A stretch of DNA of 26,154 nucleotides from a virus (taxonomy: Duplodnaviria > Heunggongvirae > Uroviricota > Caudoviricetes). The stretch is taken from the IMG/VR virus record IMGVR_UViG_3300046047_000103; one strand, 5' to 3'. The position numbers and the translations under genes were made by a program. Under the pieces are notes generated by a model. The model was not told the DNA's origin. It saw nothing but the letters and a program-made list of their open reading frames with translations, and did no database searches. This document shows, in pieces, positions 1 through 26,154 of the stretch (its first letter is position 1; the number at the start of each line of letters is the position of its first letter).

Positions 1-229
1 CTGCTGGTGCTGCGTAAACTGGTCGCGGTACACGAATAACCAGATGATGTCCGGACTACTTGCCGGACAGACATGACAAGCAAGATGCTAACCACTGATT
101 GCTTCCAGCATTAAATTGACTGGATAATGGCGAGATGGTGAAAGCCCATCGAGTGGAGTTAAAACCCGCGGCTTAATTAACCGTGGGGATCAGGGAGACT
201 ATGAATCGATCTGTTCACGCCACGCTTAC

Positions 230-302
230 GCCCTTATAGCTCAGATGGTAGAGCAGCTGACTCTTAATCAGCGTGTCCGGGGTTCGAGCCCCCGTGAGGG
301 CA
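230..302 (+). tRNA. tRNA-Lys(CTT)
   Basis: Cloverleaf: acceptor GCCCTTA/TGAGGGC, anticodon arm GCTGA-CTCTTAA-TCAGC, TTCGAG T loop. Confidence 0.95.
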
Positions 303-350
303 CTTATGAGCATTGATAGCATTGTGGCGCATTGATGATCATATGATTAT

Positions 351-434
351 GGATGGTAGGCTGAGCGGTTAAGGCGCCTGTTCGCTAAACAGGTTCGTGT
401 CACAGCGTGGTGGGTTCGACTCCCGCATCATCCG
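351..434 (+). tRNA. tRNA-Ser(GCT), long variable arm, C33
   Basis: GGATGGT/ATCATCC-G; CCTGT-TCGCTAA-ACAGG; paralog of 7852-7935. Confidence 0.9.
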
Positions 435-557
435 CGGTCGGTAGGGGTTGTCCTCACTGGGCGATCAGCGACCTCATGAGCGCACGCATGGGATCAGTCA
501 CAGATCGTTGCAGTGCAGAACCCCTTCAGAAGATGGACTCCGTGAAGGTCCACGAAT

Positions 558-630
558 GCCGTCATAGCTCAGATGGTAGAGCGGCGAGCTGAAACCTCGC
601 AGGTCGCTGGTTCAAGTCCAGTTGTCGGCA
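558..630 (+). tRNA. tRNA-Phe(GAA)
   Basis: GCCGTCA/TGTCGGC-A; GCGAG-CTGAAAC-CTCGC. Confidence 0.93.
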
Positions 631-631
631 C

Positions 632-715
632 GGTGCGGCTGAGCGACGGTCGCTCAGGTGGCCGTAACCCACCCGTTCGTAATGAGCATTGCAGGTTCGA
701 ATCCTGTCCGCACCA
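632..715 (+). tRNA. tRNA-Tyr(GTA), long variable arm, C33, extended D stem
   Basis: GGTGCGG/CCGCACC-A; GGTGG-CCGTAAC-CCACC. Confidence 0.85.
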
Positions 716-739
716 CTCAGATCTGAAACAGATCTGTAT

Positions 740-810
740 GCGTCCATCGTATAATGGTAGTACTTGAGCTTCCAAACCTCATGATCTGGGTTCGATTCCT
801 AGTGGGCGTG
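740..810 (+). tRNA. tRNA-Trp(CCA), divergent (31-39 mismatch; Gly-TCC reading less likely)
   Basis: GCGTCCA/TGGGCGT-G resembles the acceptor of Trp at 3951; standard spacing gives loop TTCCAAA; G73. Confidence 0.7.
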
Positions 811-962
811 CGAGACCAAGCCGTGAGGTGAGGTCATGGTTGACTGCATGATCGCCTACAATGCGTGTGGCTAGACACTGAAGTCATGCAGACAGCGTCG
901 TCACTGGTATCGGCGGTGACGGCAACCGGTTCTCGTGTCCGGCTTACCAAAATACGACCAAT

Positions 963-1035
963 GGGGGCATGGCGCAGCTGGTAGCGCAACTCCTCAGCAA
1001 GGAGTAGGTCGCGGGTCCGAGTCCCGCTGCTTCCA
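963..1035 (+). tRNA. tRNA-Ala(AGC), A34, C33
   Basis: GGGGGCA/TGCTTCC-A with G3.U70; ACTCC-TCAGCAA-GGAGT; T loop TCCGAG. Confidence 0.88.
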
Positions 1036-1113
1036 CTTGGATCCATCAAGACAGGGCGGCGTCAGCAGCATGATGGATCCGCGACACGCCGGTGATTGAG
1101 ATCGGGCTGACTA

Positions 1114-1122
1114 TGTTACAAT
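1114..1122 (+). promoter_or_regulatory. Putative extended -10 promoter TGTTACAAT within the tRNA array
   Basis: TGn-TAnnnT match; TTGAGA at 1096-1101 with a short 15-nt spacer. Confidence 0.5.
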
Positions 1123-1262
1123 GGTATTGTCCACGAAAACGATGGATCACCCGAAGCCTGATAACCTAATCTAAGTCAATCATCTGGATCCATTGTCCAC
1201 AGCGTATGCTCAGGATGATGGCAGGATGTCAAAGTCCCCGCGATGACGATAAACCCGCGAAT

Positions 1263-1343
1263 GCCCCTATGGTAGGAATTGGTAGACACGGTCGACTTAA
1301 AATCGATTGCTTAGGCGTCCCGGTTCGAGTCCGGGTGGGGGTA
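1263..1343 (+). tRNA. tRNA-Leu(TAA), long variable arm
   Basis: GCCCCTA/TGGGGGT-A; GTCGA-CTTAAAA-TCGAT. Confidence 0.92.
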
Positions 1344-1346
1344 CAA

Positions 1347-1366
1347 GGTCGCGCCTAGGCGCGACC
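1347..1366. repeat. Perfect 20-bp palindrome GGTCGCGCCTAGGCGCGACC
   Basis: Read directly; 3 nt after tRNA-Leu. Confidence 0.85.
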
Positions 1367-1447
1367 GCTCATCGGATCCATGTGATTCGATGAGCATGCA
1401 GTACCGTGAGATGATGCGGGTTCGAGTCCGCCTGGCAATCATTAACG

Positions 1448-1536
1448 GTGACGGAGTTGATCTAGTAACTCAATGGCAGAAGCTACTCCATTTATTGTGG
1501 AAATGCGGGTTCGAATCCCGCCTAGTGATCCGTCAC
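1448..1536 (+). pseudogene. Degenerate tRNA-like unit closed by an extra 8-bp stem
   Basis: D-loop-like AACTCAATGGCAGAAG; perfect T arm GCGGG-TTCGAAT-CCCGC; broken acceptor; GTGACGGA/TCCGTCAC outer stem. Confidence 0.5.
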
Positions 1537-1615
1537 AGATGATGCTGTGCGTCAATGGCGCATTGGAATAGATTCAACATTCTAATGGGGCCAGTCATCC
1601 AGCGTCCGCATGAAT

Positions 1616-1689
1616 GCTTTCATAGCCCAATAGGTAGAGGCGATGGATTTAGGATCCATTCAGTGCTGGTTCGAGTCCAGTTGAAAGCA
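1616..1689 (+). tRNA. tRNA-Leu(TAG), short variable loop
   Basis: GCTTTCA/TGAAAGC-A; ATGGA-TTTAGGA-TCCAT. Confidence 0.9.
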
Positions 1690-1692
1690 CAA

Positions 1693-1780
1693 TGTCCGAA
1701 TCAACTTAACGGCAGAGCAGCGGCCGAAACGCCGTGCGCGGGTCATTCCCGGCCTGTAGGGTTCGACTCCCACCGGACAG
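1693..1780 (+). pseudogene. Atypical tRNA-like unit (6-bp acceptor, 6-nt anticodon loop CGAAAC, long variable arm)
   Basis: TGTCCG/CGGACA-G; GCGGC-CGAAAC-GCCGT; TTCGACT T loop with bulged stem. Confidence 0.55.
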
Positions 1781-1920
1781 GAGCTGTATGCAAGTGGTGA
1801 CGATCATGAGCATACGGTTCACAGCGTGGCGAAGATCTTGACGATGATCTTCATCACGCACGTTTGGCTCTATCATCGCTTGGCGATGATTGCAAGGTTC
1901 ATCCCAAGGAGCCAATTCAT

Positions 1921-1992
1921 GGCCGTGAGGTCCTACGGTTGGACGCCTGCCTGTCGAGCAGGTTGCAGCGGGTTCAACTCCCGTCATGGTCG
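1921..1992 (+). tRNA. tRNA-Asp(GTC)
   Basis: GGCCGTG/CATGGTC-G; CCTGC-CTGTCGA-GCAGG; near-copy at 5226. Confidence 0.92.
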
Positions 1993-2237
1993 CAAGGTGC
2001 CTGGTGTCTGCGCCGAGGATCAGCCCCTGGCTGATCCATGACACCCGGTGGAAACGGCATGGTGACATGAAAACAGCATGGATCCATGATACGCCCTCCG
2101 TCTGTTACTTTCCGTCGGTGATGCTGAGGCGGCGGGGTTAACGATCTGTATTGTAGCGGATCGCTGCCGGCACGACCACATGGTCTTGAATGGACATGAA
2201 GCATCTCACGTGACGTCCGTGAAGCGTCACTTAAATT

Positions 2238-2317
2238 GGTGCGTTGGCAGAGCGGCAAATGCGGCTGGCTGTAAACCAGCTCTTTCGGGTTCGGGGGTTC
2301 GAGTCCCTCACGCACCA
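2238..2317 (+). tRNA. tRNA-Tyr(GTA)
   Basis: GGTGCGT/ACGCACC-A; GCTGG-CTGTAAA-CCAGC; variable arm. Confidence 0.94.
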
Positions 2318-2462
2318 CACAACATGTTTGGATGGGTTAAAGGACACCAATGGCCCCATCCTGTTGACAGTGCTCACTGTCAACAGCGTGTGATCGTGCA
2401 GTGCAGGTGCCCAGTCGACCACTGCACGGGATAGTCCTCATGATGACGATAAAAGCATGAAT

Positions 2463-2533
2463 GCCTCTATAGTTCAAAGGAAGAACTTCGGACTTTTAAT
2501 CCGCAGATCGGATATCGTAATTCCGTGGGGGCA
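2463..2533 (+). tRNA. tRNA-Lys(TTT) with non-canonical T loop
   Basis: GCCTCTA/TGGGGGC-A; TCGGA-CTTTTAA-TCCGC; T arm CGGA-TATCGTAAT-TCCG lacks TTC. Confidence 0.7.
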
Positions 2534-2654
2534 CGATGGTCATGTGGATTGCAACTGCGTGATCACGACTCGAATCTGCAGATTCGGGAATATGGATGCA
2601 AGTGAGCACAAGCCGCTGGTTGTGGTTCGAATCCCGCTCCTCAATGGTTATACC

Positions 2655-2750
2655 GGCGAGGGCGCGCCAATCGGTAGAGCGGGCGGCTGAACTCAACTGC
2701 ATTCATCATGCAAGCATGTGGGGGTGTTCGACTCCCGCCTAGGGGCTCCA
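2655..2750 (+). pseudogene. tRNA remnant, identity undetermined
   Basis: D-loop-like CCAATCGGTAGAGCG and T-loop-like GTTCGACTCCC; acceptor and anticodon stems do not pair cleanly. Confidence 0.35.
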
Positions 2751-2817
2751 TCGTGAGAGCGGTGGACACGCCCTTGGTGGTCTAGGGGTCATGGCGCTTC
2801 ATATTGCTTGCACTTAT

Positions 2818-2891
2818 GCTTCCATAGCCCAACAGGTAGAGGCGCAGGCTTCAGGAGTCTGTCAGTGCCGGTTCGAATCCAGTTGGAAGCA
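2818..2891 (+). tRNA. tRNA-Leu(CAG), short variable loop
   Basis: GCTTCCA/TGGAAGC-A; CAGGC-TTCAGGA-GTCTG; paralog of 1616-1689. Confidence 0.88.
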
Positions 2892-3028
2892 CGGGCCACT
2901 AAAGATGTGAGTTCGCTCTGAAATCTAGCTAGATACATCAATTGACCAAGGATGGTAACGTTGCGGAGTCATGATCCGTATGACGCGGATGTCACACGAT
3001 GTTGGCATCATGCATCACCATTCGATAT

Positions 3029-3102
3029 GCTCTCATAGCCCAATGGATCAGAGCGCTTGTCTACGGAACAAGAGGGTGCGGGTTCGAGTCCCGCTGGGAG
3101 CA
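3029..3102 (+). tRNA. tRNA-Arg(ACG)
   Basis: GCTCTCA/TGGGAGC-A; CTTGT-CTACGGA-ACAAG. Confidence 0.95.
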
Positions 3103-3128
3103 CCGTGACCACATGGTGTGGTCATTAT

Positions 3129-3199
3129 TGCCCATTCGTCTAACGGCAGGACGAAGGTCTTTGGTACCTTTAAAGTTGGTTCGAATCCAGCATGGGCAG
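3129..3199 (+). tRNA. tRNA-Gln(TTG)
   Basis: TGCCCAT/ATGGGCA-G; AAGGT-CTTTGGT-ACCTT. Confidence 0.93.
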
Positions 3200-3200
3200 C

Positions 3201-3273
3201 GCTTCTCTGGCTCAATGGTTACAGCATCTGACTCTTAATCAGAGGATTGTGGGTTCGATCCCCACGGGGAGCA
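3201..3273 (+). tRNA. tRNA-Lys(CTT)
   Basis: GCTTCTC/GGGGAGC-A; TCTGA-CTCTTAA-TCAGA. Confidence 0.93.
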
Positions 3274-3276
3274 CTT

Positions 3277-3347
3277 GGGGACATTCTGGTGACAGATGTC
3301 TACCATAGGGGCGGCTATATACCATGGTTCAAATCCATGGCGCTCCA
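3277..3347 (+). pseudogene. Degenerate Ala-like tRNA unit or minihelix
   Basis: Perfect T arm CATGG-TTCAAAT-CCATG followed by GCGCTCC-A; no clean D or anticodon arm. Confidence 0.45.
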
Positions 3348-3389
3348 CGACGGATGATGTCAGATCTGCTCCACATCGTCCTCACGTAT

Positions 3390-3462
3390 TGCTTGATAGC
3401 GCAACTGGGAACGCGCTCCGCTCTGGACGGAGAGATTGCAGGTCCGAATCCTGCTCAAGCAG
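3390..3462 (+). tRNA. tRNA-Gln(CTG)
   Basis: TGCTTGA/TCAAGCA-G; CTCCG-CTCTGGA-CGGAG; T loop TCCGAA. Confidence 0.92.
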
Positions 3463-3550
3463 CTTCACAGGTTTGGTGGCTAGCGTCGGCGGGTTGATAC
3501 TGCCGACGCCCGTAGCGAGGGAGAGTCCTCGTGCAGATCTGTGGATTCTT

Positions 3551-3625
3551 GCCCTTGTAGCTCAGCGGATCAGAGCATCGGTCCTCGGAACCGAGTTGTC
3601 GCAGGTTCGAATCCTGTCAGGGGCA
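3551..3625 (+). tRNA. tRNA-Arg(TCG), C33
   Basis: GCCCTTG/CAGGGGC-A; TCGGT-CCTCGGA-ACCGA. Confidence 0.92.
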
Positions 3626-3710
3626 CTGGCGATGGTGCAGGCAGTGATGCTTGCGGATCGCCTGCAGCGTCACCGGGTCAGGGTGGGAACACAGCAGCCC
3701 AGCGCTGTTT

Positions 3711-3783
3711 GGGGTTGTAGCTCAGATGGTAGAGCGCTTCGTTCGCATCGAAGAGGTCGCGGGTTCGACTCCCGCTAATTCCA
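3711..3783 (+). tRNA. tRNA-Ala(CGC)
   Basis: GGGGTTG/TAATTCC-A with G3.U70; CTTCG-TTCGCAT-CGAAG. Confidence 0.93.
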
Positions 3784-3865
3784 CTGACCTTGGATCTGGT
3801 CTTACCATTGATGGGGCGCTTAGCTCCGTCATCTTCTGTACCTAGGCTGGTCCGAGTGTCTTCAT

Positions 3866-3948
3866 GGTGCGTTGGCAGAACGGCGAATGCAGTCGATCAT
3901 ACAGATCGGCATCTTCGGGATACGGGGGTTCGAGTCCCTCACGCACCG
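3866..3948 (+). tRNA. tRNA-Tyr-derived body with rewritten anticodon arm (identity undetermined)
   Basis: Acceptor and T arms identical, D arm nearly so, to 2238-2317; anticodon arm GTCGATC-ATACA-GATCGGC; G73. Confidence 0.7.
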
Positions 3949-3950
3949 CA

Positions 3951-4023
3951 TCGTCCGTGGCGTAAATGGTAGCGCAGCGGTCTCCAAAACCGCAGATTGC
4001 AGGTTCGAGTCCTGTCGGGCGTG
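3951..4023 (+). tRNA. tRNA-Trp(CCA)
   Basis: (T)CGTCCG/CGGGCG(T)-G; GCGGT-CTCCAAA-ACCGC. Confidence 0.93.
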
Positions 4024-4057
4024 CTATGACTGCAACCTGTAAAAAGGGTAGTCGTAT

Positions 4058-4129
4058 GCCGGTATAGCACAATGGTCAATGCTTCTGCTTAGTAAACAGA
4101 TGATGATGGTTCGATTCCATCTATCGGCT
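4058..4129 (+). tRNA. tRNA-Thr(AGT), A34
   Basis: GCCGGTA/TATCGGC-T; TCTGC-TTAGTAA-ACAGA. Confidence 0.88.
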
Positions 4130-4130
4130 C

Positions 4131-4204
4131 GTTCGCGTGGCGCAGTTGGTTAGCGCGCTTCCATGACACGGAAGAGGTCGCCTGTTCGAGTCAGGCCGTG
4201 AGCA
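4131..4204 (+). tRNA. tRNA-Val(GAC)
   Basis: GTTCGCG/CGTGAGC-A; CTTCC-ATGACAC-GGAAG. Confidence 0.93.
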
Positions 4205-4205
4205 C

Positions 4206-4278
4206 GCCTCCATAGCTCAGATGGTAGAGCGGCTCTCTCGTAAAGAGCAGGTCTCCGGTCCGATTCCGGATGGTGGCT
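4206..4278 (+). tRNA. tRNA-Thr(CGT)
   Basis: GCCTCCA/TGGTGGC-T; GCTCT-CTCGTAA-AGAGC; T loop TCCGAT. Confidence 0.92.
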
Positions 4279-4308
4279 CTAGTGGAACAGATCTGTATCC
4301 ACGATCAT

Positions 4309-4380
4309 GCGGGTATCGTACATCGGTAAGTACATCTTTCTGATGAGAAGAAAAGCGGAGTTCGACTCTCTGTACCCGTA
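4309..4380 (+). tRNA. tRNA-Ile(GAT), divergent (G37)
   Basis: GCGGGTA/TACCCGT-A; TCTTT-CTGATGA-GAAGA. Confidence 0.8.
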
Positions 4381-4404
4381 CTGGTGACAGACTGCTGTCA
4401 TCAT

Positions 4405-4477
4405 GGGGACGTAACTCAATTGGTAGAGTGCTTCCCTTGCAAGGAAGATGTAGCGAGTTCGAATCTCGTCGCCTCCA
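4405..4477 (+). tRNA. tRNA-Ala(TGC)
   Basis: GGGGACG/CGCCTCC-A with G3.U70; CTTCC-CTTGCAA-GGAAG. Confidence 0.94.
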
Positions 4478-4600
4478 CGGCGCCCGTTCAACGGGCTATG
4501 TCATTAGAAGCGTTCTAACGCGCATTAGACGTGAGACCATCATGAAGATGAGTGTTCATTCATCTTCATGGTTATCTCGCTTAGAACGCAATCTAAGCAT

Positions 4601-4672
4601 CCGGATGTAGTACAACGGTTAGTATAATTGTCTGATACACAATTGACGATAGTTCAACTCTATCCATCCGGA
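4601..4672 (+). tRNA. tRNA-Ile(GAT)
   Basis: CCGGATG/CATCCGG-A; ATTGT-CTGATAC-ACAAT. Confidence 0.88.
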
Positions 4673-4739
4673 CTATGGATCCATATGATGTGGACATGTG
4701 AGCAAGCATTGAGCCCGTCATGATGGATCCATTCTGCAT

Positions 4740-4813
4740 CGCTGCGTAGCTCAGTTGGTGAGAGCGTTCGACCCATAATCGAGAGGTCGGTGGTTCGAGT
4801 CCACCCGTAGTGA
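4740..4813 (+). tRNA. tRNA-Met or Ile2 (CAT), elongator type, C33
   Basis: CGCTGCG/CGTAGTG-A; TTCGA-CCCATAA-TCGAG; no initiator features. Confidence 0.88.
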
Positions 4814-4934
4814 CGATCCTGTTAGCATGACGACTGGTCATCTCATGCTGATGGGGTAAGAATGAGAGCAGCGTTGGATTGACCGATCCGCGTGGATTTG
4901 CGTCCGTTAGTGGCGTGATCCCCCATTCGATTAT

Positions 4935-5007
4935 GGTCCTATGGAGCAACGGTCACCTCGTCTGATTCTCAGTCAGAAGATTCCGGGTTCGATTCCCGGT
5001 GGGACTA
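4935..5007 (+). tRNA. tRNA-Glu(CTC)
   Basis: GGTCCTA/TGGGACT-A; TCTGA-TTCTCAG-TCAGA. Confidence 0.93.
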
Positions 5008-5225
5008 CGCAGCATTGAGTACATGTCCGGTTCAATGGGCACATCCAAATAGTCTCTCAGGATCAATGTGAGGATGGGTCAGATCATGATGGAAGTCCTG
5101 TAGATCGTGGTCATCATGCTGCACGCAACATACGGGTCTAGCGGTCCCGTCGGTGATCATTGCGAGCATTACAGCGCATCGTGCTCGCATGATCTTACAG
5201 ATCCTCCGTCAATGGATCTTATTAT

Positions 5226-5297
5226 GGCCTTGAGGTCCTCCGGTTGGACGCCTGCCTGTCGAGCAGGTTGCAGCGGGTTCGATTCCCGTCATGGTCG
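5226..5297 (+). tRNA. tRNA-Asp(GTC)
   Basis: Near-copy of 1921-1992; CCTGC-CTGTCGA-GCAGG. Confidence 0.92.
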
Positions 5298-5298
5298 C

Positions 5299-5369
5299 CG
5301 TGGTGTGGCCGAATGGTTAGGCGGCGGTCTGCAAAACCGTATAAGTCAGTTCGATTCTGATCACCACGT
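5299..5369 (+). tRNA. tRNA-Cys(GCA)
   Basis: CGTGGTG/CACCACG-T (U73); GCGGT-CTGCAAA-ACCGT. Confidence 0.94.
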
Positions 5370-5372
5370 CTT

Positions 5373-5686
5373 GAGTTCCGCTTGACGTCGCGCGTCTAAC
5401 AGGCGTGAGGAAATTCGGGGCATCATAGGGCAGGGGTGTGGATTAGACCACCGATCGTGAGATCAGCGATAGCGCCGCAGAGACCATACCGCCGATGGAT
5501 CCATACGGGTCACAGGCAAGGGTGAAAAGCGTGAGGTAAGAGCTCACGGGATAATCTTCGCGAGGAGATCCTTGGCAAGCCGACCCTGATGAAACCACAA
5601 GTCGTGCTGGGCGGCCCGTCCAATAGCACAGGTAGCGGGATCAGATGGATGGCGTCTTAGACAGAACTCCGGTTACGGTGGAACTC
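5373..5686 (+). ncRNA. rnpB: RNase P RNA (bacterial type A, compact)
   Basis: P1 GAGTTCCGC/GTGGAACTC; CR-I GAGGAAATTCGGGC; AGCGCCGCAGAGACCATACCGCC; AAGGGTGAAA; P15 loop GGTAAGAG; GGCAAGCC; CAGATGGATGG; CR-V ACAGAACTCCGGTTAC, all in canonical order. Confidence 0.93.
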
Positions 5687-5711
5687 ATGAACGATCTGCT
5701 CGACACTCCGG

Positions 5712-5740
5712 TTGTCAAGATGCTCGATCAGTGATATGAT
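5712..5740 (+). promoter_or_regulatory. SigA-type promoter TTGTCA-N17-TATGAT with extended TG
   Basis: -35 at 5712-5717, -10 at 5735-5740; upstream of tRNA-Arg(CCT). Confidence 0.7.
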
Positions 5741-5821
5741 GGATCATGTTGTTCCTGATGACAACAGAAGCTTGATAACAGGATAGTGATTGACCCGATG
5801 AAGTCAGTAAACTCATCATAT

Positions 5822-5895
5822 GCCCGCATAGCCCAATGGACTAGAGCGCCAGTTTCCTAAACTGTAGGTTGTCGGTTCGAATCCGACTGTGGGCA
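5822..5895 (+). tRNA. tRNA-Arg(CCT)
   Basis: GCCCGCA/TGTGGGC-A; CCAGT-TTCCTAA-ACTGT. Confidence 0.93.
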
Positions 5896-6068
5896 CTTGG
5901 ACACTCCGGTGAAGCTATCCTCATGTGAAGACGTAGGGGCTTGACAGGGGCTGGTGGAGTGGACAATCGTGTAGGCAATGCGGTTAAGCGTCGTCAATGG
6001 TCGCAAAGTAGGCGGAAGCGTTGACAAGCATGCCGATCCCAGCAGGATGGCGCCATCTTGCTGGTTAC

Positions 6069-6142
6069 GCCTCGGTAGTCTAATGGATCAAAACGCCACT
6101 CCTCTAAAGTGGATAGTATGGGTTCGAATCCCATTCGAGGCA
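6069..6142 (+). tRNA. tRNA-Arg(TCT), C33
   Basis: GCCTCGG/TCGAGGC-A; CCACT-CCTCTAA-AGTGG. Confidence 0.9.
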
Positions 6143-6143
6143 C

Positions 6144-6218
6144 GTGGACTATGGCTCAATGGTAGAGCGACGGATTGTGGCTCCGTAGGTGCGGGTTCGA
6201 TTCCCGCTAGCCCAACCA
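6144..6218 (+). tRNA. tRNA-His(GTG), G-1, A73, encoded CCA
   Basis: G-TGGACTA/TAGCCCA-A-CCA; ACGGA-TTGTGGC-TCCGT. Confidence 0.92.
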
Positions 6219-6259
6219 CCGATGAGAATGTCAACAGATGTTGACAAGAATCATCGTAT

Positions 6260-6334
6260 GGCCCCGCGGTGTGCTTGGTCTGCGCATACGTGACTTTCAA
6301 TCACATGGTGACGGTTCGAGTCCGTCCGGGGCTA
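6260..6334 (+). tRNA. tRNA-Glu(TTC)
   Basis: GGCCCCG/CGGGGCT-A; CGTGA-CTTTCAA-TCACA. Confidence 0.88.
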
Positions 6335-6363
6335 CCCTCCATGAGACATGGATGAACGATCTT

Positions 6364-6434
6364 GCCCCATTGTCGCCGGTTGCGCAACGATATCTTATAA
6401 ACATTGTAAGAGGGTTCAACTCCTTCATGGGGTA
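6364..6434 (+). tRNA. Probable tRNA-Ile(TAT), weak D and anticodon stems
   Basis: GCCCCAT/ATGGGGT-A; GATAT-CTTATAA-ACATT; T arm GAGGG-TTCAACT-CCTTC. Confidence 0.65.
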
Positions 6435-6599
6435 CTTGTCGGGGAATGGCATAGTCTCCAGCGCACGTCATCCTAGGTGGCGTGGTCAACTGGCGGCAAG
6501 CGCCAGCAGATCTGATCTGTCGCTTCCCGTAAGAACAGCTCCTCTCCCCGACCACATCGTGATATCTTGTACACGACATTGGTATCATGGTGCTTGCAT

Positions 6600-6670
6600 G
6601 CGGATGTAGCCCAATGGTAAGGCGTCAGTCTTCCAAACTGATTACGCGGGTCCGATTCCCGTCATCCGCT
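6600..6670 (+). tRNA. tRNA-Gly(TCC)
   Basis: GCGGATG/CATCCGC-T; TCAGT-CTTCCAA-ACTGA; T loop TCCGAT. Confidence 0.94.
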
Positions 6671-6826
6671 CTGAAGGCCAACAGCTCCTGGACTAGCGAT
6701 CCGAGAGTTGCATAAACGGTGTGGTAGTCTGTTGGCCTGTAACACGCGCTGCGTCTCATGTGCCGGCAAGCGCCGTCACGCAGGCTATATCGGACACTCA
6801 CGTGGTGAGACAGGGTGTCCACCAAT

Positions 6827-6899
6827 GCGGACATGGTCTAGCTGGTAAGACGCGACCTTCCCAAGGTTGAGATCGCGGGTTCGAGCCCCGTTGTCCGCT
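6827..6899 (+). tRNA. tRNA-Gly(CCC)
   Basis: GCGGACA/TGTCCGC-T; CGACC-TTCCCAA-GGTTG. Confidence 0.95.
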
Positions 6900-7026
6900 C
6901 GATCGTCATTGCGGTAATGGCTGGCCGGGCAGTAATGGCGTTGATACCCGGAACTGCGCTCCTTGTGGATTCGATTGTATCCACGCAGGGTTAGGCGATC
7001 ACGATGGAGCTTGTCGCCGCCATTAT

Positions 7027-7099
7027 GCTTCCGTAGCTCAGATGGCAGAGCGCCTCGGTCACATCGAGGATGTCGATGGTTCAAGTCCATTCGGAAGCA
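7027..7099 (+). tRNA. tRNA-Val(CAC)
   Basis: GCTTCCG/CGGAAGC-A; CCTCG-GTCACAT-CGAGG. Confidence 0.93.
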
Positions 7100-7100
7100 C

Positions 7101-7177
7101 TGCGGGGTCGAGTAGCAATTCGGTAGCTCTCGTGGCTCATACCCACGGTGTTGCAGGTTCAAATCCTGCCCCCGCTA
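7101..7177 (+). tRNA. tRNA-Met(CAT), initiator-like
   Basis: TGCGGGG/CCCCGCT-A with 1-72 mismatch; CGTGG-CTCATAC-CCACG has only two of the three initiator G-C pairs. Confidence 0.85.
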
Positions 7178-7218
7178 CTAAGATCTGCGCTCATGAACGC
7201 AGATCTGCATGCAGTCTT

Positions 7219-7294
7219 GCTCCTGTAGCCCAGTCCGGCCCAAGGCGTCTGCCTTACACGCAGAAGATCCATGGTTCGAATCCATGTGGGAGCA
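7219..7294 (+). tRNA. tRNA-Val(TAC)
   Basis: GCTCCTG/TGGGAGC-A; TCTGC-CTTACAC-GCAGA. Confidence 0.93.
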
Positions 7295-7438
7295 CGGCGG
7301 AACCTACTTGCAAGAGTCATCGTGCTGATAGTTCCCGAACGGGAGTAAGACGAGTGCAGGGAATGCCCTGGACTCGTCGAGAATTCAATGGTCGACTGGT
7401 TCCTTTCGCAATGCTGGCATTCAAGCATTGCACTCAAT

Positions 7439-7511
7439 GCGGACATAGCTTAGTTGGTAAAGCGCGACCTTGCCAAGGTCGAGACCGCGGGTTCAAGTCC
7501 CGTTGTCCGCT
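7439..7511 (+). tRNA. tRNA-Gly(GCC)
   Basis: GCGGACA/TGTCCGC-T; CGACC-TTGCCAA-GGTCG. Confidence 0.95.
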
Positions 7512-7515
7512 CTTC

Positions 7516-7588
7516 GCCTTGTTAGCTCAGATGGTAGAGCGGCCGCCTTGTAAGCGGCAGGTCTCCGGTTCAAGCCCGGAACATGGCT
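7516..7588 (+). tRNA. tRNA-Thr(TGT)
   Basis: GCCTTGT/ACATGGC-T; GCCGC-CTTGTAA-GCGGC. Confidence 0.93.
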
Positions 7589-7589
7589 C

Positions 7590-7674
7590 GGATGATTCGC
7601 ATAGTGGTCGAGTGCACTTGTCTAGAAAACAAGAGTGGGTCACACCGCCGGGGGTTCGAATCCCTCATCATCCG
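7590..7674 (+). tRNA. tRNA-Ser(AGA), A34, long variable arm
   Basis: GGATGAT/ATCATCC-G; CTTGT-CTAGAAA-ACAAG. Confidence 0.92.
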
Positions 7675-7851
7675 CTATTGATGATGGATAGATCGGTCTT
7701 CAACGATCTTATCAGCAGTCAAGAAACATGATAGCAGGGATTGAAGATACTTGCTGTCATGGATCGTGGTGGACACGCCCTGGTGCATAGCCAGGAACAC
7801 GATCTAGTCAGGGTGGCTCCATGCCATCACTGACAGCGCCATGATCATTAT

Positions 7852-7935
7852 GGATGGTAGGCTGAGCGGTTAAAGCGCCTCACTGCTAATGAGGTTCGGG
7901 TAACACCGTGGCGGGTTCGACTCCCGCATCATCCG
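7852..7935 (+). tRNA. tRNA-Ser(GCT)
   Basis: GGATGGT/ATCATCC-G; CCTCA-CTGCTAA-TGAGG. Confidence 0.94.
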
Positions 7936-8190
7936 CAAGATCATGCCGGCAGTGATGTGGACATGATCCCTCCGCCGCAGGGGAACTGGGGAGCCGTGTG
8001 GGATCCCCGACTGCGGTCATGTCGGCTCTGCCCACAGACTGCCGGCATCGTGGAGATCCCTGGTCGCGCAGGTCAAGACGCGCCGTGGAGGCTGGCCGTG
8101 CTCCACGATCATCAAAAACCAGGCGGATATGCTAAACAGAGCTAATAGGAATCTGGGAACCATGCTGTCTGCATGTGAGACAGCATGTAT

Positions 8191-8276
8191 GGAGAGTGTG
8201 ATCTATTGGTAAGGTCGACCCGCTTCGAATACGGGCGCCGGTAATACGGTTAGGGGTTCGATTCCCTTACTCTCCG
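8191..8276 (+). tRNA. tRNA-Ser(CGA)
   Basis: GGAGAGT/ACTCTCC-G; CCCGC-TTCGAAT-ACGGG; variable arm. Confidence 0.9.
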
Positions 8277-8291
8277 CAATCATTGTCACGG

Positions 8292-9221
8292 TCATACCAT
8301 CGTCGGTATGAAACCGATCTGGAAGATCTGCTGTCGTCCTCCCATGTTCAATATGACAGCTCTCCCCCTTGGCCTAGCCGGGAGATCATACCTCGGGTTC
8401 TCCGAGAACAAATCCCTGAATGCTTTCCAATTCTGATGTCCGCAATAGATCTTCGTCATAGAGTTCGATACGATCTCACGACCAGAAGTACTGATCGTAT
8501 CAAGATAGCCAGTGATCATGAAGACATAGATGCCGGCGCTCCTGCACAGCCTGACCAGATAGTTGATAGTGTCAGTCATGAGCGAGATCTTCTCTGCCGC
8601 ATGGACAGTTCCCATTCTAGACGGGCTCAGCGTGGAGACCCCTCCGAGCAGCCAGTCAGCTGGATCAATAATGATCCATTCAGTCTTCCTCGACGATAAG
8701 ATCTTCTCCTCGCCCTCAGCGTCACCAACCGTGTTAGCAAGCTGCTTGTACGTGTCATTCATCTCAACCCTCAGACGAGTGATGAGATCATACGCCTCAT
8801 CTATGCTCCGGGCCACACGGTCACCTTGACGAAGATTCTTCTGGACTCCATTAAGATCAATGACGTTCAGTCTGATCCCATCATGACGGAGTCCGTGCTC
8901 GATGATCGTCCTCATAAGAACGGTCTTACCGCTTCCTGTTCCTCCGGATACGATCACACTGGGATTCTTGTTAAGATCGAGGATCACATCCTTACCGCCC
9001 TCTCCAGCACCTATGCGGACAGTTGAGCGCGGATCGTCATCATCGTTCCTGGAGTCGGTATCGATCGGCTTGTATATGAGCTCGTTGGGGAGATCGGGGT
9101 CTGGAGCACTGACCCCAAGTTGCTTCAGATTGGAGTCAAGGGTCTTCCATGTCGGGGTTCCCGGATTCACCGTGACGAGGAACGGCTTGCCGTTAAGCGC
9201 TTCATCCCTACTTGACAACAA
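8292..9221 (-). CDS. FtsK/SpoIIIE-like P-loop ATPase domain protein
   Basis: 309 aa; DLNKNPSVIVSGGTGSGKT Walker A, NVIDLNG, IIIDP at the Walker B position, CRSAGIYV; TTG start uncertain. Confidence 0.75.
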   Translation of the reverse strand: MLSSRDEALNGKPFLVTVNPGTPTWKTLDSNLKQLGVSAPDPDLPNELIYKPIDTDSRNDDDDPRSTVRIGAGEGGKDVILDLNKNPSVIVSGGTGSGKTVLMRTIIEHGLRHDGIRLNVIDLNGVQKNLRQGDRVARSIDEAYDLITRLRVEMNDTYKQLANTVGDAEGEEKILSSRKTEWIIIDPADWLLGGVSTLSPSRMGTVHAAEKISLMTDTINYLVRLCRSAGIYVFMITGYLDTISTSGREIVSNSMTKIYCGHQNWKAFRDLFSENPRYDLPARPRGRAVILNMGGRQQIFQIGFIPTMV

Positions 9222-9377
9222 TATGGATCCATCAGATCTGTAATCATACTGAATGTTAAGATCATTAGTCGTTTTCTTATTCCTTATTCCATTGTAAACG
9301 TTAGATACCTGTTTTTCTTGTTATTTATGTTACCGTCGTGATAATGATTAACGAGTTGCCTTTATAATGATCTTGAA

Positions 9378-9386
9378 TGGTATAAT
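9378..9386 (+). promoter_or_regulatory. Extended -10 promoter TGGTATAAT upstream of tnpB
   Basis: Consensus TATAAT with TG; AAGGGG SD-like sequence before GTG 9418. Confidence 0.65.
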
Positions 9387-9417
9387 ATTCATTATCATAG
9401 TCAAGGGGTGAATAACC

Positions 9418-11040
9418 GTGAGGAAGAGCAAGATCATCAGCATGGCGCTGAGCCTTAACCTGAGCGATGCTATCATTACCCCGTCACCCGGGAAGCGGCA
9501 GCCAAGCGTTACGGAATGGCCACCTTACATCATGAGCACCCTACAGACTCAGACGAGGGATCAGAATAAGATCATAAGGCTTAACAAGGGCTTGGATCCT
9601 GATGACATGACTACTGGTCTCAAGTACTCGGATCCCCTCATCCGCAAGAACATGATCATCCCGTCCAGCGTCAAGGAGAGCAGGGCGAGCGCATGGTTGA
9701 ACACGGCATGGAGTCTGATTAACGACCAGTTAGAGTCATGGCGCTTACTCGCTCCATGGGCTCAACGATCCAGGCTCTTTGACGAAATCCGCGAGGGACC
9801 GAGCCTCGGGTTCAAGGACTTCAGGAGGAAGCACGGGTACGAGTACCTGGACTACCAGCTCTGGTCTAACGTGCAGAGAATGAAGAGTAAGCCAGGACTC
9901 CCCGTCGTGAAGTCAGCGAGAATCTCGTACTCCAAGATGGGAGTACAGTGCTCCGGGGCGCCATGGTACGATAGTAAGACTGGAGTCTTGCACTGGGAAT
10001 GCGTGAACATCGGTCAAGCGCGCCTAGACTTCTCATGGCACGCTCCGTGGATTCGTGCACGATACCCTCGCAGGTCCCTTCAGACCGGACGGATCAGCCG
10101 AGGAACGGTCCAGGCCGTACCCATGACTAGCCACTCATTCAGCGTGGGGTACGGGGAGGACGCGAGCGGTAAGATCCGTGCTAGCATCTCTCGTGAGAAT
10201 AACCGAGTAACATTCAGCCCGGCGACGGATGACGTACGATTCACCTTCACGATTAAGGCTACTCGGCCATCGATACGCAAGCGTGTTAAGGCGGTTGCCG
10301 GGTTTGATATCGGGATGGAGTCGCACGCGGTGATAGCCGGCCGGCGCGTGAGCCTGAACGGCGGAACGAGCAGGCCGCTCACGCTGAGCCGGGAGGGATT
10401 ATCCCTCCAGCGTCACATCATCTCGCTCCAGCTAAAAGAACGGGAGGCTCTCGCGAAGCTCTCGAGGATCATGCAGGATCATGAGCCTGTGGCGAACCCG
10501 AGGCTCGTGGAGGGTGCTATCCATCTTCACGAGAAGCTGGAGGCGCTGAAGGCCGCGATGGACTGGGTCGCCGCGGACTCAGCCGTGAAGCACTGCCGTC
10601 CGGGTGACGTGCTCGTAATGGAGGAGCTCTCATGGTCTGGCGGTGGCGCGGTGAAGTTCCGTCACGGCCGGCAGCAGGCTCGTGTCCAGCACCTCGCCGC
10701 TAGGCGCGGTTTCAGGATGGTTAGGGTGAACCCTGCCGGATCTAGTCACGAGTGTCCATCATGCCACGCCGCGTACGATGCGGATCCGAGGAGTCACGCC
10801 TTCAAGTGCAGCTCTTGCGGGTACGCGGGGGATAAGGATGACGCGGCCGGTTTTATCATCGCACTCCGCGGCTTGGAGAAGCTCCGCAAGAATAACAATT
10901 ACGGGTTGAGCGCCGTGGTACAGACGGTCCGCTCTCGTCGTCCAAGAGGCGACGGTTATGCCCATGCTAGTAACCAGGGTCACCGCGAACGAGCATGCTC
11001 GGTAACGGCGGCGGGTCTAACCAAGAATAACGGTTACTAG
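9418..11040 (+). CDS. tnpB: TnpB/Cas12f-like RuvC RNA-guided nuclease (no adjacent TnpA)
   Basis: 540 aa; RuvC-I AGFDIG, RuvC-II VMEELS, VNPAGSS-ECPSC...CSSC zinc finger, RuvC-III DKDDAA. Confidence 0.85.
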   Translation: MRKSKIISMALSLNLSDAIITPSPGKRQPSVTEWPPYIMSTLQTQTRDQNKIIRLNKGLDPDDMTTGLKYSDPLIRKNMIIPSSVKESRASAWLNTAWSLINDQLESWRLLAPWAQRSRLFDEIREGPSLGFKDFRRKHGYEYLDYQLWSNVQRMKSKPGLPVVKSARISYSKMGVQCSGAPWYDSKTGVLHWECVNIGQARLDFSWHAPWIRARYPRRSLQTGRISRGTVQAVPMTSHSFSVGYGEDASGKIRASISRENNRVTFSPATDDVRFTFTIKATRPSIRKRVKAVAGFDIGMESHAVIAGRRVSLNGGTSRPLTLSREGLSLQRHIISLQLKEREALAKLSRIMQDHEPVANPRLVEGAIHLHEKLEALKAAMDWVAADSAVKHCRPGDVLVMEELSWSGGGAVKFRHGRQQARVQHLAARRGFRMVRVNPAGSSHECPSCHAAYDADPRSHAFKCSSCGYAGDKDDAAGFIIALRGLEKLRKNNNYGLSAVVQTVRSRRPRGDGYAHASNQGHRERACSVTAAGLTKNNGY

Positions 11041-11044
11041 CAAC
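10887..11044 (+). ncRNA. Putative omega RNA scaffold overlapping the tnpB 3' end
   Basis: 11-bp stem TGCTAGTAACC (10965-10975)/GGTTACTAGCA (11032-11042); hairpin 10937-10953; position typical of TnpB omega RNAs; boundaries inferred. Confidence 0.5.
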
Positions 11045-11171
11045 TGTCATTGTGATAGCCTTATGATCATACGATGGTAAGATATGTCTTCAACGGGAAT
11101 GATCTTGTCATGGCGTGACGTTATAATTGCTGTATGTTCCAAATGGTACAGATTTTCTATCAACGGTAAGC

Positions 11172-11693
11172 ATGGATGGGTCGATCGTGTCTGATAAGAA
11201 GCATCGGTATGGAAAGAACAGTAAGATGAGAGCGTATTACGATTCTGTCATCAGCGACTTCAACGATGATTCCGATGAGTCGTATCTGGCAGAAGCCTAT
11301 GAGAACATGCTGATGGATCAGGGTGCTAGTAGCCCCGATGACATCCTCGGAACCATGGACTACTATGAGTATGACAACGGTGAGGACATTGTCCACATCG
11401 TGACGGATGAGGTCGGGGAAGATGATGCTAAACGAGCAATGGTGCTGTACTCCGCGACGAAGGACGGTGGCTCCCCGATCTATGGACTGAGTGACGATGA
11501 GATCAATGATGTTCTCACCGATGACGACAAGTTCGAGGAAGCGTATAAGGAATTGGAAGACGCAGGGATCGTCACCGAGAAGGAATATGAGGACGAAGAT
11601 GCGATTAATAAGTTCATTGATGACAATTGGGATTACATCGGGCCGTCATACGATTCAAGCGATGGTCTTGGAACGTATCATCAGCGGGTATGA
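11172..11693 (+). CDS. Highly acidic hypothetical protein
   Basis: ORF 11127-11693; ATG 11172 preferred because the TTG at 11127 overlaps a TATAAT box; about one quarter Asp/Glu. Confidence 0.75.
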   Translation: MDGSIVSDKKHRYGKNSKMRAYYDSVISDFNDDSDESYLAEAYENMLMDQGASSPDDILGTMDYYEYDNGEDIVHIVTDEVGEDDAKRAMVLYSATKDGGSPIYGLSDDEINDVLTDDDKFEEAYKELEDAGIVTEKEYEDEDAINKFIDDNWDYIGPSYDSSDGLGTYHQRV

Positions 11694-11845
11694 TGAAGAC
11701 TGATGGTTCTGAATTCATGGATTGCCGGCACCGGGCGCTGACAGATCTATAGCCCCATCTTTGGTACCATTGCCGTCATGTATGTTTCGATTGATGCGAT
11801 GACGGGTGACCATATCGTCATCAAGATCTTGAAGGAGAAGAGCTG

Positions 11846-12370
11846 ATGCTGGCTAAGCCGAGGAATGGATGGACAGCCCTTGAGACCACGGTTGAGGGCA
11901 AGCCGGTGACGATCGGTCCAATCAGCTACCTGTCTGACGCGCCGGTCATGCTGGCAGAGGCATTCTGGGCGCGGTTCATCGAGGAAGAGCCATTGAACGT
12001 GACGTTCGAGTCAGAGTCTGAAGGATATGTAGATCTGGTTGAGATCGACGATTGCATCTTCGCTATGAAGCATTTTGATCAGAAGGATCCGGACATCCAT
12101 GGGACCCTCATCGGATTCTCTGATATGATACCCGATCTTGCCAGTGAGCTCATTGTGGACATCACTGAGAACATTGACGGCTGGGCCTTGTTCGAAGAGC
12201 TGGGATCTGCAGATCTGGATGAGATCGGTGAACGATCTGCGGAATCTGAACAAGAACGGCGCCGTATCGCCCTGGACGACTGGTGCACTGAGCTGTCCGA
12301 CGTTCTTACCAAGTTCAAGATCGTTGACTCGAAGTTCAACCATGACGTCAGACGGCGCGCACGATGCTGA
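11846..12370 (+). CDS. Acidic hypothetical protein
   Basis: 174-aa ORF; GGAG SD; TGGTACCAT extended -10 at 11762-11770. Confidence 0.75.
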   Translation: MLAKPRNGWTALETTVEGKPVTIGPISYLSDAPVMLAEAFWARFIEEEPLNVTFESESEGYVDLVEIDDCIFAMKHFDQKDPDIHGTLIGFSDMIPDLASELIVDITENIDGWALFEELGSADLDEIGERSAESEQERRRIALDDWCTELSDVLTKFKIVDSKFNHDVRRRARC

Positions 12371-12467
12371 CGCTAATGATTTCACTTCCCGTCTTGTCTA
12401 TGATACGATGATCACATGGTTGATGATCACATTGATCATCAAAGACCGGCGAGATTAGGAGCAGATC

Positions 12468-12962
12468 ATGGCATTGATACAGCAAAGCATTGACCCAGCG
12501 ACGGGTGAGATCATTGATGACAGTGATGAGTACGGGAATAAGATACCGGTCAGTCTTGACGATGGAGCGCAGGTTCCGTCATACGCTCACGGTGATGACG
12601 CTGGTGCAGATCTGACATCGGTCGAAGATGTCATGATCAATCCCGGGGAGCGGGTTCTTGTCCGCACCGGCGTCCATATCGAACTGGATGCAGATCTGCT
12701 TGCATGGGTGACGCCCCGATCCGGTCTTGCCGTGAAGCACGGCATTACGATCGTGAATGCGCCTGGTCTCATTGACGGCGGGTACCGTGGTGAGATCATG
12801 GTCTGCCTTCTGAATACGAGCGGTGAAGCCTATCAGGTCAAGAAGGGCGATAAGATCGCACAGCTCGTGATCCAGGAGTACATTCACGCTGGATTCAAGG
12901 TGGTTCCAGAACTGCAGGCGAGTGATCGTGAATCAGGGGGATTCGGATCAACGGGAAGATGA
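12468..12962 (+). CDS. dut: Trimeric dUTP diphosphatase
   Basis: All five motifs: DAGADL, PRSGLAVKHGI, GLIDGGYRGEI, KIAQLV, RESGGFGSTG. Confidence 0.97.
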   Translation: MALIQQSIDPATGEIIDDSDEYGNKIPVSLDDGAQVPSYAHGDDAGADLTSVEDVMINPGERVLVRTGVHIELDADLLAWVTPRSGLAVKHGITIVNAPGLIDGGYRGEIMVCLLNTSGEAYQVKKGDKIAQLVIQEYIHAGFKVVPELQASDRESGGFGSTGR

Positions 12963-12993
12963 CAGCCCGAGGGTATGATCAGTAAGCAGTGAT

Positions 12994-13025
12994 AGTCCAT
13001 GGCCGGTGACGGTCATGGACTTTTT
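12994..13025 (+). terminator. Intrinsic terminator after dut
   Basis: 11-bp stem AGTCCATGGCC/GGTCATGGACT followed by TTTT. Confidence 0.75.
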
Positions 13026-13082
13026 CATATCCTCGTCATAGAGCTGGTCTTTTGACAACCACCCTGCTGATATCTTACCTGT

Positions 13083-14171
13083 ATGGACAATGGACATGAT
13101 TCTTCGAACTACGTGGGGATAGATCTGTTCAGGAGAACCCTACCCGTGTTCAAGAAGGGTCTTGAGGCCAAGGACAGGCTTGCCAAGCGTGACGGAACGA
13201 TCTCCAGATCTGAGAAGGTCAAGCTCCGTCGCCTGGCGACGCTTGGTGACGCTGCGTACCAGGAGGTTTGCGACGCTTGTGAGTGGATGGTGAATCGCGC
13301 GGTCAGGAAAGAGCTGAACAGGCCAAGATCGTTCCATGTCATCATGAATGACGAAGATCTTAGGCAGGCTGGATTCGAGGCTGTCTTCAAGATGATGAAG
13401 ACCGCTGATCTGAGTAAGATGCACGGATCGGCCGTGAACTATCTTATGCAATGGATATCCACGAATGTGAGCAGGGCTGCCCTCAAGGATGAGGCCGAGT
13501 TCGGCATGAGTTCTAGTAAGCTCGTCATCATGCGGAAGATAGCAGCCGTCCGTGCGAGACTGGGAAAGACCCTTGGCCGGACCGCAACCGACGATGAGGT
13601 CTACGAGTTCTTGCAGTCAGGTGCTGCCGACATGAAGACAATGTACGGTAGATCTGACGGGTCATCAAAGCATCATGCTAATGATAAGATCTCGCTGGAT
13701 ATGATCCATGACCAGTCCAGGCTGAATTCAGGGACGCCGATGAAGTTCGCCGTTACAGACCCGATAGCCATTGACGCTGAGGTCAACTCTGAAGATCTTG
13801 GGGTCTCTGACTATGATGCTGTTCTTGAACCTCCAACCAAGACATTCTGGACAAGCTGGATGAAGCATGTCGGCATCAGTGAGAAGCAGTGGGACGTCAT
13901 TGCCATTCTGACGGGGATCTATGACACCGGACCTGACATCAAGCGTCCGAGACGGGCGGCAAGACTAGTCAATGAGTTCTACATGCTTGTCGGAAGTAAG
14001 ACCGGTGCTATCAACCTGTATGCGAAGCAATGGTCTAAGGATCATGGGCCCGGGCAGTGGGATGTCTTCTCCGACATAGAGCTTTCCGATGAGATACCAA
14101 TCCACGGCGTCGATAAGAACGGAAGTCCGTTATTCAACGTACTTAAGATCAATAGGGAGACGGAAGAATGA
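13083..14171 (+). CDS. Sigma70-family-like RNA polymerase sigma factor (divergent)
   Basis: Region 2-like EDLRQAGFEAVFK...AVNYLMQWISTNVSRA; region 3-like LGKTLGRTATDDEV; region 4.1-like ISEKQWDVIAILTGI. Confidence 0.7.
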   Translation: MDNGHDSSNYVGIDLFRRTLPVFKKGLEAKDRLAKRDGTISRSEKVKLRRLATLGDAAYQEVCDACEWMVNRAVRKELNRPRSFHVIMNDEDLRQAGFEAVFKMMKTADLSKMHGSAVNYLMQWISTNVSRAALKDEAEFGMSSSKLVIMRKIAAVRARLGKTLGRTATDDEVYEFLQSGAADMKTMYGRSDGSSKHHANDKISLDMIHDQSRLNSGTPMKFAVTDPIAIDAEVNSEDLGVSDYDAVLEPPTKTFWTSWMKHVGISEKQWDVIAILTGIYDTGPDIKRPRRAARLVNEFYMLVGSKTGAINLYAKQWSKDHGPGQWDVFSDIELSDEIPIHGVDKNGSPLFNVLKINRETEE

Positions 14172-14725
14172 ACATAATGATGATACTGGCATGGTCCCTG
14201 TTCCTGCTGCTTGGGGCGGTCGTGGCCTTCGCGATCTATGCCGTTCTCAGGGGTAGGAAGGAAGACAGGGAGTATGAGTCTCTCCGACTGCCATCAATTG
14301 CCGGCGATGATGCGTCCGGGGGATTAGACAGCCTGCAATCATTAAGCGTGAACGACGTCGTCAAGGACGATGACCAGCCGGCTGATGACGTGGACGAGAT
14401 CCCTGAGCCGGCAGAACCTGTGTCCGCATTGCCGATGCCAGATGACTACAGATCTGCTCCTCATGATGAAGACAGTCAGTCTTTGCCGATGCCGACGGAC
14501 GACCGTGACGAGCTTGCCCTTCCGCTGCCGTCTAGCGAGCCGGAAGATCAGTCCCTCCCGCTTCCTCCTGACGTGACGGGTGACGGCCAAGACGATGGAC
14601 CGCAGTTTGATCGGCAATTCGATCCGTTGGAGGGATCTGCGGACGATGCAGACGATCCTGTCGGCAAGATCGACAGCATGATCAATGACGACCATGAGAC
14701 TAATCCATTCCAGTTCAACTTATAA
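14168..14725 (+). CDS. N-terminally membrane-anchored acidic Pro-rich protein
   Basis: Hydrophobic N-terminus followed by RGRK; repeated LP[M/L]P motifs; overlaps the sigma stop (ATGA). Confidence 0.75.
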   Translation: MNIMMILAWSLFLLLGAVVAFAIYAVLRGRKEDREYESLRLPSIAGDDASGGLDSLQSLSVNDVVKDDDQPADDVDEIPEPAEPVSALPMPDDYRSAPHDEDSQSLPMPTDDRDELALPLPSSEPEDQSLPLPPDVTGDGQDDGPQFDRQFDPLEGSADDADDPVGKIDSMINDDHETNPFQFNL

Positions 14726-14741
14726 AGGATCCGGTGAAGAT

Positions 14742-15038
14742 ATGAGCGATTATGTTTCTAGTAGAGATCTCGTCAAGAAGGTCGCAGACGATCTTGGTGT
14801 CAGCGTGTATTCGGTCGAATCCATGATCACAGCCCTTGGCAGCGAGGCCGCCGAGGCGCTTAAAGACGGTAAGACGGTTAAGATCCGCGGTCTTGTGAAG
14901 CTGTCCGTCCAGCGTAAGAAGGATAGGATCGTGTACTCACCGTATGATCATAGGAAGATCACGGTCCCCGCTCATGATGTGATCAGGGCTGAGAGCGCTG
15001 TCAAGATCGGGGATGATAGCACGGGCGAACCGGTATGA
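14742..15038 (+). CDS. HU/IHF-family histone-like DNA-binding protein
   Basis: SRDLVKKVA...ALKDGKTVKIRGLVKLSVQRKKDR...ITVPA fits the HU fold; start moved to ATG 14742. Confidence 0.85.
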   Translation: MSDYVSSRDLVKKVADDLGVSVYSVESMITALGSEAAEALKDGKTVKIRGLVKLSVQRKKDRIVYSPYDHRKITVPAHDVIRAESAVKIGDDSTGEPV

Positions 15039-15090
15039 TCTCATATCTTCATCATAGTGATCATGAACGTCGAATGGAGGCATAAGTAGC

Positions 15091-16278
15091 ATGAGTTCTA
15101 ATGATGCACCGATCAAGATAGATCTTAGAGGCGTGCAGTACAAGCAATGGCAGAGCATCTTCAGTCTGCTAGCATACCCGGGTTGCTCGGAGGTTGAGAT
15201 CAACGGACCTGACCTGGTGTTCATCAAGCATCGTGGCAAGAGGCTTCAGGTAGGCATAGACACCCCGAACCCGATCGCATGGGTCGATAACAGTGACTTC
15301 GAGCGCACGATGTCTGACGTTGAGAGCCATATGGTGAGATACGGTCAAGACTTCAAGGACTCATTCTGTATCTATGAGGGTGGACTCAGATTGAAGACAC
15401 TTGACGGGGCGCCTGAGATCCGCGCCAGGTTCCATTGCTTGAAGCCGCCGGTCTGCGAGTTCCCTGCTGTCACGATCGCGAAGCAGTCGGTAGAGCTTGC
15501 CACGCTGGATTCGATCTTGAAATCAGGATCGTTATCCTTGGAGATGGCCAATTTCATCAAGGGACTTATGGCCAAGCGGCAGACGCTGGTGTTCTCAGGT
15601 GGAACAGGTGCCGGCAAGACTACATTCTTGAACGCAGTGTCGAAGCTCATTGACCCTAAGGAGAGGGTCATTGTCTGCGAGGACGCCCCTGAGCTTCTGT
15701 TCGATCATATCCCCGACACCGTGTACTTGAGATCATATCCTCGTCAGCCCGGCAAGAGTACTGATGACCAGGCCACTCTTTCATGGGTGGTGGCGCAGAC
15801 AGCCCGTCAACGATGCGATCGTATCATCATCGGTGAGACCCGTGGACCTGAATTCTCCGACTTCCTCACCGCCGCGAACTCAGGCTTCGACGGCTCGATG
15901 ACCACGCTCCATGCGAACACTCCTCGAATGGCGCTGGACAAGATGTTCAACTTCTCCAAGCGCGCTCCGGGCAACGGATCTACTCCGTCATCATCGATCA
16001 ACCAAGACATTGCGAACGCCGTCGACTACATTATCCAGCTCGGACGGCCCGGTGGAAGCAAGTATCGTGTTCTTGCGATCGAGGAGGTCACGAAGGTCGT
16101 TGGCGACACTGAGGCGGCCAAGATCAAGACGAACCCGATCTTCCAGTATGACAAGGATGCCGATTCATGGCGTCGTGTTGGATGGCCGTCTGATGACACT
16201 ATGAGGGAAGCTCTTAACAAGTTCGAGAGCGGGCAGTTCAGCCAGGAGCACCGCCGTCATACGACGAGAAGAATATGA
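15091..16278 (+). CDS. VirB11/CpaF/TadA-family secretion ATPase
   Basis: GGTGAGKTT, Asp box EDAPEL, IIIGETRG, His box TTLHAN. Confidence 0.92.
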   Translation: MSSNDAPIKIDLRGVQYKQWQSIFSLLAYPGCSEVEINGPDLVFIKHRGKRLQVGIDTPNPIAWVDNSDFERTMSDVESHMVRYGQDFKDSFCIYEGGLRLKTLDGAPEIRARFHCLKPPVCEFPAVTIAKQSVELATLDSILKSGSLSLEMANFIKGLMAKRQTLVFSGGTGAGKTTFLNAVSKLIDPKERVIVCEDAPELLFDHIPDTVYLRSYPRQPGKSTDDQATLSWVVAQTARQRCDRIIIGETRGPEFSDFLTAANSGFDGSMTTLHANTPRMALDKMFNFSKRAPGNGSTPSSSINQDIANAVDYIIQLGRPGGSKYRVLAIEEVTKVVGDTEAAKIKTNPIFQYDKDADSWRRVGWPSDDTMREALNKFESGQFSQEHRRHTTRRI

Positions 16279-16310
16279 TCATCATGATCACTCTTTGATA
16301 TCTTCGTCAT

Positions 16311-18839
16311 ATGTTAGAAGATCAGGATAGATACGTAGCCCGTAGCAACGAGCGTAACGGGTTCGATGGGACGTATAACTCCGGTGACTGGGGCGCATCA
16401 AACAACGGATGGGATGATCATCAGAGCGAGGAGCTCTTGAAGAGTGTCGGATTCTTCATCGGCATCATTGCTGCACTTCTGGTGCTTCCAATTGCTATCG
16501 TTGCTGTCATCTTCTACTGGGCCATGTTCCGGCTGCTCAGATACAGACCATTGTTCACTGCTGCCGTTGATGCTGTCGTCACTCTGATAGCAGTCAAGGT
16601 CTTCAATGATCATGGCGGATTCGCCCCACTGGTAAGCTTCATCAGATCATACAAGTTCGACGGATTCGGATCCATCAGTCCATTCCTGTCATCGATAGCT
16701 CCAACGTTCATCGGAACGCTCTTCATGGTCGGGTTCATCGTCGGTCCATGGATCGCGCTTATCATGGAACTGTTCCAGATCAACAGGATGAAGACAAGTC
16801 CATTCCTCGTCGTGAATGAGGGCGTCGGCCCGAAATGGATGTACCACTTCAGATTCAACATGAGTCCGATTGAGATCATCAAGAAGTCCATGATGATCAG
16901 AAGCATCAAGTCTGATTCCCTGAAGCCGCATCACCGGAACGATCTGATCCCACTCGGTGTCGAGGAGGAGCCCCTCAACGCCCCTGAAGACCCGTCCAAG
17001 ATCAAGAAGGACGTTCTTGTCTGCAGAGCTGAAGACGAGGTCCCCAAGCATACGATGGTGACTGGCGCTGCCGGATCTGGTAAGACCGTCACCCTGAAGT
17101 CCATGATGACGAGGGACATCGATGCTCACAAGACCGTCTTCATGATCGACTGCAAGAAGGATCCGGAGGTCGCCGAGTTCTTATCCCGGCGGGCTAAGGA
17201 GGCAGGGTGCAACTTCTATCACTTCTCCACGGACCTCCCCTACATGATCCAGGGGAACCCGGAGGGTCCATCATCGTACGATCCGTTGTCTTCAGGGTCA
17301 ACATCGAAGAAGGTCGACATGATGCTGAACACTAGGGAGTGGGATACCGCGTCAGCCGTCTATCGTGAGCAAGCGCAAGCGTTCCTGTCCAAGGTGTTCG
17401 CCGTCATGGATGAGGCCAGGAAGTACGGGATACTTGACAAGGTGAAGGCTCTGGACACTACGTACGGTCAGATGTGGACGTTCACCCAGATGCTCGATCC
17501 ACCGATCTTCAACGCAGTCATCGTAGCGATGAACCAGATACCGGAAGCGTCATACATCCGTCAGCAGGCTTCGGAATTGAATGAGCTGCTGTCATCCCCG
17601 CGCCGGGACGCTAAGGTGCAGGCCGCCCAGCACTCCCAGCAGGAGTACCTGTCCACGATGACAGGTCTGATGACAAGCTCGTACGGTAAATGGCTTCGTG
17701 GAGGTGAAAGCGCTGGATCTGGTAAGATCATCAACATCACAGATCTCTCGTCAGAGCCGGGGAACGTGGTCTTGTTCTCACTCGACGCCGCACAGAAGGG
17801 TGATATGGGCTCATTCATGGGATCGATCATCTGTACAGATCTGGCGAACATGACGGAGACGAGGAAGAATCTTGGACAGGACAATCCGCTGTCCGTCTAC
17901 ATCGACGAGTTCCAGTCTCTACCACCGGAATGCGTGAAGTCCATGCTTCAGAAGGCCCGATCTGCGGACGTCGGCCTATCACTCGCATTCCAGTCGCTAG
18001 ATCAGGTGTCCGCGTCCACCGGATCGGATACATACGTGAAATCACTTCTTGACACCTGCTCGAACTTCATCTTCCATGCCGGATCAAATTATGACACCGG
18101 TCTGATGGCGTCCAAGATCATTGGAACTCATAAGAAGAACATCTACATCGTGAACCGTAGGAATGAGACGAAGCTAGGCGCGTTCAACTGGAACAATAAC
18201 AGGGACCTGCAGGTCAACACGGCGCCGTCCGACGAATGGATCGTCGACCCGTCCGAGTTCGCTAAGCTGTCCATGCCGAACAAGCAGAATGGATACAAGT
18301 CTGAGGCGATCATCATCAAGAAGGCATCATCCGATCCAATTGACAAGAAAACTGTCGGAGCGGTCGCGCATAAGACGAAGATGATCCCACCTGACTGCGT
18401 TCTTACCGAGTACTTTGATCCGCATGCGAAGCCGATCGACATTGATGCCCCGATTGATGTCAGAATGAGTCGGGGGTTCGCAAGGGACGCGAAGAAGGCG
18501 ATAGCGGGGTCTCAGATCAAGCCCGTGACCGCACCTGCAAGCATGCCTGTGGACATCCATGACCATGATGATCTGAGGCCCGCGAGACGGACTGTCCGCA
18601 GGATGCCGTCAGCCACTGTCCGCAGGTCTGTGGACGATCATGATGACGCTGCGCTTCCGATGCCAGATCTTGATGGCAGTTCTGAAGACACCGTCCCGAA
18701 GCGCCCGCAGGAGCATAGGACGCGGCATCGTCCTATCCGTGACACGAATGGAAGCAATGGAATGCTTCCAATGCCATCAGATGAGCCCAGGAAGCCCCGT
18801 AGGGGTCTTGGCAGGGGAGCTAGTCTAGACGACTTCTGA
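16311..18839 (+). CDS. VirD4/TraD-like type IV coupling protein
   Basis: N-terminal TM segments; GAAGSGKT; YIDEFQ; KARSADVGLSLAFQSLDQ; disordered C-tail. Confidence 0.88.
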   Translation: MLEDQDRYVARSNERNGFDGTYNSGDWGASNNGWDDHQSEELLKSVGFFIGIIAALLVLPIAIVAVIFYWAMFRLLRYRPLFTAAVDAVVTLIAVKVFNDHGGFAPLVSFIRSYKFDGFGSISPFLSSIAPTFIGTLFMVGFIVGPWIALIMELFQINRMKTSPFLVVNEGVGPKWMYHFRFNMSPIEIIKKSMMIRSIKSDSLKPHHRNDLIPLGVEEEPLNAPEDPSKIKKDVLVCRAEDEVPKHTMVTGAAGSGKTVTLKSMMTRDIDAHKTVFMIDCKKDPEVAEFLSRRAKEAGCNFYHFSTDLPYMIQGNPEGPSSYDPLSSGSTSKKVDMMLNTREWDTASAVYREQAQAFLSKVFAVMDEARKYGILDKVKALDTTYGQMWTFTQMLDPPIFNAVIVAMNQIPEASYIRQQASELNELLSSPRRDAKVQAAQHSQQEYLSTMTGLMTSSYGKWLRGGESAGSGKIINITDLSSEPGNVVLFSLDAAQKGDMGSFMGSIICTDLANMTETRKNLGQDNPLSVYIDEFQSLPPECVKSMLQKARSADVGLSLAFQSLDQVSASTGSDTYVKSLLDTCSNFIFHAGSNYDTGLMASKIIGTHKKNIYIVNRRNETKLGAFNWNNNRDLQVNTAPSDEWIVDPSEFAKLSMPNKQNGYKSEAIIIKKASSDPIDKKTVGAVAHKTKMIPPDCVLTEYFDPHAKPIDIDAPIDVRMSRGFARDAKKAIAGSQIKPVTAPASMPVDIHDHDDLRPARRTVRRMPSATVRRSVDDHDDAALPMPDLDGSSEDTVPKRPQEHRTRHRPIRDTNGSNGMLPMPSDEPRKPRRGLGRGASLDDF

Positions 18840-18903
18840 CAGTTGCGGTTCTCCCCGATCGTGATTACAATGGATCATATGACGCAAACGATGAGGAGAA
18901 CTA

Positions 18904-19509
18904 ATGTCAGTTGATGATGTTGCATACAAGTTCGGGGCGTTCCTCCGCAAGACGGTAGATTCGGCTGGGAACGTCATGGATCATTACCATGAACTCTCCG
19001 ACGATGAAGACGATCTGATGGCATCTGACACCACGTCTGATGCAGATCTGTTCCATGCGGATCCGGTGGAAGATGAATCTGATTACGGCAGGCCGGGCAT
19101 GGAGCGGTATATTACGATGTCATTCCCTGACAACAGTCAGATCAAATGGCGAGTGGTCAATGATCAGCGGTCTAATGACGCTCTTGAGGTGGCTACGGAG
19201 GTCTTCCTGAAGAAGGCCGTGAAGTTCGTCAATGATGACAGTAAGGATTATCACGAGCCAACCGTGAAGTCGGCGATCATTGATGACCGGACACGATGCA
19301 TCGTGGTCGTGTACGTTGACAGCAGCGGGTTCAATCATGGGGATGTCTTGTCAATCGTGCAGATCAGCGAGTCTGAGCCTGTTGCGGATAGCGCACTGCT
19401 TCCGAAGGTACCATACAATCCGTACGGGCTGCAATGGCCATGGGACCCTGAAGACCAGTCGAAGTACCATTACGCGGCGAGAAGTATAAGATCATATGGA
19501 AGATCGTGA
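18904..19509 (+). CDS. Hypothetical protein
   Basis: 201-aa ORF with GAGGAG SD, collinear with neighbours. Confidence 0.75.
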   Translation: MSVDDVAYKFGAFLRKTVDSAGNVMDHYHELSDDEDDLMASDTTSDADLFHADPVEDESDYGRPGMERYITMSFPDNSQIKWRVVNDQRSNDALEVATEVFLKKAVKFVNDDSKDYHEPTVKSAIIDDRTRCIVVVYVDSSGFNHGDVLSIVQISESEPVADSALLPKVPYNPYGLQWPWDPEDQSKYHYAARSIRSYGRS

Positions 19510-19518
19510 GGATAAGCA

Positions 19519-20187
19519 ATGAAGATTGACGATAGTGTGGCCAAGGCTAACACGGTAAGTATCAAGCTCTTAAAGGACGCGGTGAAGAATGCAGGTCTGA
19601 AGCCGAAGGATCTGGCATCCAGGTTCGATGTTGATGAAGACACGGTGCGGTCATGGTTTGACGACACGGTGCCGTACTCAGTCTTCCTGCAGATCTGTAA
19701 GATCACCCACGTGAAGGCTACCGCGATCTTCGATGGGACCAAGGCTGAACTCAAGGCCGAGCGCGCTGCCGCCAAGGCCGATCCATCATCTGCGCCAGCA
19801 CCGGCCGTGAAGCAAGATGCTGCCCCGGCTCCGGCCGAGACCGTTGACAAGAGCGTGACGGTTGATGATGACCCTGAAGAGCTTCCATTCCCTCTTATCA
19901 CCGCTGAAGACGCTGGTCTGAAGAATGCTGACGCGATGCTGGCAGAATGGCCTACGGTCAAGAAGGAGGCCATCGAGCGGCGAGATGATTTGACTGACGC
20001 GCAGAAGCAGAATAAGATCGCCAAGTACCCGAAGCCGGTGAAACTGGCGAATGATAAGGTCGAGTTAGGCTTCAAGACGTACAAGTCCATGCAAGGGTTC
20101 GTGAACGGCGGATACTTGAATGACATCAATGACGTGGTCGCGAAGAGAAGGTATGGCGTGACCGTGACCGTTAAAGATCATGAGTAG
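19519..20187 (+). CDS. XRE/Cro-type HTH domain protein
   Basis: LKDAVKNAGLKPKDLASRFDVDEDTVRSW, then an Ala/Pro linker. Confidence 0.7.
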   Translation: MKIDDSVAKANTVSIKLLKDAVKNAGLKPKDLASRFDVDEDTVRSWFDDTVPYSVFLQICKITHVKATAIFDGTKAELKAERAAAKADPSSAPAPAVKQDAAPAPAETVDKSVTVDDDPEELPFPLITAEDAGLKNADAMLAEWPTVKKEAIERRDDLTDAQKQNKIAKYPKPVKLANDKVELGFKTYKSMQGFVNGGYLNDINDVVAKRRYGVTVTVKDHE

Positions 20188-21574
20188 AAAGGCTATCGAG
20201 TTGACAAGAGGCAAAGATCTATCGCCGGAGTTCTTGGCGAAGATGAGTGATGATGAGATCAGCAACCTGCTGAAGGAGTCATATGCTCACAAGACGCCGG
20301 CGTCTGACAGCAAAGACATCGATCTTGATGACCTGACGAACAGTCTTGAGGAGTCGATCCGTCAGCAGCGGAAGTACATTCAGGATTCATTGAACGACAT
20401 CGTCACCGAGGGCGGGAGCTCGCAGGCGGCTGCCGTCAGACCTCCAAAGACGATGGCCGAAGAGCTGGCCGGCAGATCTGGTCAGGGTGTGATCGTGAAC
20501 AAGACACCGGATGAGATCAATAAGATGACGGACGAGGAGCGGAAGAAGAAGGACGCCGAGGAGCGTGCCAAGATCTTGAAGGAAGCGCTAGACTCCCTCC
20601 ATAAGCTTACCGGTCTGAAGAGCGTGAAGGATCAGGTTCTGGAGTTGCAGGCTACGATAGCGGCCGAGCAGGTCAGGAAGAAGCTGGGCATGCTTGACAA
20701 GAATGATCCGGAATCTGATGACATCTCAGTGCATCTCGCCTTGCTGGGAGCACCCGGAACGGGTAAGACCACCGTTGCCAGGATCTATGCCAAGATTCTC
20801 CGCGGCATCGGACTGTTGAACAAGGGTCAGCTCGTGGAGACGGACAGATCTGGTCTTGTGGCCGAGTACCAGGGTCAGACGGCTCCGAAGACGAATAAGG
20901 TGATCGACTCCGCTCTTGACGGGGTCTTGTTCATTGACGAGGCTTACAATCTGAATACGGGAGATCAGGACACCTTCGGCCAGGAGGCCATCGCGACCCT
21001 CATGAAGCGGATGGAGGATGATCGTGATCGTCTAGTCGTCATCATCGCCGGGTACACGGACGTCACCGAGCACTTCCTGGACTCGAACCCGGGTCTGCGG
21101 TCAAGGTTCGTGGAGAAGATCGAGTTCCCGAACTATATGAATGACGAGCTTGTCGAGATCGCCGTGAGGAAGGCCAAGTCCAAGGGCGTTGAGATCAGTG
21201 ATGCGAACAGGAAGATACTGACCGAGTCATTCACGAAGCTCCGTGACACGGCCGCGTTCGCTAATGGACGGACGGCACGGGTTCTTGTAGACAACGCGAT
21301 GAAGGCGCAGTCCCTCCGGTTCATGGATGAGATGAAGAAGCGTCCGGACATGACCGAGGATGAGCAGAAGAAGTTCTTGGGGTCGCTAGATGACACGGAT
21401 CTGCTTGAGGCCGAATCCAAGACGATCGACATGAGTACTTCAAAGCAGTCGGCGGAGAGCAAGATGATCGATGATAAGGTCAGGATTGCCGAGCTGTTCA
21501 AGCATGCCGGGGAAGATGTCTCCAAGAAGCTGCATTCAGACTCGAATGCGGTCAAAGAGCTGTCCGCAGAGTGA
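20180..21574 (+). CDS. CbbX/SpoVK/EccA-family AAA+ ATPase
   Basis: LTGLKSVKDQV, HLALLGAPGTGKTTVAR, GVLFIDEAY, VVIIAGY, SNPGLRSRF. Confidence 0.93.
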   Translation: MSRKAIELTRGKDLSPEFLAKMSDDEISNLLKESYAHKTPASDSKDIDLDDLTNSLEESIRQQRKYIQDSLNDIVTEGGSSQAAAVRPPKTMAEELAGRSGQGVIVNKTPDEINKMTDEERKKKDAEERAKILKEALDSLHKLTGLKSVKDQVLELQATIAAEQVRKKLGMLDKNDPESDDISVHLALLGAPGTGKTTVARIYAKILRGIGLLNKGQLVETDRSGLVAEYQGQTAPKTNKVIDSALDGVLFIDEAYNLNTGDQDTFGQEAIATLMKRMEDDRDRLVVIIAGYTDVTEHFLDSNPGLRSRFVEKIEFPNYMNDELVEIAVRKAKSKGVEISDANRKILTESFTKLRDTAAFANGRTARVLVDNAMKAQSLRFMDEMKKRPDMTEDEQKKFLGSLDDTDLLEAESKTIDMSTSKQSAESKMIDDKVRIAELFKHAGEDVSKKLHSDSNAVKELSAE

Positions 21575-21643
21575 CATCATCAGGTATGCCAGTGCTGATA
21601 TCTTCCTATCGTCAATGTACAACTAGTCACGTTAGGAGCAGTC

Positions 21644-22213
21644 ATGTCAGAATTTGACGGCAGCAATGTCTTCACCAGCGAACCTGAAGACACGCAATCG
21701 GACACCTCTTCAGAGGAATCCCGCGCTGAGGAATCTAAGCCGAAGAGCAGGCCATCAAGAAGAGTCATCAAGAAGGCGAACATCACCCCGCAGGCCGTCG
21801 AGGCTGTTCTTGAATGGAAGTCTCGCGTAGATCAGACCGACGCTAAGACGCTTGATCTTGCGGCCGATCTGTTGAGCGTGAAGCGAGACGATGAGGCGAA
21901 GTTCATCTCCGCTCTCATGGACAGCAGCGCGGTGTCAGCAGCTCGCAAGACGATCAGCAATGCGCTCGATCTGGCCGCACTTGATGACCTCAAGTTCGCC
22001 GTCGAGGTCTCTAAGATCGATAGGAACGATCGTAAGGATCTGTGGAATCTTGAATCCCATGTGGACCCGGATCTGGCGAACTCGCTCACGGATGGATCTG
22101 GCAAGCTTCCGACGAATGATCTGTATGCTGAGGTCAGTGTCATCAGGCGTCTGCAGAAGGAGTCGCCGGAGTTCCGGGAAGCCCTAGATGCCGTCACCGC
22201 CCTGCTAGGGTGA
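21644..22213 (+). CDS. Hypothetical protein
   Basis: 189-aa ORF with AGGAG SD. Confidence 0.75.
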   Translation: MSEFDGSNVFTSEPEDTQSDTSSEESRAEESKPKSRPSRRVIKKANITPQAVEAVLEWKSRVDQTDAKTLDLAADLLSVKRDDEAKFISALMDSSAVSAARKTISNALDLAALDDLKFAVEVSKIDRNDRKDLWNLESHVDPDLANSLTDGSGKLPTNDLYAEVSVIRRLQKESPEFREALDAVTALLG

Positions 22214-22263
22214 AGTAGACACTGTCAATAGCACGATCAGTCGACGTAAAGGATAGCAAGAAC

Positions 22264-23013
22264 ATGGCCAGGAAGAAACTTACTGATGGTCAGAAGACCA
22301 TACTGCGGAGGCGCCGGAAGATAGCGTCCATGATCTTAAAGGGTGAGACCAATAAAGCGGTCGCGAAAGCACTGTCCGTATCCGCTTCGACGGTGGCGAG
22401 GGATGTCCGGTGGATCAGGGACAATGAGCCGGAGAGACTAGAACGCGGCGCTGGGAAGCAGGACAAGACTACCCCCTCAGACGTCAAAGAAGGGCATTCT
22501 AACGCTCCGTCGACAGATGATGACAGATTGTCAACACCGACGGTGCAAGACGCATCTATCAGTGAATCCGAGCGTTCTAGTGATGGTTCACCGTCCACCG
22601 TCACCGCGGACGAGTCTGTATCCCCTGTAGACACCCCTGAACCCGATCTGGGGAAGACAGTCCCATCTGCCGGCGATGCTGTACACCCTGTAGACAGATC
22701 TGAAGCGCCTGTGGATCAGGTCAATGCCGTTGAAGAACCTGTAGATCACGATGATGTCAAGAAGTGGTGGGAAGACGGATCAAGTACTCTCGAGGATGCC
22801 GCCCTCAGGCGGGGAACATTCTCGCATGCGACCAAGGGCGCCATCAGATCTGTCCGTAAGGAGGCTGAGGATCTGGAACGATTCGATAGCGTGCCGGATG
22901 CGGAGAAGTACACGTACTTCAAGAACAGCGTCCATCAGGCCAGATTCGAGACCATCACGGCGGTCGCACTAGCAGCTATGGTCGCGTTCATCATTCTCTG
23001 GATCGCACTGTAA
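22264..23013 (+). CDS. N-terminal HTH protein with C-terminal membrane anchor
   Basis: RRRKIASMILKGETNKAVAKALSVSASTVARDV; C-terminal VALAAMVAFIILWIAL. Confidence 0.75.
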   Translation: MARKKLTDGQKTILRRRRKIASMILKGETNKAVAKALSVSASTVARDVRWIRDNEPERLERGAGKQDKTTPSDVKEGHSNAPSTDDDRLSTPTVQDASISESERSSDGSPSTVTADESVSPVDTPEPDLGKTVPSAGDAVHPVDRSEAPVDQVNAVEEPVDHDDVKKWWEDGSSTLEDAALRRGTFSHATKGAIRSVRKEAEDLERFDSVPDAEKYTYFKNSVHQARFETITAVALAAMVAFIILWIAL

Positions 23014-23023
23014 GGAAGTAGAT

Positions 23024-23875
23024 TTGAGCGGTGACGATTGGGATGATCTCGGAGCAAATCAGAATGAGGACGATCCGGCAGGCCATACGCTGTTCATGGA
23101 TCGTGGCAACGAGTACTATGACATCGACGCGGCCATAGGCTTCCCGATCTGGGTGGATGAAAGCACGCTTGAGTTCATCTTCTCCATCAGATACAATTCG
23201 CCGGCCTTCAACGATTCCATCTTACAGGAAGATTACCGGATCATGACGCATAAGACCTTCTCTGACCTCATCAAGGAGCTCATCGTCCAGAAGCTTAAGA
23301 TGATGGACAAGAGGCCAGATCTGTATCAGAATTCAAGCGTGAAGGCCAGCGGATACAATCTGAATACGATCAACACGAAGGACATCATAGCGATATCGGA
23401 GTCTATAGGTATAGATCCCGGTAAGATCGATGTTCTCACCCTGGTTGCAGACGTCGTCCAGTCACTGGAGAAGATCGTCGTGAACACGATCCGCAGGCGT
23501 CCCGGCATGAACAGCGGGGAGAAGATGCGATCCATCAAGTTCATGGACGGCCAGCTATGGGATGAGGACGCTCAGTTAAGATGGAGAGCTGTCCATGCGA
23601 AGACGCTGGCGACTATGTACTCGTATGAGAATCTGCCCCGGTCAGTGAGGATCATCGACTCGCTTGACACGTACATCAACAATGAGATCAGATCTGGCCA
23701 CATCAGTGGGGACATGTCCGTCACGTTCATGGACTCGTATCTGAGTGATGACGTGATCACTTACGTTCTTGATCAGCTTGAATGCAAGGACCCCGGCATG
23801 GCCGATGAGATGGTGATCGATAATGCTATCGAAGATGTCCGCACGGGCGAATGGATGGATGATGACCATTGGTGA
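23024..23875 (+). CDS. Hypothetical protein
   Basis: 283-aa ORF; TTG start after AAGGAAG. Confidence 0.7.
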   Translation: MSGDDWDDLGANQNEDDPAGHTLFMDRGNEYYDIDAAIGFPIWVDESTLEFIFSIRYNSPAFNDSILQEDYRIMTHKTFSDLIKELIVQKLKMMDKRPDLYQNSSVKASGYNLNTINTKDIIAISESIGIDPGKIDVLTLVADVVQSLEKIVVNTIRRRPGMNSGEKMRSIKFMDGQLWDEDAQLRWRAVHAKTLATMYSYENLPRSVRIIDSLDTYINNEIRSGHISGDMSVTFMDSYLSDDVITYVLDQLECKDPGMADEMVIDNAIEDVRTGEWMDDDHW

Positions 23876-23933
23876 CAAGGCCATGATCTTTTGATATGAT
23901 GTTCCATGGAAAGATCTTCATCAGGAATGGAGT

Positions 23934-24572
23934 ATGATCTTGAGGAAACATCTGCGTGGGAAGATTGCGGGCATAGCGATCATGGTGGGAGCGCTTGTTC
24001 TGATAGTAGGCGCGTTCACCCATCTGCTCATTGATGCTATCATCATGCTGATCACCATAGCCGGGCTGTCATTAGGAATGGCCATCCCGGTCATGTGGCT
24101 CGCCCGCAAGATCAGGTACAAGAATGCTATCAATGATGTTCGCAACTCGATGAAAGCGCAAGCGAGATCTGTCAGGGAGAACCGGGTTGAGGTGTCTGCC
24201 GAGTCTCCGCTAGCCGCCATGCGGGAGGCCTTGACCGACCATGATCCGTACGCGATCAGCGTCATGGACTCATACCGGAATCTTGAACGCGAAGCAATGG
24301 ACGCTCATGCGTCCCTAGAGCCGATCAGGGAGAAGTATCGGGTCAAGTTCGATGGTCTTGACAGGCTGCTGTCATTCAGGAAAGATCTGATCCGTGACCC
24401 GAAGCTGTACGGAATAGATCTGAAGACTGCGAACACGATGATAGCAGAGTCAACCAGATCTATCGAGCTGTCTATTCTCGACGATACCAGATCATTCACG
24501 GACAGGAAGGTCATGGAAGCCCGAGCTACCGCTGACTACATCAACTCTGACGCGCCATCACCATCGATCTGA
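23934..24572 (+). CDS. Membrane protein (two N-terminal TM helices, helical C-terminus)
   Basis: Hydrophobic residues ~11-55; GGAG SD; TGATATGAT extended -10 at 23892-23900. Confidence 0.75.
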   Translation: MILRKHLRGKIAGIAIMVGALVLIVGAFTHLLIDAIIMLITIAGLSLGMAIPVMWLARKIRYKNAINDVRNSMKAQARSVRENRVEVSAESPLAAMREALTDHDPYAISVMDSYRNLEREAMDAHASLEPIREKYRVKFDGLDRLLSFRKDLIRDPKLYGIDLKTANTMIAESTRSIELSILDDTRSFTDRKVMEARATADYINSDAPSPSI

Positions 24573-24635
24573 TACCATATCGGCGATTCTTACGATATCT
24601 ATGTTATAATGATCTTGTACACACTATGAGGTCAG

Positions 24636-25265
24636 ATGGAGGCAATCATGGATGACGACGCCAAGACTACGAGGATCGATCCGGTGGACAAGTATCAGGG
24701 GCCATCTACAACAGAGCATGATGAGCCTAAGGTCAAGGATGATCCGGCTGCAAGCAATGATCATGACGGATCTGGCAAGAGAATGGATCATAGCGGAAAG
24801 ATCATCATAACGATAAGCGTTCTTGCAATGATCGTGGTGCTTGGAAGAATCGCCTTCATTGATGGTAACCATGGATCTGCTCCCTCTACCCCGGTGACGA
24901 CAAGCTCATCGTATGATGATGCAAGCAAGAAGTCGGAAGCTCCGTCGCCCTCGGAATCATCGAAGACGGTTGATCTCAATGATCTTAAGGGACAGAAATG
25001 GAGCAACGCGAAGAAGATCGTGAAGAGCCGTGGTGGAGATCTGTCTAACGCTCTTGTACTCACCGATGACGGCAAGGAGCCGGTGGTCGACAGTAACTGG
25101 ACGGTGAAGGACATCAGTCAAGATGCGAATGGTCTTATCACGGTCCATCTCACCCATGACAGCAGTGACGTTGACGTGAGCGGCCCGGTCAGCGGTCTTA
25201 AGGACGCTGGAGAGGATGCATGGAACAGCGTGAAGGATGGAACCGTAGGCCTCGGCCAGCACTGA
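24636..25265 (+). CDS. Single-pass membrane protein with possible PASTA-like domain
   Basis: TM IIITISVLAMIVVLG; Ser-rich linker; VDLNDLKGQKWSNAKKIV...DSNWTV; TGTTATAAT at 24602-24610. Confidence 0.7.
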   Translation: MEAIMDDDAKTTRIDPVDKYQGPSTTEHDEPKVKDDPAASNDHDGSGKRMDHSGKIIITISVLAMIVVLGRIAFIDGNHGSAPSTPVTTSSSYDDASKKSEAPSPSESSKTVDLNDLKGQKWSNAKKIVKSRGGDLSNALVLTDDGKEPVVDSNWTVKDISQDANGLITVHLTHDSSDVDVSGPVSGLKDAGEDAWNSVKDGTVGLGQH

Positions 25266-25291
25266 TAGATGCAATGATCAGTAGCCATCTG

Positions 25292-25320
25292 TTGATATCT
25301 TAGTCCTCTTGTGGTACAAT
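25292..25320 (+). promoter_or_regulatory. SigA-type promoter TTGATA-N17-TACAAT with extended TG
   Basis: Upstream of the gyrB-like gene; AAGGAG SD at 25342-25347. Confidence 0.7.
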
Positions 25321-25354
25321 GATTATATAAAGAACATTCATAAGGAGAAGAAGA

Positions 25355-26154
25355 TTGGTTAGCAACGATGAATCGTACACTGCTGACGACATCACGCATC
25401 TTGAATACCCGGTCTCTATATGGAAGAGACCGTCCATGTATCTTGGTGAACGTGGAGAGCAGCAGTCTGTCGGTATCCGTGAGCTCACGGACAATGCGAC
25501 GCAGGAAGGCCTGAGAGGATTCGCAGATCATGTTCGCGTGATCTTCAATGAAGATGAATCCATCATCGTTCAGGACAATGGCCGCGGTCTTCCAGTTGAC
25601 GTGAACAGGAAGACCGGTGAGAATGGCATCATTCTCACAATGGCCACGCTGCATGCAGGTGCTAACTTCAAGTCTGACGTGAAGGCGGGGCAGGCAGGAG
25701 CTGGTCTGAATGGTGTCGGCGCATCCGTCACGAACGCTCTTGCGAAGAGATTTGACGTACTGGTGTACAGATCTGGCAAGGAGTACAGTCTGTCATTCCA
25801 GAATGGATACCCCGGACACTTCAATGGTGAAGACCCTGACGCTGCGTTCAAGAAGGGCAAGGACATCATTGTCCATAAAGATCCCCGCCCTGCTGATGAA
25901 CGCAAGACATGGAAGACAGGGACGTGGATACGGATCTGGTATAATCAGGAGCACTTCCCTGATGATGAGAGCGTGGATCGGGAAGATCTCATCGAGCGCT
26001 TGAAGGGCGTGAGCTACATCATCCCCGGTCTTCATATCGACATTGAAGACAGGATGCGCCATAATGAAGATGGCACGCCGTACTCATACTCGTTCTACTC
26101 GGAGCACGGTATACCTGAGTTCGTTGAGAACATCTCCCCTGACGCTCTTCTTCC
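25355..26154 (+). CDS. gyrB: Type IIA topoisomerase subunit B (GyrB/ParE), 5' part; runs off the window
   Basis: Manual translation from TTG 25355: YTADDITHLE...KRPSMYLG...RELTDNA...VQDNGRGLP...TLHAGANF...GLNGVGASVTNAL; not in the ORF track; GyrB vs ParE unresolved. Confidence 0.92.
   Translation, partial: MVSNDESYTADDITHLEYPVSIWKRPSMYLGERGEQQSVGIRELTDNATQEGLRGFADHVRVIFNEDESIIVQDNGRGLPVDVNRKTGENGIILTMATLHAGANFKSDVKAGQAGAGLNGVGASVTNALAKRFDVLVYRSGKEYSLSFQNGYPGHFNGEDPDAAFKKGKDIIVHKDPRPADERKTWKTGTWIRIWYNQEHFPDDESVDREDLIERLKGVSYIIPGLHIDIEDRMRHNEDGTPYSYSFYSEHGIPEFVENISPDALL

What the first reader, a model, noticed from the sequence alone, without database searches (positions are those of the whole stretch)
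230..8276. Strict processing code: AT leaders, universal C74 and single-C tandem linkers
By manual count, all 44 assignable tRNAs have C right after the discriminator, but only His encodes full CCA. Eight tandem pairs are separated by exactly one C (631, 3200, 4130, 4205, 5298, 6143, 7100, 7589). Of the other 36 genes, 32 have T at -1 and 27 have AT at -2/-1. Established: bacterial RNase P prefers U at -1, and its L15 loop pairs with the 3' RCCA; CCA-adding enzymes can complete N73-C ends. Inference: in the tandem pairs one RNase P cut makes the 5' end of the downstream tRNA and leaves an N73-C end on the upstream one, ready for CA addition without 3' trimming. This would suit the encoded ribozyme.
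Basis: partly seen in the sequence, partly recalled or inferred. Interest (0 to 1): 0.75.

Follow-up and report, generated by a model that had tools for sequence, protein, structure and literature searches.

The report
Huge-phage tRNA array processing flanks
A 350-kb phage of an actinobacterium carries 51 tRNA genes with very regular flanks (U-A-U before, one C after), but the single C is the ordinary rule of actinobacterial tRNA genes and the A-U leader is the known best RNase P substrate, so this is a tidy case of known processing rules, not a new code.

Summary
All 44 tRNA genes in the window have C at position 74, as do all 51 in the full array, which starts about 2 kb upstream. Only His encodes CCA. 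Seven pairs are joined by exactly one C. An eighth, Arg-His, is C plus the G-1 of His. Among the other 36 genes, 31-32 have T at -1 and 27-28 have AT.

A related 420-kb phage (G001) shows the same pattern: 49/50 C74, no CCA, and no G at -2.

C74 is not special to the phage. It occurs in 143/144 tRNA genes sampled from 33 Actinomycetota genomes, only 51 of which encode CCA, and in 30/30 genes of mycobacteriophage Bxz1. Published mapping in Streptomyces coelicolor places the 3' cut right after C74.

The AU leader is phage-enriched (65% against 13% in the sampled Actinomycetota, whose relation to the true host is unknown). It matches the published kinetic optimum of bacterial RNase P.

Single-C dimers are the classic T4 arrangement; T4 itself has Gln-C-Leu.

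Both phages encode an RNase P RNA with the L15 GGU motif and an actinobacterial-type CCA-adding enzyme.

This scan noted similar punctuation before on other DNA (e1-1848745, a rumen jumbo phage).

The parts
230..8277 (+). 44 tRNA genes: the window's part of a 51-gene array covering all 20 amino acids. Seven more genes lie up to 2 kb upstream of the window.
   Evidence: ARAGORN; Rfam tRNA hits; amino-acid coverage
5372..5691 (+). Type A RNase P RNA inside the array, 2 nt after tRNA-Cys. Lacks P18. L15 keeps A-GGU-A.
   Evidence: Rfam RF00010, 166.5 bits against a cut-off of 100, with alignment; conserved in G001
631..631 (+). Single-C linker Phe-C-Tyr
3200..3200 (+). Single-C linker Gln(ttg)-C-Lys(ctt)
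4130..4130 (+). Single-C linker Thr(agt)-C-Val(gac)
4205..4205 (+). Single-C linker Val(gac)-C-Thr(cgt); makes a Thr-Val-Thr trimer
5298..5298 (+). Single-C linker Asp-C-Cys
6143..6144 (+). Linker C-G between Arg(tct) and His. It is a single C only if G6144 is the G-1 of tRNA-His.
7100..7100 (+). Single-C linker Val(cac)-C-Met (initiator-like, with a 1:72 mismatch)
7589..7589 (+). Single-C linker Thr(tgt)-C-Ser(aga). The same junction is present in G001.
6216..6218 (+). The only encoded CCA (tRNA-His, A73)
3949..3950 (+). 2-nt linker CA between the Tyr-like 'Val(tac)' and Trp
7512..7515 (+). 4-nt linker CTTC between Gly(gcc) and Thr(tgt)

Best explanation
The window holds most of a 51-gene tRNA array of a roughly 350-kb phage that infects an actinobacterium. 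Its gene flanks follow two known rules.

(1) The 3' rule is that of the host phylum. Actinobacterial tRNA genes template N73-C74, usually without CA. The precursor is cut right after C74, and the CCA-adding enzyme adds C75-A76. Here that enzyme is phage-encoded as well.

(2) The 5' rule is the RNase P optimum. The leaders read U(-3)A(-2)U(-1) with no G at -2, which is the fastest class of substrates for bacterial RNase P. It also avoids pairing between the leader and C74. The phage carries its own type A RNase P RNA with the C74/C75-binding GGU loop.

Where two genes abut, the spacer has shrunk to the one base that both rules allow, C74. A single cut before +1 of the downstream tRNA then yields a mature 5' end and an N73-C-OH upstream end that needs only CA. 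That cut could come from RNase P, or from the enzyme that cuts after C74, because the two sites coincide.

Shown here: the sequence pattern, its conservation, its presence or absence in the comparison genomes, and the presence of the two phage genes. Inferred: co-transcription, which enzyme cuts, and that the linker C is kept.
For: Flank pattern in the phages:
- C74 occurs in 51/51 genes of the own array and 49/50 in G001, with 1 and 0 encoded CCA respectively.
- Flank information is confined to positions -3..-1 and 74. Other flank positions are near random and differ between the two phages.

Comparison genomes:
- Actinomycetota: C74 in 97/97 genes from 5 genomes and 46/47 from 28 more. Among genes without CCA, 92/93 have C74.
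- Mycobacteriophage Bxz1: C74 in 30/30 genes, 5 with CCA.

Published 3' processing:
- In S. coelicolor, most CCA-encoding tRNAs are cut between the two Cs. Table S4 also shows cuts right after C74 in CCA-less genes, such as GCAC|gc (PMC4681348).
- Chloroplast precedent: genes templating C74, a cut after C74, and the rest added by nucleotidyltransferase (PMC3161902).

Leaders:
- AT at -2/-1 in 52/80 non-tandem phage genes against 19/144 in the Actinomycetota genomes (p = 3e-15). G at -2 in 0/80 against 38/144.
- A(-2) and U(-3) are the optimum for the E. coli RNase P holoenzyme, and A(-2) for P RNA alone. Pairing of the leader with the 3' end is an anti-determinant (PMC5602109).
- Only 15 of 87 E. 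coli precursors have the optimal A(-2)U(-1) (PMC9433436).

Phage-encoded machinery:
- RNase P RNA scores 166.5 bits and has AGGUA in L15 in both phages. G292/G293 pair with C75/C74 (PMC1874595).
- CCA-adding enzyme of type TIGR02692 scores 549 bits (own phage) and 527 bits (G001) against a cut-off of 438.8. The ER...E motif is invariant. It sits 4 kb upstream of the window, next to IF3.

Tandem junctions:
- Partners mostly differ between the two phages, yet every linker starts with C. The one exception is a 0-nt junction where C1 follows N73.
- T4 has Gln-C-Leu.
Against: - No RNA data for this phage exist in the runs offered, so no end, cut or co-transcription was seen.
- The enzyme that cuts after C74 is not identified. 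Strong RNase Z homologues are present in the Streptomyces and Cellulosimicrobium genomes. They are absent from the Gardnerella and Bifidobacterium genomes, which still have 100% C74.
- The true host is unknown, so its own leaders could also be AU-rich.
- Another phage with its own RNase P RNA (G007) has ordinary leaders (AT 9/32) and encoded CCA. The ribozyme therefore does not by itself predict these flanks.
- RNase P leader optima were measured with the E. coli enzyme, not an actinobacterial or phage one.
- In tandem pairs the -2/-1 bases are N73-C, not the AU optimum.
Confidence: 0.7

Rival explanations
1. One reading: C74 is kept mainly because the phage-encoded RNase P ribozyme needs it. 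It pairs with the L15 G, so the flanks form a recognition code matched to the element's own ribozyme.
For: Both phage RNase P RNAs keep GGU in L15. The C74-G293 pair is the functionally critical one in type A and type B enzymes (PMC1874595). No G occurs at -2 that could sequester C74.
Against: C74 is equally universal in cellular Actinomycetota and in phage Bxz1, which have no phage ribozyme. The mapped cut after C74 in S. coelicolor gives a more direct reason. The ribozyme-bearing phage G007 simply encodes CCA. The two roles are not exclusive.
Confidence: 0.3
2. The flank regularities are a copying artefact. tRNA genes spread in the array by duplication together with a few flanking bases, with no selection on the flanks.
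For: Some genes are clear paralogues, such as the two Ser-gct, two Lys-ctt and two Ile-gat genes.
Against: Information content is about 1-2 bits at -2, -1 and 74 and about 0-0.3 bits at the neighbouring positions. Different tRNA families share the flanks. The pattern persists in a phage whose proteins are only about 60-66% identical and whose gene order differs.
Confidence: 0.05
3. The AT leader serves something other than RNase P, for example a phage or host endonuclease site or a promoter or initiation element placed before each gene.
For: RNase P kinetics were not measured for this system. A(-2)T(-1)G(+1) is a fixed trinucleotide in most genes.
Against: No excess of promoter-like or terminator-like sites over shuffles. 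The signal is only 2-3 nt wide and ends exactly at the RNase P cleavage site. It matches the published RNase P optimum, including U(-3) and avoidance of G(-2). The same TAT leader is frequent in an unrelated cyanobacterial plasmid array, with AT in 12/21 genes.
Confidence: 0.08

Closest known systems
Phage T4 tRNA cluster: dimeric precursors Gln-Leu, Pro-Ser and Thr-Ile, resolved by RNase P with CCA completed by nucleotidyltransferase (my own knowledge of the 1970s-80s McClain/Abelson work; the sequence was checked here)
   Same: Adjacent same-strand tRNA genes separated by one C (T4 Gln-C-Leu). The upstream member lacks CCA. One RNase P cut makes both ends. A phage array.
   Different: T4 has 8 genes, 4 of them with CCA, uses host RNase P and host CCA enzyme, and has a proteobacterial host. 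Here there are 51 genes, 1 with CCA, and the phage has its own RNase P RNA and CCA-adding enzyme.
Actinobacterial chromosomal tRNA genes and their 3' processing (S. coelicolor dRNA-seq, PMC4681348; M. tuberculosis CCA-adding enzyme, PMC10673834; CCA templating survey, PMC5143459)
   Same: N73-C74 is templated in essentially every gene, and CCA in a minority. The cut has been mapped after C74. The CCA-adding enzyme belongs to the same equivalog family.
   Different: Chromosomal genes are dispersed and have ordinary leaders (AT 13%, G(-2) 26%). About a third encode CCA, whereas the phage encodes it in 1 of 51 genes.
Mycobacteriophage Bxz1 tRNA cluster
   Same: Actinophage array with C74 in 30/30 genes, few with CCA, short linkers including one single-C pair, and an annotated nucleotidyltransferase gene.
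   Different: Leaders are not AU-optimised (AT 6/24, G(-2) 4/24). No RNase P RNA has been reported for it, and I did not search for one.
Chloroplast tRNA genes templating C74, with tRNase Z cutting after C74 (PMC3161902, citing Oommen et al. 1992)
   Same: Partial CCA (C only) in the gene, a cut after C74, and CA added afterwards.
   Different: An organelle system. The enzyme is a Thermotoga maritima (TM)-type tRNase Z, whereas the enzyme here is unknown.
Rumen jumbo-phage tRNA array noted earlier in this scan (e1-1848745)
   Same: CCA-less array with C-(T/G)-A after each tRNA and T-A-T before the next. It was read as an RNase P preference.
   Different: A different phage and habitat. I did not re-examine it.

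Membership tests
T4-type tandem (dimeric) tRNA precursors resolved by RNase P | Same-strand tRNA genes separated by 0 to a few nt | tested here: met
   7 one-nt linkers plus CG, CA and CTTC linkers
T4-type tandem (dimeric) tRNA precursors resolved by RNase P | Upstream member lacks encoded CCA and needs nucleotidyltransferase | tested here: met
   All upstream members end N73-C. A CCA-adding enzyme is encoded by the phage.
T4-type tandem (dimeric) tRNA precursors resolved by RNase P | Co-transcription, and RNase P cleavage generating the upstream 3' end | not testable with these tools
   No RNA run holds this phage
Actinobacterial C74-templating tRNA genes | C at position 74 in essentially all genes, CCA in a minority | tested here: met
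   51/51 C74 with 1 CCA, against 143/144 C74 and 51 CCA in Actinomycetota
Actinobacterial C74-templating tRNA genes | 3' cut immediately after C74 | not testable with these tools
   Shown for S. coelicolor in the literature only
Optimal bacterial RNase P substrates | A(-2)U(-1), U(-3), and no leader pairing with the 3' end (no G at -2) | tested here: met
   Own array, 41 non-tandem genes: A(-2) in 34, U(-1) in 36, G(-2) in 0, and U(-3) in 19.
Bacterial RNase P RNA, type A (RF00010) | Covariance-model score above the gathering cut-off, and an L15 GGU motif | tested here: met
   166.5 bits against 100; AGGUA aligned to the model's GGGUA
RNase P holoenzyme encoded by the phage | RnpA protein gene (PF00825) | tested here: not met
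   No hit in the complete relative G001. The own genome could not be searched in full.
CCA tRNA nucleotidyltransferase, actinobacterial type (TIGR02692) | Equivalog score above cut-off; head, RNA-binding and HD domains; ER...E motif of CCA-adding enzymes | tested here: met
   549 bits against 438.8; domains; E215, R216 and E220 invariant; motif meaning from PMC10673834
Phage-encoded RNase Z | RNase Z equivalog score | tested here: not met
   The only metallo-beta-lactamase (MBL) fold protein in G001 scores 43-47 bits against cut-offs of 252-293, and resembles Apyc1 just below its cut-off

The most novel reading that the evidence does not exclude
The 51 tRNAs, the RNase P RNA, the CCA-adding/repair enzyme (with HD domain) and the adjacent IF3 may form a self-contained tRNA supply line. 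Its precursors would be tuned (UAU leaders, no G at -2) to outcompete host precursors for RNase P. This would keep phage translation running when the host shuts down or attacks its tRNA pool, for example through acceptor-end nucleotidyltransferase toxins of the MenT type or anticodon nucleases. Under this reading the flank regularity is a competitive or counter-defence adaptation, not mere tidiness.
Probability: 0.15. Interest if true: 0.65.

Novelty: new member of a known kind. Interest (0 to 1): 0.33.

Why it matters
It turns a seemingly private code into three testable, known rules, and it gives a practical marker. Near-universal C74 without CCA, together with an actinobacterial-type CCA enzyme, points to an Actinomycetota host for an uncultured huge phage.

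It also shows from genomes (143/144 genes in 33 genomes) that templated C74 looks like a phylum-wide rule in Actinomycetota. That fits the published cut after C74 in Streptomyces. I did not find the rule stated explicitly in the papers I searched.

The array is an unusually clean natural set of optimal RNase P substrates sitting beside a compact phage RNase P RNA. That makes it useful for enzymology.

Tried and rejected
- **Close DNA relatives.** Megablast of 1-12000 against the phage and plasmid collections gave only universal tRNA fragments. tblastn of the VirD4-like protein against cultured phages gave no match.
- **Own genome.** It is not held. I reached 15.5 kb upstream through the look-up of encoding contigs.
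- **More arrays via relatives.** Relatives found through the VirD4-like protein (L171-L173) and a 489-kb phage with the IF3 + CCA-enzyme pair (L013) have no tRNA genes within 10 kb, so they added no arrays.
- **RNA evidence.** No RNA holder is listed for the phage. The RNA runs listed hold only small shares of words, so I did not lay reads.
- **His and CCA.** I considered that His keeps CCA in both phages because RNase P needs it to leave G-1. I rejected this: in G001, His has C73 followed by CAA and T at -1.
- **Ribozyme and leaders.** I considered that phages with their own RNase P RNA always have AU leaders and C-only ends. I rejected this: G007 has encoded CCA and ordinary leaders.
- **RNase Z and C74.** I considered RNase Z as the universal cause of C74. 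This is not supported, because the two Bifidobacteriaceae genomes lack a clear RNase Z.
- **Promoters and terminators.** The scan shows no excess over shuffles.


Full report
**What is there.** ARAGORN finds 44 tRNA genes on the + strand between 230 and 8277. Rfam finds 40 of them, plus a type A RNase P RNA at 5372-5691 (166.5 bits against a cut-off of 100).

The window is part of JGI contig Ga0455797_000015 (349,703 bp), with window position 1 at record position 63,910. Adding the upstream 15.5 kb shows that the array has 51 genes covering all 20 amino acids. Earlier notes of this scan call the contig a huge phage, probably of an actinobacterium. The samples are bioreactor sludge.

**Check of the observation.** I took the discriminator from the ARAGORN bracket structures; the Rfam hits end at the same base. 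Position 74 is C in 44/44 window genes and 51/51 array genes. The chance of 44/44 is about 4e-27.

Only His encodes CCA (6216-6218). The eight named linker bases are all C. Seven are true one-base linkers. The eighth is C6143 plus G6144, which is a single C only if G6144 is the G-1 of His.

Of the remaining 36 genes, 31 have T at -1 and 27 have AT. These become 32 and 28 with a 7-bp reading of Glu-ttc. The binomial p-values are 4e-15 and 5e-24. Flank information sits only at -3..-1 and at 74. C is depleted at position 75, occurring in 3/41 genes.

**Conservation.** A complete 419,707-bp relative (G001) has a VirD4-like protein 66% identical to the window's. It carries a 50-gene array with its own RNase P RNA. 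In that array C74 occurs in 49/50 genes and none encodes CCA. Among its 39 non-tandem genes, T(-1) occurs in 31, A(-2) in 28 and G(-2) in 0. It has six single-C pairs.

The tandem partners mostly differ between the two phages; only Thr-C-Ser is identical. The junctions therefore arose repeatedly, each time keeping C74.

**Is it special to the phage?** For C74 it is not.
- In five Actinomycetota genomes (Gardnerella, Bifidobacterium, Cellulosimicrobium, Pimelobacter, Streptomyces), 97/97 tRNA genes have C74 and only 23 encode CCA.
- In 28 further genomes drawn evenly from the phylum, 46/47 have C74.
- Among all genes without CCA, 92/93 have C74.
- Mycobacteriophage Bxz1 has 30/30.

The rule is not universal in bacteria. 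Some B. subtilis CCA-less genes have U74 (PMC1874595), T4 has 6/8, and a Nostoc plasmid array has 20/24.

The reason for the rule is suggested by published end-mapping in S. coelicolor. Most CCA-encoding tRNAs are cut between the two Cs, and CCA-less ones are cut right after C74 (PMC4681348, text and Table S4). A chloroplast precedent exists (PMC3161902).

The nuclease is not settled. Near-cut-off RNase Z homologues occur in two of my five genomes, but not in the two Bifidobacteriaceae.

**The leader.** AT at -2/-1 occurs in 52/80 non-tandem genes of the two phages, against 19/144 in the Actinomycetota genomes (p = 3e-15) and 6/24 in Bxz1. G(-2) occurs in 0/80 against 38/144. The relation of these genomes to the true host is unknown.

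This matches high-throughput kinetics of E. coli RNase P. A(-2) and U(-3) are optimal for the holoenzyme, and A(-2) for the RNA alone. Pairing between the leader and the 3' end is an anti-determinant (PMC5602109). Only 15 of 87 E. coli precursors carry the optimal A(-2)U(-1) (PMC9433436). The array is thus an unusually optimised substrate set.

Both phage ribozymes keep the L15 GGU that pairs with C74/C75, and they keep adenosines in J5/15. No RnpA gene is present in G001. The RNA presumably uses the host protein; this is an inference.

**The rest of the machinery.** An actinobacterial-type CCA-adding enzyme is encoded 4 kb upstream of the window, next to IF3. It belongs to TIGR02692 and has head, RNA-binding and HD domains and the ER...E motif. 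The same gene pair occurs in G001 and in a third, 489-kb phage. Its nearest cellular relatives, at about 50% identity, are all Actinomycetes. G001 has no convincing RNase Z.

**Mechanism.** Inferred steps:
- The array is transcribed as long precursors, since no excess of terminators is seen.
- RNase P cuts at each +1 site.
- 3' ends are cut after C74 by a host enzyme.
- The phage or host CCA enzyme adds CA.

In single-C pairs the RNase P site and the after-C74 site are the same phosphodiester bond. One cut therefore finishes both neighbours. This would explain why spacers collapse to exactly one C. It is the T4 dimer pathway; T4 itself has Gln-C-Leu.

**Verdict.** This is a very regular new member of known kinds. 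The scan has already noted comparable C...TAT punctuation in another jumbo phage (e1-1848745).

Noticed in passing
window 3645-3734 (+): Near-threshold match to bacterial small SRP (4.5S) RNA: 38.6 bits against a cut-off of 40, E = 1e-5 over 7.7 kb. It carries the domain IV core GGUCAGGG..GGAA..CAGCAGCC, in the spacer just before tRNA-Ala(cgc). The 3' end of the alignment runs into the tRNA. There is no such hit in G001 or G007. It may be a phage mini-4.5S RNA released by the RNase P cut.
   Followed up: partly
window 3866-3949 (+): ARAGORN's 'tRNA-Val(tac)' has the acceptor stem and long variable arm of the phage's tRNA-Tyr (2238-2318) but a UAC anticodon, and it has no Rfam tRNA hit. It may be a pseudogene or a re-coded Tyr-like tRNA.
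   Followed up: partly
window 6144-6218 (+): tRNA-His has an encoded G at -1 but A73 (no G-1:C73 pair), an A4·C69 mismatch, and the only encoded CCA. The G001 orthologue instead has G1-C72, C73, T at -1 and no CCA.
   Followed up: partly
L182/L194 (IMGVR_UViG_3300029911_000001, 231 kb) and L181: A different huge phage also carries a type A RNase P RNA (179.6 bits) inside a tRNA cluster. Its 32 tRNA genes nearly all encode CCA (30/32). Phage-borne RNase P RNA therefore occurs in at least two unrelated lineages. I found no paper on it with the terms I tried.
   Followed up: partly
L010:9452-11446 (4-6 kb upstream of the window); L005; L013: The gene pair of translation initiation factor IF3 and CCA-adding enzyme is syntenic in three huge phages of 350, 420 and 489 kb.
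   Followed up: no
Actinomycetota genomes G002-G037 (loci L095-L226): Templated C74 appears to be a phylum-wide rule, in 143/144 genes. C75 is uncommon unless the full CCA is present, occurring in 13/93 CCA-less genes. Gardnerella and Bifidobacterium keep the rule without a clear RNase Z.
   Followed up: partly
window 9418-11040 (+): A 540-aa ORF with a Cas12f1-like/TnpB TNB domain sits directly after the tRNA array. VirB11-like and VirD4/TraG-like ATPases lie at 15091-18839 in a phage context.
   Followed up: no

What the first reader, a model, noticed from the sequence alone, without database searches (positions are those of the whole stretch)
718..25775. Highly iterated palindrome CAGATCTG across the element (HIP1-like)
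At least 23 exact copies were found by eye, starting at 718, 729, 3361, 3534, 4288, 6507, 7200, 9233, 12210, 12607, 12691, 13205, 14449, 17836, 19043, 19690, 20473, 20845, 22695, 22845, 23316, 23689 and 25768. About 0.4 would be expected for a random 8-mer in 26 kb. They occur in spacers and in all three coding frames (gCA GAT CTG in dut, tcC AGA TCT G in sigma, CAG ATC TGt in the XRE gene), so protein sequence does not explain them. This is the opposite of the usual palindrome avoidance in mobile elements. Established analogy: cyanobacterial HIP1 (GCGATCGC) also has a GATC core and is associated with methyltransferases. Inference: a methylation/repair-driven signature, or binding sites for an element protein such as HU, XRE or an HTH protein. 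I saw no copy inside tnpB.
Basis: partly seen in the sequence, partly recalled or inferred. Interest (0 to 1): 0.7.

Follow-up and report, generated by a model that had tools for sequence, protein, structure and literature searches.

The report
Iterated CAGATCTG palindrome in huge phage
A roughly 350-kb phage from bioreactor sludge has written the 8-letter palindrome CAGATCTG into its DNA about once per 1.2-1.4 kb, in genes and spacers alike, which its relatives and sampled bacteria do not do; this resembles the unexplained HIP1 word of cyanobacteria, and what reads or writes it is still unknown.

Summary
All 23 copies lie at the stated coordinates. Dinucleotide shuffles give 1.2, and I count 34 copies in the 47.5 kb of this phage that I could reach.

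- 24 against 2.2 in codon-preserving synonymous shuffles (0 of 500 reach it).
- 34 against 12.6 if the two half-sites on the GATC-rich background were independent (P = 4e-7).

The word is exactly 8 bp, nested as GATC < AGATCT < CAGATCTG. It fills 39% of the places the proteins allow.

It is lineage-specific. The nearest relative, a 420-kb phage at 66% amino-acid identity, has 21 copies in 420 kb and none at 23 orthologous positions. In 401 sampled Actinomycetota the densest genome is about 25-fold sparser. A recently inserted TnpB element carries neither the word nor its half-sites.

No reader or writer was found. The relative has no DNA methyltransferase, TET, Vsr or DpdA. Our phage's remaining ~300 kb and its host were out of reach.

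Best reading: a HIP-type DNA-level word recognised by a dimeric sequence-specific protein, most likely linked to methylation. That mechanism is inferred, not shown.

This scan had already noted the same word on another assembly of essentially the same phage, and other HIP-like words on unrelated genomes.

The parts
718..725 (.). CAGATCTG copy, spacer 2 nt after tRNA-Tyr; first of a pair 11 bp apart
729..736 (.). CAGATCTG copy, spacer 4 nt before tRNA-Trp
3361..3368 (.). copy in tRNA spacer (Lys/Gln)
3534..3541 (.). copy in tRNA spacer, 10 nt before tRNA-Arg
4288..4295 (.). copy in tRNA spacer (Thr/Ile)
6507..6514 (.). copy in tRNA spacer (Glu/Gly)
7200..7207 (.). copy in tRNA spacer (Met/Val)
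9233..9240 (.). copy in the AT-rich divergent intergenic region between the FtsK-like gene and tnpB
12210..12217 (.). copy in a 174-aa ORF without a G001 homologue, read gCA-GAT-CTG (ADL)
12607..12614 (.). copy in dUTPase, ADL; the peptide is conserved in relatives, so the word was made by silent change (G001 has GCGGATCTG)
12691..12698 (.). copy in dUTPase, ADL at a variable position (DDQ, TGM, AGK in relatives)
13205..13212 (.). copy in a 362-aa ORF, tcC-AGA-TCT-Gag (SRSE)
14449..14456 (.). copy in a 185-aa ORF, YRSA, variable position
17836..17843 (.). copy in the VirD4/TraG-like coupling protein, TDL; xDL is conserved in all four relatives
19043..19050 (.). copy in a 201-aa ORF, ADL
19690..19697 (.). 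copy in a 222-aa ORF, the only one read CAG-ATC-TGt (QIC; QLC in G001)
20473..20480 (.). copy in the AAA ATPase, GRSG
20845..20852 (.). copy in the AAA ATPase, DRSG; the peptide is invariant in four relatives and G001 spells it GATCGGTCTGGA, so the word arose by silent change
22695..22702 (.). copy in the 249-aa HTH protein, DRSE
22845..22852 (.). copy in the 249-aa HTH protein, IRSV
23316..23323 (.). copy in a 283-aa ORF, PDL (G001: CCCGATCTT, same peptide)
23689..23696 (.). copy in a 283-aa ORF, IRSG
25768..25775 (.). copy in GyrB, YRSG (YRND in G001)
9418..11040 (+). Internal control: TnpB gene of a recently arrived element. GC 0.585, GATC 8/kb, and no copy of the word or of its half-sites CAGATC/GATCTG, where about 6 half-sites would be expected from its neighbours

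Best explanation
CAGATCTG is a HIP-type word: an exact 8-bp palindrome recognised as a whole by a dimeric sequence-specific protein, and accumulated at the DNA level in the resident DNA of this one huge-phage lineage. Shown: the excess is independent of coding and composition. It is nested (GATC 1.5x, AGATCT 3.6x, CAGATCTG 10.9x over codon-preserving shuffles), and the two halves are cooperative. It was written by silent changes where a compatible peptide already existed, by replacements at variable positions, and more densely in spacers. It is absent from relatives and from a newly arrived insertion element, and its density is near one per kb. Inferred: by analogy with HIP1 and the alternate HIPs, which track methyltransferases of the nested hexamer, the most likely agent is a methyltransferase-type enzyme for AGATCT or the full octamer, encoded by the phage or its host. 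Either methylation-coupled repair bias or selection for methylated or marked sites would then ratchet the copy number up to about one per kb.
For: The copies are exact and far beyond chance. Palindromic cooperativity: 34 against 12.6. C flanks AGATCT on both sides in 34 of 93 sites, with no preference one base further out. 24 of 61 permissible peptide positions are filled. Density is 0.66/kb in genes, about 1.3/kb in non-tRNA spacers and 0 in tRNA genes. At 23 orthologous positions G001 never has the word. Outgroups show silent changes on conserved ADL, DRSG and xDL peptides and replacements at variable positions. G001 shows the same hierarchy faintly (1.3x, 1.8x, 2.5x) and L286 has AGATCT at 3.2x, so the pressure centres on AGATCT and varies by lineage. 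The TnpB element, and its remnant in G001, have foreign composition and lack the signature. Density matches the roughly 1 per kb of HIPs, and Elhai 2015 (PMC4390886) links each HIP to a methyltransferase of the nested word. G001, which lacks the word, also lacks methyltransferases.
Against: No methyltransferase, Vsr-type endonuclease or methylation signal has been seen for this phage. Only about 47.5 of 350 kb could be read, and none of the earlier notes on a further ~57 kb mentions a methyltransferase. G001 and L286 show GATC/AGATCT excess, and G001 at least has no recognisable methyltransferase, so any writer there must be host-encoded or of an unknown type. One-mismatch neighbours are not depleted, as a pure repair ratchet might predict (small numbers). 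For HIP1 itself, Xu et al. 2018 (PMC5861425) favour selection and a structural role over biased repair.
Confidence: 0.38

Rival explanations
1. The copies are binding or loading sites for a phage-encoded dimeric DNA-binding protein that organises, compacts, segregates or marks the 350-kb genome, in the way Noc, ParB and KorB use dispersed palindromes. Selection on each copy maintains them, and no methylation is involved.
For: The word is an exact, cooperative palindrome. The phage encodes a clade-specific ParB-family protein of 589 aa with a ParB N-domain, a nearly invariant HTH-like stretch and a helical C-terminus. Its weak structural matches are all to ParB, Noc and KorB. It also encodes HU, a fast-evolving HTH protein (33% identity to G001, against 60-77% for neighbouring genes) and FtsK-like and TraG-like DNA motors. 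Xu et al. 2018 argue for selection and a nucleoid-structure role for HIP1.
Against: Known ParB, Noc and KorB sites are 13-16 bp and number in the tens, not about 250 eight-base sites. The ParB-like protein is also present in relatives that lack the word. Spacing is close to random (CV 0.8). Selection on hundreds of individually weak sites is hard to sustain. No binding data exist, and the model of the candidate is poor (pLDDT 60).
Confidence: 0.28
2. The word is a host imprint. The unknown host genome is itself saturated with CAGATCTG through its own methylation, repair or selection, and the phage has drifted towards host usage, as cyanophages can carry HIP1.
For: The word is lineage-specific, as expected if hosts differ. 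GATC content across the clade swings from 0 to 14 per kb, which looks host-dependent. G001 has GATC and AGATCT excess without any methyltransferase of its own. Subcluster B3 mycobacteriophages show an unexplained genome-wide GATC and GGATCC excess (PMC4841201).
Against: The TnpB family, abundant elsewhere in the same community, has ordinary GATC content and no half-sites. None of 401 evenly sampled Actinomycetota, or 4 genomes of other phyla, exceeds about 0.03 copies per kb. The partial scan of species genomes for clustered copies found only tandem repeats. A phage with 44 or more tRNAs is relatively free of host codon usage.
Confidence: 0.15
3. The word, or its AGATCT/GATC core, is the target of a sequence-directed sugar hypermodification made by the conserved ParB-like plus TAGT glycosyltransferase module. 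Copies accumulate because denser modification protects the DNA better.
For: A TET-associated glycosyltransferase (Pfam TAGT E 1.6e-22; PHROG glucosyl-HMC glucosyltransferase E 6e-31) sits beside the ParB-like gene and is 75-80% identical in G001.
Against: The relative has no TET/JBP, C5-methyltransferase, hydroxymethylase or DpdA to make a substrate base. The unassigned part of the ParB-like protein is all-helical, so it is not a dioxygenase or Rossmann fold. The module is equally present in G001, which lacks the word.
Confidence: 0.1
4. It is a compositional or coding artefact: very high GATC content and favoured codons (CAG, ATC, GAT, CTG) generate the octamer without any pressure on the word itself.
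For: GATC is 3.6x enriched and CA is the commonest dinucleotide before GATC. A maximal-order Markov model expects 17 of the 23. In another phage (G005) the same octamer is explained by half-site abundance alone, and in G002 by a pentapeptide-repeat gene.
Against: Codon-preserving shuffles expect 2.2 against 24 observed. Independent half-sites expect 12.6 against 34. The commonest frame uses the non-preferred codons AGA and TCT. Ten copies lie in non-coding DNA. The equally GATC-rich L286 has one copy.
Confidence: 0.03

Closest known systems
HIP1 (GCGATCGC) and alternate highly iterated palindromes of cyanobacteria (Elhai 2015, PMC4390886; Xu, Lawrence and Durand 2018, PMC5861425)
   Same: It is an octameric palindrome built as a hexameric type II-like site plus one flanking base pair, with a GATC core. 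Density is about one per kb. It occurs in genes in all frames and in spacers, is far above Markov and codon expectations, and is lineage-specific. The mechanism is unresolved, between methylation-linked repair and selection.
   Different: It sits on a phage rather than a cyanobacterial chromosome. The core is AGATCT, not CGATCG. No cognate methyltransferase has been identified. Site conservation between genomes could not be tested, and neither could periodicity at the 10-90 kb scale with only 47.5 kb in hand.
Genome-wide GATC (4x) and GGATCC (>4x) excess in subcluster B3 mycobacteriophages (PMC4841201)
   Same: A phage lineage carries a genome-wide excess of GATC and of a nested longer palindrome that its sister lineages lack. 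This runs against the usual avoidance and is unexplained.
   Different: There the word is a hexamer (GGATCC) in 68-kb phages. Here an octamer stands out above its hexamer, in a 350-kb phage. No octamer analysis was reported there, and I could not re-analyse those genomes.
Noc-NBS, ParB-parS and KorB-OB dispersed palindromic binding sites
   Same: These are palindromic words scattered over a replicon and read by a ParB-family dimer, and this phage encodes a ParB-family protein.
   Different: Those sites are 13-16 bp and number about 10-70 per replicon. Here there are about 250 expected copies of an 8-bp word, and no binding has been shown.
DNA uptake sequences (Neisseria DUS, Haemophilus USS)
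   Same: They occur about once per kb, are written through coding sequence in all frames, and accumulate through a molecular drive that acts on DNA rather than on gene products (from my own knowledge).
   Different: They are non-palindromic, chromosomal, and tied to natural transformation. Nothing comparable is known for this phage.

Membership tests
Highly iterated palindromes (HIP1-type) | Octameric palindrome many-fold above expectation from composition and Markov models | tested here: met
   23 against 1.2. 26 against 2.9 under order-3 Markov. 34 against 9.9 under order-4 Markov.
Highly iterated palindromes (HIP1-type) | Excess not explained by protein sequence or codon usage; present in all frames and between genes | tested here: met
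   24 against 2.2 in synonymous shuffles. Frame counts 1/6/8 in the window. 10 of 34 copies are non-coding.
Highly iterated palindromes (HIP1-type) | Dispersed over the whole replicon at roughly one per kb | tested here: inconclusive
   0.72-0.88 per kb, evenly spread over 47.5 contiguous kb. An unverified note reports a similar density on a neighbouring stretch.
Highly iterated palindromes (HIP1-type) | A methyltransferase specific for the word or its nested hexamer is present in the genome | not testable with these tools
   Most of the phage genome and the host are not available. The word-poor relative G001 has none of PF02086, PF01555 or PF00145.
Highly iterated palindromes (HIP1-type) | Sites conserved between related genomes beyond neutral expectation (Xu et al. 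2018) | not testable with these tools
   The nearest relative is at 66% amino-acid identity and has the word at 0 of 23 orthologous positions. Other samples hold the identical strain.
Highly iterated palindromes (HIP1-type) | One-base deviants biased to the outer positions (Elhai 2015) | tested here: inconclusive
   Deviants by position: 19 and 21 at positions 1 and 2, against 1 and 9 at positions 3 and 4. This is largely a consequence of GATC richness, and the numbers are small.
ParB/Noc/KorB binding-site sets | A ParB-family protein is encoded on the replicon | tested here: met
   589-aa protein: ParB_N E 1.9e-4 (below the Pfam cut-off), PHROG ParB-like E 2e-14, and weak Foldseek hits to ParB, Noc and KorB.
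ParB/Noc/KorB binding-site sets | 13-16 bp palindromic site present in tens of copies | tested here: not met
   The word is exactly 8 bp with no flank preference, and density implies about 250 copies per genome.
ParB/Noc/KorB binding-site sets | Specific binding of the protein to the word | not testable with these tools
   Needs EMSA, DAP-seq or ChIP.
TET/TAGT cytosine hypermodification pathway | C5-methyltransferase plus TET/JBP dioxygenase together with the glycosyltransferase | tested here: not met
   TAGT is present, but PF00145 and PF12851 are not found in the syntenic relative G001. Our own genome is only partly read.

The most novel reading that the evidence does not exclude
The phage itself encodes a reader or writer, for example its clade-specific ParB-family protein with or without the adjacent glycosyltransferase, or an unseen methyltransferase. 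That protein uses about 250 copies of CAGATCTG as a genome-wide 'self' mark or loading site on a 350-kb virus chromosome. This would be a virus-borne counterpart of HIP1 and would make HIP function experimentally tractable.
Probability: 0.2. Interest if true: 0.8.

Novelty: new variant of a known kind. Interest (0 to 1): 0.6.

Why it matters
Phages normally purge short palindromes because these are restriction targets. A phage that does the opposite, filling about 40% of all permissible positions with one octamer, must be under a strong DNA-level force.

HIP1 has lacked an agreed function for some 30 years. One reason is that it sits in large chromosomes together with several methyltransferases.

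A 350-kb phage has two useful features for this problem. A sister phage lacks the word, and a word-free insertion element serves as an internal clock. Together they narrow the search for the responsible protein, and they let 'biased repair' and 'selected binding site' be told apart.

The result also shows that GATC-centred words swing from complete avoidance to a 4-fold excess within one huge-phage clade. That is a usable marker of host or defence history.

Tried and rejected
1. Paired-copy scan of IMG/VR. The motif-rich hits were not parallels:
- G003, G004 and G006 are tandem arrays.
- G002 is a pentapeptide-repeat gene, GCA-GAT-CTG-AGT-AAT.
- G005 has an asymmetric word, ACAGATCY, whose abundance alone explains its 53 palindromes.

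2. Triple-copy scan of the species genomes. The hits are short intergenic tandem repeats of period 11-37 bp, many of them in high-GC Actinomycetota, beside unrelated housekeeping genes. This is an artefact of the pattern and says nothing about the host or function.

3. TnpB as a host pointer. No close relative was found in the species genomes.

4. The ligase look-alike search gave only a faint lean to Actinomycetota.

5. 'Alternate word' GGACGTCC in relative L286. It scores 5 against 2.1 in genes, with two copies inside a local duplication, so I rejected it.

6. Metagenome scan with the coupling-protein alignment. It returned only one extra relative.

7. Walking along the JGI contig stopped at record position ~106.7 kb. 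Identical Logan contigs added 4.7 kb.

8. A helicase seed from G001 found no orthologue on our contig.

9. Laying contigs of other samples on the window. They hold the same strain, so there are no polymorphisms at the sites. Parts without cover say nothing.

10. Sigma-70 promoter-like and terminator-like matches do not coincide with copies.

11. GATC spacing shows codon periodicity only and no clear helical phasing.

12. The structure of the ParB-like protein is of low confidence (pLDDT 60), and Foldseek found no match at E <= 0.001.

13. No accession numbers for B3 mycobacteriophages could be recovered, so that precedent was not re-analysed.

Full report
**What is there**

Dinucleotide-preserving shuffles give a mean of 1.2 and a maximum of 6.

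The window is part of a 349,703-bp metagenomic contig from bioreactor sludge. It carries:
- 44 tRNA genes in its first 8.3 kb.
- A solo TnpB, a dUTPase, HU, a VirB11-like ATPase, a VirD4/TraG-like coupling protein, an AAA ATPase, an HTH protein and GyrB.

Its nearest relative in IMG/VR is a 419,707-bp record with direct terminal repeats, rated complete (G001). The element is therefore a huge phage. Using the JGI contig and 100%-identical Logan contigs I assembled 47.5 kb of it. That stretch holds 34 copies, or 0.72 per kb.

**Is it more than composition?**

The background is unusual. GATC occurs 373 times in the window (14.3 per kb, about 3.6 times expectation), and CAGATC is the most over-represented hexamer. 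The excess still stands under every correction I tried:

| Null model | Observed | Expected |
|---|---|---|
| Order-3 Markov, 33.9 kb | 26 | 2.9 |
| Order-4 Markov, 47.5 kb | 34 | 9.9 |
| Synonymous-codon shuffles, window genes | 15 | 1.56 (0 of 1000 reach it) |
| Synonymous-codon shuffles, 47.5 kb | 24 | 2.2 (0 of 500 reach it) |
| Independent half-sites given all GATC | 34 | 12.6 (P = 4e-7) |

The maximal-order Markov figure of 17 is not a valid refutation, because the enriched 7-mers are part of the signal.

The enrichment is nested. Over codon-preserving shuffles, GATC is 1.5x, AGATCT 3.6x and CAGATCTG 10.9x. C flanks AGATCT on both sides in 34 of 93 cases. There is no preference one base further out and no extended consensus. 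The word is exactly eight bases.

**How it sits in the genome**

- In the window's genes the commonest reading is xxC-AGA-TCT-Gxx (8 copies), which uses codons that are not preferred. Next comes xCA-GAT-CTG (6), then CAG-ATC-TGx (1).
- Of 61 peptide positions in the 47.5 kb that could be spelled with the word, 24 are (39%). Codon usage predicts a few percent.
- Density is 0.66 per kb in genes, about 1.3 per kb in non-tRNA spacers and zero in tRNA genes.
- Spacing is close to random (CV 0.8).
- Copies do not coincide with promoter-like or terminator-like matches.

**It is specific to this lineage**

- G001 (66% identity in the coupling protein) has 21 copies in 420 kb. It has the word at none of 23 orthologous positions.
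- Four outgroups show how the copies arose. Conserved compatible peptides (ADL in dUTPase, DRSG in the AAA ATPase, xDL in the coupling protein) were re-spelled silently. The other copies sit at positions that vary in every lineage.
- G001 shows the same hierarchy only faintly (1.3x, 1.8x, 2.5x). L286 has AGATCT at 3.2x but a single octamer. L157 and L285 show nothing.
- More distant huge relatives range from no GATC at all in 21.9 kb (L287) to 7 per kb.
- Ordinary bacterial genomes hold 0.01-0.03 copies per kb. None of 401 evenly sampled Actinomycetota is enriched. Six of those genomes (G131, G012, G059, G347, G329, G099) are unpublished. The negative statement rests on them only marginally, and none of them stands out.

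**An internal clock**

- The TnpB gene has GC 0.585 and half the local GATC density. It has no copy of the word or of either half-site, where about six half-sites would be expected.
- G001 keeps a 270-nt remnant of the same element at another place, again with foreign composition.
- In one sample this segment draws 10-20 times the backbone depth from ~88%-similar contigs, so the family is common elsewhere in the community.
- Newly arrived DNA thus lacks the signature. That fits slow accumulation in resident phage DNA. It argues, weakly, against a signature shared by all DNA in that host.

**Search for a reader or writer**

- G001 has no D12, N6/N4 or C5 methyltransferase, no TET/JBP, no thymidylate-synthase-type hydroxymethylase, no DpdA/TGT, and only a sub-threshold Vsr match.
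- About 16 kb beyond the window, our phage and G001 share a ParB-family gene and a TET-associated glycosyltransferase.
- The ParB-like family is confined to this clade. Its unassigned part is helical, with an HTH-like invariant stretch. Its only structural matches are weak ones to ParB, Noc and KorB. It is a candidate reader and no more.
- I could not read the rest of our contig, find the host, or find a diverged strain.

**Comparison with what is known**

- The closest match is HIP1 and the alternate HIPs. They share the octamer-around-a-hexamer architecture with a GATC core, the density near one per kb, and the presence in all frames and spacers. For them Elhai (PMC4390886) proposes methylation-coupled repair. 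Xu et al. (PMC5861425) argue instead for selection and a nucleoid-structure role.
- A phage precedent exists for shorter words: subcluster B3 mycobacteriophages carry GATC and GGATCC at about four times expectation genome-wide, unexplained (PMC4841201).
- I found no paper that reports this octamer as an iterated word, or a HIP-type octamer on a phage outside cyanobacterial systems.
- Earlier notes of this scan record the same word on another assembly of essentially the same phage (e1-5356637). They also record other HIP-like words elsewhere, so the kind of finding is recurring.

**Verdict**

The feature is real, strong and lineage-specific. I file it as a new variant of the HIP kind.

| Reading | Weight |
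|---|---|
| Methylation-linked word (best) | 0.38 |
| Selected binding sites for a phage protein | 0.28 |
| Host imprint | 0.15 |
| Target for sugar hypermodification | 0.10 |
| Compositional artefact | 0.03 |

All mechanistic steps are inferred. What is shown is the statistics, the nesting, the mode of origin, and the absence of the word from relatives and from the insertion element.

Noticed in passing
window 9418-11040; right end 11018-11047: The TnpB element is compositionally foreign. A 30-nt exact inverted copy of its right end lies about 36.5 kb downstream, at the end of contig L161, which suggests a second element. G001 keeps only a 270-nt remnant at a non-syntenic site. Related copies are 10-20 times more abundant than the phage in one sample.
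   Followed up: partly
L161:7825-10909 (about 16-19 kb beyond the window end): A ParB-family 589-aa protein and a TET-associated glycosyltransferase form a conserved pair in the clade. The relative has no TET, methyltransferase, hydroxymethylase or DpdA, so the glycosyltransferase has no obvious substrate base.
   Followed up: partly
window 8292-9218, 15091-18839; G001 via L140 and L145: This phage carries type IV secretion-like genes: a VirB11-like ATPase, a VirD4/TraG-like coupling protein and an FtsK-like ATPase. G001 additionally has a TrbL/VirB6-like protein and a second T2SSE ATPase.
   Followed up: no
L149:10701-13508 (G001): The relative encodes a full-length Cas3. Its most over-represented words (CAACCCCGCAACGCG, GGGGAATAC) belong to a GC-rich repeat, possibly a CRISPR repeat or the gene-end palindromes noted earlier in this scan.
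   Followed up: no
L287 (IMGVR_UViG_3300045988_179014, 345 kb): This distant huge relative has no GATC at all in 21.9 kb, where about 70 would be expected. That is complete avoidance, the opposite extreme to our phage.
   Followed up: no
window and downstream, e.g. 8519, 13633, 14467, 15392, 16789: The asymmetric octamer TGAAGACA occurs 26 times in 47.5 kb against about 6.7 expected, with a 17:9 strand bias, mostly inside genes in several frames.
   Followed up: no
G005 (IMGVR_UViG_3300035193_000067, 163 kb): An unrelated GC-42% phage is rich in the asymmetric word ACAGATCY (AGGATCTG 97, ACAGATCT 74, ACAGATCC 64 copies). Its 53 CAGATCTG copies follow from that alone.
   Followed up: partly
window-wide: AAGATCTT is also enriched (8 against 1.4 under the codon null; 2.9x in G001). 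GATC pairs show a peak at a distance of 9 bp in both phages.
   Followed up: no
window 230-8277: 44 tRNA genes covering all amino acids lie in 8 kb. Seven copies of the word sit in their spacers, five of them 4-22 nt upstream of a tRNA 5' end. I did not test this for significance.
   Followed up: no

Follow-up and report, generated by a model that had tools for sequence, protein, structure and literature searches.

RNase P is an RNA enzyme that trims the 5' leaders of new tRNAs and works with the protein RnpA, and its RNA is one of the few ribozymes common to all cellular life. To our knowledge, this RNA has been treated as a strictly cellular or organellar gene. In cyanelles and in some plastids and mitochondria, rnpB encodes a bacterial-type RNA on a small non-chromosomal genome, near tRNAs, with the protein encoded elsewhere. 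The P18 hairpin is usual in type A RNAs; it is absent from a few bacterial lineages and hence not strictly defining, and its deletion reduces the activity of M1 RNA at low ionic strength. Phage T4 carries 8 tRNAs, which are made as dimeric precursors and matured by host M1 RNA and the host CCA-adding enzyme. A 2024 review of RNase P considers phage tRNAs solely in terms of their processing by the host (PMC11143913). The standard survey of huge phages searched for tRNAs and tmRNAs only and never mentions RNase P (PMC7162821), and this scope may explain why a viral RNase P RNA was missed. The RNase P-like RNA of camelpox virus and other orthopoxviruses has a loose structural similarity and no pre-tRNA cleavage activity (PMC3001073). 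We found no other viral 'RNase P-like RNA' in the literature, and a full-text literature search revealed no publication on a phage- or plasmid-encoded RNase P RNA. This agrees with an earlier sequence-only reading of the locus described here, in which no well-characterised example was known. The locus lies in a stretch of viral DNA of 26,154 nucleotides (IMG/VR record IMGVR_UViG_3300046047_000103), hereafter called the window.

A type A RNase P RNA gene within a tRNA array

The whole window was searched against Rfam with cmscan. The sole non-tRNA match was to RF00010 (RNaseP_bact_a) at 5372-5691 on the + strand, which spanned the full model (positions 1-367 of 367) with 166.5 bits and an E-value of 2.7e-52, the gathering score being 100 bits. 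The sequence-only reading had placed an RNase P RNA with its conserved regions in order at 5373-5686 and had proposed a cmscan against this family as a check; the significant match bears it out on both counts. Helices P1-P5 and P7-P16 of the 320-nt RNA were assigned by coordinates and checked pair by pair in a script. P1 (10 pairs), P2, P3 (7 pairs), P5, P7, P8, P9, P10/11 and P12-P16 all form, and the few mismatches are at helix ends (P1 and P2 terminal pairs) apart from one A-C in P15. The pairings seen earlier by eye for P1, P2, P3, P4 and P15 therefore hold at the level of single pairs. In the P4 pseudoknot, the 5' strand AAU-u-CGGGG (5412-5420, within CR-I) pairs with the 3' strand CUCCGGUU (5667-5674, within CR-V) through eight standard or G-U pairs out of eight, with U5415 bulged, compared with a consensus of AAG-u-CCGGG / CCCGGCUU. 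The divergence of CR-I (GAGGAAAUUCGGGG) and CR-V (ACAGAACUCCGGUU) that had been remarked upon earlier is real; the two motifs pair mutually and the bulged U is kept, showing that their odd letters compensate each other so that helix P4 stays paired.

The single-stranded signatures of the family are also kept, namely GAGGAAA (J3/4), AGGGUGAAA, the GGUAAGAG loop of P13, ACAGAAC and the GGU of L15. The GGU was located by alignment to the RF00010 consensus on the 3' side of the L15 internal loop (5631-5633, + strand), and we take it to be the motif that pairs with tRNA C74/C75 in E. coli M1 RNA, a type A RNase P. Within the catalytic domain, P1, P2, P3, P5 and P15 are present together with the conserved purines of J3/4, J5/15 and J18/2. 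The specificity domain is that of type A, with P7-P12, P13 and P14 paired rather than the type B helices P10.1 and P15.1. Two elements are missing, as had been suspected: in the RF00010 alignment a single nucleotide replaces the 25 model positions of P18, and 13 positions of the variable P19 stretch are deleted. Taken together, these data identify the locus as a genuine full-length type A RNase P RNA gene and establish both its identity and its fold.

The gene is embedded in an array of 44 tRNA genes, its presumed substrates, which extends from 230 to 8277 (44 called by ARAGORN, 40 by Rfam). All of them are on the + strand, and CCA is unencoded save in tRNA-His. Among the 40 Rfam-called tRNAs, C74 directly follows the discriminator in every case and CCA is encoded in one, while U occupies position -1 in 29 and AU positions -2/-1 in 25, a uniform processing signature. 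Several neighbouring tRNAs of the array are separated by a single C alone. Immediately upstream of the RNase P RNA is tRNA-Cys(GCA) (5299-5370, +; ARAGORN and Rfam), with its discriminator at U5369 and C74 at 5370. P1 starts at 5372/5373, about 1-3 nt past this tRNA, consistent with the 3-nt distance given in the sequence-only reading. The next downstream gene is tRNA-Arg(CCU) (5822-5896, +; ARAGORN and Rfam), after a 130-nt spacer. In a promoter scan of the array, the top sigma-70-like site, TTGTCA-17-TATGAT with TG, lay just 3' of the RNase P RNA (5712-5740, +). This site is weak evidence of a promoter; promoter-like sites were not significantly enriched in the array (13 vs 7.9 +/- 2.8 in shuffles), and a terminator scan of the array was not above chance.

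Window DNA was found in at least six bioreactor-sludge metagenome runs. Independent Logan contigs from several of the sludge runs tile 4200-6700 without differences and at equal depth, and the tRNA-RNase P junctions are therefore not an assembly chimera. A 260-nt contig from a 2024 run of another 'organism' aligns to window positions 5058-5315, from a spacer through tRNA-Asp into the beginning of tRNA-Cys, and shows 8 differences and 2 indels; a close relative thus exists in another habitat or sample.

In a 2022 run whose type was guessed as RNA, a single 204-nt contig with a depth of 22.6 was identical to the window at 5440-5639. It was the sole match of that run across window positions 1-20000, and it lies inside the ribozyme gene. 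Since a DNA library would cover the flanks too, coverage by this one contig fits RNA, and it provides a hint, and only a hint, of a stable, abundant transcript. No run on record as RNA contains the window locus.

Selection on the fold and variation of P4

Relatives of the element were sought through its TraG/VirD4-like ATPase (842 aa), which is encoded together with a T2SSE/VirB11-like ATPase at 15091-18839 (+; Pfam). Single-protein searches of IMG/VR with two window proteins gave no match. The VirD4-like protein has 44 homologues, many of them on contigs of 170-491 kb, and a profile search of IMG/VR placed the closest one (66% identity) on UViG_3300044557_000292, hereafter G003. This genome of 419,707 bp has direct terminal repeats and is listed in IMG/VR as 100% complete by CheckV. 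It encodes 50 tRNAs and a tmRNA, and no 16S rRNA was found in it. The tmRNA gene is at 267185-267540 (-) and has the tag AAYNTSDFALAA. In the same genome, topoisomerase IA is split into two adjacent ORFs of 473 and 362 aa (L218:13249-15777, -).

G003 also carries an RNase P RNA, a 362-nt match to RF00010 (148.4 bits) on the same strand as the VirD4-like marker and ~6 kb upstream of it. P18 is missing from this RNA too, a single nucleotide standing in for its 25 model positions, and a hairpin occupies the place of P19. Both arrays contain the tRNA order Glu-Gly-Gly-Val-Met-Val-Gly-Thr-Ser, but they carry the ribozyme gene in different slots: its neighbours are Gly(GCC) and Thr(UGU) in G003, and Cys and Arg(CCU) in the window. 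At the corresponding places, 3 nt separate Gly(GCC) from Thr in the window, and Leu and Arg come next after Cys in G003, without an intervening ribozyme gene. The ribozyme gene has therefore moved within the array. In five further relatives (L002-L005 and L127, with 56-63% identity in the VirD4-like protein), no tRNA or RNase P RNA was found within 10 kb of the marker. The 437,576-bp IMG/VR record G005 gave a weak 258-nt RNase P-like match over the full model span (49.5 bits, E 1e-12) within a tRNA cluster (L196:1501-1758), which may be an RNase P RNA that has been reduced much further. Both ends of the G005 record carry the VirD4-like gene, and its inverted terminal repeats are thus longer than 30 kb.

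The window and G003 RNAs have a mean column identity of 80%, with the differences concentrated in helices. Base pairs of the two RNAs were counted by coordinates in a script. Among 92 homologous canonical pairs, 49 were unchanged, 27 had changed on both sides and were still paired, 9 had changed on one side and were still paired, and 7 were unpaired in one of the two RNAs. When the 3' partners were slid by 1-3 nt as a control, there were 1-3 double changes and 67-77 unpaired positions. Pairing was kept in 36 of the 43 changed pairs, against an expected fraction of 0.375 (P = 6e-10). RNAalifold, run independently on the plain alignment, found 19 compensatory pairs. Because 27 of the 92 pairs have changed on both sides and yet pair, both RNAs are under selection for the fold. 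The comparison thus reveals an RNase P RNA gene under purifying selection for its structure, not a dead passenger.

The changes reach the core of the molecule. Three of the eight P4 pairs differ on both sides between the window and G003 with pairing kept (A-U/G-C, G-C/A-U and G-C/C-G), and P13 and P14 together show five compensatory changes. This two-genome comparison shows that P4, which is nearly invariant in cells, evolves by compensatory steps in the lineage of the window and G003. The positions relevant to catalysis, by comparison, are common to both RNAs: the J3/4 As, the bulged U, ACAGAA and the L15 GGU. J5/15 is GAAA, not GCAA, in both.

P4 variants of this kind were also found in bacterial chromosomal rnpB. 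The rnpB of a Peptostreptococcaceae MAG (270 bits, next to the 5S rRNA) has the P4 AAU-u-CGGGG / CCCCGAUU, with U-A and G-C in place of G-C and C-G, and is presumably active. In rnpB of Krumholzibacteriota and Fibrobacteraceae, P4 is AAU-u-CCGGG / CCCGGAUU, where U-A replaces G-C. Chromosomal rnpB genes in which P4 carries compensated changes were seen at L131:2808-3139 and in L132, L135, L136, L143 and L146-L148. That bacterial chromosomes carry such genes suggests that P4 variants like that of the window can work. The CR-I variant itself is rare. A scan for its pattern in a library of one genome per species (185,579 species) gave only 21 matching stretches, many of them not rnpB, and only one bacterial rnpB had the variant of the window, differing from the window RNA elsewhere.

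A probable huge phage and the case for a plasmid

The window is part of the JGI metagenome contig Ga0455797_000015 (349,703 bp), and its position 1 corresponds to about record position 63,910. Downstream of the array are genes for an FtsK-like ATPase, a TnpB-like protein, dUTPase, HU, the T2SSE/VirB11-like and TraG/VirD4-like ATPases, an AAA ATPase and an HTH protein; gyrB, gyrA, a sigma factor and an NAD-dependent ligase follow just past the window. Pfam thus recovered each of the neighbours VirD4, VirB11, TnpB and dUTPase named in the sequence-only reading. The TnpB-like gene (9418-11040, +) lies between the array and the dUTPase block and encodes a 540-aa TnpB / Cas12f-like protein in which Pfam recognises the TNB domain only. 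TnpB-like genes also border the homologous block in the relatives L003, L004, L127 and L129. With the RNA and 18 kb of the window as queries, blastn and megablast returned no match from the phage and plasmid collections.

The gene neighbours had earlier been read as those of a plasmid, ICE or phage rather than of a chromosomal locus. The extrachromosomal setting stands, given the 349,703-bp contig and the complete G003 genome in which no 16S rRNA was found, and the choice among the three can be narrowed: the element is very probably a huge phage. Its likely host is an actinobacterium from bioreactor sludge. The competing explanation, which we regard as rather unlikely, is a giant plasmid or phage-plasmid of an actinobacterium whose RNase P RNA serves a plasmid-borne tRNA array. 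The VirD4-like and VirB11-like ATPases and a ParB-like protein would fit a plasmid, as would the long inverted terminal repeats of the more distant relatives G004 and G005. Outside the clade, homologues of the VirD4-like protein were found only on plasmids, at ~25% identity. The best of these is on a 437-kb Streptomyces plasmid (NZ_CP109401.1 of Streptomyces anulatus, 437,587 bp; 26% identity), where the gene adjoins a 'conjugal transfer protein' and ParA; no RNase P RNA was found on this plasmid. Large plasmids can moreover carry similar translation gene sets (Al-Shayeb 2020, PMC7162821).

The plasmid explanation also draws on the lack of hallmark genes, since the G003 searches yielded no capsid, terminase, portal, sheath or baseplate family. 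Pfam gave no true match there to Terminase_6N/6C, TerL_ATPase, Phage_capsid, Gp23, Phage_portal, Phage_sheath_1 or Baseplate_J, and about 50 large G003 ORFs searched against PHROGs had no structural match. Three candidates were rejected. The apparent TerL_ATPase match proved to be SbcC, the phrog_2 match reflected only the helicase P-loop of a Dda-like helicase, and the strong match to phrog_32699 was to an aspartase/fumarase-type enzyme, with phage-database matches that include misfiled bacterial contigs. The structural genes of huge phages often escape Pfam.

Against a plasmid stand the direct terminal repeats of G003 with its CheckV completeness of 100% in IMG/VR, and a G003 rIIA homologue (phrog_612, 8.5e-45) with matches in 2,505 phage records, those of best coverage coming from Streptomyces, Rhodococcus and Aerococcus phages. 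Another G003 protein has its best annotated matches in Rhodococcus and Mycobacterium phages. G003 further encodes a replisome of its own and several homing endonucleases, and over 300 kb nearly all of its genes share one strand; among its products are DnaB, a primase, clamp loaders, SbcCD, NrdA/NrdD, a ligase, gyrase and the split topoisomerase I.

Predicted role and comparison with known systems

The most likely function of the RNA, and one that we consider probable, would be catalytic 5' maturation of the element's own pre-tRNAs together with host RnpA. In this proposal, the predicted catalytic RNase P RNA belongs to a probable huge phage of ~350 kb whose host is likely an actinobacterium. 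It is a streamlined type A molecule that would combine the full catalytic core (P1-P5, P15, the J3/4 As and the bulged U) with P7-P14 and dispense with P18 and P19. The RNA would probably be made from the same transcripts as the phage tRNAs. As its 5' end is 1-2 nt behind tRNA-Cys, cutting the 3' trailer of that tRNA would release the RNase P RNA, which most likely binds host RnpA to remove the 5' leaders from the 44 phage pre-tRNAs. At the single-C joints, a single cut by RNase P would both mature the 5' end of one tRNA and leave the tRNA upstream with a terminal C74, for a CCA-adding enzyme to complete; G003 encodes such an enzyme beside its array. The benefit to the phage could be that tRNA maturation is secured during massive transcription of phage tRNAs or during shut-off of host RNA synthesis. 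We infer stable expression of the RNA, its catalysis, the use of host RnpA and this processing scheme from the genes and the fold described above.

The search for a protein partner is consistent with this proposal. Pfam Ribonuclease_P had no match in any gene-sized ORF of the window, in keeping with the earlier statement that the window has no rnpA. A six-frame search at Pfam E <= 1 found no RnpA in G001-G006, six viral genomes that are related or otherwise RNase-P-bearing, and the control genomes were positive. Given that no RnpA was found, recruitment of the host protein would be the simplest reading. G003 does encode other candidates for tRNA processing: a class-II CCA-adding enzyme (PolyA_pol + RNAbd + HD; phrog_2244, 5e-71; Pfam and PHROGs) 5 kb upstream of the array, on the - strand (L217:15028-16638 = G003 325027-326637), and a polynucleotide-kinase / RNA-ligase-like protein (L218:11878-13137, -; phrog_8238, 2e-63). 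With the RNase P RNA and the tmRNA, these form a predicted toolkit for tRNA maturation and repair. No RNase P RNA was found in five deposited phages that are tRNA-rich or share G003 proteins, including Streptomyces and Rhodococcus phages. Since these five and the marker regions of L002-L005 are without it, the gene is dispensable for such a phage life.

A more far-reaching version, which we put forward only tentatively and consider doubtful, is that the RNase P RNA and the CCA-adding enzyme make up a self-contained two-activity tRNA maturation system matched to special substrates. The substrate design would then consist of the universal C74, the missing CCA, U-1 and tandem tRNAs joined by one C. 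The fast evolution of P4 and the loss of P18 would reflect a changed specificity or partner use, for example function without RnpA, with a phage protein or in escape from a host factor acting on RNase P. If this were true, the supply for phage translation would be independent of the host tRNA-processing machinery.

The change of several nearly universal P4 letters and the missing P18 are a counterpoint to catalysis, and they could fit a decoy or regulator whose RNase P fold binds host RnpA or pre-tRNAs with weak catalysis and acts in host shut-off or in the timing of maturation. Covariation proves a selected fold and not catalysis, and a decoy role was at one time considered for the RNase P-like RNA of a poxvirus (PMC3001073). 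However, both phages keep the J3/4 As, the bulged U, ACAGAA and the L15 GGU, the P4 changes are strictly compensatory, and nearly the same P4 variant is found in the presumably active chromosomal rnpB of the Peptostreptococcaceae MAG. The phage also needs its own 44 tRNAs matured, and blocking RNase P would hurt it. We therefore consider a decoy improbable. It is far less probable still that the gene is a non-functional passenger captured from a host, or a chimera of bacterial rnpB and phage tRNA array made in assembly: phages do pick up host genes, tRNA arrays are prone to recombination and the gene is in different slots of the two phages, but it is kept by two phages only 66% identical in the marker, with 27 compensatory changes and the same P18 deletion, its junctions are covered without differences by independent Logan assemblies from several runs, and only one bacterial rnpB in the genome scan has the CR-I variant and is different elsewhere.

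With catalytic maturation of phage tRNAs as the favoured role, a virus-borne RNase P RNA under selection extends the viral take-over of translation, which includes tRNAs, tmRNA, synthetases and ribosomal proteins, to tRNA processing. The viral RNAs would be natural minimised ribozymes of 300-320 nt, some without P18 and others without P13/P14. In P4, the most conserved part of the enzyme, compensatory changes can be followed from one close relative to the other. Natural variants thereby make the minimal catalytic core and the sequence constraints on P4 directly testable.

Pattern scans of IMG/VR revealed six further contigs with compact RNase P RNAs inside same-strand tRNA arrays. A 14-nt CR-I pattern gave 120 matches there, nearly all of them by chance, and two-part patterns worked. 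Two of the six contigs (L065 and L068, of 184 and 231 kb) carry the same RNA of 323 nt, which matches RF00010 with 179.6 bits, has lost P13/P14 and keeps P18 (L068:8757-9079, L065:11120-11442; the lineage also includes L153 and L168). The 22-nt CR-I variant GAGGAAAUUCGGGGCAUCAUAG is common to it and the window RNA, but outside this motif the two molecules differ, as do the phage backbones. G002, the record containing L068, carries a Baseplate_J gene. The other four contigs (L223-L226; 463, 202, 39.5 and 19.7 kb) have RNase P RNAs of 298-321 nt with 156-208 bits and a canonical P4, and two of them leave 6-10 nt between this RNA and its flanking tRNAs. The 202-kb viral contig also contains a group I intron (RF00028, 68.4 bits) at L225:3325-3528 (-), ~3 kb from its RNase P RNA. 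A blastn search of 50,697 phage records with a canonical RNase P RNA from a phage gave as its only match a misfiled Salmonella contig. The viral copies on L065/L068 and L223-L226 thus resemble the window RNA in length (298-323 nt), in score (156-208 bits) and in their position inside same-strand tRNA arrays. They differ from it in other deletions, a mostly canonical P4, unrelated phage backbones and the absence of a VirD4-like gene.

Among the cellular systems, the type A RNAs of E. coli (M1) and Thermotoga maritima (RF00010) are like the window RNA in having P1-P5, P7-P17 and the P4 pseudoknot with its bulged U, and bacterial type A RNAs in general have the same conserved joining regions and L15 GGU. 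In contrast to these, the window RNA is found on a virus-like element, within a tRNA array and with no rnpA nearby, and it measures 320 nt, without P18 or P19, compared to about 350-400 nt for bacterial type A. Its P4 has U-G for G-C, G-C for C-G and G-U for G-C at letters that are nearly invariant in cells. Organellar rnpB descends vertically from the endosymbiont, whereas the window gene is on a virus-like mobile genome. Like the phage T4 cluster, the window has tRNAs that lie close together, in part lack CCA and depend on RNase P (PMC11143913), but where T4 uses the host enzymes, the window phage brings the ribozyme and its relative G003 also brings a CCA-adding enzyme. Unlike the poxvirus RNA, the window RNA is a full, high-scoring member of the bacterial family. 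It takes a known ribozyme family into a new setting, a viral one, as a reduced molecule whose P4 is variant.
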